Source: Candidatus Poribacteria bacterium
Lineage (GTDB): Bacteria; Poribacteria; WGA-4E; WGA-3G
Length of the DNA: 64,000 nt
Direction of reading: 5' to 3'
Assembly: GCA_965198235.1 (NCBI GenBank)
Contig: OZ240248.1
Location: 64,001-128,000 of the forward strand
The stretch's first letter is position 1. Every line of letters begins with the position of its first letter. Under the pieces are notes generated by a model that did not search any database, was not told the origin of the DNA, and worked only from the letters and a program-made list of their open reading frames with translations. The position numbers were made by a program, and so were the translations under genes. Positions 1-64,000 of the stretch are shown piece after piece.

Positions 1-1
1 A

Positions 2-688
2 CTCTTAGCATTATTAGCGGCACAACAAGGTAGTAATCAGGGTGGTGGCAATAACGGCAACATTGGCGGTGGAAACGGCGGTGGTAATGGAAACGGCGGT
101 GGCAATGGAAACGGAAACGGAAATGGAAATGGAAACGGTGATGGAAACGGCAACGGTAATGGCAACGGTAATGGCAATGGCAACGGCAATGGTAATGGAA
201 ACGGCGGTGGTGGTAATGGGGGCCCTGATGGAAACGGCAGCAATGGACAGGACCGACCGCCTCCAGCAAAACCAGGTCCCATTGATACACACCGCGTTTA
301 CCCCGTGGATGAGCAAGGCGACTTGTTGCCAGGCAAGAAAGTAGGGTGGATCGTGTGGGTATACTATCAAGAGCCAGCCCCCGACAATCGTGGACTCACA
401 TTTGGAACTAGCGGATTTATGGTCGACGTATATGTGGATGGTACTCACCAAGAAGATATAAACGCCAGTACAAGTATAGTACAAACCGCAGGCACCGATG
501 ATCAGGGTGAGCAGGATCATAGCATTCAGTTCTTTGTTTCAACTAAAGATCTACCTGCTTCTCATAAGATAGAGATTAGGGTAACGGGTTTAATATCCGT
601 CAACCATGTAGCAACATTTACGCTTCCAGACACGGTGACTCCAGGAGAGACTACTTTCCAAGACGGTCCTCTGGAAAGTAGTGATTGA
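2..688 (+). CDS. 3' part of a Gly-Asn repeat protein (5' end outside window), probably secreted
   Basis: Frame from nt 2 is open and continuous with ORF 305..688: LLALLAAQQGSNQGGGNNG...(GN)n...PPPAKPGP followed by a beta-rich C-terminal domain. Confidence 0.75.
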   Translation, partial: LLALLAAQQGSNQGGGNNGNIGGGNGGGNGNGGGNGNGNGNGNGNGDGNGNGNGNGNGNGNGNGNGNGGGGNGGPDGNGSNGQDRPPPAKPGPIDTHRVYPVDEQGDLLPGKKVGWIVWVYYQEPAPDNRGLTFGTSGFMVDVYVDGTHQEDINASTSIVQTAGTDDQGEQDHSIQFFVSTKDLPASHKIEIRVTGLISVNHVATFTLPDTVTPGETTFQDGPLESSD

Positions 689-805
689 GGAGATTGACAA
701 AGGCACAAGTGGAAGGTTTTAGGTGTGATGGAATTTGCACGTTCCCTTCTTTGACAGCGTACCTCCAGAATCCATGAGCGGTTAATAACTGCTCTGGGTG
801 GGAAT

Positions 806-1080
806 GTAGGTTGGGTTGAACGGTCAGGATCCAAAGGTTAAGGTATCACAGACCCCCGATGCCTGACCCGGACGATCTTATTGTAGAGATACCGAGTGAA
901 ACCCAACATTTTCCGTTACCGGTTGCGTGAATCTATCGATATGAAGTTGGGTTTCACTCTGTCGCTCGGGGATACGCCGGTGTATTAGGTTTGGCGTATG
1001 TTTGGGATAGGCATATTATATTTCTTAGAACCGTTCAACCCAACCTACGGAAACTTCTATTCACTAAATTGACACCTATG
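806..1080. mobile_element. MITE/REPIN-like element copy 1 (left TIR missing)
   Basis: GTAGGTTGGGTTGAACGG..GTGAAACCCAAC / GTTGGGTTTCAC..CCGTTCAACCCAACCTAC, ending TAAATTGACACCTATG as in copies 2 and 3. Confidence 0.7.
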
Positions 1081-1178
1081 GGTGTTTCTTCAAGTAACCC
1101 CGCCAATCTTTTGATCTATGCGTAATTGTATATTTTGCTGTAAATATCCCTAAAAAAGTCGAGTCGTTCAATTCTCCT

Positions 1179-1417
1179 GTAGGAGGGATCTCCGAATCCT
1201 GGGGAAACACCCAAGCAAAAACACTCCCTCTTCTGTAGGAGCGACCTCCCGGTCGCGACCTTGTGAGAACATCTGACTCCTGACAATATTGGCTTTCAGC
1301 TATCAGGGTGGTGGCTACGCCACCTCTCGGCTATCAGTGACTGACATAGCGTCGCTTCCAACCTAAATCCTCTATTCTGCTAACCGCTATTGTAGGAGCG
1401 ATCTCCCGGTCGCGACT
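1179..1417 (+). repeat. Cluster of GTAG-type REP-like palindromes
   Basis: GTAGGAGGGATCTCCGAATCC (1179), GTAGGAGCGACCTCCCGGTCGCGAC (1235) and GTAGGAGCGATCTCCCGGTCGCGAC (1392); an inverted relative lies at ~9979-10004. Confidence 0.7.
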
Positions 1418-1519
1418 TTTCAAACAAAATGGCTAAAAAACCGATAACTGAATAACGCTGCTAAAATAGTTGAGATGAAGTTGTAAACCGCTGCAGAGTT
1501 GGGTATAATTAATAAAGAG

Positions 1520-1836
1520 CATAGGTGTCAATTTAAGAAAAGACTTCATCGTAGATGTTTTTGATAGGGTGTTTCCCCAAGGTTGAACGGGTGGGACCAA
1601 AACGCCAGCAACTCAAAGAAAACCGATGTTGGGTCGATACATCTTCCATTGCAGAGCACCGAGAGAAACCCAACGCTTTCCCGTGTGGTTACTTGGGATG
1701 TGAGGGTATAAAGTTGGGTTTCACTGCGTTGTTGATAGCATACAATTGGTATCATTTTCAAAGCGTACTTAGGGTGTCGGCACTGTCCTTTTTAGTTCCG
1801 TTCAACCCAACCTACAGCACTAAATTGACACCTATG
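1520..1836. mobile_element. MITE/REPIN-like element copy 2 (both TIRs)
   Basis: Perfect 16-bp TIR CATAGGTGTCAATTTA...TAAATTGACACCTATG; both flanks contain GTATAATTAAT. Confidence 0.75.
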
Positions 1837-1932
1837 TGTATAATTAATTCAAGCGTATTACAGTGACAAGGCGTTTTGGTTGACACAACAGACAGTCGGA
1901 GTTCAACCCTTATTCTCTAAAGGGTGTAGTCT

Positions 1933-3222
1933 ATGGACACAGCAAGGATTCAAGTAAAAGCAGGTAACGGTGGAAACGGATGCATCAGTTTCCGCAGGGA
2001 AAAATATGTCCCTCACGGCGGTCCCGATGGCGGGGACGGTGGTAATGGCGGGAACGTCCTCGTCGTCGCTACCCTTGGGATGAGTACGCTGATCGACTTG
2101 CGTCATAATCCGCGTCAGGTCGCTGAAAACGGTGGACACGGCACTGGCAAGCAGCGAGACGGTGCAGATGGCGCAGATTGTATCGTTAGAGTTCCTGCCG
2201 GCACCATCGTCAGAGACCTCAATACAGCCGAGCTGCTTACAGATCTGACGGAGCCTGATGAAACTGTTGTTATTGCGCGCGGGGGAGTTGGTGGTAAAGG
2301 TAATACCCGTTTTAAGAGCAGCACCTTTCAGGCACCGCGCGTTGCAGAAAAAGGGGAACCGGGGGCAGAACGCGAGATACGCCTCGAAGTCAAACTCATC
2401 GCTGATGTCGGATTGGTTGGCTATCCGAACGCCGGTAAATCGACACTACTGGCGCGAACCTCTGCCGCGACCCCGAAAATCGCCGCCTATCCGTTCACCA
2501 CACTCCGTCCGAATTTAGGGGTTGTCCGCATCAATCGGGAGCAGAATTTCGTCCTCGCCGACATCCCTGGGTTGATAGAAGGCGCCCACAAAGGGGCAGG
2601 CTTGGGGCATCAATTCCTACGGCACATTGAGCGCACAAAAATGCTGATTCATGTCATCGATCTGAGCGCGACAGATGGACGAGATCCGATTCAAGACTAC
2701 GAACAACTCAACCTTGAACTGGGGCATTACAACGAACTGCTAACAAAACTTCCGCAAATCATCGCCCTGAATAAGATAGATATGCCGGACGCTGAGGCGA
2801 ATTTGGAACGCGTCCAAAAATATTTTGATAAGCGGAAAGTCTTTCCTATCTCTGCAGTTACAGGCGAGGGGGTAAACCCACTCATACAACAAGCGTATCG
2901 TTCCCTACAATACCTTGAAACGCGCGCCCGAAAGGAAGCGGAGACGACGATTGTCTTTGAAGAGGAACTCCCCCCAGAGCCGCGCGCACGGTTTGAACTT
3001 GCTGAGACACAGGAAGGATTTGTTGTCAACGGTGAGGAACCTCGCCGCGCTGTCCTCATGACCGACATGGAAAATGAGCAAGCACTGATTCTACTGTACC
3101 GGAAACTGAAAAGGATCGGAGTGATTAACGCACTGGAACGCGCAGGGGCAGTGGAAGGAGACACCATTCAAATTGATGAATTTGAGTTCACCTATAGCCC
3201 ACGAGCAATGCGATCCCGCTGA
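1933..3222 (+). CDS. obgE: GTPase ObgE/CgtA
   Basis: Gly-rich Obg domain FRREKYVPHGGPDGGDGG; GYPNAGKST, YPFTT, DIPG, NKID; C-terminal DUF1967-like tail. Confidence 0.97.
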   Translation: MDTARIQVKAGNGGNGCISFRREKYVPHGGPDGGDGGNGGNVLVVATLGMSTLIDLRHNPRQVAENGGHGTGKQRDGADGADCIVRVPAGTIVRDLNTAELLTDLTEPDETVVIARGGVGGKGNTRFKSSTFQAPRVAEKGEPGAEREIRLEVKLIADVGLVGYPNAGKSTLLARTSAATPKIAAYPFTTLRPNLGVVRINREQNFVLADIPGLIEGAHKGAGLGHQFLRHIERTKMLIHVIDLSATDGRDPIQDYEQLNLELGHYNELLTKLPQIIALNKIDMPDAEANLERVQKYFDKRKVFPISAVTGEGVNPLIQQAYRSLQYLETRARKEAETTIVFEEELPPEPRARFELAETQEGFVVNGEEPRRAVLMTDMENEQALILLYRKLKRIGVINALERAGAVEGDTIQIDEFEFTYSPRAMRSR

Positions 3223-4339
3223 ACAGCGCGCCTGCTTGTCAGACGTGAAACGCATTGTCGTAAAAGTTGGCAGCAGTACCATTTCAAAAGGAGCACACCT
3301 CAACGAAGATGCACTTCATGGGCTCGTCCACGATTTAGCACTCGTTAAACAGGACGGTGTGGAGGTTATTCTTGTTACATCTGGGGCAATCGCCGCGGGT
3401 TGGCCCCGACTCGGTCTGAAACAACGTCCGCAGACGCTACCGCGCTTACAAGCCGCCGCCGCTGTTGGACAGATCCAGTTGATGACAGTTTACGAGGAGC
3501 TATTTCGCAACTATGGACAGCGGACGGCACTCATGCTCCTTACACGCGACGATTTCTCGAACCGGAAACGCTACACCCGCATGAACGATACCCTCCGCGC
3601 ACTTCTACATCTCGGTGTGATTCCGATTATCAACGAAAACGACACCGTCGCCGTGGACGAGATTCGGGTTGGCGATAACGACACGCTCTCTGCTTACGTA
3701 ACAAACCTCGCCCAAGCACAACTCCTCGTTATCCTTTCAGATCAGGCTGGTTTTTACACCGCAGACCCCAGACACAATCCTAACTCGGAATTGATACATA
3801 CCGTTACGACCATCTCAGAAGGAGTCTGGAAAGCCGCCGGGCACGCTGGCACAACAAGCGGCACTGGCGGGATGGTGACGAAATTACAAGCCGCTGATAT
3901 CGTCACCGGATCCGGAGAGATGATGGTGATGGCATACGGGCAGGAACCGCTTGTCGTAACGAGACTCTTGAAGGGTGAGCTTCTCGGAACGTTATTCCTT
4001 CCAAATTCCCGTATCTCTGGAAGGAAACGGTGGATCGCCTATTCACGTCCGCCTAAAGGCAGACTCTTTGTGGATAACGGCGCACGGGACGCGCTCGTGC
4101 AAGGTGGTAAAAGCCTACTACCTGCTGGCATCCGACGCGTTGAAGGCGATTTTGACTATAGCGATACGGTCTCCTGCCTCACCGAAAACGGCACGGAATT
4201 CGCACGCGGTTTGGTGAACTATAATGCCGTGGAGACTGCCAAACTCGCAGGAAAACACACCAAGCACATTGAAAATATTCTCGGCTACCGCGATTACGAT
4301 GAAATCATACATCGGGATAATTTGGTATTACTCGACTGA
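3176..4339 (+). CDS. proB: Glutamate 5-kinase
   Basis: IVVKVGSS, NENDTV, GDNDTLSA, TGGMVTK and a PUA domain; start uncertain because it overlaps obgE. Confidence 0.96.
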   Translation: MNLSSPIAHEQCDPAEQRACLSDVKRIVVKVGSSTISKGAHLNEDALHGLVHDLALVKQDGVEVILVTSGAIAAGWPRLGLKQRPQTLPRLQAAAAVGQIQLMTVYEELFRNYGQRTALMLLTRDDFSNRKRYTRMNDTLRALLHLGVIPIINENDTVAVDEIRVGDNDTLSAYVTNLAQAQLLVILSDQAGFYTADPRHNPNSELIHTVTTISEGVWKAAGHAGTTSGTGGMVTKLQAADIVTGSGEMMVMAYGQEPLVVTRLLKGELLGTLFLPNSRISGRKRWIAYSRPPKGRLFVDNGARDALVQGGKSLLPAGIRRVEGDFDYSDTVSCLTENGTEFARGLVNYNAVETAKLAGKHTKHIENILGYRDYDEIIHRDNLVLLD

Positions 4340-4620
4340 TTTCGCTCATCTACGGATATTCCTAACTTCGCCGGGTGCCCGCACCTTTTTTATACCATTT
4401 CTGGTTAATATATCTCCTAATTGTAGCATAGGAAACTGTTAGCCTGTGCCGTATCGCGCCACATTTCATAAAACCGGTAATGAAACATGAATTTTTAGAA
4501 ATGGTATTACAACAAAATTTGGCTGTGCAACTCCCTTGAAAATTTTCCAAAACTTATGTTATAATACCAACCACTATTTCCAATTACCATCTATCTATAG
4601 CAACCTCTCAAAGGAACACC

Positions 4621-5883
4621 ATGAACGGAAACATTCAAAAACTGATCCAATCGCAGGCACAAAAGGCAAAATCGGCGATGCGTGTTTTATCACGAAGTTC
4701 CGCCGATGTCCGAAACCATGCGCTTTTAGCGATGGCTGAAAGCTTACAGAATTCCAAAGATAAAATTCAGGATGCAAATCGAATTGACCTCGAAAAAGGC
4801 GAAAAAACCGGACTCGCTGCACCACTCATGCAACGCCTCCTATTGGACGACAAGAAGATTGAACGGATGGTGGACAATCTCCGTCAAGTTGCTGCCCTCC
4901 CCGATCCGATTGGCGCGATCATCAGTATGGGGGAACGTCCCAATGGGCTCAAAATTGGCACAGTTCGCGTGCCTATCGGTGTCGTCGCTGTGGTATATGA
5001 GTCGCGTCCCGACGTTACTGTTGAGGTATCAGCACTCTGCATCAAGTCCGGAAACGGAGTTATCCTCCGGGGCGGATCCGAAGCAATCCACTCCAACACA
5101 ACGCTTGCGGATATCCTCAGTGATACCGCTGCTGCAGAAGGCGTGCCAGACGCCATCCAGTTCGTTAACACGACCGACCGGCAAGCAGTTTATGAACTCA
5201 TCCGATTGCCAGACTACGTTGACCTCATCATTCCACGTGGTAGCAACGAATTCGTCCAGTTTTTGATGAAAAAATCCGATGTCCCGGTGTTAGGACATGC
5301 CGATGGCATCTGTCATATCTACGTTGACGAAGCCGCCGACCTTGATATGGCAACCAAGATTTGCATGAATGCGAAAGTTGGCTACAAGGTTGCTGTCTGC
5401 AATGCCGTAGAGACACTCCTTGTCCATACCGATGCCGCCGAGAAATTTCTTCCTATCCTCTGTGACAAGTTAAAGGGTGCGGATGTCGAAATCCGTGGAT
5501 GCGAACAAACGCAGCAAATCTATCCGGCAGCGAAATCCGCAACCGAAGAAGATTGGCGTACAGAATACCTCGATTATATCTTATCCGTTCGGGTGGTAGA
5601 TGACATAGGCACAGCAATTGATCACATTGAAACTTACGGTTCACATCATTCTGATGCGATTATCACCGAAAGTTACAGCGCGGCGCAACGGTTTCTCAAA
5701 GAGGTGGATTCCGCCGCAGTCTATGTCAATGCCAGCACTGTCTTCACTGACGGCTACGAATTTGGATTAGGTGCCGAGGTCGGGATTAGCACACAAAAAC
5801 TTCACTCCCGCGGACCGATGGGGCTTGAGGGATTGACGACTTATAAGTATATCGTCTACGGAGACGGTCAAGTGCGTGAGTAA
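4621..5883 (+). CDS. proA: Gamma-glutamyl phosphate reductase
   Basis: YESRPDVT, CNAVETLLV, GAEVGISTQKLHSRGPMGL. Confidence 0.96.
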   Translation: MNGNIQKLIQSQAQKAKSAMRVLSRSSADVRNHALLAMAESLQNSKDKIQDANRIDLEKGEKTGLAAPLMQRLLLDDKKIERMVDNLRQVAALPDPIGAIISMGERPNGLKIGTVRVPIGVVAVVYESRPDVTVEVSALCIKSGNGVILRGGSEAIHSNTTLADILSDTAAAEGVPDAIQFVNTTDRQAVYELIRLPDYVDLIIPRGSNEFVQFLMKKSDVPVLGHADGICHIYVDEAADLDMATKICMNAKVGYKVAVCNAVETLLVHTDAAEKFLPILCDKLKGADVEIRGCEQTQQIYPAAKSATEEDWRTEYLDYILSVRVVDDIGTAIDHIETYGSHHSDAIITESYSAAQRFLKEVDSAAVYVNASTVFTDGYEFGLGAEVGISTQKLHSRGPMGLEGLTTYKYIVYGDGQVRE

Positions 5884-5912
5884 TTTCGTTTACGCCTTTC
5901 CTCAATCGCGTC

Positions 5913-7256
5913 ATGTCCACTCATGCACCTCAGTCCCAAGCCTCTCTCCTCAAGAACGTACTTATTATTACGCCGCTTAGTCTGATTGGACGTGCGGGAA
6001 CACTTCTTATCTACGTCGTTCTCGCCAATTGGTTCGGCGACCCGGCAGAAATGGATTTCATCTACTATTACTGGGGCATCGCTGTATTCCTGATAGAATT
6101 GCTCAGTGCCGCTTCCGCCTATTCCGTCCTCGTCCCGATGTTAGCTGAAGCCCGTGCGAAAGGCGAAACCGAGGCACAACGTTGTGTACAATCCATTTTT
6201 TCCCGATATATCATATTCATGCCGGGACTCTGCTGCCTCCTCGTCTTCCTTTCATGGGCTGTTTCCCAACCTTTTTTACCGAGCATGGGGCTCCCATCCT
6301 CTACGACAATCGGCATCGTGTGCGGATTCCTCTGCTTCGCGATCATCGCCGCAGCCCGCTGGATGCTCAAAGCGATCTTAGACACCTACCAAGCCTTTCA
6401 TCTTCCGGTCATTGTACAGGGACTCCGTGCTATTCTTGTCATCGGTGTGATATACCTATGCAAGCCGTTTCTGACTTGGTTTAGCATACCACTTGCCCTG
6501 ATCATCGGCGAGCTTTTCCAATTGCTTCTCCTATTTCGACGATGCTGTACTGTCCTGAATCTATCTGTACTTCATCTTAAACTCAGTTGGCAGACGACAC
6601 CCTACACGACACAATTCCTGCGGCAATGTCTACTGATGATGGGTGCAGCGATCTCAGACGGGTTAAACCCAGTTGTTGACAGAGGCATGGCGAGCTCATT
6701 GGGAGCAAGTTCTGTCTCGAAATTGGATTACGCGCTTCGTCTGTGTGCAATCCCTGAAACACTTACAGGTGTAACGCTTCCAGTCTTACTTTCGCATTGG
6801 GCAAAAATATCGTCTACCGACTCGCAATCCGGGAACGGTCTAACTGCTAACGGGATGCAGCTACAGCGAAGTGTCTGGCAAAGTGTCGTTGCGCTACTAA
6901 TCCTAATGGCACCGTTCCTGATAGGCTTTTACCTTTTACGGGTGGACATTGTCGCGCTATTGTATGGACACGGCGAATTGTCCGAGGCGGGACAGTCCCA
7001 TATCGCTTCGCTGCTCGGCATCTATCTATTAGGAATGCTTCCACGTTTAATCAGTCGCTTGCTAATCCGGGCACATCTCGCACGTCAAGCCCACCGGACT
7101 GTTGTCACGGCAACGCTTATCAGGCTTATCCTAAACCCTTTTCTCAATTGGGTTTTCATGCAATATTGGGGGTTAGAAGGAATCGCTTGGTCAACAGCGT
7201 TGTTGTCCTACCCAATTCTTGCATATATTGCGTTTATGTTTTGGCGGGGAAGATGA
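5913..7256 (+). CDS. MurJ/MviN-like (MOP superfamily) flippase
   Basis: Many TM segments; VVDRGMASSLG..VSKLDYALRL pattern typical of MviN. Confidence 0.75.
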   Translation: MSTHAPQSQASLLKNVLIITPLSLIGRAGTLLIYVVLANWFGDPAEMDFIYYYWGIAVFLIELLSAASAYSVLVPMLAEARAKGETEAQRCVQSIFSRYIIFMPGLCCLLVFLSWAVSQPFLPSMGLPSSTTIGIVCGFLCFAIIAAARWMLKAILDTYQAFHLPVIVQGLRAILVIGVIYLCKPFLTWFSIPLALIIGELFQLLLLFRRCCTVLNLSVLHLKLSWQTTPYTTQFLRQCLLMMGAAISDGLNPVVDRGMASSLGASSVSKLDYALRLCAIPETLTGVTLPVLLSHWAKISSTDSQSGNGLTANGMQLQRSVWQSVVALLILMAPFLIGFYLLRVDIVALLYGHGELSEAGQSHIASLLGIYLLGMLPRLISRLLIRAHLARQAHRTVVTATLIRLILNPFLNWVFMQYWGLEGIAWSTALLSYPILAYIAFMFWRGR

Positions 7257-7401
7257 TGACATTGAACAAACCAAAAAAAATCTCAACGGGAACGACCTTT
7301 GAAACGGAAATGTTATTGCTTCGTAACCTCCGGTATGTTACAATATTAGGCCTATCAGAAAAAACACCACCCAATGCGCTGGTGTCAAAAGAGGGATTTG
7401 T

Positions 7402-9036
7402 ATGGTTTACAAGCAATGGAATTTTGCGGTTTTAATCGTCATCTTGATTTTTTTTTGGATTGGAAACAGTGTAGCGGCAAATGCAATCGCAACTGGCACT
7501 GTATTTTTAGATACAAACAGAAACCAGGCAAAGGACGACAACGAGAAGGGGTTGCCTGGGGTTCGCGTCTCTAATGGGCAGGAGGTTGTAAAAACCGATG
7601 CCAACGGGCAATACTCGCTCGCAGTCAGTGATGATACCATTCTCTTTGTCATTAAGCCTCGTGGGTTTATGACACCGGTTGATGAAAATCGTCTCCCAAG
7701 ATTTTATTACATTCACAAACCGCACGGTTCACCAGAAGGACTGAAGTATGCCGGCATTGCACCGACCGGTCCATTACCGGAGTCGGTTGATTTTCCGCTC
7801 ACTGAGCAGTCCGAGGCTGATACCTTCAAGGTACTTGTCTTCGGGGATACACAACCCTATAATATGCAAGAGATTGAGTGGTTAGCACATGATGTGATTG
7901 AAGAAGTTATTGGAATTGATGCAGTGTTCGGACTCAGCCTTGGCGATTTGGTAGGTGACGATTTAAGCTTATTCCATCCACTTAACGAAGTGATGGCTAC
8001 CGTTGGGATACCATGGTACAACGTCCACGGTAACCATGATATGAACTTTCTTGCTATGGATGACCGGTACGCCGATGAAACATTCGAACGTGTTTATGGT
8101 CCCACGTGCTATTCATTTGATTGGGGACCCGTCCATTTCATCAACATCGACAATGTGCACTTTTACCACGATGAGGAGAACAAGCCTCGCTACTTGAGTG
8201 AGGTGGGAGAACGGCAGTTGACGTTCCTTCGAAACGACCTTGCTTTTGTGCCGAAAGATCAGCTTGTCGTTGTATCCCTACATATTCCGTTGACCGAGAT
8301 GCGCGATGTGAAGAAACTGATGAATCTACTCGGCGATCGACCCTACACGTTATCCCTATCAGCGCACACGCACTTCCAACGGGATGACTTCGTCGGACCC
8401 GAGCACGGTTGGCATGGGGACGACCCACATCATCACCACAATCATGCAACCACATCAGGCTCTTGGTGGCGGGGCGCGCTTGATGAAATCGGTATTCCCC
8501 ACACAACCATGCGAGATGGAGCACCGAACGGATATGGCATCTTCACATTCAGCGGAAATCAATATTCAATTCGGTTTAAGGCTGCCCGTCGTCCAGCGGA
8601 TTATCAGATGAATATATGGGCACCCTGGGAAGTTACGTCGACAGAAACTGGCAAAACAGAAGTAGTCGTTAATATTTTTGGAGGCACCAAACGCTCAACG
8701 GTTGAAATCCGTCTGGGCGAAGTCGGCGAATGGGAACCGATGACCTATATGCCGCAGGAAGACCCATACTATAAAGCACTCAAGGCACGGGACGATACGA
8801 ACCACCTTGAGCGGAAACTGCATATCGCCCTTCGAGAAACAATGAAGCCACAGTTGAAGGAAGACAGCGAACTGCCACAAAGGGGACAAGGGCTTAGTGG
8901 AATTGCAAAATCATTGCACATCTGGCAAGCTAAGCTCCCAGCGAATGTCCCCAAAGGAACGCACGTTATCTACGTCCGTACAACCGATATGTTTGGTCAA
9001 ACTTTCACAGGGCACCGAATCATCCGAGTGCACTAA
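7402..9036 (+). CDS. Secreted calcineurin-like metallophosphoesterase
   Basis: Signal peptide; GTVFLDTN..GLPGVRVSNG N-domain; GDTQ, LGDLV, HGNHD, SAHTH motifs. Confidence 0.88.
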   Translation: MVYKQWNFAVLIVILIFFWIGNSVAANAIATGTVFLDTNRNQAKDDNEKGLPGVRVSNGQEVVKTDANGQYSLAVSDDTILFVIKPRGFMTPVDENRLPRFYYIHKPHGSPEGLKYAGIAPTGPLPESVDFPLTEQSEADTFKVLVFGDTQPYNMQEIEWLAHDVIEEVIGIDAVFGLSLGDLVGDDLSLFHPLNEVMATVGIPWYNVHGNHDMNFLAMDDRYADETFERVYGPTCYSFDWGPVHFINIDNVHFYHDEENKPRYLSEVGERQLTFLRNDLAFVPKDQLVVVSLHIPLTEMRDVKKLMNLLGDRPYTLSLSAHTHFQRDDFVGPEHGWHGDDPHHHHNHATTSGSWWRGALDEIGIPHTTMRDGAPNGYGIFTFSGNQYSIRFKAARRPADYQMNIWAPWEVTSTETGKTEVVVNIFGGTKRSTVEIRLGEVGEWEPMTYMPQEDPYYKALKARDDTNHLERKLHIALRETMKPQLKEDSELPQRGQGLSGIAKSLHIWQAKLPANVPKGTHVIYVRTTDMFGQTFTGHRIIRVH

Positions 9037-9247
9037 CCCAATATCAGTGTTCAACCACCATTATAGTCACCCTTCTCTATTGAAGCTGGAGTCTCGCAGA
9101 TAACGATTCAAGTAGACGGATTAATCCCCGACCATACCGCAGAATTCTATATCAGCGCAGATGCGGTGGAATCCGATCCGGGCAGTAATACCCTCCGATT
9201 GCGACGTCTATAGTTCGCTGAGAAAATATGTGTGTCTCCAGCAGATG

Positions 9248-9963
9248 CTAAACTTTGGCGAAATGTTCAGGGTGATTTGAGGTGATACCTTGCACACCGA
9301 ATGCCTTCATTTCGCGCATACGGGAGATGTCGTCCACAGTCCAGCACCAGAGTGCGATACCGCGCCGTTGGACTTCGTAAGCGAATTCCGCTGTAATTAG
9401 TTGGTGATTGACGTTCAGCAGGTTGCTGCCGAGCTTTCCGAGTTGCTGGCACAACTGTACAGGAGAGGCGGGGTTGTTGTGATTCCCGATGAGCCACCCT
9501 GTTGGAATGCAAGGCTCTAATGAACGAACGGTCTGTAAAACAGCGGTATGGAAGGAGATAATAAGGGTGAGATCTGGTGTATGAGTCTCACGGATTTTTT
9601 CGACAACTGTTTCTCCTATCAAAGGATCTTTAATTTCCAAAACGGCAATAGTCTTCTTTGCGATGCATTCCAGTGCCTCTACAAGCGTCGGCACGCGCTC
9701 TCCAACGAATTCGGAAGCGAACCATCCTCCAGCATCAGCACGTTTAATGGTTTCTAAAATGGTTTGATTGATACGTCCACAGTGATTTGTCGTTCGATCC
9801 AAGGAGGTGTCGTGTATCACTACGACCTCGCCGTCGGCGGTTCCATGTAGATCAAGCTCAACCGCATCCACACCGATTTCGATTGCCTTCTCGAATGCCG
9901 CGAGCGTATTTTCCGGGGCACTTCCGATGCCCCACGGTGTGCAATCCGAATCCAAGGATGCAT
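9248..9963 (-). pseudogene. Glycerophosphodiester phosphodiesterase with a 1-nt frameshift near 9925
   Basis: MHPWIRIAHRGAS is in one frame and GSAPENTLAAF..ELDLH..IHD in another. Confidence 0.8.
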
Positions 9964-10003
9964 GATGCCTAATCTCCTATCGCGATCGGGAGATCGCTCC
10001 TGC

Positions 10004-11449
10004 CTATTGTTCACTATCGCTCTGTTTAATCTTCTTTATCTGTTTAATCTTTTTTAAAAGAGTCGTTCGACTCATCCCGAGCAAACCCGCTGTTTTACTG
10101 TGGTTACCCGAAAATTCATCTAACACCAGTTCAATGAGTGATTTATCCAACAGAGCAACAACCTCCTCGTAAAGTCCCCGCTTCCCTTGCGTGATAGCCT
10201 CTTTTGTAATGTCTTGTAAAACAGATTTGAGGGATACTTCCAGTTGTGATGTATCTGTAGAATCTATCTGATGCCCCGTTCGGATTTCTGGCGGCAGATC
10301 CTCCGGGAGAATCACATCTGCACGCGAGAGTGCTGCCGCGCTTCTGAGGCAGTTCTCCAACTCCCGAGCGTTGCCGGGCCATGAATAATCTTGCAATAGT
10401 TTCATCCCTTCTTCAGAAATACCCCACATCGGCTTACCAAGTTCCTCTTGGGCGAGTTTCAGGAAATGTGTAATCAGTAGTGGAATGTCCTCTTGGCGTT
10501 CCCGCAACGGGGGAAGGTGGAGCGCGATGCGCTTGAAACGGTAGTAGAGATCCTCACGGAACTGCCCTCGCTTCACCATTTCACTGAGCTCCTGATTCGT
10601 GGCAGCAATGACACGCACATCCACTTTAAGCCGCCGAGTCCCACCTAACCGTTCAATCTCTTGTGTTTGCAAAGCGCGAAGCAGTTTCATCTGTAATGTC
10701 GGGGTCATATTGCTGACTTCATCGAGGAAAAGCGTACCACCATTCGCCAATTCAAACCGCCCGGGTTTTCCCTCCTTTTTCGCATCTGTGAATGCTCCCG
10801 CTTCGTAACCAAACAGTTCGCTCTCTAACAGTTCATCGGGGAGCGCGCCACAATCAACAGGGACGAATGGTGCCTCCTTCCGGGGACTACCTGTGTGGAT
10901 CGCGCGTGCTACCAGATCTTTGCCTGTTCCTGTTTCGCCTTCAATCAGCACAGTCATCGTGTTGCTCGCCATGATTCCGATGAGTTTGTAGATTTCGCGC
11001 ATCTGGCTGCTCTTTCCAACCAATCGGTGTCCGCTCTGTGCTGTTGGCGATTCGTCTGCTGCTTCCACGGGCAAAGTACTTCGGACGGATTGTGTCCGGA
11101 AAGCACGTTCCAAGACACTTTTGACGATATCCAGATCGATCGGTTTTGGAACGAAATCGAACGCCTGCAAGCGCATCGCTTCTATTGTTGTTTCCACATC
11201 ATCATAAGCCGTGATGATAATTACTATTACCCACGGGTGGTGCTCCTTAATTTCGCCTAACGCCTCCAGACCACTCATCCCCGGTAATCTCACATCGAGT
11301 AAGACAACATCCGGCTTGTCAGCTGCAATGCGGCGTAAACCTTCCTCAGCATTATTCGCAATGCTCGGACGATAGCCTTCGCCTTCTAAAAACTGTTCGA
11401 ATGCCCAACAGATTTTTTCGTCGTCGTCAATTACCAATACATTTTTCAT
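10004..11449 (-). CDS. Sigma54-dependent response regulator (NtrC/AtoC family)
   Basis: REC domain (VLLDVRLP), [32 protein letters not shown] and a Fis-type HTH. Confidence 0.93.
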
Positions 11450-11450
11450 C

Positions 11451-11502
11451 TTTTTAACTATGTGCTTCTTCTCATCGCTCCACTACGTTTCGCGATGGTT
11501 TT
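11451..11502 (-). repeat. TTAAAAA-end hairpin element abutting the response regulator start codon
   Basis: AAAAC CATCG CGAAACGTAGTGGAG CGATG ..GCACATAGTTAAAAA G ATG. Confidence 0.75.
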
Positions 11503-11551
11503 CGGTTCAGGACCATGCAAATTTGGATTCCATACCGACATTGAAAAGACA

Positions 11552-12835
11552 TCAATCATTAGAAATTCGCTTGCCACCCTCTATTGACAACAAAAACTTT
11601 TTACCATCCTCACTCATCTCATTGTTGGTTTCTTCCGGTTTCTCCTCTAATTTCCGCTTGAGAACCGGATAAGAATCCACGATCGGGACCTCGCTAAGGG
11701 ATGTCAAAGCTGGTTTTCGTTCTTCCGCTCTCTCGGTTGCTTCAGCGTATCGTTCATTTTTTTTAGCAACGTGTGCTGCGTCCCGCGCTTTGAAATCTGG
11801 GAGTACCCGTTCCGCAAAGAGTTCCAACGATTCACATATATCCTCATGACGGTTCGCGCCAGCCTGCTGAATGAAGACGACTTGGTCCACCCCAGCGTCT
11901 TCCATTATCTCTAAGTGTTCACGGACCTGATCTGGCGTGCCGATCCCTGCTCTACCTTCGGCTGGATCCTGTGGTGTTTGCTTATATAACTGCCAAATAT
12001 CCGTTTCCCCCGGTATTTGCGAGCCGTTGTGATAGTAATGTGCGAGCCCAAATCGGAAGAAGCGCAAACCGTCTAAACCGCGGGCGATGGCAGTCTCTTC
12101 GTTGTCATGGCATGAAAAGCCTGAGACCATGGCGATGTTCGGGTTCACCCGCTGCGTCAAGGGTTCACACTCTTTCTCGAAAATCTCATAATACTCTTCC
12201 ACCCAGAATTTTGCTTCGTCTGCATCGACAAATGCAAAGGTTAACGCCCCGAGTCCATATCTGGCAGCGTATCGAAGGCTATCGCGGCTGGGACAGGCTA
12301 CCCACGGAGGTGGATGTGGTGTCTGCAACGGTTTCGGGAGGACGTTGCGGGTCGGCATCGAAAAGAACTGCCCGTCATAGCCTGCGTAAGGCGATTGGCT
12401 CATCATTTTCGCCGTTTCACGTGTGCATTCCGCCCACATTTCGCGCTTACATTTTGGATCAACGTTGAATCCATCAAGCTCCATACGAGAGGCGGATTCC
12501 CCCGTGCCCCACTCTACACGTCCATTTGAGACGAGGTCAAGCGTGGCGATGCGTTCGGCGACGCGCGCCGGGTGATTGTAAGCCGGGGGCATCAGCACTA
12601 TTCCGTGTCCCAGTCGAATCTGTGTTGTCCGCTGACTACACGCTGCGAGAAACACCTCCGGTGCTGAGGAGTGTGAATACTCCTCAAGGAAATGGTGTTC
12701 AACCTCCCAGATATAGTCGAATCCAAGTGTGTCAGCCAGTTCCACCTGTGCTAACGCATCTTGAAAGAGTTTATGTTCTGCTCCGTCGTGCCACGGGCGT
12801 GGAATCTGATGTTCATAAAACAGCCCAAATTTCAT
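11552..12835 (-). CDS. LLM-class flavin-dependent oxidoreductase (luciferase-like)
   Basis: MKFGLF, WEVEHHF, HPARVAERIATLDLVSNGR. Confidence 0.92.
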   Translation of the reverse strand: MKFGLFYEHQIPRPWHDGAEHKLFQDALAQVELADTLGFDYIWEVEHHFLEEYSHSSAPEVFLAACSQRTTQIRLGHGIVLMPPAYNHPARVAERIATLDLVSNGRVEWGTGESASRMELDGFNVDPKCKREMWAECTRETAKMMSQSPYAGYDGQFFSMPTRNVLPKPLQTPHPPPWVACPSRDSLRYAARYGLGALTFAFVDADEAKFWVEEYYEIFEKECEPLTQRVNPNIAMVSGFSCHDNEETAIARGLDGLRFFRFGLAHYYHNGSQIPGETDIWQLYKQTPQDPAEGRAGIGTPDQVREHLEIMEDAGVDQVVFIQQAGANRHEDICESLELFAERVLPDFKARDAAHVAKKNERYAEATERAEERKPALTSLSEVPIVDSYPVLKRKLEEKPEETNNEMSEDGKKFLLSIEGGKRISND

Positions 12836-12925
12836 TTTTTAATTTTACCTTGCGGTTAAATAACGTGAATTTGAAATTTAACGTCCCTTTCTCGAATCCG
12901 CTCTCCATTTCACTACGAGCTACGA
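12836..12925 (-). repeat. TTAAAAA-end hairpin element (long form) abutting the LLM start codon
   Basis: CGTAGCTCGTAGTGAAATGGAGAGCGG..CCGCAAGGTAAAATTAAAAA ATG; the terminal 20 nt are identical to the copy at 54394. Confidence 0.75.
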
Positions 12926-13000
12926 TCCTGAGAAAAATCCATGAAAACGCACAACCTAACAGGTTATGCTACAAGTGCCCTGAAATCGCTCTATCTGCCC

Positions 13001-13774
13001 CTACATTTCGGTATCAAGTCTATGCATCTCTTCGTCAGTCAATTGCCATGCGAAAACATCTAAATTCTCGCGTAAATGCGGCACCGAACCCGATTTGGGA
13101 ATTGTGATGATGTCTTGTTGGACTAACCACCTTAGCGCTACCTGTGCCGCGGTCTTGCCATGATTTTCCCCAATGCTCCGCAAGACTGCGTCACTGGCAA
13201 GGTTTCCAACAGCAAGCGGACGGTGTGCCGTCATCACAATATCGCGAGCGTGGCAGTAGTCTCGTAGTTCTGACCGGTTTCTGCGCACATGGTATTCCAC
13301 CTGATTCGTACAAATCGGGAGTTCGGAGACTTCACATGCCTCCTCGACCTGAGCGATGCTAAAATTGCTGATACCGATGCTTTTGACGCTACCGGCTTCA
13401 TGAAGTTTGTGGAAAGCTTCAAAGGTTTCGGTAACCGGAACGGAATCGCTCGGATGGTGAATCAATAACAGGTCGACGTAATCCATCTGCAAATCGTCCA
13501 GACACTCCTCAAAGTGGGCAAGAACATCGGCGTGTCTAAGATGGGGGTGCCAAATTTTGGTGGTCAAAAAGATTTCCTCGCGATCAATATCAGTATCGCG
13601 GAGTGCTTTCCCGATCTCGCGCTGGTTCTGGTACATCCACGCCGTGTCGATATGTGTATAACCCAATGCGACGGCTTCTTTGACGATACGCCGACACTGT
13701 CTACCTTTTAGTTGCCAAGTTCCCAAACCCAATATCGGCATTTCATGTCCTGATGCAAGTGTAATATTTTTCAT
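13001..13774 (-). CDS. Aldo/keto reductase
   Basis: GLGTWQ, HIDTAWMY, DYVDLLLIH, IGISNF, IPKS. Confidence 0.93.
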   Translation of the reverse strand: MKNITLASGHEMPILGLGTWQLKGRQCRRIVKEAVALGYTHIDTAWMYQNQREIGKALRDTDIDREEIFLTTKIWHPHLRHADVLAHFEECLDDLQMDYVDLLLIHHPSDSVPVTETFEAFHKLHEAGSVKSIGISNFSIAQVEEACEVSELPICTNQVEYHVRRNRSELRDYCHARDIVMTAHRPLAVGNLASDAVLRSIGENHGKTAAQVALRWLVQQDIITIPKSGSVPHLRENLDVFAWQLTDEEMHRLDTEM

Positions 13775-13818
13775 AATACCCTTATGATAGACGATTTAGA
13801 AAAAAAAGTCAAAAAAAG

Positions 13819-13847
13819 TTGACAAACACATAGAGATGGTGTATACT
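13819..13847 (+). promoter_or_regulatory. Sigma70 promoter of the tRNA pair
   Basis: TTGACA-17 nt-TATACT, 15 nt upstream of tRNA-Leu. Confidence 0.8.
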
Positions 13848-13862
13848 ATTAACAACACTCAC

Positions 13863-13948
13863 GGTCGAGTGGTGGAATCGGTAGACACAACGGACTTAAA
13901 ATCCGTCGCCTGTAAAAAGGTGTGAGGGTTCAAGTCCCTCCTCGACCA
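13863..13948 (+). tRNA. tRNA-Leu(TAA)
   Basis: Acceptor GGTCGAG/CTCGACC; anticodon arm ACGGA-CTTAAAA-TCCGT; long variable arm; GTTCAAGT. Confidence 0.95.
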
Positions 13949-14020
13949 TGATTTAGGACCTGATGAAAAAAAAGCCGAATCCAGGCAAAACCGAGCAGAA
14001 GGTCCATAGTTAACACTTGC

Positions 14021-14094
14021 CGCAGGGTAGAGCAGCCAGGTAGCTCGTCGGGCTCATAACCCGGAGGACGGGGGTTCAAATCCCCCCCCTGCAA
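14021..14094 (+). tRNA. tRNA-fMet(CAT), initiator
   Basis: C1:A72 mismatch; GGG/CCC anticodon stem around CTCATAA; GTTCAAAT. Confidence 0.93.
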
Positions 14095-14208
14095 TCCCCC
14101 TTGAACTTTTTGTTTTTAAGGAACACAATTAGATTCACAAAGCCCTGCAATTGAAGTATTTTGCCCTTGTAGGATCCATCCCTTGTATCCACTTTTCTGT
14201 GCTGTCTT

Positions 14209-15791
14209 GTCAACTACCCAAGCCTAAAGACTTGGGAAACCTGTTAAGAGTGTCAAACAGCATTAGCTGTGTTGCTTTCTTAAAGCCCGAAATCTTTGCT
14301 TCGTTTTTGTTTCTCGTTTCATAGAGGGTGGTAACCCACGGCTCTCCACGAAGGGCAGCAGCTGCCCTGAGAAGTATGTTTATCGCAGCGTTGTGGTCTC
14401 GGTCTAATACCGTGTCACAAAAACTACAATTAAAGGTTCGTATCGCTAACGAAAGTTTCTTTAGCGATTTCTGACCGCAGCATGAGCAAGTTTGGGACGT
14501 ATTCTTAGGGTCAACTTGGTGGAAGTGGAAACCGTCTCTTTCGGCTATGTTTCCACACCACTCAAAGAAGGTTACCCAAGACGCGTCGGAAATGCTCTTG
14601 CTAAGGTGTTTATTTTTTACCATATTAGATACACGTAAGTCCTCTGCCACTAAAACATTGTTTTCTTTATGGTGGTAGAGTTTATAGACAAGTTTCCCGA
14701 TAAAGTCTTTGCGTTTGTTCGTTGTCCGTTCTTGGTGTAAGGCGGACGCATGCACGGCTTTATACCAACGCTTACTCCTTTTTTTACGACGGGATTGTGT
14801 TTTAGAGTGTTTTCGTAGTAAGCCTTCTGCTTTGCGATACCAACGCGGGTTGTCTTCCTTTTCACCGTCAGAAGTCGTCAAGTAATGCGTAGTGCCAACG
14901 TCAATCGCAATAGCGTCAGTCGGTTCAACTTTCGGGGTATCCGGCAACTCACAGGAAATATGTGCATACCAACCACTTGCCTTCTTAACAATTGAGACTT
15001 CTTTCGGGTCACCTTCAATCGGACGGTGCATGTATATTTTGACTTCACCTAACTTTGGCACTTTCAAACGATTGTGTCTCAAGTTAGTTTCAACAATCGG
15101 GTTCTGGCGGACACGTTCACCTGTCTTGAGTTTGTGTTTGCGCAGACTCCATGTCAAAGAACGGACGCGCTTTTTGTAACGAGGATACCCTTTTTTAGCG
15201 TCACCGTTCTTGCAACGTCTACGAAAGTTCGCAAAGGCTTTATCGTTGCGTTTGAGAGCAGAAACTTGAAAATCTTGTGGCACTTCACGAAAATCGTCGT
15301 GTTTCTCACGGGCTTTCGTCAACAATGTTTGCTGTTCATTCAGCGTAACAAAATGACCTTTTTCCTCATAAGTATATTTGCGATTATCACGGGCAGAGTT
15401 CTGCAGGTATTTTAAATGATCAAACCACTCTAAGAGTGTTTGGGCTTGTGTCTTTGTAGGACACAACGCATATCTAAATGTTAATTTCATGGTATATCCG
15501 TTATCCGTTCTTAACCCCTAATCAGTGGGTAGGCAGACACATAACCTTGCGGTTATGCTGATTATGTCTGCCAACGGATACTCTAATTATACCACATTTT
15601 CGGCTAAAAGTCTGCGGAAAAGTGGGCTTTTGTTTGCGAAAGCCAAACAAAAGGTAACGTTCTGCGAGCCGCAAGCCTCGCAGAACCCCACTTTTCCGAA
15701 AATGTTTTTTTACATAGACCCATGGTCTAATTCACAAGGGCGGGCATTCCTCCCAAACCTAAAGGTTGGGGCTTCCTGCCCGTAAACGTGG
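14209..15791 (-). mobile_element. IS200/IS605-family element, tnpB only
   Basis: Right-end hairpin CCCAAGTCTTTAGGCTTGGGTAGTTGAC; left-end hairpin GGCAGGAAGCCCCAACCTTTAGGTTTGGGAGGAATGCC; the left boundary is approximate. Confidence 0.8.
14210..15490 (-). CDS. tnpB: RNA-guided endonuclease TnpB
   Basis: RuvC residues in IAIDVG, AEDL and DRDHNAAINI; zinc finger CSCC/CSFC. Confidence 0.93.
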   Translation of the reverse strand: MKLTFRYALCPTKTQAQTLLEWFDHLKYLQNSARDNRKYTYEEKGHFVTLNEQQTLLTKAREKHDDFREVPQDFQVSALKRNDKAFANFRRRCKNGDAKKGYPRYKKRVRSLTWSLRKHKLKTGERVRQNPIVETNLRHNRLKVPKLGEVKIYMHRPIEGDPKEVSIVKKASGWYAHISCELPDTPKVEPTDAIAIDVGTTHYLTTSDGEKEDNPRWYRKAEGLLRKHSKTQSRRKKRSKRWYKAVHASALHQERTTNKRKDFIGKLVYKLYHHKENNVLVAEDLRVSNMVKNKHLSKSISDASWVTFFEWCGNIAERDGFHFHQVDPKNTSQTCSCCGQKSLKKLSLAIRTFNCSFCDTVLDRDHNAAINILLRAAAALRGEPWVTTLYETRNKNEAKISGFKKATQLMLFDTLNRFPKSLGLGS

Positions 15792-15935
15792 GTGAAGAGA
15801 GTGTTGGATAGTTATCACTCTTCCCGCCAAGCCCAAAACCCAAATGGCTCCCGAGAATGAACCGCATTGTTGTTCGGCTTTTACCGGTTTTCGGTGCTCG
15901 CTTCTGTGGTTGAGGGCACGCCGGAGCAAAAACAT

Positions 15936-15964
15936 TTGACTTTTTTTTAATTATATGTTATACT
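15936..15964 (+). promoter_or_regulatory. Sigma70 promoter of tRNA(CAT)-tilS-hpt
   Basis: TTGACT-17 nt-TATACT. Confidence 0.7.
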
Positions 15965-16009
15965 TAATGTAGATTTTAGGGCAGAATTTACACGCCCATT
16001 CAGACACGT

Positions 16010-16083
16010 GCCGGTGTAGCTCAGTGGTTTAGAGCACACGACTCATAATCGTGCTGTCCGGAGTTCGACTCTCCGCACCGGCA
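16010..16083 (+). tRNA. tRNA with CAT anticodon (elongator Met, possibly Ile2)
   Basis: Acceptor GCCGGTG/CACCGGC; CACGA-CTCATAA-TCGTG; GTTCGACT. Confidence 0.92.
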
Positions 16084-16143
16084 TTGCCTTTTTGGCGCAT
16101 CTTGCAAGTTTCCTAAACTTGCTGTCAAAAATAGGCATTTTTC

Positions 16144-17631
16144 ATGAAAGCCGATTTTGTGCGTCAGATGCACCGCTTCATTTTGCGGCACGCGATGATT
16201 AAAGATGGCGAGACAGTGCTTGTTGCAGTCTCAGGCGGTGCGGATTCCCTCGCACTCCTACACGGTTTGCATGCCTTACGCTCGCAACTCAACTGCCAAC
16301 TTCATGTTGCCCACTTAAATCATTGTCTCCGTCCAGACGCTGATGCGGATGCGGACTCTGTCCAGCAGCACGCAGCGCATTTGGAATTGTCTTGCACCAT
16401 CCAACGTACTGAAGTGGCTCGTTTGGTAAAGCAATGGAAGCTCTCTGTAGAAGCAGCGGCTCGGAGGGCGCGCTATCAATTTTATGAAGAGGTCTCGACG
16501 CAAATCGGTGCTACCAAGGTCGCATTGGGACACCATCAGGACGATACCGCTGAGACGGTTCTGATGAACCTCATTCGCGGGAGCGGATCCACTGGATTGA
16601 AAGGGATTACGCCTATAAGAGACATAAAGTTCATTCGACCGCTTGCGGGTTTTACACGGCAACAGATTGAAACGTTCCTTATGTCCAACGGATTAGTGCC
16701 ACGACATGATTCAACCAACACGGATACCCGCTATTTTCGCAATCGTATTCGCCATGAGTTGATACCGAGGCTTGAAAGCAACTATAATCCGAATATCAAA
16801 GTCGGATTAAGTCGGACTGCTGATGTATTAGGTGCCGAATCCGAATACTTGGACACGGTTGCACGAGAGGCGTTTGAAACCTGTCGGGTCCGAGATCCGG
16901 ATAGGCTTAAGGCACTCGCAACGTTGGAGAGTGTCGTGTTGGACAGAGCGAAGTTCCGACAGTTTCACATCGCAGTGCAGAGACGGGTGCTACGGTTGAG
17001 TTTCTTTGAAATGTTACGGAGTATGGGTGATCTCTATTTTGCACATTGTGAAGCGATGTTAAGCCTTGTCGAGGGGAATGCCCCCAACGCTGTATTAGCA
17101 CTGCCGAACGGCTTGCGATTCCGACGCACGTATCAATCCCTCATCTTTGAGGTGAACGCAAGTGCCAGATCGCTGCTTCCGGTTCAGACTGAGAGTTTTG
17201 CTTATCCGTTGGCTGTTCCCGGTAATACGTTTATCGCTGCTTTAAATACGGAAATTACCGCTGAATTGGGCGATATTCGGTCTGGCGAGACGCTTACATT
17301 ACCGGATGGAAAATATGAAGCAATTTTTGATTATGAAAAGGTAAGCGGAGCGTTTGCAGATCCCCCTTCAGAAGCATTTCCGCTTACAGTGCGCAATCGA
17401 CGACAAGGCGACCGGTTTCAGCCTTATGGTATGCGGGGAACGAAAAAGATTAAGGATTTTATGATAGATGCCAAGGTGCCTCGCTACGAACGCGATTGCA
17501 TTCCGATGTTTGTTTGTGGCGATGAAGTTCTCTGGATCGTTGGTTATACCACCAGTGATCCGTTCAAAATTCATTCCGGCACGCAGCAATATCTTTACCT
17601 ACGTTATGTCAGTGACAAAACCTTTTCCTGA
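16144..17631 (+). CDS. tilS: tRNA(Ile)-lysidine synthetase
   Basis: VAVSGGADS, HLNH, ARRARY, HHQDDTAET, RNRIR and a C-terminal TilS_C domain. Confidence 0.96.
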   Translation: MKADFVRQMHRFILRHAMIKDGETVLVAVSGGADSLALLHGLHALRSQLNCQLHVAHLNHCLRPDADADADSVQQHAAHLELSCTIQRTEVARLVKQWKLSVEAAARRARYQFYEEVSTQIGATKVALGHHQDDTAETVLMNLIRGSGSTGLKGITPIRDIKFIRPLAGFTRQQIETFLMSNGLVPRHDSTNTDTRYFRNRIRHELIPRLESNYNPNIKVGLSRTADVLGAESEYLDTVAREAFETCRVRDPDRLKALATLESVVLDRAKFRQFHIAVQRRVLRLSFFEMLRSMGDLYFAHCEAMLSLVEGNAPNAVLALPNGLRFRRTYQSLIFEVNASARSLLPVQTESFAYPLAVPGNTFIAALNTEITAELGDIRSGETLTLPDGKYEAIFDYEKVSGAFADPPSEAFPLTVRNRRQGDRFQPYGMRGTKKIKDFMIDAKVPRYERDCIPMFVCGDEVLWIVGYTTSDPFKIHSGTQQYLYLRYVSDKTFS

Positions 17632-18169
17632 ATCCGTTCTGATCTCTGAATCCTGCCTTCAGAACCGCATTCGCGAACTCGGCACGCAAATATTCACTGA
17701 CTATGAGAACAAGGAGTTGGTCCTGCTTGGTGTCCTTAGGGGCAGCGTCCTCTTTTTTGCGGATCTTGCACGTGCCATCTTTAAGGCGCAGCATGAAAGT
17801 CAAACGAAAGAAGTCGCACTTCGCTTTGAGTTCGTGCAACTCGTGAGTTACCACGATAGTATGCAGCCTTCGACAGTACAGCTCATCCGTGGCGGCAGCG
17901 ATTATCTCAAACAGCGACATGTCCTCATCGTGGAAGATATTGTTGATACCGGACGGACTTTAAATTTTCTCTGTGAACACCTTCAAACATTGAACCCGAA
18001 AACCGTTAAAGTCTGTACACTACTTGATAAACCTTCTCAGCGTCAAGTGTCTGTTGCTGTTGATTATATCGGTTTTGAAATTCCTGATACTTTCGTCGTT
18101 GGGTATGGGCTTGACTATGCACAGCAGTATCGAAATTTACCCTACGTTGCTGTTTTGGAGTCAATTTAA
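17606..18169 (+). CDS. hpt: Hypoxanthine phosphoribosyltransferase
   Basis: VLIVEDIVDTGRTL, FVVGYGLDY; tilS-hpt synteny. Confidence 0.95.
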   Translation: MSVTKPFPESVLISESCLQNRIRELGTQIFTDYENKELVLLGVLRGSVLFFADLARAIFKAQHESQTKEVALRFEFVQLVSYHDSMQPSTVQLIRGGSDYLKQRHVLIVEDIVDTGRTLNFLCEHLQTLNPKTVKVCTLLDKPSQRQVSVAVDYIGFEIPDTFVVGYGLDYAQQYRNLPYVAVLESI

Positions 18170-18238
18170 GTGCTTTTGGCACAGAATCAGGGCTGTACCG
18201 GCGTAAAATTCAGTGCAAAACGTATTTTTCATTTTTTC

Positions 18239-18267
18239 TTGACAATAAATTACATATTTAGTAGGAT
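18239..18267 (+). promoter_or_regulatory. Sigma70-like promoter of the cytochrome c gene
   Basis: TTGACA-17 nt-TAGGAT, then RBS AAGGAG. Confidence 0.6.
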
Positions 18268-18300
18268 ATCTGAAGTTATTATCTTGAAAGGAGATTCATA

Positions 18301-19083
18301 ATGCGTAAATTTGTTTCGCTTGGCCTCTGTGGCGTTTTGATTGTAGGGTTTATCCTTCTAACACAAGCCCAAATGTCAGACAAAGCGCAATTGGGGCGCG
18401 AACTTTTTCACGATCCAACTTTTAAGGGAACGATTAAACCCGGTAATAGATCAGGCTACGCAACTGGGCTTTCCTGCGCAAACTGCCATGCGGATTTCGA
18501 TGACACCGCAAATCCAGACGGTCTGCTCCGAGCAGGACACAGTGTTGTGGGTGTCCCGCACCGCGGAGAAGCAAAAGGCGGGATGATCAAGGGCGCGGAT
18601 TTCGCACGCGCAGCTGGCGGTGGTGGTTTCTGTTATGAGCACTTCTTACAGAGGGTACCAGGTGATAAAGTGAATCCCACTGCAATTCCAGCAGAGCATG
18701 CCGAAGCACTCATGGCTTATTTTGAGGCTATCTCTGGGGACAACAAAGGACCCGAATTTGAAATCGCAATGCTGGATGACGATGCGAAAAAGGCAGCAGG
18801 TGAGAAAATCGGTGCTATGAGTGGTGATTCAAGCAACGGATGGAAACTTTTCGGACGCGCATGCATTGTCTGCCATCCAGGAGCCAATAAAGCAGGTGTC
18901 GGTCCACAACTCGTCCGCTCCAGAGCCCCTCGCGATATTGATAAAACAATGGTGCGTTGGGCTACCAAAGTTCGAGGTGGTGGGTCTCTTATGCCGTTCT
19001 ATGCACCTGACATCCTTAGTGACCAGGACATCGCTGATATTCTCGCATTCCTGCGCCAAGAAATAGAAAGCACAAAGAAATAG
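18301..19083 (+). CDS. Periplasmic diheme cytochrome c with TsdA-like layout
   Basis: Signal peptide; CANCH and CIVCH; extra Cys in FCYEHF; distal MP motif. Confidence 0.85.
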   Translation: MRKFVSLGLCGVLIVGFILLTQAQMSDKAQLGRELFHDPTFKGTIKPGNRSGYATGLSCANCHADFDDTANPDGLLRAGHSVVGVPHRGEAKGGMIKGADFARAAGGGGFCYEHFLQRVPGDKVNPTAIPAEHAEALMAYFEAISGDNKGPEFEIAMLDDDAKKAAGEKIGAMSGDSSNGWKLFGRACIVCHPGANKAGVGPQLVRSRAPRDIDKTMVRWATKVRGGGSLMPFYAPDILSDQDIADILAFLRQEIESTKK

Positions 19084-19259
19084 ACAATCGGTCAGGCTGG
19101 GATAATCCTTCCCAGCCGCACTTTCTATTTCTGAATCTGTTTGATTTTTTGTAACCAACTCTCTTCGCTATTCGTTTGTTTCAAACAAAATAGTAGTCGT
19201 GTTAGTCCTAAAACGTATAAGCGTTTTGGCTGATCTAAATATGAAGAGAGGATGGTGTC

Positions 19260-19790
19260 ATGAGAGGATTTCGATTCCTTACAATATCTTTTTACATTCT
19301 CCTGGTAGGTTTCGTATTAAGTTTCGTGAGCTGTGGTGGGAGCAACCTAAACAACCCTGTATCAGAAGGGGATGCAACCGCTGAGGGTAGTGAAAGTACC
19401 GACGGTGTCGTTGAACTTTCACAAAACCTGGACGCTGAGGAGACGACGGGGCAGATTGCCAATCTTGACGTAAAAGTCACCGTTACGAAGAAAACGGTGG
19501 AACCTGGTGAAGAGGTGGAACTGGCTGCTTCCGTCAAAGGAGTTAGAGGTACCAGTGTCACGTTGAACTGGCTGAATATTACAAAACATGGGAAGCTTTC
19601 TGCCTCCAGCGAAAATCCAATTACTTGGACTGCTCCCCAAACATTAAATGGAGAGAACGTTCAAGTTGAAGTCATCCAACTTATTGTGACTGTGATTAGT
19701 GAGGTTGTTTCAGTCGGTGCCTCTGGAATTGATACTGATACCCAAATTTTTTCGGAAACGAAAACGGTTTTACTAACCGTTAGAGATTAG
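19260..19790 (+). CDS. Hypothetical lipoprotein, Ig-like
   Basis: Lipobox-like FVSC after a hydrophobic stretch; beta-rich, with ITWTAP. Confidence 0.7.
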   Translation: MRGFRFLTISFYILLVGFVLSFVSCGGSNLNNPVSEGDATAEGSESTDGVVELSQNLDAEETTGQIANLDVKVTVTKKTVEPGEEVELAASVKGVRGTSVTLNWLNITKHGKLSASSENPITWTAPQTLNGENVQVEVIQLIVTVISEVVSVGASGIDTDTQIFSETKTVLLTVRD

Positions 19791-19891
19791 TTCGTAGAAG
19801 CAAAGTCTGTCCTAACAAGCGATAATGGTATTCGGTTCGTTTGGTATGCCGACAGAGTTTGTCTTCGCTTTGCATTGTCTTAGGGTATCAA

Positions 19892-20674
19892 ATGAAGAGA
19901 AAATTGATTCGTATTTTTATAGTTGTTATATCTGTGGTGACAATCTTTGGGGGGGAACTCAACGCTCGTGGGCACCAACATCTGGTCCAAAAAGGCGATA
20001 CGTTGTGGGGGCTTTCTCGGAAATACAAAGTACCTCTCAAATCGATTATCCGAGCTAACAGCATTCAGCCAACGAAACGGTTACAGATCGGAGAAAAACT
20101 CTTAATTCCTGGAGCCCCCGTTGAAGGAATTTGGTATCGGGTTAAAGCTGGGGATACGCTGTCTGGTATTGCGAGTCGTCATAATGTCAACTGGCAAGAC
20201 CTTCAGCGAATTAATGGTATCTCTTCGCCTCGCACCCTCCAGATTGGCACCAGAATTCGTATTCAACGAGATGACAGTCTCCGTTTTGGAAATCCGCTTC
20301 GGGTCCCTTTAGTTGTAACCTCAAAGTATGGTTATCGGCCTCACCCTGTGACTCGCCGCTACCAGCGCCATGAAGGTATAGATTTCCGTGCCTCCACTGG
20401 TACCCGCGTTTATGCTTCACGAGCAGGTCGGGTTATCTTTGCTGGATGGAGAGGTGGTTACGGTAAGATCGTAGGTATCGAACACGGGGACGATTTTACG
20501 ACATGGTATGGACACTTGTCACGTATTAGAGTGAGGGTTGGGCAAACTGTCAGAAAAGGAAAGGTAATTGGGCTTTCCGGGAACACGGGTATTTCAACAG
20601 GACCCCATTTACATTTTGAAATTAGGTACAAAGACAGAAGTGAAAATCCAACGAATCACATTACTATACCATAA
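19892..20674 (+). CDS. LysM-LysM-M23 peptidase
   Basis: Two LysM repeats (VQKGDTL, VKAGDTL); HEGIDF, YGHL, TGPHLHFE. Confidence 0.93.
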   Translation: MKRKLIRIFIVVISVVTIFGGELNARGHQHLVQKGDTLWGLSRKYKVPLKSIIRANSIQPTKRLQIGEKLLIPGAPVEGIWYRVKAGDTLSGIASRHNVNWQDLQRINGISSPRTLQIGTRIRIQRDDSLRFGNPLRVPLVVTSKYGYRPHPVTRRYQRHEGIDFRASTGTRVYASRAGRVIFAGWRGGYGKIVGIEHGDDFTTWYGHLSRIRVRVGQTVRKGKVIGLSGNTGISTGPHLHFEIRYKDRSENPTNHITIP

Positions 20675-22115
20675 ACAGGGTTTGCTACTTGTAGCAATTG
20701 TTTTTCTCTTATTAGCGTACTTTCTCGGTCAAGAAAGCACATTATCAGACCCTCTTAACCTGAGACCCGAAGTCGGCACGCGTGGACTTGGGTTGAGCGG
20801 CGCGTTTATTAGCAGCGCAGATGACGCGACAAGTCCCCTCTGGAATCCTGCGGGACTTGCCGCGTTGCAGCGTGGAAACCTGATTTACGACCTATCCCAA
20901 GGCGCTGTCTCCATCGCTTATCCTATCAAATATATTGGCACATTTGGTGTAAATTTCCTTGATTTAAATCGCAGCGATCGATTTCTCGTAGAACATACGG
21001 CGAACCCGATTGGTAGTTTCGAACTCGGCAATAACCAAGCACTTTTCTCTTATGCAAGGAAGTTCGGAACTTTTCAACTGGGTGCCAGCACAGGGTATAG
21101 TCGGGCACCTTATTACGGTAGCCTCTGGGCACAAAATTATGATGTGGGTGTGCTCACAGAGCTTAACCCTTACCTTGCTGTGGGGATGCGGTTACGCGAC
21201 ATTGCTGGGGTAACCATTCGACATAGAGATGGGCAGGTGTTACAAACCTTCGATCAGCAACTTGCCCTCGGCGCAGTCTTAACGCCTCACCCGATTATCC
21301 GATGGCATAACCGACTCGATATTATCCATCCCTGTTTTGGTACAAGCGTAGAAATCGGAAATAGAACGATCGCTGCTCGCGTCGGATCAATGTTTACCTT
21401 TGGCACCGGAACCCCTTCCCAATCTTGGAGTATAGGGTTTTCATTTAACCAATTAGGAAAGCAGTTCCATTATACATATTTGAATCACGATGATTTCAAG
21501 CATAGACATCTCGCTTCAGTAGGCATGTCTTTTGGCGGCACACAACTTATTTCACAGAAACCTCAAGCCAGCGACACTATCACAACGCAATCAACAGAAA
21601 CGAAATCGGTAACTCAGACGCGACAACCAAAACAAAAAGGTTCAGAATACAAGGCTGCCCAAATCGCACGGGAATACGACATTGATGTAGCACTCATGCT
21701 TGCTATTATTCATACCGAATCTAACTTTAACCCACTCGCCGTGTCGAAGAACGGAGCAGCAGGCTTAATGCAGATAATGCCTGATGCCGGACGAGACCTT
21801 GGGCTCAAGGTGCCGCAGTACAAAAATAGAAGAAAACCGAAACTCGATCCGAACATAGATGAACGATTTGACCCTAACAAGAACTTGCACGCTGGTTTAA
21901 CTTATTTCAAGATGCTTTATAAAAAACATTTGAACAATTTGACTCTGGCACTCGGAGCGTACAACGTCGGTCCCGCTAAGGTGAGAATACGCGGTCCCCT
22001 TATTAGCAGAGGTAAAAGATATGCGAAGAAGGTGATTAACCGTTCCCAATATTACCGTGATAAGGCAACACAAATGGAGATTGATCTTAAGCGGTTAGAA
22101 AGAATTCTGAACTAA
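20640..22115 (+). CDS. PorV/FadL-like barrel N-domain fused to a lytic transglycosylase (SLT)
   Basis: GTRGLGLSGAF..ADDATSPLWNPAGL; C-terminal ESNFNPLAVS..GLMQIMP..AYNVG; GTG start inferred. Confidence 0.8.
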   Translation: MKIQRITLLYHKQGLLLVAIVFLLLAYFLGQESTLSDPLNLRPEVGTRGLGLSGAFISSADDATSPLWNPAGLAALQRGNLIYDLSQGAVSIAYPIKYIGTFGVNFLDLNRSDRFLVEHTANPIGSFELGNNQALFSYARKFGTFQLGASTGYSRAPYYGSLWAQNYDVGVLTELNPYLAVGMRLRDIAGVTIRHRDGQVLQTFDQQLALGAVLTPHPIIRWHNRLDIIHPCFGTSVEIGNRTIAARVGSMFTFGTGTPSQSWSIGFSFNQLGKQFHYTYLNHDDFKHRHLASVGMSFGGTQLISQKPQASDTITTQSTETKSVTQTRQPKQKGSEYKAAQIAREYDIDVALMLAIIHTESNFNPLAVSKNGAAGLMQIMPDAGRDLGLKVPQYKNRRKPKLDPNIDERFDPNKNLHAGLTYFKMLYKKHLNNLTLALGAYNVGPAKVRIRGPLISRGKRYAKKVINRSQYYRDKATQMEIDLKRLERILN

Positions 22116-22151
22116 AGAAGGCGCGAAGCGCGCCAACTGCAGGGAGATAGC

Positions 22152-23408
22152 ATGGATAAAATTAGATTGGCAATCGTTGGATGTGGCGGTATGGGACACC
22201 GACACATGTATGGGTTAGCAGAACTTCATCGAGCAGGATGGACGCGGTTTAACCTTGTCGGTGCTTGTGACCCTGTTCTCGCTAACGCCGAGTCGCTCGC
22301 TGCGCAAGCAGAAGAACGTTTCGGTCAGAAACCTGCTGTTGTTGGAAGTCTGGAAGCACTTGCTGAAGTCGGCGTGGATGCTGTGGATGTGACGACTACG
22401 CCACCGTATCATCACACCGTCGCTATTGAAACCCTTGAGCGTGGCTGGCACACTATGGTCGAAAAGCCGATGGGGTTAACCGTTCGAGCGTGTAACCTCA
22501 TTCGCCGTGCCGCCGATGCGTCCGATGCAATTCTCAGCGTCGCGGAGAACTATCGGCGCGATCCGATCAATCGACTTGCGAAGGCACTGCTGAATGCAGA
22601 AGTCATCGGCACACCCCGTTTTCTCATCCACCACGCAATCGGTGGAGCAAACCGTATGACTATCTCCGTCTGGCGACACCAGAAAGACCAAAGTGGTGTA
22701 TTACTCGATGTAGGTGTTCACTATGCTGACATGATGGAGTATCTTCTTGGTGAAATTGACACTGTCTATGCGCAAACACGTCTTCATGAACCTATCCGGC
22801 ATAATCCCGCCGCGGTGACGGGTGAATCCAGTTCTAACCCTGCTGGGGTGTATACGAAATGGCAACGCAAAATGCCTGCTGAATTTGAGGCAACCGCAGA
22901 AGATGCCGCTTATGCAACCTTGACTTTCAAAAACGGCGTTGTCGGGCAATATATTGAGGAACATGCCGCATGGGGACAAGGCGGTTGGCTCCGCCAGATT
23001 CACGGATCCCAAGGCTCTATGACCCTCCCCGGCGACCGAAGCGGCGGACTTATTACCCTCAATATTGATGGGCAGGAAACGATTAACAACGAACGACTTT
23101 TGGAGCTCGTTCCAGACTTTCACTTAGATGCTGTCACAGCAGACCTTTTCGGCGGCGACCGATTGTGGAACTACGCGTTTACGCAAGGTGACGCGAAGAA
23201 TATTGCCATTGAATACGGTGAATTTGCTGAAGCCATTGCTGGCAATCGGACAGTTGAAGTCGATGCCTACCAAGGCACACGCTCCGTCGCTGTCTCTTAC
23301 GCAATTCTTGAGTCCGGTGCAACGGGACAGATCGTTCAAATAGATCAGATGCTGGATGAGTCAATTAATACATACCAGCGTGAAATTGACGACGGGTTAG
23401 GTATCTAA
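22152..23408 (+). CDS. Gfo/Idh/MocA oxidoreductase
   Basis: AIVGCGGMG, VEKPM, DVGVH. Confidence 0.9.
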   Translation: MDKIRLAIVGCGGMGHRHMYGLAELHRAGWTRFNLVGACDPVLANAESLAAQAEERFGQKPAVVGSLEALAEVGVDAVDVTTTPPYHHTVAIETLERGWHTMVEKPMGLTVRACNLIRRAADASDAILSVAENYRRDPINRLAKALLNAEVIGTPRFLIHHAIGGANRMTISVWRHQKDQSGVLLDVGVHYADMMEYLLGEIDTVYAQTRLHEPIRHNPAAVTGESSSNPAGVYTKWQRKMPAEFEATAEDAAYATLTFKNGVVGQYIEEHAAWGQGGWLRQIHGSQGSMTLPGDRSGGLITLNIDGQETINNERLLELVPDFHLDAVTADLFGGDRLWNYAFTQGDAKNIAIEYGEFAEAIAGNRTVEVDAYQGTRSVAVSYAILESGATGQIVQIDQMLDESINTYQREIDDGLGI

Positions 23409-23445
23409 CCGTCTCGCAGTTGTGCGTTGGAGGACAATCCACACA

Positions 23446-24510
23446 ATGACAAGCAAGCAGGAATTCGGCATCGGTTTGATTGGGTTGGGTATCGGACAGC
23501 AGCATCTGCTCGGTTATCAACGCCAAGGTTTACGCGTTGCTGCAATCTGTGACAAAGATGCAGAACGCCTTAACGAGGTTGGAGAACGGTTTCAAATCGA
23601 TAAGCGATATACCCGCATCACCGACCTAATTGCCGATGCTGATGTTGATGTGGTTGACATGGCAGTGCAGCCGTGGATCCGTTCCCCTATCGTCAAAGCC
23701 GCTGCTAAGGCTGGCAAGCATATTCTCTGCCAAAAGCCGTTCTCGATGTCGATGCAACAAGCCGTTGAGATGGTGGAACTCTGTGAGCAACACAACGTGC
23801 AGCTTATGGTGAACCAGAATTCCTACTTTGTTCCGGGTTTCCTCGCTATTGAACCTTACATCAATGCTGAGCACCTTGGCGAAATCTACCATGTCTCAAT
23901 AACCTGCAACGGATTCTATACTGAGTTCCCAGAACGCCACTTGATTCCAGCGATGCAGGTGCATCATATTGGACTCATCTATAAATGGTTCGGTGAATAT
24001 GAGAGCGTTTACTGCCAAGCGCACGGACATAACCGCTCTATTGAGGACGGAGAAACCGTTTCGCTCGCGCTTTTCAAGAGTCGGAACGGCATACAGGGGT
24101 TGCTTTCGTGTAACTGGGCGTTCCTCGCCAATCCCGGACGCAATTTACAAAATCCGCACGAGGAAATCCGCATCCAAGGCACTAAAGGGGCGATCTACGG
24201 AAACAGCGATGACATGACCGTTCACCTCACGGAGCCGGAAGTACGTGAAATTAAACCCTCGATAGAGGGGACGTGGTTTCCAGATGCCTTTGGAAACGTC
24301 ATGGCGCACTTTTTGGAATGTCTACGTACCGGAGAAAAGCCTATCACTCATGGACGCGGCAATCTGCACATCGTCCAAACGCTTTTCGCCATGCACCAGT
24401 CCGCGAGTTCAGGGGAAGTTGTCCTGCTTGACGATATTTCGTTAAGTGGCGACTACGATCTGAACCCTCATCCCGTCCACAACGCGGATGATATTACTAT
24501 TTTGCAGTAA
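23446..24510 (+). CDS. Gfo/Idh/MocA oxidoreductase
   Basis: GLIGLGIG, GKHILCQKP. Confidence 0.88.
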   Translation: MTSKQEFGIGLIGLGIGQQHLLGYQRQGLRVAAICDKDAERLNEVGERFQIDKRYTRITDLIADADVDVVDMAVQPWIRSPIVKAAAKAGKHILCQKPFSMSMQQAVEMVELCEQHNVQLMVNQNSYFVPGFLAIEPYINAEHLGEIYHVSITCNGFYTEFPERHLIPAMQVHHIGLIYKWFGEYESVYCQAHGHNRSIEDGETVSLALFKSRNGIQGLLSCNWAFLANPGRNLQNPHEEIRIQGTKGAIYGNSDDMTVHLTEPEVREIKPSIEGTWFPDAFGNVMAHFLECLRTGEKPITHGRGNLHIVQTLFAMHQSASSGEVVLLDDISLSGDYDLNPHPVHNADDITILQ

Positions 24511-24592
24511 CACCACCGTAGGCGCACAGTGTCGTTGGGTAAAATCTCAAACTCACCTGCTTTCGCCAGTTTGTTCAAACGGGTTACCCTAT

Positions 24593-25780
24593 CTACCAAT
24601 CCCCTCTCCGGTCATCCCAGAGGTGCGCTTTGACAGCCTCCTCGTTGAGCTCAGTTCCCCACCCCGGACGCGTCGGGATTTTCATGTAACCATCCACAAT
24701 GTCTGGGACATGCGTCGTCAAGTCGTCTTTCCACGGGACATCATCAATATCAATCTCCATGATTCGCACATTGGGCAAGACAGCACAAAGACTCGCGCTC
24801 ATGTGGGTAGCAAGGTGGCTGTAGTAGTTGTGCGGTGCGACATTAAGTTGAAACACGTTCGCCAAGTCACCAATCTTCTTTGATGGTGCGAATCCGTTCC
24901 ACGGCACGTCTATCATGAACACATCGGCAGCACGACATTCAAAATACGGGAGGTATTCGCGCATGTAATAGAGGTTTTCGCCGGTACATATCTTTGTCGT
25001 TGTAGAATCCTTGATTTGCCGGATAGCCTCGTGGTCGTACATGTCGATTTCCAGCCACAGCATGTCGAACTGCTCAAGGACTTTGGCGATACGCATGCAC
25101 GCCTCCGGTTTGAAGTTGAAATTCAGATCGAGGTTGATACTGACATCGGGACCCACGGCTTCTCTGAAAGTGCCTATTAAGGTTTCAATGTGCCGTAAAA
25201 CTTGAGGCGTTACATTCCCGTCGGTAGTACCGGGTCCACCGCCGAAGCCTCCGAAATGGACAGATGCGGAGTCACCGGGAAAAATGACGTTGGTTTTGAG
25301 CGCAGTGAAGCCTCTTTCGACAACTTCACGACCTAATGCGGCGATGTCATCCATGCTTTTTAAGGGCGGCACGCCAATAAGCTCATAGTTGCGTGCCCGG
25401 GAAGAACCACAGTGCGACCAGTAGACACGTACATCATCGCGTGTCGGTCCACCGAACAACTCAACAACCGAAATTCCCAACGCTTTCGCCTTAATGTCTA
25501 CCAGCGCACATTCAATACCGGCGATCGCTTTCGCGGCGATACCCCCAGGACTTTGCCGAGAGCCGCGAATCATGTCCCAAAACCGCATCTCATAAGCGCG
25601 TGGATCTCGTCCAATCAGCAGTGGGGTAAAGTCCTTGATAGTTCCTACGACGCCGTTAGGATTCCTGCCGTCGCTACATTCGCCGTAGCCAGTGACACCT
25701 TCGTCGGTTTCCACTTTCACGAAAGTCCACGGACGCCAACCAGCATCCACAATAAAAGTTTCAATATTTGTAATTTTCAT
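24593..25780 (-). CDS. Mandelate racemase/galactonate dehydratase-like enolase-superfamily enzyme
   Basis: VKVETDEGVTGYGE, DIKAKALG, CTGEN, PTRPGWG. Confidence 0.9.
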   Translation of the reverse strand: MKITNIETFIVDAGWRPWTFVKVETDEGVTGYGECSDGRNPNGVVGTIKDFTPLLIGRDPRAYEMRFWDMIRGSRQSPGGIAAKAIAGIECALVDIKAKALGISVVELFGGPTRDDVRVYWSHCGSSRARNYELIGVPPLKSMDDIAALGREVVERGFTALKTNVIFPGDSASVHFGGFGGGPGTTDGNVTPQVLRHIETLIGTFREAVGPDVSINLDLNFNFKPEACMRIAKVLEQFDMLWLEIDMYDHEAIRQIKDSTTTKICTGENLYYMREYLPYFECRAADVFMIDVPWNGFAPSKKIGDLANVFQLNVAPHNYYSHLATHMSASLCAVLPNVRIMEIDIDDVPWKDDLTTHVPDIVDGYMKIPTRPGWGTELNEEAVKAHLWDDRRGDW

Positions 25781-25807
25781 AGCAATCCTCAATTTATTTT
25801 TCTGGTA

Positions 25808-26809
25808 TTACAACTTGACCACTTCTTTACATCGATCTGATTCAAGTAATGCATCACAGACGCGCACCGTGTTTACTGCCACTTCGGGCCACTTTGCCTC
25901 AAGGTTCCCAGATTGCACGATATGAGAGAACCGCTCAATCATTGTGACCTCTTGGATGCATCCCTCGATAGTATTCCGTTCGTTCCCATCTGCTCCATGA
26001 ACCCAAAACCGAGCGGAGTCCTCAGATGTAGGGACAGTGAAATCATCACAAACGATTGACGCACGCGTGCCGGCTACCTCAAACCACTTTCGAAGTCCTG
26101 TATTAAACCCACAATCTAAGGTAGCGATGCGTTCATCACTGAACCAGAGGATACCTGTAAGGTTAAAATCCACTCCGACTTTGTAACGCGCCGTCGCGAA
26201 AACCTGTGTCGGCATCTCCTCAAATGCCCAGAGAATCGCGCGGATACAGTAGTAGCCTAAATCTCCGAGACTTCCACCTGCGAACTCCTTCATCGCGCGG
26301 ATATTCCCGACAGGAATTGTGTCCCAATTGAAAGTAAACGCCGCTGTCACGCGTCGGAGCCGCCCGAGGGTGCTGTCAATTAACTTCTGCTTCATCGCCG
26401 CGGTGCGCTCATGGTGAACCCACATAACACCATCCATGAGCTGCACACCATTTTGGCGACAGGCATCTGCCATTGCAACAGCCTCGTCAGCGTTTGCAGC
26501 GAGCGGTTTCTCACAGAGGACGTGTTTGCCGTGTTCGGCTGCTCTGATTGTCCAGTCGGCGTGGAGTGAGGGAGGTAAGGGAATGTAAATGGCATCGAGT
26601 GAGTCATCAGCGAGAAGTGCGTCGTAGGTGCCGTAAGTCGTAGAGACATTCTGCGCTTGTCCCCACGCAGCAGCACGTTCTTCGGTCCGACTCGCGACCG
26701 CTATTAAGTCAGCATTCCGAGCAAGATGAATCGCGCGGGCAACTTTTGTGGCGATATTTGCTGTGCTGAGGATCCCCCAGCGGACAGGGTGTTTGGCTTC
26801 AGTTGTCAT
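25808..26809 (-). CDS. Gfo/Idh/MocA oxidoreductase
   Basis: WGILSTANIA, GKHVLCEKP, GGSLGDLGYY. Confidence 0.92.
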   Translation of the reverse strand: MTTEAKHPVRWGILSTANIATKVARAIHLARNADLIAVASRTEERAAAWGQAQNVSTTYGTYDALLADDSLDAIYIPLPPSLHADWTIRAAEHGKHVLCEKPLAANADEAVAMADACRQNGVQLMDGVMWVHHERTAAMKQKLIDSTLGRLRRVTAAFTFNWDTIPVGNIRAMKEFAGGSLGDLGYYCIRAILWAFEEMPTQVFATARYKVGVDFNLTGILWFSDERIATLDCGFNTGLRKWFEVAGTRASIVCDDFTVPTSEDSARFWVHGADGNERNTIEGCIQEVTMIERFSHIVQSGNLEAKWPEVAVNTVRVCDALLESDRCKEVVKL

Positions 26810-27027
26810 ATTGTTTCGTCTGATATGAAGTTGTCTGTTCTGGTGCTTGAATTTACTATAATATACCGCGTAACAGAAAATTAATCAAGCATATAGGAAT
26901 AGAACCGAATCGATTTTATCTTGAATTTCAGCACGAAAATGATATAATTAGAACATTGAAATAATAAGCATTTCGCACGCTGTCAATAGACTGAAGCATA
27001 CACTGCATATGCTATCAAAGGAGTTTT

Positions 27028-28194
27028 ATGAACACTAAAAAATTCCCACTATTCGCATCTCTGTTTGCGATTGTTGGACTAATTGTGGGATTTTCCGCTT
27101 GCGATCGAGTTTCCCGGATTATCCAACCTGCCACACCTCAGATGGCGGAAACCAGTGAAGATATTTCCATCGGTGCCGTCTTACCTTTGACAGGTCGGCT
27201 CAGTGACTCGTTTGGTATCCCAATATCGCGAGGCTTTGAATTGGCACTCGATGAGATTAACGCCGCACAACACAATGGCGCACAACTCAAACTCATCATT
27301 GAAGACGATCAGAGCACGGTAGAAGGCGCAGTTGAGGCTTTTAACAAACTTATTCACCAAGATGGGGTGTCTGTTATTCTCGGACCTGCCACCTCAAGTC
27401 AAACTGAGGAAGGTTTTCCGATTGCACAAGAGAATCAGGTAGTAGCGATAAGCCCGACATCCGCTGCCCGCGGTCTCAGCGCGATTGGCGATTTTGTCTT
27501 TCGCGTCGCGCTTACCACAGATGTACTCACCCCAAGCGGCATTGAAGCAACGCAGACAAAACTCGGTTATCAACAAGCCGCTACGATATATGATAAGGCA
27601 GATCTTTTCGCTACCGATGCCGACGCAGCTGTCCGGGAAGTACTCGCTGCTAAAGGGATTGAAGTGATAGCCACTGAAACCTTCCAAGGTGGCGATACCG
27701 ACTTTTCTGAACAGTTAACCCGAATACAGGCACTGAATCCTGACATCATCTTTGTTTCATCTCTACCACCAGAAAAGCCTGGAATACTAACCCAAGGGCA
27801 TCAACTCGGTATATCTGCCCCTTTTATAGTGCGCACATTAACTGGAGCAGATGTACAAGCCGCAGGCGCAGCTGCTGAAGGAGCGATGACTTTTATAGGA
27901 TGGGGTGCCGCTATTGATACGCCAGAAAATCAGGTATTTGTGCAGAATTATAATGCCAAATTTGGTATGGAACCGAACAACTACGCTGCGCGTTCGTATG
28001 CCACACTGTATATCCTCGCGGAAGCGATCGCGAATGCTCAATCAACAGATGCCGCCGCGATTCGAGACGCACTTGCGAACATCAGCGATTTTGACACAAT
28101 TTTGGGTAAGTTCTCTTTTGATGCTAACGGGGACGCAGTTTACGACGCGAAAGTCTTGATTGTCAAGGATGGCGAATTAGTACTCTTTGAGTAG
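27028..28194 (+). CDS. LivK-type ABC substrate-binding lipoprotein
   Basis: Lipobox FSAC; IGAVLPLTG; DTDFSEQLTRI; no permease genes adjacent. Confidence 0.9.
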   Translation: MNTKKFPLFASLFAIVGLIVGFSACDRVSRIIQPATPQMAETSEDISIGAVLPLTGRLSDSFGIPISRGFELALDEINAAQHNGAQLKLIIEDDQSTVEGAVEAFNKLIHQDGVSVILGPATSSQTEEGFPIAQENQVVAISPTSAARGLSAIGDFVFRVALTTDVLTPSGIEATQTKLGYQQAATIYDKADLFATDADAAVREVLAAKGIEVIATETFQGGDTDFSEQLTRIQALNPDIIFVSSLPPEKPGILTQGHQLGISAPFIVRTLTGADVQAAGAAAEGAMTFIGWGAAIDTPENQVFVQNYNAKFGMEPNNYAARSYATLYILAEAIANAQSTDAAAIRDALANISDFDTILGKFSFDANGDAVYDAKVLIVKDGELVLFE

Positions 28195-28320
28195 TCCACT
28201 GTTGAGTAACACATTAGGACGCACGAACATCTCTGATTTTTGGTGCATCTACTGCTGGTGTACTTTTCAGGAGTGTTCAGTTTTCCGTAAGTCATAGAGG
28301 TCTTTTAGTTCAGAAAAATT

Positions 28321-29178
28321 GTGCAAAATTCATTAAACCAATTTTATACTAAATCAGAGGTCGCGAGAGCATGTTGGAAGCATTTCACGGACACGCTTTC
28401 AACCCTAAACCGAAGTCTCAGCGACCTCTTTTTCATTGAGCCTGCTGCTGGCACTGGTGCGTTTTACAAACTCTTACCGTCGGAAAAGCGATTGGGCATG
28501 GATCTCGTGCCAAAATGTAGCGATGTGAAGTTCCAAGACTTCTTTAAAATCACCGATTTCCCGTTCACACCCAGTGATACAGCCATTATCGGTAATCCAC
28601 CCTTTGGCAAACGTGGAAAATTAGCGATAGACTTCTTTAACCATGCCGCCCGCTTGGCAGATATTGTCGCGTTTATCGTGCCTGTCAATTTCCGAAAGTT
28701 TGGCACTCACAAGCACCTTGATACCAGCATGCGGTTTATCAGTAAATTGCCACTTCCAAGAGATGCGTTCTATCTCGAAACTGGCAAATCCTATTCGGTA
28801 AATACGGAGTTCCAGACATGGACCCGTTTGGTAAGTGCACACCCAGACATGCGACAATACAAACCTTTACCGATTCGACATCGTGATTTTCAGATATGGC
28901 AGTATAACAACACATCTGACGCTTTGAAAGTCTTTCAAAACCCCTTCGATTTTGCTGTGCCGTGTCAGGGATGGCAGGATTACTCTCGCAGAGAGACAGA
29001 TGAAAAGCGGTGTGAGCGGAATAAGCAGTGGATGCTTTTAAAAGCGAACAACTTTAACGTTTTATCACGGTTGATACATATTGATTATGAGCATCTGGCA
29101 CAGGAGTGTGCTACGGCTGTTCCGGGTTTTCGGAAGGGGGACCTGGTGAAGGTGTACGCAGATTACTATGAGAAATAG
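28321..29178 (+). CDS. Orphan putative N6-adenine DNA methyltransferase
   Basis: QFYT, FIEPAAGTGAF (motif I), IIGNPPFG (motif IV). Confidence 0.8.
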   Translation: MQNSLNQFYTKSEVARACWKHFTDTLSTLNRSLSDLFFIEPAAGTGAFYKLLPSEKRLGMDLVPKCSDVKFQDFFKITDFPFTPSDTAIIGNPPFGKRGKLAIDFFNHAARLADIVAFIVPVNFRKFGTHKHLDTSMRFISKLPLPRDAFYLETGKSYSVNTEFQTWTRLVSAHPDMRQYKPLPIRHRDFQIWQYNNTSDALKVFQNPFDFAVPCQGWQDYSRRETDEKRCERNKQWMLLKANNFNVLSRLIHIDYEHLAQECATAVPGFRKGDLVKVYADYYEK

Positions 29179-29227
29179 GATTTACTTCAGAACAGCCTGT
29201 GTGAGATTGTTTGCTATCCTGTTAACT

Positions 29228-30361
29228 TTAGTGATTGGTTCTGAACCGTTCAGGTCGATAGGGCGAGAACCAGTCCACCCTTGCATCGTCGGCAATTTCC
29301 AAGGTTGCCATTTCACCCACCAAAGGTGCCAATGTTACACCGCTGTGCATTAAGGCGATATACAGATTTTGCACCGCTTCGGTAAACCCAAGTACCGGAA
29401 ACCCATCGAGCGGCATTGGACGATATCCGACCGGTGTTGGAATCGCTTCAGCGTCTGTTATCGCTGGCAAATAAGCTTTGGCACGAGCGAGGAGAGCATC
29501 GGCGTGCTGTTGAGAATTATCACGGTTTATCCCTTCTTGAGTACCCTGTCCGATGCTAAGACTCCCATCAGCCAGTTGTCGGAGGTGGAGATGCTGATGA
29601 TTCTCATCCTTCGACGGTGCATGAATGATCGCAACGTTATGTAAAACCTTAGCACACGGCGTTGTCTTAATAACGATACCCGGACTCCGTTGTTGCGGAA
29701 TATGTGTATGCGCTAAGGACGCGAGTTCAGTCGTCTGAACACCGCTTGCTAAGACAACAACATCGCACGGAAATTCGGCATCGGCGGTTTTGACAGCAGC
29801 GACACTACCGTTCCGAATAACAAACCCAGTAACGCTGGTTTGCGGGTGCACAACCGCACCCGTTTCGCGCGCGTGCTGGAGGCAAGCATCGATGAATCTG
29901 TCGGTTTCAACGTGGATATCTGCATCAGAAAAGGACGCTGCCGCCACAGTACCAGGGTGCAAGTGTGGCTCAAGTGTCAACATCTCGTCACGAGTGATTA
30001 GCCGACACGGGTAACCCCACGTCTGGATTTGCTGGATGCGTTGGCACAGTTGCGTCGCACGTTGTGGATCGTTTTCCCACCGCATTTCGCCCCCATAGTG
30101 AATACCTATATCTGCATCAAGTTGATGGGCAAGTCGGTACCACATATCCAACGAACGTCGATTGAGGGTATGGTAGGCACGCGGATCTTTCCCAAAGGCA
30201 TTTGCCCACGCGAAAGAGTGTCCAGATGCCCCGGCGCCGGGAATGTCGCGCTCCAGAACCGTTACAGCGATACCATTTCGTCGGGACAGATGATACGCGA
30301 TCGCGGCACCGATGACACCCGCACCGACTATCACAATTTTTAAATGATTGCTTCTGGTCAT
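29228..30361 (-). CDS. FAD-dependent oxidoreductase (DAO/glycine oxidase family)
   Basis: IVIVGAGVIG, GYRPMPLDG, HSGVTLAP. Confidence 0.9.
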   Translation of the reverse strand: MTRSNHLKIVIVGAGVIGAAIAYHLSRRNGIAVTVLERDIPGAGASGHSFAWANAFGKDPRAYHTLNRRSLDMWYRLAHQLDADIGIHYGGEMRWENDPQRATQLCQRIQQIQTWGYPCRLITRDEMLTLEPHLHPGTVAAASFSDADIHVETDRFIDACLQHARETGAVVHPQTSVTGFVIRNGSVAAVKTADAEFPCDVVVLASGVQTTELASLAHTHIPQQRSPGIVIKTTPCAKVLHNVAIIHAPSKDENHQHLHLRQLADGSLSIGQGTQEGINRDNSQQHADALLARAKAYLPAITDAEAIPTPVGYRPMPLDGFPVLGFTEAVQNLYIALMHSGVTLAPLVGEMATLEIADDARVDWFSPYRPERFRTNH

Positions 30362-30546
30362 CGTTCCACTTCGTTCCACGATGGTTTTGGGTGCGTTCTA
30401 ACACAATTAAGGATATGTACGTTTTTTAAGGAAATAGCATCTGGAGTCCGCTCTCACAAGCGTACACAGCACCAGTCGCGTTGCGATTTACCAAATATCG
30501 CTGTGGAACGTAGTGGAACAGCGTCCAGAGGCCCATAGTTAAAAAA
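30337..30546. repeat. Divergent pair of TTAAAAA-end hairpin elements (30337-30388 minus, 30493-30546 plus)
   Basis: CATCG TGGAACGAAGTGGAA CGATG..TTTAAAAA and CGCTG TGGAACGTAGTGGAA CAGCG..GTTAAAAAA. Confidence 0.75.
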
Positions 30547-30547
30547 T

Positions 30548-31168
30548 TTATCGATGTGCTGAGACAATAAACCCTGTTAATCCCACAAGCAACAGTTGGA
30601 AACCGGTTTGATAGAATAGCATCAAAAAAGGTTGACAGAGCGCGATTAAACCGAGCGCGATTAAGCCGACAGAAATTTGCTCACACAGGGTTTTCTGCGA
30701 AAAAACGATCGAGAAAACGATTACCCCGGGGAGAAGTAGGTGTAGGGCGGTGCTATTAAGTGATGGAAAGAAAGGCTGGTAAAGAAAAACGACACCGATG
30801 CAGGCACAGGCTGCTGAACCGATAGTCGCTGCTCGCTTCGCCGAGATCGTCATGCCAAACGCAATCGCACAGGCGAAAAGTACATGGAAAGCTGAACCAC
30901 GCAAGATTGAAGGAACAGGCAGACAGAGGAATCCGAGACTAATCGCTAAACCTATGCTGGAAATGATGGCAATTCGCCGTTTATTCTCGAAGGCAGTACC
31001 AGCGAGGATCGCAGCGATACTCAGCAACACCAGCGCGATACCTTTGAGCAAAACGGCATTTTGGGCGATGAGAGTTGGGACGAATGAGATACCCTCTACA
31101 TAGAGGAAGATCGTGCCGAGCACGAAGAACCCGATCGCAAGCAGTTGATTTCGTTTCTCTTTTGCCAT
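30548..31168 (-). CDS. Hypothetical multi-pass membrane protein
   Basis: About 8 hydrophobic segments with an internal repetitive pattern. Confidence 0.75.
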   Translation of the reverse strand: MAKEKRNQLLAIGFFVLGTIFLYVEGISFVPTLIAQNAVLLKGIALVLLSIAAILAGTAFENKRRIAIISSIGLAISLGFLCLPVPSILRGSAFHVLFACAIAFGMTISAKRAATIGSAACACIGVVFLYQPFFPSLNSTALHLLLPGVIVFSIVFSQKTLCEQISVGLIALGLIALCQPFLMLFYQTGFQLLLVGLTGFIVSAHR

Positions 31169-31221
31169 AGCGATTTTTCGATACCTGTGGGGTGGCACCT
31201 TTAGCCGCGTTTGCCCAGATA

Positions 31222-31686
31222 TCAATCTCCCCGTTTTAGTAAACGGGCTACCCAAGTTTTGGATTGTTCCGCAATTAGTTGACTTTTCAGTGCGTCAACT
31301 TCTGCGGACAAATTCCCTCTCTCAGTTTGGAAAACTCCAATTCTTTCCCGGAGTTGCTCATTTTCGGCGATAAGTGCTTGATTCTCTGCTTCCAATTTTT
31401 CACAAGTTTCCCTGAGATGCGTAATATGAAAGACCTGACAACTGAGGTTCTCAATAATATCATCCGTTGGGATATTATAGGTGAGTTTTTTTATCAGCAG
31501 TGCGAGACCATCAATCCTTAACTGAATCTGTGGCTTTGGACGATCTCCAGAATTTTCGGGTGGGGCAGAGACGACACGCAGATATGGTTCAATGTCCACA
31601 TCTCGCCGTTCTAATGTTCGGTTGATGATTTCTTCTTCCACACCTATTATTTCGGTGATTTTGGAAGGATTCAGATAGAGGTCCAT
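31222..31686 (-). CDS. Hypothetical coiled-coil protein
   Basis: Heptad region LEAENQALIAENEQL; amphipathic tail KTWVARLLKRGD. Confidence 0.7.
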   Translation of the reverse strand: MDLYLNPSKITEIIGVEEEIINRTLERRDVDIEPYLRVVSAPPENSGDRPKPQIQLRIDGLALLIKKLTYNIPTDDIIENLSCQVFHITHLRETCEKLEAENQALIAENEQLRERIGVFQTERGNLSAEVDALKSQLIAEQSKTWVARLLKRGD

Positions 31687-31886
31687 TCCGAAATTTCCCT
31701 AACATGTTTCTGCTACTAACTGAAGGTTGATACTATTGCTTCCTATAGAATGCACTTAAGGAAAGCATAACATATATCAAAACATCTGACAAATTAAAAT
31801 TTCGGTGTATCTCTGCGTGTGGCTTTGAAGCACTACGTAAGTGCTCCAACACAAGGGAGCTTGGTACGGGGTAAGAAACCCAGACG

Positions 31887-32624
31887 CTATGAAATCCCAT
31901 CCCAATATTCCCACATGTCATCAGGGGTTTCAAACTTAATCTCGTCGAGATCTCTTCGGCGGTACCTACTAATGCAGGCAATTCGGACGTTGCGACCACA
32001 GTTCGGACCAGCGGTGTGGCTCATCTGATGATGCCAGAAGCAGACATCGCCTGCTCCACCAGTGAATTCGTAACTCGGTCCTAAATCAAACGGTGCGATA
32101 CCCCCTGGGAGACTATCCAGGTCATGGTGCCTGAAGTACTCTGCCCAAATCCGATGGCTTTCTGGCCAGACAGTAAATCCGCCACCCTGTTTTTCAACCG
32201 TGCTAAGATAAACGGTAGCACCAAGCGTGAACGAACTAACGACACCTTTAGGCACACCGTTCGTAGGCGTGTGATAACCGTCAAGGTGTCCCATCGGTTC
32301 GTTCCATTTTCTGTCTGGATCTGGAAAATTGATATGCGGTCCCGCGCCACCGCCCGCGTGCAATTTGTCTTCACCGACGAGTTCCTCTGCCATAGCGAAG
32401 ACTCGGCTATTGTACGTCGTACCGCTGATAACATCTTCGCTACCAATGGGCACTGTGCGATAACCTTTGCGTATCCATGATTCCGGATCGTTTCTGTCTT
32501 CGTCCATTGCTTCCCAGAGTCTGTCAAGTGCAGCATCAATCGCTTCCGGCTCCAGCGCATCACGCACAACCAGATAACCGTTTTCTTTAAAGAATTCTTT
32601 GTCTTCCGCAGTTAAATGTCCCAT
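31887..32624 (-). CDS. Phytanoyl-CoA dioxygenase family protein
   Basis: FFKENGYLVV, GHLDG, GGFTVWPESH, AGDVCFWH..H. Confidence 0.9.
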   Translation of the reverse strand: MGHLTAEDKEFFKENGYLVVRDALEPEAIDAALDRLWEAMDEDRNDPESWIRKGYRTVPIGSEDVISGTTYNSRVFAMAEELVGEDKLHAGGGAGPHINFPDPDRKWNEPMGHLDGYHTPTNGVPKGVVSSFTLGATVYLSTVEKQGGGFTVWPESHRIWAEYFRHHDLDSLPGGIAPFDLGPSYEFTGGAGDVCFWHHQMSHTAGPNCGRNVRIACISRYRRRDLDEIKFETPDDMWEYWDGIS

Positions 32625-32972
32625 AGTTCTATTTTTCCTGTAATTTTCGTAATTTCCCGTTACGTTTGGAGACCGTTTATCCAGAATTGCGTTGACTTTA
32701 GCAAGTATTGCGCTTAGATATCTTAGGGGATTGCATGTCTCTCCTATCCTCCGGCAATCCAACGTATTAGAATGAACACTGCCGCTACACCAATGGCGAA
32801 TATGATGGTTTCGAACGGAAACTCTAAAAACTTTGACAATCTCGACCTTCGCCAATCAAATATTGATTGAAAAAACGCCTTCCAACGCATGGATTTATCT
32901 CCCGCGAAATTCAAACGACCAGGCGTTATAAAGTCGAGATGCTTGTACTACCTCGGATGGTATCAATTACCG

Positions 32973-34097
32973 CTACACGCGAACCTCAAACCCGTTTTCT
33001 TCCCTCGCTTTTTGGTAGGGTGCCTCATCCAAATTCAACCCAAAACCGGGACTTTGTGGGACGTTCACATAGCCATTTGATATGGAATACCCGGAGTCAT
33101 CTAAGCCAGGGGTGGTCGCATGATCCCATTCGACGAATTCAAACCGCTCCACCTTTGCAGCAAGGTGACACGATACATAATTCCCGTAATGCCCACCATA
33201 ATGATGGGGTGCTGTGCCGATGTTTGACGCATCTAACTCAGGACCGAGTTCAAGCCAGCGTGAGAAGCCAGGGTAGAAGATATCGTATTGGACAATATCA
33301 ATGAGTCCATCTTTTGCCCAGTCTACCAAATTCGGTGAAGCACCGCCTTCGCCATCAGCGATGCGGGTTTCTAAACCTTCGGCGTTTAGCCATTCTTTCA
33401 GCAGGCTATAAACCCGGGCATCCTCATGGAACGCCTCTTCCATCCAATAGACGTTTGCGTCTGCTGTTCCGCCCAGTACCTGTTTAGTGAGATTGAGATT
33501 GTAGCCGTTGTTTGCATCTATCAAAATCGATGCGTCAGGTCCCACTGCCTCACGTACAGCGTGGATAACATCAATGTCCCGTTGCGTTCCTTTGTCGAGT
33601 GGCATGTGCATCGCGCCGCGCCCTACTTTAATTTTGTAAGAATTATGTCCGCGTGCCTTTCCCTCTAATGCCTCAGACGCAATGAGCACCGCTGCTTCAG
33701 CATTGTCTTCAAGGTGCAAGTCGTCAATGTAAAGCGAAGTATCGTAACACGGGGCGCGAAACTCTCCGTTTTCTCCCGAAAGCATCGCGTAAACCGGTTT
33801 TTCCGCCAATTTTCCTACCAGATCCCAGAGTGGGTACTCTAACATTCTGAATTTTTCGGTGACACCGCGCTCTGCATCGAATGCATCACTGAGTTGAAAC
33901 CCAACAATCGCTTGCGCTTTTTCACGAGAAATCGGTGAAAATCCGAAGCCGCTCGCGCCATCTGTTGTTGTTATACGGGCAATAGCGGGACGGACGTGCA
34001 ACCCGTGTTCGCCGAGCCGCGAGTTGCAACCGGCTTTGCGGGGACGTTCACCTATCAAGCGTGCCCATTCAATCCGTTCGATTCTCACATTTTCCAC
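32973..34097 (-). CDS. Mandelate racemase/muconate lactonizing family enzyme
   Basis: LWDLVGK, KIKVGRG, ILIDANNG, WMEEAF, PGFG. Confidence 0.9.
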   Translation of the reverse strand: MENVRIERIEWARLIGERPRKAGCNSRLGEHGLHVRPAIARITTTDGASGFGFSPISREKAQAIVGFQLSDAFDAERGVTEKFRMLEYPLWDLVGKLAEKPVYAMLSGENGEFRAPCYDTSLYIDDLHLEDNAEAAVLIASEALEGKARGHNSYKIKVGRGAMHMPLDKGTQRDIDVIHAVREAVGPDASILIDANNGYNLNLTKQVLGGTADANVYWMEEAFHEDARVYSLLKEWLNAEGLETRIADGEGGASPNLVDWAKDGLIDIVQYDIFYPGFSRWLELGPELDASNIGTAPHHYGGHYGNYVSCHLAAKVERFEFVEWDHATTPGLDDSGYSISNGYVNVPQSPGFGLNLDEAPYQKAREENGFEVRV

Positions 34098-34221
34098 TCT
34101 TACCGACCTCCGTAGGTATAGATTCAGTAGTGCTATTTCATTTAAAAGGAGAAGTGCGATCCTATTGCCTTGTATAGGAAGCTGCGCCTTAAAAAATGGA
34201 TAATTCTGGTAGAATCAGCCG

Positions 34222-34731
34222 CTATAATTGCGTTTCAAGTAGTGTTAAACTTGTCGGATCCAAATGATGATAGTTCTCAATCTCGTAACGATTGCCATCG
34301 GCATCTTTAATAAGCACCCTCCCGTTTTCAAGACTGACGACATCGTATCGAGTGCGCATGTTGAAAGCGACGGGACCGCGGTTCGTTTCCACCACCCACC
34401 GTGTAACACCGAATTCTCCATCAAGTTCATGGATTTTGGTGATCTTCGGCATAAAATACCGCTTCTGCAGCTCCGACACGAGGGTTTCCACTGATTCTCG
34501 TGGTAACTCTTTGATGTCCTGAATAATGCCGATTTCCTCCCCTTCGCTATCCAGCAGCGTGATATATTTGTTAATATCAGTGAGCGGGAAGGATCGGACG
34601 GCTTCGACTTTTGTGTGGCGTGTACCATCAGGCAGTTTAACCGTGAGCTCTTCAAATGAATTTCGCGCAATTTTGACGTTGGGAGCATCAAGGAATTGCA
34701 CCTCATCGGTAATCCGGGTAGCTTCCTGCAT
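34222..34731 (-). CDS. DUF1854-like protein
   Basis: RSFPLT, RYFMPKI, WVVETNRG, IKDADGNRYEI. Confidence 0.8.
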   Translation of the reverse strand: MQEATRITDEVQFLDAPNVKIARNSFEELTVKLPDGTRHTKVEAVRSFPLTDINKYITLLDSEGEEIGIIQDIKELPRESVETLVSELQKRYFMPKITKIHELDGEFGVTRWVVETNRGPVAFNMRTRYDVVSLENGRVLIKDADGNRYEIENYHHLDPTSLTLLETQL

Positions 34732-34813
34732 AACGTGATTTCTCCTTCTTCTATAACAGGGAGGATGTAGTGCACACTTGGAAAGCGCGCACTATGAGAG
34801 TCTATTGTGTTGC

Positions 34814-37270
34814 CTACAAGGCACGAATCTTCGACAATTCCATCTGCTTTTCACACAAAACCGCATAAGTCCCGTCTTTGGCAAGAAGTTCCTCATGCGT
34901 ACCGATTTCGTCAACCTTTCCGTCTTTCAGCACAACCAGCCGGTCGGCATACTTGAGAGTGGAGAGTCGGTGTGCGATAGCAAATACAGTGCGACCGCGG
35001 ACAAGCCGTTCCAACGCTTCCTGAATGTTCGATTCGGTCTCTGTATCTACAGACGATGTCGCTTCGTCTAAGATGAGAATTCTCGGATTTTTCAGGATCG
35101 CGCGGGCGACAGAAATTCGCTGCCGTTCACCACCGGATACGCGAGCCCCACGTTCACCCACCATTGTATCGTAACCATCGGCGAATTTGATGATGAACTC
35201 ATGCGCATTTGCGGCTTTCGCTGCGGCGATAATCTCATGCCGGGAAGCACCCGGTTTCGAGTACCCAATATTCTCAGCTACTGTCCCTTGAAACAGGAAT
35301 GGATCTTGAAGTACGACACCTACCTGTTGTCGCAGGGCTTTCAGTTTAACATCGCGGGTGTCATATCCATCAATCTTTATTGAGCCTTCACTCGGATCGT
35401 AGAAGCGGGTAATCAGGTTAATAACAGTGCTTTTTCCTGCCCCACTATGTCCGACAAGTCCAATCATCTCACCCGCTTTCGCATGGAAACTGATACCGTT
35501 GATAGCATTCTTTTCTGTGTCGTAAGAGAAATAAACATCCTTGAATTCGACATCGCCTTTGATGTTTTCAAGGCTGATCGCATCTTCTCTATCCGCGACA
35601 CTTGGGGGTGTATCTATGATTTCAAACACCCGGTCCGCAGAAGTTGCGGCTCGGATGAACCTTTCATTCATCTGACAGAGCGTGTAGACGGGCCTGAAGA
35701 AACGTCCCATCAATGCCTGGAACATAAAGAGCTCGCCGAGCGTTAATAGCCCCTCAAAGATTTGTGAACCACCAATCAACCATATTAGGATAGAACCGGA
35801 AAAAATAATAAATTCCATGATCGGGCGGTACAACGTCCACAATTTCGCTGCATTCATTTCCCCATCGAACACCTGATATGTCTTTTCGTTAAATCGGTTT
35901 ACCTCATAGCGTTCGCGTGCGAAGGCTTTGACAACCCGCACGCCAGGGATGGTGCTTGCCAATATAGTACTAACATCGGCATACCGCTTCCATAGCACCG
36001 AAAACACCTTGCCCATCTTCTTCCCAAAAAAGATGGTGAAGAAAATGAGGCAGGGCACCGGAATCAGCGTCCATGCAGCCAGTTTCCAATTGGTGAGGAA
36101 CATAATGGCGCAGATGTTGACGAGCGTCAGCGAATCACCGATCAAGTCCTGTAATCCGTTCGCGATGAAATCTCTGAGCCTCCCTACGTCGTTTGTGATT
36201 CTTGACATCAGGTTCCCGGTATCACGCTGATTGTAAAAATCTAACGAGAGTGCGTTGAGGTGTTCGTATGTTTCGTTTCGAAGCCGGCGCGTAATATTTT
36301 GCCCCACCCACGCCATCATATAGCCACGCACAGCGGAAGCCCCCATGGCGAAAACGTTGAAGCTGACCATCAAAAGGACAATGGTGACGAGATGTCCCCA
36401 AGTTCCGGCGACTGGAAGTGTTAGCCAACCTGATATGCCCTCAACTATTCCGCCGAGAAGCCCCCACGTCGGCGGCGGAATTGGCTCGCCCGTCGCTGTT
36501 AACGTAGCTCCGCTCATGGTCCTTTCTGCTGGCACAAGGATATTATCAACCATCTCCTTGCTCAGAACAGCTGGGAGAAGCGAAACGAGTCGGATTACCA
36601 TCATCAATGCAAGCGCCGGAACGGCAACGTGGCAGAAGGGGTACGAATATCGAATGAGCCGGAAGATGAGTTTCCGTTTTTCAACACAATGAATACAAAC
36701 ACCCGACCAGCGTGGCAGCGGCTTTCCACATGTTTCGCACTTGTTTTTATTTTTTCCCCAACCTTGTGGACGATGTTGTTTCTCATGTTCTACATCCGGG
36801 TTCGCTTCCTGAACTAATGTTTCTAATTCAGGGGTTGCCAACTCAAACTTTGGCGAGACGCGGCGCGAGTAGCGGGCAAGCTCCATCGCGTCCTCGGATG
36901 TTCTGACCTTGAGAATATTGTTACCGTACATCTCAACGATCTCAACAGCCTCAACCGATGTAAGCGGGATTTCACGAAGTGCATGTTCCGGCGCACCGTT
37001 CTGGTTAAAAGCGATGAGCCGTTTATCAGTAGCGATTACCCAATCTTTGCCGTAGTTACCGTCAAACCGTAGGTCGGTTGAAACAGCAACTTTAATTTCC
37101 TCCCCATTTGCGAGTAGTGCCTGTGCCCGTTCTTCCAATTCTTCGGGCACTTCTTCCATTGTTGTTAACTCTTCGTCAGCTTGTGGCTCAGATGCGGAGT
37201 GTCCATTTGAAGGACGTTTCCGTAGAAAATCCCGTCTTACGTTGGATGATCTCGGCATTATTCCGCGCAT
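34814..37270 (-). CDS. ABC exporter (TMD+NBD) with N-terminal extension
   Basis: GHSGAGKST, VSGGERQR, ILILDEATS; N-terminal domain plus CETC..CIHC. Confidence 0.92.
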   Translation of the reverse strand: MRGIMPRSSNVRRDFLRKRPSNGHSASEPQADEELTTMEEVPEELEERAQALLANGEEIKVAVSTDLRFDGNYGKDWVIATDKRLIAFNQNGAPEHALREIPLTSVEAVEIVEMYGNNILKVRTSEDAMELARYSRRVSPKFELATPELETLVQEANPDVEHEKQHRPQGWGKNKNKCETCGKPLPRWSGVCIHCVEKRKLIFRLIRYSYPFCHVAVPALALMMVIRLVSLLPAVLSKEMVDNILVPAERTMSGATLTATGEPIPPPTWGLLGGIVEGISGWLTLPVAGTWGHLVTIVLLMVSFNVFAMGASAVRGYMMAWVGQNITRRLRNETYEHLNALSLDFYNQRDTGNLMSRITNDVGRLRDFIANGLQDLIGDSLTLVNICAIMFLTNWKLAAWTLIPVPCLIFFTIFFGKKMGKVFSVLWKRYADVSTILASTIPGVRVVKAFARERYEVNRFNEKTYQVFDGEMNAAKLWTLYRPIMEFIIFSGSILIWLIGGSQIFEGLLTLGELFMFQALMGRFFRPVYTLCQMNERFIRAATSADRVFEIIDTPPSVADREDAISLENIKGDVEFKDVYFSYDTEKNAINGISFHAKAGEMIGLVGHSGAGKSTVINLITRFYDPSEGSIKIDGYDTRDVKLKALRQQVGVVLQDPFLFQGTVAENIGYSKPGASRHEIIAAAKAANAHEFIIKFADGYDTMVGERGARVSGGERQRISVARAILKNPRILILDEATSSVDTETESNIQEALERLVRGRTVFAIAHRLSTLKYADRLVVLKDGKVDEIGTHEELLAKDGTYAVLCEKQMELSKIRAL

Positions 37271-37454
37271 AGATTAAAACCCCCAGAGATTTTATAAGGC
37301 ATGGCTTACCAGCCTGTGTTAAACAGTTAAGATACTTTATTTAACGTAGAAAATACAAAAAGGGTTAAATTAAAATGCAAAAAATTGACGAAAAGTATAG
37401 ATATACGTGAAATTAGCGGATTTTATCACCAATAATCTCAATTTATCGGTCAAT

Positions 37455-37871
37455 TTATGGGTTCGGTGGGGATGTACATATCAACACTTCCATAGACTCA
37501 TCACCTGTATTTTCGATGCCATGCTCACACCACGGTGGAAGATGAATGAATGTTCCTACTTCAACAGGCACCTTTTCACCGGCGAGGGTCATCACTCCTT
37601 TTCCTTTTAAAATCACGTAGCATTCCTCGGTATGATGGCTCCCCGGTTCAAGAACAACGTGTGGTGGCACAAAAAACACCACTAAGCCCAAATTTTGTGC
37701 GGGCGCGTTCGGATTGGCAGGATGCACAACACGTACACCGATACCATCGCAGCCCGAGTATTTGACAGGCACGCCGTCTTGAACCGTGACAACATTCGCT
37801 TGCACCTGATGTGCGGGTTTCGGAATAGGAGGTTCCCCTTGATACCCTTTGAACATAGTAATTTTTGCCAT
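37455..37871 (-). CDS. Cupin domain protein
   Basis: HHTEECYVILKG..PPWCEHGIENTG. Confidence 0.85.
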   Translation of the reverse strand: MAKITMFKGYQGEPPIPKPAHQVQANVVTVQDGVPVKYSGCDGIGVRVVHPANPNAPAQNLGLVVFFVPPHVVLEPGSHHTEECYVILKGKGVMTLAGEKVPVEVGTFIHLPPWCEHGIENTGDESMEVLICTSPPNP

Positions 37872-37915
37872 TTTTTTCTCCTTTGTCGTAAGTACTAAAG
37901 TTTGGACAATTTCCA

Positions 37916-38017
37916 GTAGGTTGGGTTGAGCGGAACATCAAAAAATAATGCCTTGTGACAAAGAGAACTTCGCTGTTTACAAGACCTGAACATTCCCAGA
38001 TGCCAGCGAAACCCAAC
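37916..38017 (+). repeat. Solo split GTAG-REP unit (102 bp)
   Basis: GTAGGTTGGGTTGAGCGG-~70 nt-AGCGAAACCCAAC. Confidence 0.65.
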
Positions 38018-38114
38018 TAAAGTTAACTCCCCTTTAATTCCATCGGGGGTAATATATCTATAGAAAAACGTATCGTCTGTAGGGGTAGGTCTTGTGCCTA
38101 CCCGCAGCACTGAT

Positions 38115-38933
38115 TTACCAGTCTCGCGTATAACCCGCCGTCCAGCCGCCGTCTACCGTGAGGATAGTCCCGTTGATGTAACTTGCATCTGGTGAGACGA
38201 GGAAGAGCACCGCTGCTGCGATTTCAGTCGTTTGCCCCGGTCTTCCAAGCGGAATATGCGATAGCAGACTCATGGCGTTTTCTGTGTACGCGCCGTCATC
38301 TCCGTAAAAAAGTGCCTTCGTGCCACGCGTCAAGGTGGAACCGGGGGCAACAGCATTTACCAGAATCCCTTCCGGTCCCAGTTCCAACGCCATTGAACGC
38401 GTCAGATTCGCAACACCCGCTTTCGCCGCAACGTAAGCACTCTGTAAGCGCAGCGGCACCAATCCAGCAATAGAACTGATGTTGACAATACGTCCAGTCG
38501 CGTTTTCGGAGCCAGACTTGCTGTGCGTATCCAAGATATGAGGGATAACAGCACGGCTCGTCGCAAAAACACCCGTGAGGTCTATTTCCAAGATCCGTTG
38601 CCAGTCCTCTAAGGTGTACTGATGAATCGGCACCCTATCACTGCGCGTGTTAATGCCGGCATTGTTTATCAAAATCTCAATTTTGCCAAAATGCGCCGTA
38701 ATCCGAGCCGCAACATCCTCCATTTGTGCTGCGTCTGAGACGTTGCCTTCCACAAACAGAGAGGTCCCCCCCATTTCTTTAACCTCTTCGACAGTTTTCA
38801 TGCCCGCCTGTGTGTCAATGTCAACAATTGCCACTTGTGCACCATTGCCAATCAGCGCGTCCACGGTAGAGCGACCGATGCCATTCGCACCCCCAGTAAC
38901 AACGGCTACCTTTCCCTCAAGTTCAACTTTCAT
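38115..38933 (-). CDS. SDR family oxidoreductase
   Basis: TGGANGIG, NNAG, YVAAK. Confidence 0.93.
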   Translation of the reverse strand: MKVELEGKVAVVTGGANGIGRSTVDALIGNGAQVAIVDIDTQAGMKTVEEVKEMGGTSLFVEGNVSDAAQMEDVAARITAHFGKIEILINNAGINTRSDRVPIHQYTLEDWQRILEIDLTGVFATSRAVIPHILDTHSKSGSENATGRIVNISSIAGLVPLRLQSAYVAAKAGVANLTRSMALELGPEGILVNAVAPGSTLTRGTKALFYGDDGAYTENAMSLLSHIPLGRPGQTTEIAAAVLFLVSPDASYINGTILTVDGGWTAGYTRDW

Positions 38934-39046
38934 CTGATTTCTCCTTTTCTGCCTCGGTTTTCTGTAGGACCGGTCTTCTGATAACGGTGTAGATAGTTAT
39001 AAGCCTCGCGATTCCTGAAATTTTCGGAAGCCTGCAATGCCATACG

Positions 39047-40717
39047 TTATATAGCAAGTTTTGGCTTGCGAGCTACGCCAAAAAATAGCAAGACAATTAA
39101 ACCCGTTCCACCGGCAATTCCAATCGCTGAGGAGATGCCGAACGCGGCAGGAAGATAGCCGCAAACTAAAGCGATGACCGCAACAGTGAGGCTATACGGC
39201 AGTTGTGTCCTCACGTGATGAAGCGGATCGCAGTTACTGGCGATGGAACTGAGGATTGTTGTATCTGAAAGTGGCGAGCAGTGGTCCCCGAAGATGGCAC
39301 CGTCTAACACCGCACCGAGGCAAATGATTGTTGTGAGTCCGTAACTCCCATTATCCAGCGAGAACGCCACTGGGATCGCTGTGGGAATCAGGATCGCCAT
39401 CGTGCCCCAACTTGTCCCAGTTGCAAAAGAGGTAACGGAGGCGCAGATAAAAACGAAGACCGGAAACCAGAGTGGCGACACAATATCGCTGAGCATCGTT
39501 GCGAGGAATTGACCCGTCATCAGTCTATCGCAACTCGCTTTTAACCCCCACGCCAATAACAGAATACTCAACGGCGTGAGGCTTCCCTTCACACCGCTCC
39601 AAACAACCGGGACGATGTCCGAGAATTGCAGTTTTGAGAGCCAGCGTGCACAAACAATTGAGACAATAAAGGCACTCGCTGCCGCACAGGCAAGAATCTT
39701 GACATTATCTGCCTTTGAAAGAGCATCTCGCCATGCAGTTAGGGAGAAAATAAACCCTGTCCCCTCACCATCTATCCAGAAACCCCCCAACAGCAATCCG
39801 AAAAGCGTTAAGAGCGGTAAAACCGCTGAAAATGGTTGTGTGACAGCATTGGGTAGACTGGTGAAAGATGAAGTGTGTCCAAGTGCTTTAGCATCCGGGG
39901 CGGCGATGTCTCCTGTCTCCCGTGCACGCCTTTCTGCCTTGTGCATCGCGCCGTAATCTCTGCCGCTGAGAGCATTGACAATGACGAAAATAATCGTCAG
40001 GATACAGTAGAACCGAAAGCTGAGAGCATCAAAGAACATGGAATACCCGTCACGTTCGAGACCGATTGTTTTGGCGATATCTTCAAAGAGACCCACTTCA
40101 TAACCGATCCAAGTGCTGACGAACGCAAGACCCGCAATCGGCGCACTCGTGGAATCCACAAGAAATGCCAATTTCTCACGACTGACGCGATGATGATCGG
40201 TGAGTGGACGCATCGTGGGACCCACAAGCATAGCGTTGGAGTAATCCCCGATGAAGATGACGATCCCCATCAAACCCGTGATAAATTGGGCTGAACGGGG
40301 TCCCTTGGCAAACTGAGAAAGCCATACAACAACGCCACCAATACCACCAGACGCTACCACAACGGAGATCGTCGCCATGATGAGGCACACAAACAGGACA
40401 ACCCAAAAATTGAAAAGGTCCACACCGTCATTTCCAATGCTCACGGCACGTACAAACCAAACGGTTTCCGTCAAAAAACCGATTGGGGTGGTACTTTGCT
40501 GATACCACGAGAGGACAATCCCCACACCTACCGCTATGCTGAGACTTGGAAGCAGGCGCGTTGTTAGAATAGCTAACGTAACGGCAAGCAACGGCGGAAT
40601 TACGCTGTACCACACAAGGGTTTCCGCATCGCTCACCTGTTCTGCTCGCCACCTAAGAGCAAGACTGATGACCAAAAATATTAAAAAACCGATAACATAT
40701 TTCAATTTAGAATTCAT
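39047..40717 (-). CDS. Na+/H+ antiporter NhaC-family membrane protein
   Basis: SREKLAFLVDSTSAP, ATGTSWGT, GDHCSPLSDTT; start uncertain. Confidence 0.88.
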   Translation of the reverse strand: MNSKLKYVIGFLIFLVISLALRWRAEQVSDAETLVWYSVIPPLLAVTLAILTTRLLPSLSIAVGVGIVLSWYQQSTTPIGFLTETVWFVRAVSIGNDGVDLFNFWVVLFVCLIMATISVVVASGGIGGVVVWLSQFAKGPRSAQFITGLMGIVIFIGDYSNAMLVGPTMRPLTDHHRVSREKLAFLVDSTSAPIAGLAFVSTWIGYEVGLFEDIAKTIGLERDGYSMFFDALSFRFYCILTIIFVIVNALSGRDYGAMHKAERRARETGDIAAPDAKALGHTSSFTSLPNAVTQPFSAVLPLLTLFGLLLGGFWIDGEGTGFIFSLTAWRDALSKADNVKILACAAASAFIVSIVCARWLSKLQFSDIVPVVWSGVKGSLTPLSILLLAWGLKASCDRLMTGQFLATMLSDIVSPLWFPVFVFICASVTSFATGTSWGTMAILIPTAIPVAFSLDNGSYGLTTIICLGAVLDGAIFGDHCSPLSDTTILSSIASNCDPLHHVRTQLPYSLTVAVIALVCGYLPAAFGISSAIGIAGGTGLIVLLFFGVARKPKLAI

Positions 40718-41127
40718 CAGCGTCCTCAGCATATCCGCTTTGGATTCGTAAGACTTACTTATTCCCCTTATGTGCATGATAGCAACTTTTGGTGCAGCTT
40801 GCAACCTAAAACTTATCGGATTTTACTATAAAAAACCTAATGTGCCTTCTTTCAAAAAGTTGCGCTGTCTTTCACAATTTCAAGCAATTTTGCCAACTTT
40901 TAGATGAGATCGCAGATTTTTCATTTTTTTTCGGAACTATGCACGATTTCCATCTAAAAACTGGCCTAGCGCGTAGGTTGAGTTGTAAAAGAGCAAATTT
41001 TGTATGAATACGGACATTTTTTGAAAAAAAAAGACTTATTGTGTCGGAATTCACCCCAAATTTGCGTGATTTATATATGAAGGCAATCAAAAGATTACTT
41101 GCGAAAGGATGAGTCAGCAATTGAAAG

Positions 41128-41835
41128 GTGAACAATGTTAGTTTAAATCGGCGATTCTTAGAAACTGACGATGAAGAAGAGGCGTGTAGACTACTCTTCA
41201 ACGAGTATTACAAAACCGTCTTCAACGCAGTTGATAGAATGCTGGGTAATCATTCAGATCTCCCTGTAGATGCCGATGACATCACTAGCGAAACCTTTAC
41301 TAAAGCCTTCAATAAGAGGAAGGAAATCCGAGAACCGGAGAAGTTATTGGAGTGGTTGATAACGGCAGCGAAAAACCTCATGATTGACAAGATGAGAAGA
41401 TTTCGCTCCCAGACGCGACGTTTGCCAATCGAATCGCTTGACGGTCTTTACGACAGCGAAGGAGAGGTACCTCTCGCGGAAACCGATACCGAACAAGCCG
41501 AAGCAAATCGGTATCTGGTAGCACAACTCCTCCGTCTCCTCCAAGACAGGGATCGAGAAATCGTAGCGTTTATGCTTGATGAGTTATCCCCCAAAGAGAT
41601 AGCAAAAGAGATCGGCTCTACACCGGAAGCAGTTCAGAAGAGATGGGAACGAATCCGCAAGTGGTTGGAACCCGTCGCCCGCAACTTAGAGTCGTTGGTA
41701 GACTGCCTCCCGGAGGAGAACGACAGAAAGATCATGGAACGGTACTTGGATGGACAACCTCTATCGGCAATTGCGAAAGCAATCGGTATCTCTCCTTTTG
41801 CCGTTGAGCGGACGGTGAAACGTGTGATCGCATAG
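41128..41835 (+). CDS. ECF-like sigma70 factor with tandem region-4 HTHs
   Basis: Region 2 DADDITSETF..WLITAAKNLMID; two sigma4-like units (SPKEIAKEIG, PLSAIAKAIG). Confidence 0.8.
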   Translation: MNNVSLNRRFLETDDEEEACRLLFNEYYKTVFNAVDRMLGNHSDLPVDADDITSETFTKAFNKRKEIREPEKLLEWLITAAKNLMIDKMRRFRSQTRRLPIESLDGLYDSEGEVPLAETDTEQAEANRYLVAQLLRLLQDRDREIVAFMLDELSPKEIAKEIGSTPEAVQKRWERIRKWLEPVARNLESLVDCLPEENDRKIMERYLDGQPLSAIAKAIGISPFAVERTVKRVIA

Positions 41836-42059
41836 TGGAAGAAAGTTTCCGCAAGACAGAATCCCACGGATCCCGTTTCTGCAATAGTTAAGAAGGAGGA
41901 ATAATTTTTCACCAAAATGCCGGCGCGGACTGATTTATGTCAGTGCCAGCACTTGATTAGGGAACTTTGCAACTATTGCGAGTTTATATAATAGGATAGA
42001 ATTAATAGCGTAAAGGGTTGAAACGCGAGATTTTCACACAGTTACGCGAGGAATTCAAG

Positions 42060-42281
42060 ATGCGCCGCTCAAAAACAAAAATGATATTGACTGCATGTGA
42101 GATGTGCTTCGCCGGGAAAACCGACAACGAGATAGCAGCCGATTTAGGAGCGTCTGTCTCGGCGGTATCGCGCTGGCGGAAGAATGAGATTTGGCAAGAG
42201 TTTGAACAGGAACTCATCTCAGCGCATAAGCAGTCGTTATTAGAAGCGCATCGATTAGCAACCCTTGAAGATAGCACGTAA
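42060..42281 (+). CDS. Small HTH protein
   Basis: GKTDNEIAADLGASVSAVSRWRK; GAGGA upstream of the ATG. Confidence 0.75.
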   Translation: MRRSKTKMILTACEMCFAGKTDNEIAADLGASVSAVSRWRKNEIWQEFEQELISAHKQSLLEAHRLATLEDST

Positions 42282-42486
42282 ATGGCAGTCAGCAATCAGC
42301 GGTCAGGAAGAAAGGAAGATGCACAGGCTAACAGCCTATGCTACAAGTTGATAGTTTCCGACAGCCAGTGTGCATAAAGGTTAGGTTCAAATGAGGAATG
42401 GATTTATCAATCCCTGGATCCGTTCTTGATTTTGTACATAAGGTTTTAGGTTTAAGTTTAAAATTTTATTCCATAAGAATAAGGAG

Positions 42487-45606
<3,120 letters not shown>

Positions 45607-45670
45607 GTAGTAGGAACAACAAGGTTATTTCAGGGATAAAATTTGTTTGAACTAACCTTAACCACGAAAG

Positions 45671-45710
45671 AGGGTAGTGTACTTCGGTACGCTACCCTGT
45701 TTTGTTTTAT
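45671..45710 (+). terminator. Rho-independent terminator
   Basis: AGGGTAGTGTAC-TTCG-GTACGCTACCCT followed by GTTTTGTTTT. Confidence 0.85.
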
Positions 45711-45922
45711 AGTAAAGCCCGAAGATACGTGAACACTTTAGAAAACACAAAACACCCCTCCTTCGCTGGCGGGGTTTGATGAAGTTTCAATAAATATTTC
45801 GGTAATTCTATGAAGGGCAATTCTCAAACAAGAAGCGTCTGTAATCCTGTAAAGATCGAAGAGGTTTCCCATAAATCCCGGTTCAGACAGGGGTCCCCAT
45901 AGCGAATACCGCTGATAAAACC

Positions 45923-45958
45923 TTGACAATAGCGATGTATGTCAACTATAATTGTCAA
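45923..45958 (+). promoter_or_regulatory. rbsK promoter with an overlapping inverted repeat
   Basis: TTGACA-18 nt-TATAAT; TTGACAAT..ATTGTCAA palindrome. Confidence 0.6.
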
Positions 45959-45985
45959 AAATCGTTAGAAAGATAGGAATGCGTC

Positions 45986-46927
45986 GTGATAAACCAAGCA
46001 ACCCCGAAAGTTACCGTTGTTGGCAGCCTGAACGTCGATCTGGTATGCCGCGCAATACGGCGACCCGGCAAAGGCGAAACGCTCATCGGCGATGCTTTTG
46101 ATATTTTCACAGGTGGGAAAGGATTTAATCAGGCAACTGCCGCTGCACGGTTAGGTGCCGATGTCACACTTATCGGAAGTGTCGGTGCCGATCTTTTCGG
46201 AGATATGCTCCTCGCCGCAACGGAAAACGAACACATTAATAGCAGGTTTGTCACAAAACGTACGGATGTCGGGACGGGTGTGGCAACTATCGTCATTGAA
46301 CCCGATGGCGACAATAGCATCATCGTCGTGCCGCGCGCAAATATGGCACTCACAACAACAGATATAGACGCTGCTGCCGACGACATCGCAAACGCTGATG
46401 TTCTACTTCTACAATTAGAGACACCGGTTGCAGCATCCGAGCACGCCGCAGCGATTGCTAAGGCACACGGGACGACTGTGATATTAAATCCCGCACCTGC
46501 GCAACCACTGCCGGATAGTCTGTTAGCGTCTGTTGATATTCTCACCCCGAATCAATCCGAAACCGAACTGTTGTCGGAGGTGCAGGTTAACAACGACGAA
46601 GATGCGCGCCGCGCAGCAGAGGTGCTACGCACTCGCATGGTGGATGCCGCAAGCACTGCTGTTGTCTTGACGCTTGGAGAGCAAGGGGCACTGATGTTGA
46701 CAGCAACCGAATCTGAACATGTTTCGGCATTGACTGTTGATGCTGTGGATACGACAGGTGCAGGGGATGCGTTTTGTGGCGCACTCGCGACCGCCTTGGC
46801 AAGCGGTGAGGCTTTACGGACAGCAGTCGGGTTTGCAAATGCAGCAGGGGCAGCAGCAGTCACTGTCGTTGGCGCGACACCTTCAATGCCTACACGGGCA
46901 AAGATTGAACGTCTATTGGAATCTTGA
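45986..46927 (+). CDS. rbsK: Ribokinase
   Basis: VVGSLNVD, GGKGFNQA, LQLETP, NPAP, DTTGAGDAF. Confidence 0.93.
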   Translation: MINQATPKVTVVGSLNVDLVCRAIRRPGKGETLIGDAFDIFTGGKGFNQATAAARLGADVTLIGSVGADLFGDMLLAATENEHINSRFVTKRTDVGTGVATIVIEPDGDNSIIVVPRANMALTTTDIDAAADDIANADVLLLQLETPVAASEHAAAIAKAHGTTVILNPAPAQPLPDSLLASVDILTPNQSETELLSEVQVNNDEDARRAAEVLRTRMVDAASTAVVLTLGEQGALMLTATESEHVSALTVDAVDTTGAGDAFCGALATALASGEALRTAVGFANAAGAAAVTVVGATPSMPTRAKIERLLES

Positions 46928-46973
46928 AGCAGGACTTACGCACTTCCCTCGTAGGGGCGGTTTCTAACTGCAC

Positions 46974-47271
46974 CATAGATGTCAATTTAAGAAAGGACTT
47001 CATCGTAGGTTGGGTTGAATGGAGAACACCAGAGAGCTACGGATTCAGAGAAAAATCGCAGTGTTTCCATACGACTTGCATTTCAGAGATATGGAGTGAA
47101 ACCCAACGCTTTTCTGGTGAGGGTTTGGGGTCTCTCGGTGTATGGAGTTGGGTTTCACTATGTCCGTGGACGTATATGGCAGCAGATTAGATTTGAAATG
47201 TCTTTGGAACACCGATATTAACTTTCTCAGTTCCGTTCAACCCAACCTACGGGACTAAATTGACACTTATG
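46974..47271. mobile_element. MITE/REPIN-like element copy 3 with 19-bp flanking direct repeat
   Basis: CATAGATGTCAATTTA...TAAATTGACACTTATG; flanks GGGCGGTTTCTAACTGCAC / GGGCGGTCTCTAACTGCAT. Confidence 0.8.
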
Positions 47272-47383
47272 GGGCGGTCTCTAACTGCATCGATCCGATA
47301 GAGGGAAATATCTGTACCAGATTGAAGATAAAAATTTCAAGGTAGAAAAACCGTATTCCATAGCCCATCAAAAGGAAAATACA

Positions 47384-50311
47384 ATGAAAAGAACACTGTT
47401 AAATCCCATATTCATAATGCTAATCATAGCCATCGGATTCAACACAGCTTTCTTACAGGGTTCTTCCGCAGCAGAAAAATGGGAATCGAACATGAGAAAA
47501 GACTTCACAAAGGTGTTGCAAGAAAAGAAGAAACCCGCGGAGAAACATCGTGAACTCATCCTCAAGTGGCAGAAACAGGGACGACTTTCCGCGCTCCTCA
47601 CGCTTTATACCGCAAGGGAGAATAACCGCCAAGCCCAACAACCTTCTACCCCCACAACCAAGGCAGCGTTCTATTACGGCTTGGGGTACGTACATGCCCT
47701 TCAAGCAACAGAAACCGGCGAAGAGTTGGATACTGCTATTGCTTATTTTCAGCATGTTGTTGAGATCGATCCAGATCTATTTTGGGCGCGCTTTAACCTC
47801 GGCGGTATCTATCAAGAACAGGGCAAAGACGAGTTGGCACTTGCTGAATTTGAGGCTTGTGTCCGTTTAAACTCCAACTACTATCCAGTTCACTATCGTG
47901 TGGGTGAGATTCACTTAAAGCAGCAGAATTACATAGAAGCACTCCACGCCTTCGACGCAGCACGAAAGGTAAACAGAAAGTGGGAATATCCACAGTACGG
48001 TATCGGTTTGGTTTATTTCGCGCAGGGTGAGATAGACCGCGCCCGCGAGACCTTTGAGAATATTACGCATCGAAAAAAGAAGTTCGCGCCTGCCTACTTC
48101 AAACTTGGACAGGTCCTTGCTACAGAGGGGTTCTTTGATGAAGCGTTAAAAGAATACGCGAAAGGATCGCAACATCAGGATTACTCAGCACAAGTCCTTT
48201 ACGAACTGGCGGTTATCTTCGATGAAAAAGGCAATACGGACGGCGCAATTCGGCTATATCAACGCACAATTGACGTTGAGCCAACTCATGCGAAAACACA
48301 TTTCGCGCTTGGAGAACGCCTCTATACGAATGGCGATACCACGACAGCGGTACAACATTACCAACAGGCATTGTCTCTTACACCGAATATTAAGGACGCT
48401 TTCTATGAACCGCTTGAACCTTACTTCGCAGGGTTGATGACCCCGGACGAGGCGATGTCATTCCTTGAGAAAGCAACGTTAGTCCTTCCTGACGATCCGC
48501 GCTCCTATTTTTATGCGGGTGTGCTTGAAGCCGATGCGGGCAACATCCAAAAAGCCATCGAATCTTATGAAAAGACCATTGAAATCATAGAAGTCGATCC
48601 AAGTCATGTGCAAACGGAACTCCTTTTAGGCGATTTCAATGATGTTTACTTGAAACTTGGTGAACTTTATCACCAACAGGGAGATGTAGATGCTGCTGTT
48701 GCTTACTTTAAACGCGCATTGGCATTAAATCCAGAATTAGCAAATAGATTTATCGCGCAAGGGCAAAATGCTTTCGAGGCGGGAAACTATCAAGAGGCTA
48801 TTGAATCATTAAATACGCACCTCCTGTTGTTTCCGGAGGATGTTGGTGCTGCTTATCTACTGGGACAGAGTTATGAGGCGAATAGCGATATAGACAACGC
48901 ACTCACCTTTTATAAACGCACTTTGGCGTTAGATTCACAGCAACCAGGTGTGCTCTTCAAGATGGTTCACATTTATCGAAACCGAGAGGCACATCAGCAG
49001 GCAATTGATACTTTGCAGAAGATTATTAAGATTGCACCTGACACGACCGAGGCACACTATCTAATGGCACTGTCCTACCTCACACTGGAGGAGCCCGATC
49101 CTGCCTTGCTCGCGTTTCTCGCAACTGTTCAGTTAAACCCGGATGATGTCTCAGCGCATTACCACGCAGCAATCTTGTTTGAACAAAAGGGTGAGATAGA
49201 CAACGCTATCGTCCATTACGAGAAAACAATTGGACTTGATACCGCGTCGATTGAAAGCCCTTTTTTTGACGTAACAGAAGTAACACCATTTTTCCGGCTC
49301 GGTGCAATCTATCGCGAGCGTAACGATGAAGATAATATTGTTCGGGTCTATCAACCGGCATTGGAAATTGATCCCGCGCACCCGGAACTCCATCATCTTC
49401 TTGCTGTCATCTTTGAGAAACACGACGAACGTGAGAACGCCATTCGGTACTACGGATTGGCGAATCAATACAATCCTGAGAAGTTTGACTGGCACTACAG
49501 TTACGCACGTCTGCTCGACCGACATGCCGAGACGCTTGGAGATGACTATCATAAACATGCTGAGATGGCTGTCAAAGAGTATACCGCGACCCTCGCTCTG
49601 AATTCAGACTCTGTAGATGCCTACTTCTACCGTGGAATGCTCACGCTCCGCTACAGGCAGATTGGCAAAACGCTTTATCGCTATAGCCAAAGTTTAGAGG
49701 ATTTCAAGCAGGTGGTTGAAATCCAACCCAAAAACCGTGAGGCGAACTATCAGCTCGGAGTCCTTTATCTTGAAATTGATCGGCATCGTCTCGCCAAAGA
49801 GGCTTTTGAAAATATGCTCTCTTACGCGCCAAAATATAGAGGAATCCACTTACATCTCGGACAGATTGCGGAATGGGAACAGGCGTGGAAGCAGGCAATT
49901 CAACAGTACGAAGCGGAAGCCGCGCTTATTCAACAACCCCTCGAAGAAGGCGACGATATTGCCACCAAAACGTATCAACGCCTCGGCAATCTATACTATG
50001 CACATGCTTTGGATTACAACGCCGCGAAAGAGACACTGGAAAAGGCACTCGCTTTAGACGACACTCATGTGCCGACACTGCTCAACTACGCCAACAACCT
50101 CTTCAGTATGGATTTACTCGGCGCAGCGACGGAACAGTTTGAACGGGTGATACAATTGGAACCCCGCAACTTGACGGCAAACTACAACCTCGCATTAATG
50201 TATGAATACAGAGAGAAGCGTGAACAGGCGAGAGCGCAATGGCAACGTTTCCTCGAACTCAATCCACCCGAACAGTGGCGGATTGAGGCAGAAAGACACC
50301 TGAGTCAATAG
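47384..50311 (+). CDS. Secreted multi-TPR protein
   Basis: Signal peptide followed by TPR-type repeats (e.g. ARFNLGGIY, AYFKLGQVL) along most of its length. Confidence 0.92.
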   Translation: MKRTLLNPIFIMLIIAIGFNTAFLQGSSAAEKWESNMRKDFTKVLQEKKKPAEKHRELILKWQKQGRLSALLTLYTARENNRQAQQPSTPTTKAAFYYGLGYVHALQATETGEELDTAIAYFQHVVEIDPDLFWARFNLGGIYQEQGKDELALAEFEACVRLNSNYYPVHYRVGEIHLKQQNYIEALHAFDAARKVNRKWEYPQYGIGLVYFAQGEIDRARETFENITHRKKKFAPAYFKLGQVLATEGFFDEALKEYAKGSQHQDYSAQVLYELAVIFDEKGNTDGAIRLYQRTIDVEPTHAKTHFALGERLYTNGDTTTAVQHYQQALSLTPNIKDAFYEPLEPYFAGLMTPDEAMSFLEKATLVLPDDPRSYFYAGVLEADAGNIQKAIESYEKTIEIIEVDPSHVQTELLLGDFNDVYLKLGELYHQQGDVDAAVAYFKRALALNPELANRFIAQGQNAFEAGNYQEAIESLNTHLLLFPEDVGAAYLLGQSYEANSDIDNALTFYKRTLALDSQQPGVLFKMVHIYRNREAHQQAIDTLQKIIKIAPDTTEAHYLMALSYLTLEEPDPALLAFLATVQLNPDDVSAHYHAAILFEQKGEIDNAIVHYEKTIGLDTASIESPFFDVTEVTPFFRLGAIYRERNDEDNIVRVYQPALEIDPAHPELHHLLAVIFEKHDERENAIRYYGLANQYNPEKFDWHYSYARLLDRHAETLGDDYHKHAEMAVKEYTATLALNSDSVDAYFYRGMLTLRYRQIGKTLYRYSQSLEDFKQVVEIQPKNREANYQLGVLYLEIDRHRLAKEAFENMLSYAPKYRGIHLHLGQIAEWEQAWKQAIQQYEAEAALIQQPLEEGDDIATKTYQRLGNLYYAHALDYNAAKETLEKALALDDTHVPTLLNYANNLFSMDLLGAATEQFERVIQLEPRNLTANYNLALMYEYREKREQARAQWQRFLELNPPEQWRIEAERHLSQ

Positions 50312-50462
50312 CATTATTAGTTTTCAACTATCAGTTTGCCTCACATTGTCCCGCAAGCCTCTATAGGCTTGCGCAGCGTTGTCAGTCAGAAGTCCCTCTC
50401 TTTCACGGGGAACTGAATACTGACAATTAGAATGAAACGATTACATAAAAAGGGAACCGATC

Positions 50463-51473
50463 GTGGAATATCATAAGAAAGATGGGGTCTTTTTATACAG
50501 AGGGGATGCCCTTAACTGGTATGATAAATGGGAATCTCCAATCGTTATTGTCTCGGATGGTCCCTATGGTATCGGGAGCTATCCCGGTGACCCACCCACC
50601 TCAGAGGAATTAGCTGAGTCTTACGAGCCTCATATAACTAAGTGGTCGGAACGCGCAACGCCCATGACAACGCTTTGGTTTTGGAATACAGAGCTCGGGT
50701 GGGCAAACGTGCATCCCGTGTTAGCCAAACATGGTTGGGAGTACCGAAGTTGCCACGTCTGGAATAAGGGAATAGCGCACATCGCGGGTAACTCAAATGG
50801 CAAAACCCTTAGAAAATTTCCTGTAACGACGGAAGTGTGTGTTCAGTATATAAAAAAAGCCTTGTTCTGCGTCAACGGCACAAAGATGGATATGCAAAGG
50901 TGGCTTCGGTATGAATGGGAACGCACAGGGCTTCCATTTTCCAAAACCAATGAGGTCTGCGGTGTGAAAAGTGCTGCCACGAGGAAGTATTTCACGAAAG
51001 ACCACCTCTGGTACTATCCCCCGCCTGAAGCGTTTGAAAAGATTGCTGAGTACGCAAACAGATATGGAAATGAGGGCGGAAAACCCTATTTCTCTGTAAA
51101 CGGTATAACACCCATTACAGGCAAGGAATGGGCAAATATGAGAGCCAAGTTTTACTTTGAGAACGGCATTACAAATGTCTGGCAGGAACCGGCTGTTCGC
51201 GGAACCGAGCGATTAAAAAAGCGGTACAAAAGTTTACATAACAACCAAAAACCCCTAAAACTCATGAACTTATGTATCCGAGCGAGTAGTGACGTAGGGG
51301 ATGTCGTATGGGAACCTTTCGGGGGTCTCTGTTCGGCAGCAATCGCTTCGCATCAACTGAAACGAAAATGTTACGCAGCCGAGATCCATCCCGACTATTT
51401 TAAAGTAGCCGTTGAGAGGCTCTCAAATTACGACACCCAACAGGAGTTAGCATTCTATGACAATTCCGGTTGA
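50463..51473 (+). CDS. N4/N6 DNA methyltransferase (beta-type motif order)
   Basis: IVSDGPYG (motif IV variant), HNNQKP, VWEPFGGLCS (motif I). Confidence 0.88.
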   Translation: MEYHKKDGVFLYRGDALNWYDKWESPIVIVSDGPYGIGSYPGDPPTSEELAESYEPHITKWSERATPMTTLWFWNTELGWANVHPVLAKHGWEYRSCHVWNKGIAHIAGNSNGKTLRKFPVTTEVCVQYIKKALFCVNGTKMDMQRWLRYEWERTGLPFSKTNEVCGVKSAATRKYFTKDHLWYYPPPEAFEKIAEYANRYGNEGGKPYFSVNGITPITGKEWANMRAKFYFENGITNVWQEPAVRGTERLKKRYKSLHNNQKPLKLMNLCIRASSDVGDVVWEPFGGLCSAAIASHQLKRKCYAAEIHPDYFKVAVERLSNYDTQQELAFYDNSG

Positions 51474-52386
51474 ACCTAAAAGGAATCCACCACAGAACAA
51501 CGAAATTGTATACGAAGTGTACAAAAATGTACGCGAGGCACTTTTTGCACTTCCCACCTACTTTCGGTCGGATACATCCATAGAGGGGATATTGGCGACA
51601 GACATCTTCACCTTAAATGCCGCATTCGGAGCAACGATCGAGGACCAAGTGGTTTCAACATTGAATCGGATGCGGGAAGTTTGGGATCCAGGTGAGAAAT
51701 TTATGTATCATAGGTTTGTCAGGCAACCACAGACATTCCCAGACGTTCTGTTGAGAAGAGACACAAGTGGAACAGATGAGCGTGGGAGTGAAACTTTGTT
51801 AGGAATTGAATTAAAAAGTTGGTATTTATTAGCAAAGGAGGGAGAGCCGAGTTTTCGGTTCCAAGTAACCCCCGCCGCTTGTGCCAAACAAGACTTGATC
51901 GTCGTGATTCCTTGGGCTCTCAATAACGTGATCTCAGGCTATCCCAAGATATTTTCACCCTATGTGGAATTAGCGAAGTATGCAGCAGAATACCGTAATT
52001 ACTGGTGGGAATATATTCGGAAAACAAAGTCGATCGCAGAAATCGTGAGTCCACAAAACGTTTCTCCGTATCCCCAAAAAAGCGATAAAATTTCTGATAA
52101 GCCAGTATCTGATAGCGGAAACAATTTCGGGAGATTTGCACGGACCGGAATAATGGATAATTATTTGGAGATAGCAAAAAGAGAATCGTTATGTGGAATC
52201 GGAGCAGAACATTGGTTGAACTTTTTTAAAATTTTTCAGGAAGAAAGAGACGAAGAATCTATAAATGCGGAACTTAGAAGACTGAGGGCCTTGGTGACAG
52301 GCACAGATCCGGAGGGTGAACCCTATCTTATTGATGCCTTGGAAAAGATATTGTCAGGGGTAGATGCGCTCTTGGACCAGAGGTGA
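51457..52386 (+). CDS. Putative restriction endonuclease
   Basis: FPDVLL..GIELKSW PD-(D/E)xK-like motif; overlaps the MTase gene. Confidence 0.65.
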   Translation: MTIPVEPKRNPPQNNEIVYEVYKNVREALFALPTYFRSDTSIEGILATDIFTLNAAFGATIEDQVVSTLNRMREVWDPGEKFMYHRFVRQPQTFPDVLLRRDTSGTDERGSETLLGIELKSWYLLAKEGEPSFRFQVTPAACAKQDLIVVIPWALNNVISGYPKIFSPYVELAKYAAEYRNYWWEYIRKTKSIAEIVSPQNVSPYPQKSDKISDKPVSDSGNNFGRFARTGIMDNYLEIAKRESLCGIGAEHWLNFFKIFQEERDEESINAELRRLRALVTGTDPEGEPYLIDALEKILSGVDALLDQR

Positions 52387-52471
52387 ACAACGTGATTGTC
52401 CTACTGGTTAATATGCTCGTCGAGAAATAGCCAGAAAGTAAATTGCAAACGGACAAGAATTTATAATTCTT

Positions 52472-53131
52472 ATGACTTTTGGTATGCCGATTCAGACATC
52501 GCTTATTGGGTGCCAAATTGAGCACTATGCACAAGTCGCTTCTACTAACGACATCGCTATCGCGCGTGGTAAGGCAGGTGCAGCAGAGGGAACACTCATC
52601 ATTGCGGAGCACCAAACCGCCGGGCGTGGCAGATATGGTAGGAACTGGGAGGCACCGCCGGGGAAATGTCTTCTCGTGTCCGTCGTTCTTAAACATCGGC
52701 TCCTTCGCGATCAGGTCACACTCCCCAATCTCATCGGTGCCATTGCAATAGCACAGGCAATTCGCACGACGCATGGGCTTGACGCGCGGATTAAAATGCC
52801 TAACGATGTCCGGATCGAAAAAAAGAAGGTTGCGGGGGTCCTAACAGAACTCGCTTATGATAAGGAGCATCAACCTTTTTTCGTGTTGGGTTTCGGGGTG
52901 AATGTCAATAACGTCTTGGAGGATTTTCCGCCCGAATTGCGTGGGACCGCAACCTCCGTGCGTATGGCGTGTGCACTCTTGGAGGATCAAAGCACTGAGG
53001 TCTGTCGTACCCCGCTGTTATGTGATATACTCTGTCAATTGGAAAAGAGTTACCTGCGACTGAAGGCAGGTGAGACAGATTTAATTATGAACCAATTTGA
53101 GGTTTTGCGAGAAGATGAAGGTAGTCATTAG
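52472..53131 (+). CDS. birA: Biotin--protein ligase (no HTH domain)
   Basis: STND, QTAGRGRYGRNW, KMPND, KKVAGVL. Confidence 0.93.
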   Translation: MTFGMPIQTSLIGCQIEHYAQVASTNDIAIARGKAGAAEGTLIIAEHQTAGRGRYGRNWEAPPGKCLLVSVVLKHRLLRDQVTLPNLIGAIAIAQAIRTTHGLDARIKMPNDVRIEKKKVAGVLTELAYDKEHQPFFVLGFGVNVNNVLEDFPPELRGTATSVRMACALLEDQSTEVCRTPLLCDILCQLEKSYLRLKAGETDLIMNQFEVLREDEGSH

Positions 53132-53552
53132 TGCTTGCCTCTTGGGAGCCCCTTGCCGATACGACGGCGGCGACAGCCGAAACGAGACAGCAATGGCGCA
53201 AGAGAAAAGGTATCAACTTGTCCCTGTCTGCCCGGAAGAATCGGGTGGGTTGCCAACACCACGTCCGCCTGCGGAGATTGTTGGCGGCGATGGTGATGAT
53301 GTTCTGGATGGCAAGGCAAAGGTTATGACTGCTGATGGTACGGACGTAACGGAAGCCTATTTGAAAGGTGCCCATCACGCTCTGCAGGTTGCTCAATCAA
53401 ACGGGGCGACACACGTGATTCTGAAAGCAAGGAGTCCGTCCTGTGGCTGTGGCGACATCTACGATGGCACATTTTCAGGGACCCTCACATCTGGGGACGG
53501 CGTAACCACTGCCCTCCTGAAACGGCACGGCATTACCGTTACCACCCTGTAA
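53115..53552 (+). CDS. DUF523 (2-thiouracil desulfurase-like) protein
   Basis: ISACLLG..CRYDG, VCPE..GGLPTPRPP, LKARSPSCG. Confidence 0.9.
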   Translation: MKVVISACLLGAPCRYDGGDSRNETAMAQEKRYQLVPVCPEESGGLPTPRPPAEIVGGDGDDVLDGKAKVMTADGTDVTEAYLKGAHHALQVAQSNGATHVILKARSPSCGCGDIYDGTFSGTLTSGDGVTTALLKRHGITVTTL

Positions 53553-53568
53553 TTCCCACCGTAACAGG

Positions 53569-53620
53569 AAACCTGCGTGGAACGTAGTGGAACGCAGCCC
53601 AGGAGCACATAAATTAAAAA
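53569..53620 (+). repeat. TTAAAAA-end hairpin element overlapping the trpC stop codon
   Basis: AAAC CTGCG TGGAACGTAGTGGAA CGCAG CCCAGGAGCACATAAATTAAAAA. Confidence 0.75.
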
Positions 53621-54393
53621 TAGTTTAGAAGATGTCGAACCTGTTCGCCAATGTCAGGACTCCGCATCAATGACTCACCCACAAGCATCGCCTGCACACC
53701 CGCCTCCCGTAGCCGCATAACATCTTCACACGAGTATATACCACTTTCACTCACCACAACCTTATCTGCCGGAATAGCTTCACGCAACCGAAATGTGGTA
53801 GCAATGTCCGTGTGAAATGTACGCAAATCACGGTTGTTGATACCGATTATCTGAGCATCCACGTCCAATGCGATAGCCAATTCTTCTTGTGTGTGCACCT
53901 CTACCAAACACGCCAGTGACAACGACTCTGCAACATCCATGAATGTCCGTAGTTGTGCCGCTGTCAATGCTGCCACAATCAGTAAAATAGCATCCGCTCC
54001 CGCGACGCGAGCTTGGTAGATGTGATACGGATCAATTGTGAAATCTTTTCGGAGGAGTGGGATGTCAACAATATCCCGAATTGCACGCAGATAGGCGAGT
54101 TCACCTGCGAAAAAATGCTTGTCTGTCAGCACGGAGATCGCAGCAGCACCGTTCTGAACGTAGGTTTCGGCGATTGACACCGGATCGAAATCCTCGCGAA
54201 TAATCCCTTTACTGGGTGATTTTTTTTTCACCTCCGCGATAAGTTTAACGGTCCCGCTGCCTGTGATGGCATCGCGAAAATCCCGTGTCGGCGGGAGGTT
54301 CACAACCTCCGTTTCCAACCGCGTCAGCGGCACCTGCGCCTGTTCGGCTGCCAACTCCTTCCGTTTATGTGTGATGATAGTGTCAAGTATCAA
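53614..54393 (-). CDS. trpC: Indole-3-glycerol phosphate synthase
   Basis: IAEVKKKSPSKG, LLRKDF, GINNRDL, SESGI, LVGESLM. Confidence 0.97.
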   Translation of the reverse strand: MILDTIITHKRKELAAEQAQVPLTRLETEVVNLPPTRDFRDAITGSGTVKLIAEVKKKSPSKGIIREDFDPVSIAETYVQNGAAAISVLTDKHFFAGELAYLRAIRDIVDIPLLRKDFTIDPYHIYQARVAGADAILLIVAALTAAQLRTFMDVAESLSLACLVEVHTQEELAIALDVDAQIIGINNRDLRTFHTDIATTFRLREAIPADKVVVSESGIYSCEDVMRLREAGVQAMLVGESLMRSPDIGEQVRHLLNYF

Positions 54394-54488
54394 TTTTTTA
54401 ATTTTACCTTGCGGAGTAATAAAGGGCGTTTGAACTGTTGTGTGCGTTCCATCTATCCGTCCTCCACTTCGTTACGGACTACGGTTTT
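54394..54488 (-). repeat. TTAAAAA-end hairpin element (long form) abutting the trpC TTG start
   Basis: AAAACCGTAGTCCGTAACGAAGTGGAGGACGG..CCGCAAGGTAAAATTAAAAAA TTG. Confidence 0.75.
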
Positions 54489-54566
54489 GACTGCACAAAT
54501 TAACAGTAACGAACAGCGAGACCTCGCCCCTACAAAAACGGTAGCTTGCAACAACGGCGCAAGCGG

Positions 54567-54745
54567 ACCTTAAGCGGAAACATCTAGTGATACTACCCAC
54601 TACCTAAAGGTAGGGGCTTCGGTTTCATAGCGACTGCGGTTTTCCCAGAGGGTCCGCCGTCTTATTATCGCTCCACCAGCGGGTTCTTATTCCGAATCAG
54701 ATCGGCTTTATCTGGTTTAGGTCCAGGGTACCCCAACCCGCAGAA
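54567..54745 (-). ncRNA. Predicted TnpB omegaRNA (right-end scaffold plus flank-derived guide TAGATGTTTCCGCTTAAGGT)
   Basis: Position between the tnpB 3' end and the right-end hairpin; guide logic from established TnpB biology; 5' limit approximate. Confidence 0.55.
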
Positions 54746-55829
54746 TGTTTATAGCAGCGTTTATGTCTCTGTCGTGGTATGTACTGCAACTTGGACACGT
54801 CCAATATCGGTCTGAAAGCGTTAGGTCTTTGTTGTGATAGCCACAATCAGAGCAAGGTTTTGTTGTAGCTGTCCAACGACCTACTTTCAAGAATGTTTTA
54901 CCATATTTGGCACAAGTCCATTGAAGTATCAATGAGAACTCACCGAAGGCAATATCAGAGATTTTGCGTCCCCAAAGTTTCTTCATGCCTTCAAGGTTGA
55001 GCGTCTCTATCGCAATTTTATCGTATCTGCGAACAAGGCGGAGTGCTAACTTGAAAAACCAGTCCCTTCTACGATCTGCTATATCCTTATGGACGCTGGA
55101 AAGGTGGCGTTTGGCACGAAACCAGCCATTAGAAAGATACTGCTTACGAGAGAGTGCCTTGTTTGCTGAACGGGTTGCGTTGAGACTTTGCTTATAGAAC
55201 TCTGGTGACTCTATCTTGATACCGTCTGAAAGTGTAAGGAATGTTTTAGAACCGAAATCTGCCCCTGCCTCATTACGGGTCAATGGGAGTTTTTCGGAAG
55301 GTTCGCAATCCTCGCAGACAATATAGAGAGAGTAGTCGCCTACATTATCACGTTTGATTGTTATTTTCTTTATCGTGCCTGTCCACTCGCGGTGTTTCCA
55401 AAAGGTGAACGACTTTTTGAGACAGTTGATTGTCAGACGGTTGCCTTCTATTTTGTAACCTGTCTGTGTGAACGTCACGGATTTATATTTATGGTTCGGT
55501 TTGATTTTCGGTTTGCCAACTTTGCGTTTCGTTTTACCTAATTTCCTATCTTCTATGTTGTCAAAGAACCGCTGGTAACCTAAATCTATACGGATAGCAA
55601 CGTCTTGTATCATTTGACTCGGCAAAGCGTTCCAATGTGGTTTTGTTGTCCACTTCAATTGGGTAATATGTTTCAAAATACGAGAAAGTGAAGCATACTT
55701 ACCATAAATCCGATAGTAACGGCGTTGAAGACGCAACAAATGAACATGCACACCGTGCAAATCATCTATAAGATTACCAAGTATGATTATATTGGATTGG
55801 TGATAGAACTCATATTTTTCTGTTTTCAT
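54717..55829 (-). CDS. tnpB: RNA-guided endonuclease TnpB
   Basis: GADFG, IAIETL, DRDINAAINI; CSDC/CPSC zinc finger. Confidence 0.93.
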   Translation of the reverse strand: MKTEKYEFYHQSNIIILGNLIDDLHGVHVHLLRLQRRYYRIYGKYASLSRILKHITQLKWTTKPHWNALPSQMIQDVAIRIDLGYQRFFDNIEDRKLGKTKRKVGKPKIKPNHKYKSVTFTQTGYKIEGNRLTINCLKKSFTFWKHREWTGTIKKITIKRDNVGDYSLYIVCEDCEPSEKLPLTRNEAGADFGSKTFLTLSDGIKIESPEFYKQSLNATRSANKALSRKQYLSNGWFRAKRHLSSVHKDIADRRRDWFFKLALRLVRRYDKIAIETLNLEGMKKLWGRKISDIAFGEFSLILQWTCAKYGKTFLKVGRWTATTKPCSDCGYHNKDLTLSDRYWTCPSCSTYHDRDINAAINILRVGVPWT

Positions 55830-56245
55830 TGTCCGCTTTGACCTTCAATATAGTCTTTTATCACTTGTAGTGTTACACCACCACAGGAACTTACAAATTT
55901 TGAACGCGTCCAAAGTGAAGGTAGACGACTTTTTAGAGACGGGTGTTCTTCACGTAACACTTTTGAGGTGTAACTTTTGATCTTACCAATGATTTTATCT
56001 ACAGAGTCTATCGGAGGTATCTCTATGAGCAAGTGAACATGCTCTGCCTGTGTTTCAACTTCACGAATTTGATAACCATACTCGCCTTGTTTTTCTCGTA
56101 TCAGTTGCTTTAGGCGACCTTGTATTTGAGTATCCAAAACCTTACGACGATACTTGGTACACCAAATTACGTGATATTGACAACTATAGATTGTTTTGTT
56201 TGTTGTTCGGTAATCACGCTTTTTATTAGAGATTTTTAGTGGCAT
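55826..56245 (-). CDS. tnpA: IS200/IS605 Y1 (HUH) transposase
   Basis: YHVIWCTKYRR, EHVHLL, LWTRS, DYIEGQ. Confidence 0.95.
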   Translation of the reverse strand: MPLKISNKKRDYRTTNKTIYSCQYHVIWCTKYRRKVLDTQIQGRLKQLIREKQGEYGYQIREVETQAEHVHLLIEIPPIDSVDKIIGKIKSYTSKVLREEHPSLKSRLPSLWTRSKFVSSCGGVTLQVIKDYIEGQSGQ

Positions 56246-56414
56246 AATATCTTACCTTTCTATTATAGTGTATAGTATATTATACCACATTTTGATTAGA
56301 TTGTCAAATATATTTTCAATCAACGTATTAGCCGTCTACATCCCGCAAGCTAAAGCATGGGGATTTGACGGAAGATTGTTAAACAAATCGCTCTATTTAA
56401 CGCCTTGCGAATAA

Positions 56415-57458
56415 TTAAAAATTGTTTGAGACTGCCTTCAGTCCTTCTAACTTCGCGAGTGCCGCGCCTGAGTCAATGGATTCCGAGGCAAGTTCGATAC
56501 CCGCATCAAGGCTATCCGCTTTCCCGCTCGCAGTAATCGCCGCGCCAGCGTTTAGCACAACGATATCGCGTTTGGGTCCCTTCTCACCCTCCAGGAGATT
56601 GACTATGATTTCAGCGTTCTCCTCCGGCGCGCCACCTAAGAGTGCTTCAGGTTCCGTTCTCGGAATGCCGAGTGTTGTGGGATCCAGGACATAGGTTTTA
56701 ACGGTGCCGTTTCGGAGTTCGGAGACGCGTGAGGTTGTTGTCGTTGTGATGTCATCCAAACCGTCATCCCCACGCACGATAAATGCATGTTGGCACCCGA
56801 GGTTGTTCAGCGCATTCGCATGAGCCTCAGTCAGTTCTGGTGCATAGACACCGATCACCTGTGCCTGCGGTCCTGCCGGATTGGTCAGTGGTGCTATGGT
56901 ATTGAAAATCGTCCGAATCCCGATTTCTCGCCGCGGTCCGATGGCGTATTTCATCGCGCCGTGCAGTGTTGGTGCAAATAGAAAACCGATGCCGACTTCA
57001 TCAATGCATCGTCCGACGTGATCGGGACCAATTTCAATGTTCACGCCCAATGCCATGAGGACGTTCGCGCTACCGCTCTGCCGTGTTACGCCTCGATTGC
57101 CGTGCTTTGCGACCGGCACGTCTGCGCCGGCGGTAACAATGGCAGAAGTTGTTGAGATATTGAAATGGTTTAAACCTGTGCCACCTGTGCTACATGTATC
57201 GACAAGTCGTGGGACCTTCGGCGTGGCTTGCAAGTCAGGCGTATGAAGTGTGGGAACAAGCGTGGCTTTGGCGCGCATCGCACGCGTTGCCCCTGTCAGT
57301 TCTTCTATTGTCTCGCCTTTAAGCCGCAATGCGGTAAGAAAACATGCGATCTGAGCATCTGTCGTCTCACCCTCCATGATCTCGTTCATGGTATCAATCA
57401 TTTCTGCTTCGGTTAAAGCATTTCCTGCCATAACCTGCTGAATCGCTTCACGAATCAT
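56415..57458 (-). CDS. trpD: Anthranilate phosphoribosyltransferase
   Basis: DTCSTGG, FNIST, KHGNR, IRTIFN, NPAG. Confidence 0.97.
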   Translation of the reverse strand: MIREAIQQVMAGNALTEAEMIDTMNEIMEGETTDAQIACFLTALRLKGETIEELTGATRAMRAKATLVPTLHTPDLQATPKVPRLVDTCSTGGTGLNHFNISTTSAIVTAGADVPVAKHGNRGVTRQSGSANVLMALGVNIEIGPDHVGRCIDEVGIGFLFAPTLHGAMKYAIGPRREIGIRTIFNTIAPLTNPAGPQAQVIGVYAPELTEAHANALNNLGCQHAFIVRGDDGLDDITTTTTSRVSELRNGTVKTYVLDPTTLGIPRTEPEALLGGAPEENAEIIVNLLEGEKGPKRDIVVLNAGAAITASGKADSLDAGIELASESIDSGAALAKLEGLKAVSNNF

Positions 57459-57459
57459 C

Positions 57460-57541
57460 TTTTTAATTTTAACCTCCTGGACTAAAGAAATCCGAAGAAA
57501 TACCCAAGCAAAAACCCCTCCATTTCATTTCGGGCAGGTTT
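57460..57541 (-). repeat. TTAAAAA-end hairpin element abutting the trpD start codon
   Basis: AAACCTGCCCGAAATGAAATGGAGGGG..CCAGGAGGTTAAAATTAAAAA G ATG. Confidence 0.7.
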
Positions 57542-57554
57542 ATCGCGACTTTTT

Positions 57555-58388
57555 TCAGTAATTTTTGATAAACAACTCGTTTCCTTTTGCCGCATTCCCT
57601 TTCCGGTAATTGTTCATCCCGTATTGTAACGTCCATTCCTGAATCTCGGCAAAATCGAAGAGTTCCCTGATGGCAGGTGAGTCGTCGTATGTAATCAACC
57701 ACTTGTGCGGACATTTTCGCATATTTTCGGCGAATTGCACGTGGTCAAAAGCGGTATGCAACACGCCTCTCACCCCGTATAGTTTCGACTCAGTTGCTCT
57801 CCAATAGGGCGGATCCAGAAAGATGAATACATCGCTGCCATCTTGGAAAAGTGCGTCGGTATAATCCGCATTCGTGATTTTGACATCGGAAAGATAGGGA
57901 CAGATATTTTTCACACGTTCGATGGATGAATCCGTAAAACGCTTCTCGTAAGCAGATTGTGAGTATCCGCCGGAATCCACCACACCAGAAAAAGTAATGC
58001 GGTTGAGCACGAAGAAGCGCACCGCGCGTTGAAACTCACAGAGTAACTCTCGATTTTGGCTCAGTTCATCTTTTGTCTTTGTTAATTCTTTAAACAGGGT
58101 CCGTCCGTTTGTGGTAGTTGTCCGTTTTTCTTTTAATGCTTCAACTAAACTGGGTCCCTGGTCTCTGACCTGTTTCCAGAAGCAGTAGAGATCGTAGTTG
58201 AGATCGTTAATCCAGTAGGAGGTGATCCGGTTTTGAAAGAGGCTTCGGATCGCAAAAAAGACAGAACCTCCACCGACGAAAGGCTCTCGGAATTCCGATA
58301 TATTCAGTGGAATCAGCGGCAGAATCTGTTTGAGTGCCCTTGATTTACCCCCTGGATACCGCAACGGACTTTTGGCTAATTTACGCAT
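57555..58388 (-). CDS. Dam-like (D12 class) adenine DNA methyltransferase
   Basis: PLRYPGGKS, EPFVGGGSV, FLDPPY. Confidence 0.92.
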   Translation of the reverse strand: MRKLAKSPLRYPGGKSRALKQILPLIPLNISEFREPFVGGGSVFFAIRSLFQNRITSYWINDLNYDLYCFWKQVRDQGPSLVEALKEKRTTTTNGRTLFKELTKTKDELSQNRELLCEFQRAVRFFVLNRITFSGVVDSGGYSQSAYEKRFTDSSIERVKNICPYLSDVKITNADYTDALFQDGSDVFIFLDPPYWRATESKLYGVRGVLHTAFDHVQFAENMRKCPHKWLITYDDSPAIRELFDFAEIQEWTLQYGMNNYRKGNAAKGNELFIKNY

Positions 58389-59523
58389 GACGACCTGTTA
58401 TCCATACTTGTAATTTGTTATTTTCACCCACTTCTTGGTTAAGCAAAATGAGTCTTTTTTGATATGTTCGCGTCAAGCGATTTTCTGCACAAAAATTGAA
58501 CACATCCTCAGTGTCACAAGGTAAAAGTAGGTTACCAACGAGATCACCTGTTAGTTTCAATCGGGTGATAAACTGGATATTTGTCCTTTCGTCTATTGCT
58601 ACTTCTTCCATATTCGCAAAAAGAATCAGTTTGAACAAACCATCCTTGATGTCATCTTCAGACGGAAGTTTCCCCTTGCTACTGTTTTTAGATTCTTGTA
58701 TGACTAACCGGTCATTCTCCCAGTAAACTTCATCAGCGGTTAAATAATACTGCCCGCCGAGATAGTTTGAAATGCCGAAAACGCCGTTAGTATTTTCTTC
58801 AAGGGATTCTAAGACGTGCGTTGTTACAGATTCTCTATGGGCAGCTTGGTACGAGCGTGGGAGACTTGCTTCTTTAAATGAGTTTAGACTAAAATGACCG
58901 TTTACTTTAAACCTTTCAAGAGTCTGTAGATGGTTTTTGGGACTGTGAACGGCGACGTTTCTCTCTTGGGATATTCTCTTGTATCCATCAACCGCGTTCA
59001 GATAAATTGACGCAAAATCTTTCTCGAAATGTGTCGTGTTCCAGTGCAACGCCGTCATCCGATACTGACTTACTTCAAACAATTTCTTACGTACGCTTTC
59101 AGCATTTAGGATCTGATCGGTAATTCGGTTTGTTGTGCCAGGTTTTCTCTCCGCATCTTCATACCACGCCAAGATGATATATATGTTTAGGAGATTCATC
59201 CATGAGAATGTGATAAAGTTAATCCGATCATTATTCTGGGTCCCCGCGCCCTCGTCTTTGATGATCGGAATAATTGTAACCTTTTTTGTATTGAAGTGGA
59301 ACGTGTTATAAATCCGTGCGAAAGGGTAAGAGCGCGTCCGTTTCGGTGAAACCCATTTTGAAAAAGCCAGATTGTTTCCTGATGTGCCCAAATCAATTAG
59401 ACCGGATGCCCGTGCTTGATTCACATCAAATTGATTTACATCGTACGCTTCAAATTTCTCTGGATTGAGATAGGGTGTATATGTCGCATCTCTTATGAAA
59501 CCTTTCAAAAAGAGGGTCTCCAT
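58381..59523 (-). CDS. Putative restriction endonuclease partner of the Dam-like MTase
   Basis: Overlaps the MTase start; TADEV..IQESKN PD-(D/E)xK-like motif; RBS GGAGG. Confidence 0.6.
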   Translation of the reverse strand: METLFLKGFIRDATYTPYLNPEKFEAYDVNQFDVNQARASGLIDLGTSGNNLAFSKWVSPKRTRSYPFARIYNTFHFNTKKVTIIPIIKDEGAGTQNNDRINFITFSWMNLLNIYIILAWYEDAERKPGTTNRITDQILNAESVRKKLFEVSQYRMTALHWNTTHFEKDFASIYLNAVDGYKRISQERNVAVHSPKNHLQTLERFKVNGHFSLNSFKEASLPRSYQAAHRESVTTHVLESLEENTNGVFGISNYLGGQYYLTADEVYWENDRLVIQESKNSSKGKLPSEDDIKDGLFKLILFANMEEVAIDERTNIQFITRLKLTGDLVGNLLLPCDTEDVFNFCAENRLTRTYQKRLILLNQEVGENNKLQVWITGRHA

Positions 59524-59752
59524 TGGATGCCTCCACGTTGAAAAAATTTGGTGGTGTTCCCCTAAAGGGGTGTTTTCCATTCTTAAAGTATAGCACGCTT
59601 TGTTTGAGTTTTCAACCTGCTCACCCAGAATCGCCAAATTACCCATTTATTTTCTTAAACTTCATGAGGGGTGATATCCCTATAAAAAGAGCGTATTTAA
59701 GCGACTGCCAGCCGCAGAAAGTGCTATGTCTATAATAGGTAGCAACCTACGG

Positions 59753-61678
59753 TTAAAATAAAAACCGGTACATCGGTTGATTTGCCGTAATTCCTATGAG
59801 GCTCCATACGCTACCGACGATGAATTCGCCTAAAATCAGACCAAGAAAGAACGGAATAAGTTTTCGGTGGGCACTCACACCACCGTGCCGAAGAATAATC
59901 CATTTGATGACTGAGCTCACTAAAATCGAAAACCAGAACACATTCATTGACCAGCTGCTGGAGATAGCGAACCCAGCGGGGTGAAAGGGCCACCAAAAGA
60001 GCCGCATCCGCATTACCATCAGGAAGCCGGTGATGAGGAAACCGATACACATTGCAACGATTGCTGGTACATCTGGTGTTCTCGGCGAGGTCAGCCAACT
60101 TTGGAGTCGATTGAAAGGTCTCCCGGCGAACCAGTCCCGCGCGCCTTCAATGTAAGAAATATGATAGAATGCCCAAAATGAGGCGAATGTCCCGACGACA
60201 ATTGCAAGGCACATTGCAATTAGCAACCGTCGATTGGAAATTCCGGTTCGTTCCGCTAATTTAAATCCTTCCAAGATGTGTGGCATCGGATGTCCACGAT
60301 AGGCGCGATTGAAGAAGAACAGGTACGCTATTATGGTTAAGTTGTGCGGACCGAGCAGGCGCGTTCCGAAAATGCGAGGCATCATCTCATCAGGTCCGAT
60401 GAAATGCAAATCGTGGACAGGCGATCCGAGCTCCGCACGCATTCGGGTCACCGCCGTAGAGATGGCATAATAGATACCAAAAAATACAAGGACCACCCAG
60501 ATAGACATCCCCGCCGTTTTGCAGAAGCCAACGATAAACGCAAGACTCGCGATCAGTCCTAACACTGTCACTCGATAGGACATCGGTTCGTCTGAGTCAT
60601 CAACACTCCGATCATTTCTAAATAACTTGCGTCCGACTTGTGCGAGGTGTTTTCGCGTCGCCACAATCGCGATGACAAACAAGCCGAGATATGCCCCAAA
60701 AGATTGTTCATCGGTGAAAGGGAAGTTTGGCATGCCGCGGACCCCTAAGGCATCTCCGAAGACTCGTTCTACCTTCCAAAAGAGATAGAAAAACCAGCAG
60801 GAAAACGACAAGTCCAGCGGAATAAAGAAAGCGATGCCTACCGCGAACGGAAACACAGCTATCGGGCTCCATCCCACAGCACTCCACGGTTTCTGTGTAA
60901 AGAGCGGACGTAAATCGTAGAGTCTGCCACCCAAACTCGGCACGGTGGGATAGAGGTAGTGAAGTCCATTGAGGATGTCAATTGCACCTGCGATGCCAAA
61001 GCCGAGCCACATCATCTTATTCGTCAGCAAGTTTGTTCTACCGCCACTTGTCAGTTCAAGTGGTAGTTGAATAATGGGGTAGCTCAGTTTCTCGTGCTCT
61101 GTCCACTGTTTCCGGACGAGGCTGTTAATACACACCATCAGGAAGACCATTGCACATAGGAAGCCTCCCCAGACAAAAGTTGTTGTCAGCCATCCTTGTA
61201 TAGTTTCCCATTGGTAAAGGGTTGTTTCGCCGCGATAATACTCCGTTAAGAAAGATCTTGCCTTGACAGCCATCCAATCGGGGATATACCGATGAAACAG
61301 ATCTGCCCAGTCATTTTCTGGTGTCGCGTACCAGAACGCATACGGAATCATCGGGATCAATACGCGAAGTACATCGTGTCCTGCGAGGGAGGAAGCAATC
61401 GCCAACATAACATAAATCGTCAGCAATTCGCCTTGCTGCATTGCAACCCTTGGTGCTATCCGGACTAAGAAGAGATTAACACCTATGATAGCAAAGATGC
61501 AGAAGATGACGTTAAAGTAGAGAGAGATAGTGGTCGGATACCCTTGGCCGGCAGAGTCCAGAATCCAGTACATGTTTGGGATGATAAGGACAGTACCGAG
61601 TAGAATCGCTCGCCAGGATGCTCCATATTTGGAGGGTTCTCTGAATCTGTGAGGTTCTGAGGTTAATTCACTTTTCAA
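59753..61678 (-). CDS. DUF6785/DUF6784-like polytopic membrane protein (putative transporter)
   Basis: RKQWTEHEKLSYPI, RMRAELG, WWPFHPAG, PFFLGLILGE; many TM helices. Confidence 0.75.
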   Translation of the reverse strand: MKSELTSEPHRFREPSKYGASWRAILLGTVLIIPNMYWILDSAGQGYPTTISLYFNVIFCIFAIIGVNLFLVRIAPRVAMQQGELLTIYVMLAIASSLAGHDVLRVLIPMIPYAFWYATPENDWADLFHRYIPDWMAVKARSFLTEYYRGETTLYQWETIQGWLTTTFVWGGFLCAMVFLMVCINSLVRKQWTEHEKLSYPIIQLPLELTSGGRTNLLTNKMMWLGFGIAGAIDILNGLHYLYPTVPSLGGRLYDLRPLFTQKPWSAVGWSPIAVFPFAVGIAFFIPLDLSFSCWFFYLFWKVERVFGDALGVRGMPNFPFTDEQSFGAYLGLFVIAIVATRKHLAQVGRKLFRNDRSVDDSDEPMSYRVTVLGLIASLAFIVGFCKTAGMSIWVVLVFFGIYYAISTAVTRMRAELGSPVHDLHFIGPDEMMPRIFGTRLLGPHNLTIIAYLFFFNRAYRGHPMPHILEGFKLAERTGISNRRLLIAMCLAIVVGTFASFWAFYHISYIEGARDWFAGRPFNRLQSWLTSPRTPDVPAIVAMCIGFLITGFLMVMRMRLFWWPFHPAGFAISSSWSMNVFWFSILVSSVIKWIILRHGGVSAHRKLIPFFLGLILGEFIVGSVWSLIGITANQPMYRFLF

Positions 61679-61915
61679 ATTGCGTGACGCTACCTCTCTA
61701 TAACACGTCTGTTAGCACTTGGATGGAGATTAACCAGAGTCCTTCGTTGAGGGCTCTGTCGGACACTTTTCCTTCAAATTAAATGTATTTTTACCGATTG
61801 CGAAAATAAAATTGCTTTGAAATTTTTTCGGTGTGTCCTGTATAATAATAATAATATGATTTGAATCTCGATCAACAGATCGAGGCTATTTTTAGCACGC
61901 CAAAGGATAAACGCT

Positions 61916-62752
61916 ATGGATACTACAACAGATCTTAATCAAGCAGCAGTCTTTACGCCGGAGCATAAGGAATTTGTCGAAAACAATGGGTATCTGCTAA
62001 TAAGAAATGCCTTACCCCGTGATGTAGTCGCGGAAATTGATGCTGCCGTTGACGAGGTTTATGCTGAAGAGGAAGCCGCGGGCAGACTTGAGGATGGTGG
62101 TAAATTAAACCTCCGTAACTGCATCACGCACCACGAGGCGTTTCTCCAACTCCTTGATTGGCAGAAAACGGTGCCGCTCGCCTACGGGGTTCTCAATTGG
62201 AACGTACAGATGATTACGTCGCACCTCATTGTACTCCCCTCAAAAGAGGAACCGCCTCCTGAGGTGAAGAACCGCATCGGCTTGCACCGCGACGGTGGCA
62301 CGTCACATGGCGAGATGCAGGAACCCCACCCTCGCATCATGCTCAAGATTGCTTACGCCATCAACGACCAGTCCGACCCTGGCTCCGGTGCGACCGTGCT
62401 GGTCCCGGGGAGTAACCGATTGACAGGCAGACCCCCACTTGACCCAGATACAGGCTGGGCACGAGGTGCCATTTCTATGAACGTCAACGCGGGAGATGCC
62501 TTCCTCTTTGAACAACGAACATGGCACGGCATTGGACACAACTGGTCGGGTCTGCCACGCAAAACCATTTTTATGGGATATGCTTACCGCTGGGTCAAAC
62601 CGATGGATTATATCACGATGCCTGATGAACTCGTTGCCAAATGCAACCCAATTCAGAAGCAGTTGATTGGGGTCGTCAGTGATCCGCTCAGTTACTATCT
62701 GCCGAAAGATCAGGATGTACCGCTGCGCTCATTACTTGGTTCACAGGGTTAG
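61916..62752 (+). CDS. Phytanoyl-CoA dioxygenase family protein
   Basis: NGYLLI, LHRDG, VPGSN, AGDAFLFEQRTWH. Confidence 0.9.
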   Translation: MDTTTDLNQAAVFTPEHKEFVENNGYLLIRNALPRDVVAEIDAAVDEVYAEEEAAGRLEDGGKLNLRNCITHHEAFLQLLDWQKTVPLAYGVLNWNVQMITSHLIVLPSKEEPPPEVKNRIGLHRDGGTSHGEMQEPHPRIMLKIAYAINDQSDPGSGATVLVPGSNRLTGRPPLDPDTGWARGAISMNVNAGDAFLFEQRTWHGIGHNWSGLPRKTIFMGYAYRWVKPMDYITMPDELVAKCNPIQKQLIGVVSDPLSYYLPKDQDVPLRSLLGSQG

Positions 62753-62792
62753 CTGGTAAACCTATATTGCAAAATGAGGGAGCATCCACTCC

Positions 62793-63698
62793 CTATTCAA
62801 GTTCGCTTTTGAGCGAAAGGCTGTAGTCGAGCAGCGCGTTTGCATACGGTATGTTGTGAAGCCCGTACCCATTGTCGCCTTTAACCATGTCGTAGTTCAG
62901 TTTTGCGTCCAAATAGGCTTGCGAAGTTTTATTAGGGGCAGCATCAAGCATTGTTTTAACAGCCTGCATCTTTGCCTCTATTTCGGCACGGTATTGTGGT
63001 AACTTTGTCTCCATACTGTTGTCGGCACTATCGTGGCAACCCGCGGTGCTACATACCGAGAAATCCGCTTTGAATGTGTGGCCCCCGTATTGAGCGACTG
63101 TCTCTGGATCCTCTTTTGCCATGTGGCATTGCACGCATCGTTTTTTCATCGCGCGCACATGTGGCGATGGCATCCGTTTCACACCGGCACCCTCGCGACC
63201 CAGGAACATCTCCGACTGTGATTGGTGAATGATACCAGCACCTGCACAACCACAGTCCATTTTATGGCAGTCAACACATAACTTCCTCGCAGGTCTCACC
63301 AGTAAATGTTCCGATCTGCTGTTGTGTGAATGGCATGAGGAGCAGGCAACGGCATTCACCGCCGTCTCTATGTTATAGGTATGCCCTGGGTAAACCCGAT
63401 CGCTGAAAACTTCATAGCCAGAAGAGTGGCAGCTTAGGCACGAGGTCTGGAGCTCATAGGGACCCTCAATCAGGTTGACAAGGGCGTGTGAGTGCCCCGC
63501 TTGCTTCCATTCTTGATAGGCAGGTTCAGTGCCGTGACATTTGTTGCATCCTTCAGCAAAGGGTGTTGTTGGGTTAGACGTAGCCGCCTCTATAGGTGCT
63601 GCGTGCAGTGTCGCAATATTGTCATTGCCACAAAGTGTAAAAAGGGCAACCGTTCCCATCAGTAGGGACAACCCTAAAAATAAGAAAACCTGTTTCAT
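62793..63698 (-). CDS. Multiheme cytochrome c (5 CxxCH plus 1 CxxxxCH)
   Basis: CNKCH, CLSCH, CSSCH, CVDCH, CVQCH, CSTAGCH; signal peptide. Confidence 0.9.
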   Translation of the reverse strand: MKQVFLFLGLSLLMGTVALFTLCGNDNIATLHAAPIEAATSNPTTPFAEGCNKCHGTEPAYQEWKQAGHSHALVNLIEGPYELQTSCLSCHSSGYEVFSDRVYPGHTYNIETAVNAVACSSCHSHNSRSEHLLVRPARKLCVDCHKMDCGCAGAGIIHQSQSEMFLGREGAGVKRMPSPHVRAMKKRCVQCHMAKEDPETVAQYGGHTFKADFSVCSTAGCHDSADNSMETKLPQYRAEIEAKMQAVKTMLDAAPNKTSQAYLDAKLNYDMVKGDNGYGLHNIPYANALLDYSLSLKSELE

Positions 63699-63750
63699 TT
63701 TTTAATTTATTGCTCCTGGGCACCGCTCCATTTCATTACGCGGTGGTTTT
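63699..63750 (-). repeat. TTAAAAA-end hairpin element abutting the cytochrome start codon
   Basis: AAAAC CACCG CGTAATGAAATGGAG CGGTG CCCAGGAGCAATAAATTAAAAA ATG. Confidence 0.75.
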
Positions 63751-63844
63751 CGGTGATCCTATACCTATTTTGGATCTTAGAGATTTTTTTAATTTGGTTA
63801 CCCGTTAACAATGAGATGGAATGAACGTTTGGTATACGCTTCGC

Positions 63845-63931
63845 ACAGGTTTCCCCGACCTTAGGTGGGGGTAGTTGACCAAAGCAGATGTTCTATACGA
63901 ACCCCATTGCTTTAGCCGCCGGAGCATATCA
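63845..63931 (+). mobile_element. Orphan IS200/IS605-type right end(s) without tnpB
   Basis: ACAGGTTTCCCCGACCTTAGGTGGGGGTAGTTGAC resembles the right end at 14209; a second degenerate end GAACCCCATTGCTTTAGCCGCCGGAGCATATCA follows. Confidence 0.6.
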
Positions 63932-64000
63932 GTATACCTTATCTTGATTAAATATGATACCTGATTTTATGAAATATGTCAATTTTTAATTATTCCTTGC

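Follow-up and report, generated by a model that had tools for sequence, protein, structure and literature searches.

A hairpin repeat family in a Poribacteria genome whose fixed end docks on gene boundaries

It has long been an open question how REP-like repeats spread, and the ends of such repeats are usually fuzzy. A 64-kb stretch of the genome of a sponge-dwelling Candidatus Poribacteria (the window, meaning the whole stretch analysed) holds hairpin repeats that end at, or within a base of, the starts and stops of ordinary genes, trpC and trpD among them. Why should a repeat end there? An initial annotation of the window proposed either a mobile or recombinogenic end that abuts genes harmlessly or a genome-wide cis-regulatory leader. 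We believe the idea of a mobile end is closer to the truth, and that the word harmlessly is wrong. The family is probably non-autonomous mobile DNA of the REPIN/MITE-like kind, whose ends join outward and delete their flank until selection halts them at gene boundaries.

The family and its copies in the window

Detection of the family and of its covariation relies on nucleotide profiles and direct pair counts. At E<=0.01 the profiles give 444 matches to subtype A and 243 to subtype B in the genome and 0 in a block-shuffled genome; the family has ~570 ends there (569 counted). Subtype A is ~65 nt long and subtype B ~96 nt, and common to both are a covarying hairpin and a terminal 12-nt box, which reads outward WWARWTWRAAAA. 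Genes were taken from a simple custom caller (4217 genes), so the start and stop classes used below carry some error. The features of the window are these:

11450..11510, minus strand: subtype A copy whose last base (11450) directly adjoins the ATG of a gene for a sigma-54 response regulator
12836..12926, minus strand: subtype B copy, directly adjoining the ATG of a gene for a luciferase-like monooxygenase (LLM)
30337..30546, both orientations: A-A doublet of 210 nt; halves 30337-30398 (minus) and 30486-30546 (plus)
53562..53620, plus strand: subtype A copy; provides the trpC stop and overlies an older end
54395..54486, minus strand: subtype B copy; end 1 nt ahead of the trpC TTG
54534..54586, plus strand: 5' part of a degenerate B-type copy (GTAG foot, alternative hairpin) split by an IS605
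54587..56378, minus strand: IS605-family element with its own ends (tnpA 55826-56245, tnpB 54717-55829), inserted after TTTAA
56379..56421, plus strand: 3' part of the split copy; provides the trpD stop and adds one Phe codon
57459..57541, minus strand: A-type hairpin with a small insert inside; end flush with the trpD ATG
63699..63756, minus strand: subtype A copy that directly adjoins a multiheme cytochrome gene at its ATG
63983..64000, minus strand: end of a whole B copy extending beyond the window; flush with the TTGACA of a sigma-70-like promoter

All ten stretches of the initial annotation lie where it had placed them, but their limits and number have to be redrawn. The 7-mer TTAAAAA which it took for the element end is replaced by the 12-nt box. 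Two of its eight copies, at 30337 and 30493, are halves of one 210-nt doublet. Neither of its two bare ends is bare, since 63983 belongs to a whole B copy at the window edge and 56408-56421 to the 3' part of the IS605-split copy. Of the five copies it placed 0-1 nt from a start, four (response regulator, LLM, trpD, cytochrome) are flush when measured from the box and the one at trpC is 1 nt off. The copy said to contain a start does contain one, and the reading of the DAO gene begins at the element ATG at 30361. The window's IS605 is a passenger inserted into one copy, outside the family. We rejected it as the family's parent on the basis of its own ends and of relative G018, which shows the empty site of its insertion. 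Rfam matches in the window are three tRNAs only.

The stem and inner GNA mini-hairpin covary genome-wide, as had been noticed in the window. The outer six stem pairs are Watson-Crick in 369, 373, 363, 324, 268 and 263 of 387 core copies; the Y-R pair that closes the inner GNA loop is kept in 382 of them (C-G 231, T-A 151). Of 87 B cores, 45 have GTAG, pointing inward, at the foot of the hairpin, and all 83 B cores listed have NNAG there; in 214 A cores GTAG is outside the eight commonest foot words. The box lies 28 nt from the core in A and ~70 nt in B. Copies are mosaic and rarely identical, and 39.5 of the 43.3 kb that they cover is intergenic. We saw no strand bias along the chromosome beyond gene orientation (GC skew is weak). 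The family is confined to one genus, with matches near chance level elsewhere, and within the genus core matches range from 3 to 324 per genome. Full-text searches of open-access literature listed no description of it.

Doublets, copies set back to back with the same 12-nt box at each side (A-A ~155 nt, A-B ~200-230 nt), are copied as units. A partner within 450 nt stands back to back at 190 of 539 ends and face to face at 6, and pairs within 300 nt number 91 back to back and 0 face to face. In two doublet pairs at unrelated loci the match spans 148-149 nt and is lost at the A-run; one further match is longer, and other doublet families match from box to box. Target-site duplications are absent in 84 doublets, with lengths 1-9 at chance (2 bp: 5 against 7.2 in shuffled controls; 3 bp: 0). 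Later deletions could have removed such a duplication, adjacent deletion being a known cause of its absence (PMC11708052).

Gene boundaries and the DNA that was there before

Of 539 ends, 150 have a start codon that begins at the very next base after the box. Starts within -3..+4 nt of an end number 211, so the exact offset accounts for 150 of them; counted from -3 to +2 nt, 203 ends lie at a start and 336 elsewhere. The initial annotation had called for a test of end-to-codon distances against control positions, and starts are enriched: a gene-opening ATG follows the T of the TAAAA tail at 4-9 nt in 174/569 ends, as against 136/1977 other intergenic TTA[AG]AA sites, 45/3000 random intergenic positions and 0/424 element 5' sides. 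Among the 92 A copies with an anchored ATG, 67 have it 10 nt after the internal AT; among B copies, 72 of 104 have it 12 nt beyond CGCAAGG. In other genomes 74/187 B ends are flush with a start. The box precedes the start of 223 of 3647 long ORFs (~6%), and the genes downstream of docked copies are functionally unrelated. The start codon is that of the target gene and matches the start of the ortholog in alignment; only in DAO-like cases does the element supply the ATG. The SD-like word of the element lies 11-15 nt from the ATG while the genome's strong SD peaks at 7 nt, a spacing longer than usual, as the initial annotation held. By a loose 4-mer rule an SD-like word is found in 62/149 docked genes and 1540/3713 others. 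Codon bias gives no sign of a selective filter, since genes with flush ends are not weaker in it than genes that keep an SD (p=0.41). Docking on a promoter -35 element, as at 63983, is not significant (2/539 ends against 58/20000 random positions).

At the other side of genes, 58 genes stop at the TAA of an element box (of 539 ends), 107 ends lie at or inside the 3' end of an opposite-strand gene, and native protein tails of 1-11 codons are replaced by element ends. The contact with stop codons that had been reported is seen, but part of it is trivial because TTTTAA itself holds a stop: a gene ends at that position in 57/569 ends and in 109/1977 control sites. A second box follows just downstream, making stacked ends, in 46/539 ends against 124/5000 random positions. 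The same end is also found inside other copies and in plain intergenic DNA.

Relatives show what these ends displaced. Empty sites at orthologous loci do exist, with 77 of 111 alignable ends missing from at least one relative. These polymorphic sites, the doublets at unrelated loci and the sharp junction bear out the idea of a mobile or recombinogenic end. Where both flanks of a doublet could be aligned to a relative (24 doublets), a zero gap was never found, and where 8 well-flanked doublets were compared with an element-free relative, 12-264 nt of other DNA is at the site. We saw no clean fresh insertion, such as a mobile doublet ought to leave now and then. Native leaders and protein ends have been replaced rather than pushed aside, and the DAO start, trpC, trpD and LLM contradict harmless abutment. 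The left end of the doublet at 30337..30546 lies inside the DAO gene, where 16 native N-terminal codons have given way to 8 element codons, and its right end is 1 nt short of the stop of the gene at 30548. The native GGA/GAGG leader of trpC is retained in at least 5 relatives and the native AGGAG leader of trpD in most; at the response-regulator site (11450) relatives have native leaders or other copies.

The replaced state may combine several events, since their order is read from relatives that share 75-94% identity and have spacers in which other repeats turn over as well. Among these relatives no deletion was caught in progress, and contigs of four sequencing runs (strain mixtures) have joints across element sites and no interpretable intermediate. 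At one and the same start one species may carry an A copy and another a B copy, and in many relatives only the box is left before the ATG, the hairpin being lost. One inner deletion (site 1850303) passes through 8 nt of microhomology; at the outer junction of 77 empty alleles microhomology is absent (A at -1 in 38%).

The junction and who makes it

Many ends have no start codon beside them. In 310 such ends conservation falls from 79% A at the last base to a mixture at the next, and the first three flank bases show a weak preference for N-Y-K, in 161/310 at offset 0 as against 78-93 at offsets 1-5. Leaving out nested copies the counts are 144/288 and 68-93, and with a start at +3..+30 they are 24/63 and 7-16. 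In other genomes the signal is blurred (33/83 at offset 0, 31 at +1, 13-22 elsewhere), and inside coding 3' ends it may stem partly from codon bias. ATG itself fits N-Y-K; it is because the preference holds away from starts that the join looks enzymatic.

We suggest the following. A strand-transfer enzyme acting in trans would cut at the box edge and join the box to a site for which it has a weak preference. Apart from inserting, single ends would re-join outward and delete the DNA in between, as in the adjacent deletion of IS ends, with purifying selection acting as a ratchet. Toward a gene start the last tolerated preferred site would be the start codon, which is why ends would pile up flush with ATG, GTG or TTG; the A-rich box, plus the distant AGGA in B, would presumably suffice for initiation. 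At a gene end a few codons could be consumed because the box carries its own TAA. The offset-0 peak is sharper than a simple ratchet obviously predicts.

The initial annotation had proposed looking for a RAYT/HUH transposase gene flanked by the same hairpin. We found none at the loci examined: a REPtron-like flank of the family is absent at 6 Y1 loci of the genome, 23 in five relatives and 50 RAYT-like loci (partly overlapping sets), and the RAYTs examined in the genome and relatives are flanked by other GTAG REPs. Among 17 repeat families of at least 350 nt in the genome there is no multi-copy IS with family ends; outward ends enclose ordinary genes only, and the inner-side extensions examined share no common ORF. 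Reverse transcriptase and IS110 give 0 matches in this 96% complete genome, 296 basic soluble proteins inspected by eye yielded no new candidate, and a search for phage carriers gave one chance match, with two viral scans blank. IS608-style guide pairing does not fit, by eye. A single resolvase match is present in the genome. GIY-YIG nucleases were rejected (4 loci of the genome, no flanking pairs).

The A end resembles a XerC box, and XerCD/dif was rejected as well: no canonical Xer was found, no dif site was identified, and no ~300-aa XerC/D-like protein is among the best matches listed for the tyrosine-recombinase family. In an integron attC / Xer-type test the flank half-site showed no conservation beyond N-Y-K. 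The genome has two small tyrosine recombinases only. The genus has one that is conserved at a fixed, holA-linked locus, and we count it a weak candidate: it is missing or a fragment in the element-poor genomes G127 and G113 and intact in the element-poor G016, G100, G150 and G152, and copies of the family do not enclose its locus or any of 21 paralog loci. If the family is mobile DNA as we suppose, a lost or unseen transposase has close to an even chance of being its enzyme, an HUH/Y1 protein acting in trans on the folded strand is possible, and this orphan recombinase is an unlikely choice. It is doubtful, though worth stating, that the family is a new non-autonomous class with its fixed end joined onto gene boundaries by an enzyme beyond the known REP/MITE partners, such as a domesticated small tyrosine recombinase. 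If so, that class would have rewritten the translation starts of ~6% of genes, altered the C-terminal codons of dozens of proteins and discarded host leaders.

Perhaps no dedicated enzyme is needed. Host replication and repair (template switching, deletion at stalled hairpins) might spread and trim the repeats, the box surviving where it aids initiation or gives a stop. The failure to find a cognate transposase at Y1 and RAYT-like loci or among multi-copy IS, the box-only remnants before ATG, the microhomology at site 1850303 and the mosaic copies all suit this explanation. We think it unlikely all the same, since the end is equally sharp without a start codon, the outer junction has no microhomology, doublets are exact matches between their two boxes, and the flank preference is also seen outside coding DNA (the 24/63 class).

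Slightly less probable, in our judgment, is aiming at start codons in one step, for example through ssDNA opened at the start of transcription or translation or by means of an enzyme recognising a half-site whose last bases are ATG. AT-N10-ATG, made of A box and flank, is a quasi-symmetric site of the tyrosine-recombinase type. That spacing, the dominance of offset 0 among nearby starts, the independent A and B copies at the same start and the defective recombinase in G127 and G113 are all what such aiming would give. Most ends, however, lie away from starts, ATG stands at offset 0 in only 14 of the 310 non-start ends, over a hundred ends are at opposite-strand gene 3' ends, and the recombinase, intact in four element-poor genomes, is nowhere bracketed by the family. 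A genome-wide cis-regulatory leader, an RNA hairpin and initiation region recruited to many genes, could draw on the many ends near starts, the ~6% of long ORFs, the equal frequency of SD-like words and RNA-library contigs that span element and gene (with no information on strand, start or level), but it is very improbable given that the end is not fixed at orthologous genes, varies so widely in number across the genus, recurs at opposite-strand stops, in nested copies and in plain intergenic DNA, interchanges A with B at one start, serves unrelated genes, and covaries almost purely by Watson-Crick pairs around a GNA triloop, a motif described as stable in DNA (PMC3201870).

Relation to known systems

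The mobile-DNA reading can be set beside several known families. IS200/IS605 ends and their non-autonomous derivatives, as described, also end precisely, with a hairpin lying subterminally at an almost constant distance from the end, and make no target duplication (PMC6006769, PMC3333891). The ends of our family are instead inverted copies, with no strict tetranucleotide target or guide-to-cut pairing found, and they differ from the ends of the IS605 elements in this genome. Neisseria REP2 and Borrelia IR-A/IR-B are likewise dispersed stem-loop repeats directly upstream of unrelated ORFs; in the account cited they carry promoter, RBS and ATG and number in tens (PMC3184786), whereas the Poribacteria element uses the target gene's start codon, in both orientations and hundreds of copies. 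The TAACTGA repeats of Beggiatoaceae also lie just upstream of start codons in place of the SD, give stops at gene-end overlaps and survive mainly at protein peripheries, but are described as unstructured 7-nt direct repeats at variable distance, where ours is structured with a fixed end set flush (PMC4679880).

MITEs and adjacent-deleting IS ends share the short non-coding unit, terminal inverted repeats and precise end (PMC3184786, PMC11708052), as well as flank loss and the missing target duplication that follows adjacent deletion (PMC11708052). Set against these accounts, the Poribacteria family has no target duplication at any length, an asymmetric flank preference and internal hairpins of single-strand type; its TTTT...AAAA termini differ from the genome's IS ends, and no parent transposase was found.

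The consequences reach beyond repeats. A probable parasite has remodelled core genes, trpC and trpD, at both ends, exchanging the native RBS for an A-rich box and rewriting protein termini, in a host that otherwise uses SD. This bears on SD-independent initiation, symbiont genome erosion and gene annotation in the phylum. Hundreds of base-precise junctions per genome, dozens of relatives with other alleles and a flank preference that can be measured make it possible to test directly both candidate enzymes and models of spread.

Close in kind, too, are REPINs and BIMEs with their RAYT. They are likewise described as hundreds of intergenic hairpins, copied as inverted doublets whose spacers are conserved, with singlet remnants, tandem arrays and a lineage-restricted bloom (PMC3116915, PMC3333891, PMC8266576, PMC3733652, PMC6006769). 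Where those hairpins have a GTAG-type foot, about half of our B cores have GTAG and subtype A most commonly has other words. By comparison with those descriptions, the GTAG feet point inward, a separate 12-nt box lies away from the core, the junctions are A|N-Y-K and not C|T, no examined RAYT is flanked, and the family removes flanking DNA and docks on gene boundaries. The family is probably of the REPIN/MITE kind, set apart by its base-precise docking on gene boundaries.

The repeat family and its anatomy

The ten stretches that the initial annotation named from sequence alone are all present in the window, and their family is real. Its two subtypes, A (~65 nt) and B (~96 nt), share a fixed 12-nt A-rich terminal box. 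Profiles derived from seed copies (180 A, 63 B) give 444 A and 243 B matches at E<=0.01 in the 5.17-Mb genome, 569 of them with the terminal tail, and none at that threshold once the genome is block-shuffled. Rfam recognises only three tRNAs in the window and not the family. The core pattern occurs in all 37 sampled genomes of the genus, with 3 to 324 matches each; 84 other genomes of the order hold 0-8, near the reversed-pattern control. An exact B end followed by ATG is present in 62 of 65 genus genomes, and 77 of 80 public records with a B-type end, among the matches listed, are titled Poribacteria.

In both subtypes a 5-6-bp stem encloses 13 purine-rich nucleotides, within which A-Y-GNA-R-T forms an inner mini-hairpin. 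The covariation proposed for the stem and the inner pairs holds up, as Watson-Crick covariation in 387 copies. Triloops of the GNA type closed by C-G are described as very stable in DNA (PMC3201870); 151 of the 387 copies here close with T-A instead. Subtype B has in addition a GTAG-like foot (45/87), a variable stretch of ~45 nt and another small hairpin, CCGCAAGG. Swaps that bring in different hairpin cores or small inserts make the family mosaic. Inserts of 20-70 nt lie within its hairpin loops and within one another (window 57490-57520 and many other loci).

The doublet, two copies back-to-back with boxes outward, is a unit. A back-to-back partner lies within 450 nt of 190 of 539 ends, a face-to-face partner of 6. 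Two doublet pairs at unrelated loci are identical over 148-149 nt and diverge from the A-run on, and in further doublet families the match spans box to box. The second contig (44 kb) repeats a doublet plus flanks found at 808 kb of the main contig, C1, so it may duplicate part of that contig.

The fixed end, its junction and the DNA it replaces

The end is fixed to the base. Anchoring on the T/A boundary gives two start-codon peaks, which merge when inner features are the anchor: 67 of 92 A copies have ATG 10 nt past their AT dinucleotide, and 72 of 104 B copies have it 12 nt past CGCAAGG. Among start codons at -3 to +4 nt of the box end, 150 of 211 follow it directly (134 ATG, 8 GTG, 8 TTG). 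In other genomes 187 B ends include 74 that are flush, 14 displaced to -1 and 6 to +1, counts that are not independent because they are partly orthologous. The 539 main-contig ends divide as follows: 203 meet a start; 107 meet or enter the 3' end of an opposite-strand gene, and 58 of these use the box's own TAA; 64 lie no more than 30 nt before a start, 33 with the SD kept; 30 lie no more than 30 nt from a stop; 33 fall within a frame on the same strand; 26 join another copy; 76 lie elsewhere. The box precedes the start of 223 of 3647 long ORFs (~6%), and of 5/281 and 0/63 in two element-poor genomes. Of the 539 ends, 46 sit on top of an older end; for random positions the figure is 124 of 5000. 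At window 63954-63982 a near-consensus sigma-70 promoter has its -35 box flush with a B end and is retained in relatives lacking the element; this arrangement has no genome-wide excess.

The junction of box and flank looks enzymatic. The 84 doublets compared show no target duplication, and the 77 empty alleles no microhomology. At 161 of 310 ends without a start codon the flank opens with three bases fitting N-Y-K; the five offsets that follow give 78-93 (with nested copies left out, 144 of 288 against 68-93). Codon bias within coding ends may inflate this excess. The preference is asymmetric, and less pronounced in other genomes, where offset 0 has 33 of 83, +1 has 31 and the offsets beyond have 13-22. 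That host repair makes these joints without a dedicated enzyme is the best of the alternatives, and we think it unlikely. ATG, GTG and TTG all match N-Y-K. The idea that starts are targeted in one step we rate slightly lower still.

The sites are polymorphic. The initial annotation's proposal of mobility is borne out at orthologous loci (ten genomes supplying ~0.8 Mb around the window, and two supplying 0.4 Mb each): 77 of 111 ends with alignable flank are absent in at least one relative. Element-free alleles have native GGAG/GAGG leaders before trpC, trpD, the LLM gene, the response regulator and the cytochrome gene, and among the empty alleles at flush starts 11 of 24 carry an SD word. No clean insertion was found in 24 doublets with both flanks aligned, one of them a misaligned row and eight facing a copy of the relative's own. 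DNA is replaced: across eight well-aligned doublets the element-free relative has 12-264 nt of other DNA between the flanks. The DAO gene has lost 16 N-terminal codons and holds 8 element codons in their place, and the ends of trpC, trpD and LLM are rewritten. Comparison of 22 genes shows native tails of 1-11 codons replaced; in that set, frame artefacts account for two rows (37 and 182 codons), and older ends for some of the 'empty' calls. One and the same start can carry an A copy in one species and a B copy in another. A 156-nt doublet lies flush with a carotenoid gene start in one sister-genus genome, where another has ~40 nt of other DNA. This single A-A doublet (L138:5250-5410), placed among clustered carotenoid genes, was likely acquired by horizontal transfer; its host genome (G073) is otherwise almost without copies. 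Upstream of the DAO gene in three relatives (G002, G008, G019), TAACTGA-like heptamer repeats reach start codons, as described for Beggiatoaceae.

The genome uses SD, with strong words peaking 7 nt before the start; the element's SD-like words lie farther off, ending at 11 nt in B and at 12-15 nt in A. Under a loose rule such words are as frequent in docked genes (62/149) as in others (1540/3713), so the B copies may provide a weak, putative site. By codon bias, flush genes and SD-keeping genes cannot be told apart. A regulatory leader, the initial annotation's other suggestion, is very improbable.

In the reading we favor, and believe somewhat probable, an enzyme acting in trans would join the box edge to weakly preferred sites. 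Single ends would re-join outward and remove the DNA beside them, in the manner of the adjacent deletions made by IS ends (PMC11708052). Selection would stop ends at the start codon, and would tolerate the loss of a few codons where the box supplies its own stop.

Candidate enzymes

A RAYT/HUH transposase flanked by the same hairpin, which the initial annotation proposed to look for, did not turn up among the Y1 loci examined; the genus's RAYTs are flanked by their own GTAG REPs. Several RAYT clades with such REPs (REPtrons) occur across the genus (L199-L228), and in the genome studied a tnpB element interrupts the RAYT near C1:614255-616083. The IS605 between trpD and trpC is rejected as parent, having its own ends and being inserted into a degenerate family copy. 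It is intact (tnpA and tnpB, window 54587-56378), follows TTTAA and terminates in TCAC; one relative (G018) has the exact empty site. A second tnpB gene, lacking tnpA, lies between tRNA genes at window 14210-15490, and elsewhere the genome has many TnpB and a few IscB-like genes. GIY-YIG loci, a reverse transcriptase, IS110 and multi-copy IS gave no fit.

One small tyrosine recombinase, a weak candidate only, stands at a fixed locus of the genus (77-89% identity in about 60 of 65 genomes), after a gene we take to be holA-like. It was not found intact in two element-poor genomes, is intact in four other poor ones, and is never bracketed by the family. In the bacterial family of the studied genome the best tyrosine recombinase matches are 200-270 aa (G000:C1:2966917-2967684; L123-L137); other families of the order have ~300-aa XerC/D-like proteins. 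The small protein may be standing in for Xer. The sister genus keeps a different tyrosine recombinase, and mobile paralogs lie in defence-island-like regions.

Comparison with known systems

None of the openly available main texts listed by full-text literature searches describes the family. Repeats that abut starts are known, in Neisseria REP2 and the Borrelia IR (PMC3184786) and in TAACTGA repeats (PMC4679880), but the parts of these descriptions that we cite mention no base-precise two-way end replacing leaders and termini. Unlike a REPIN, the family has no REPtron that we could find. At the hairpin foot of subtype A, GTAG is not among the eight commonest words in 214 cores. Unlike a MITE, the family shows no target duplication and has no parent IS that we found. 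It is nonetheless a non-autonomous repeat, with unusual and testable behaviour, that works much as REPINs and MITEs do in the portions cited of their descriptions (PMC3116915, PMC3733652, PMC6006769, PMC3333891, PMC8266576).
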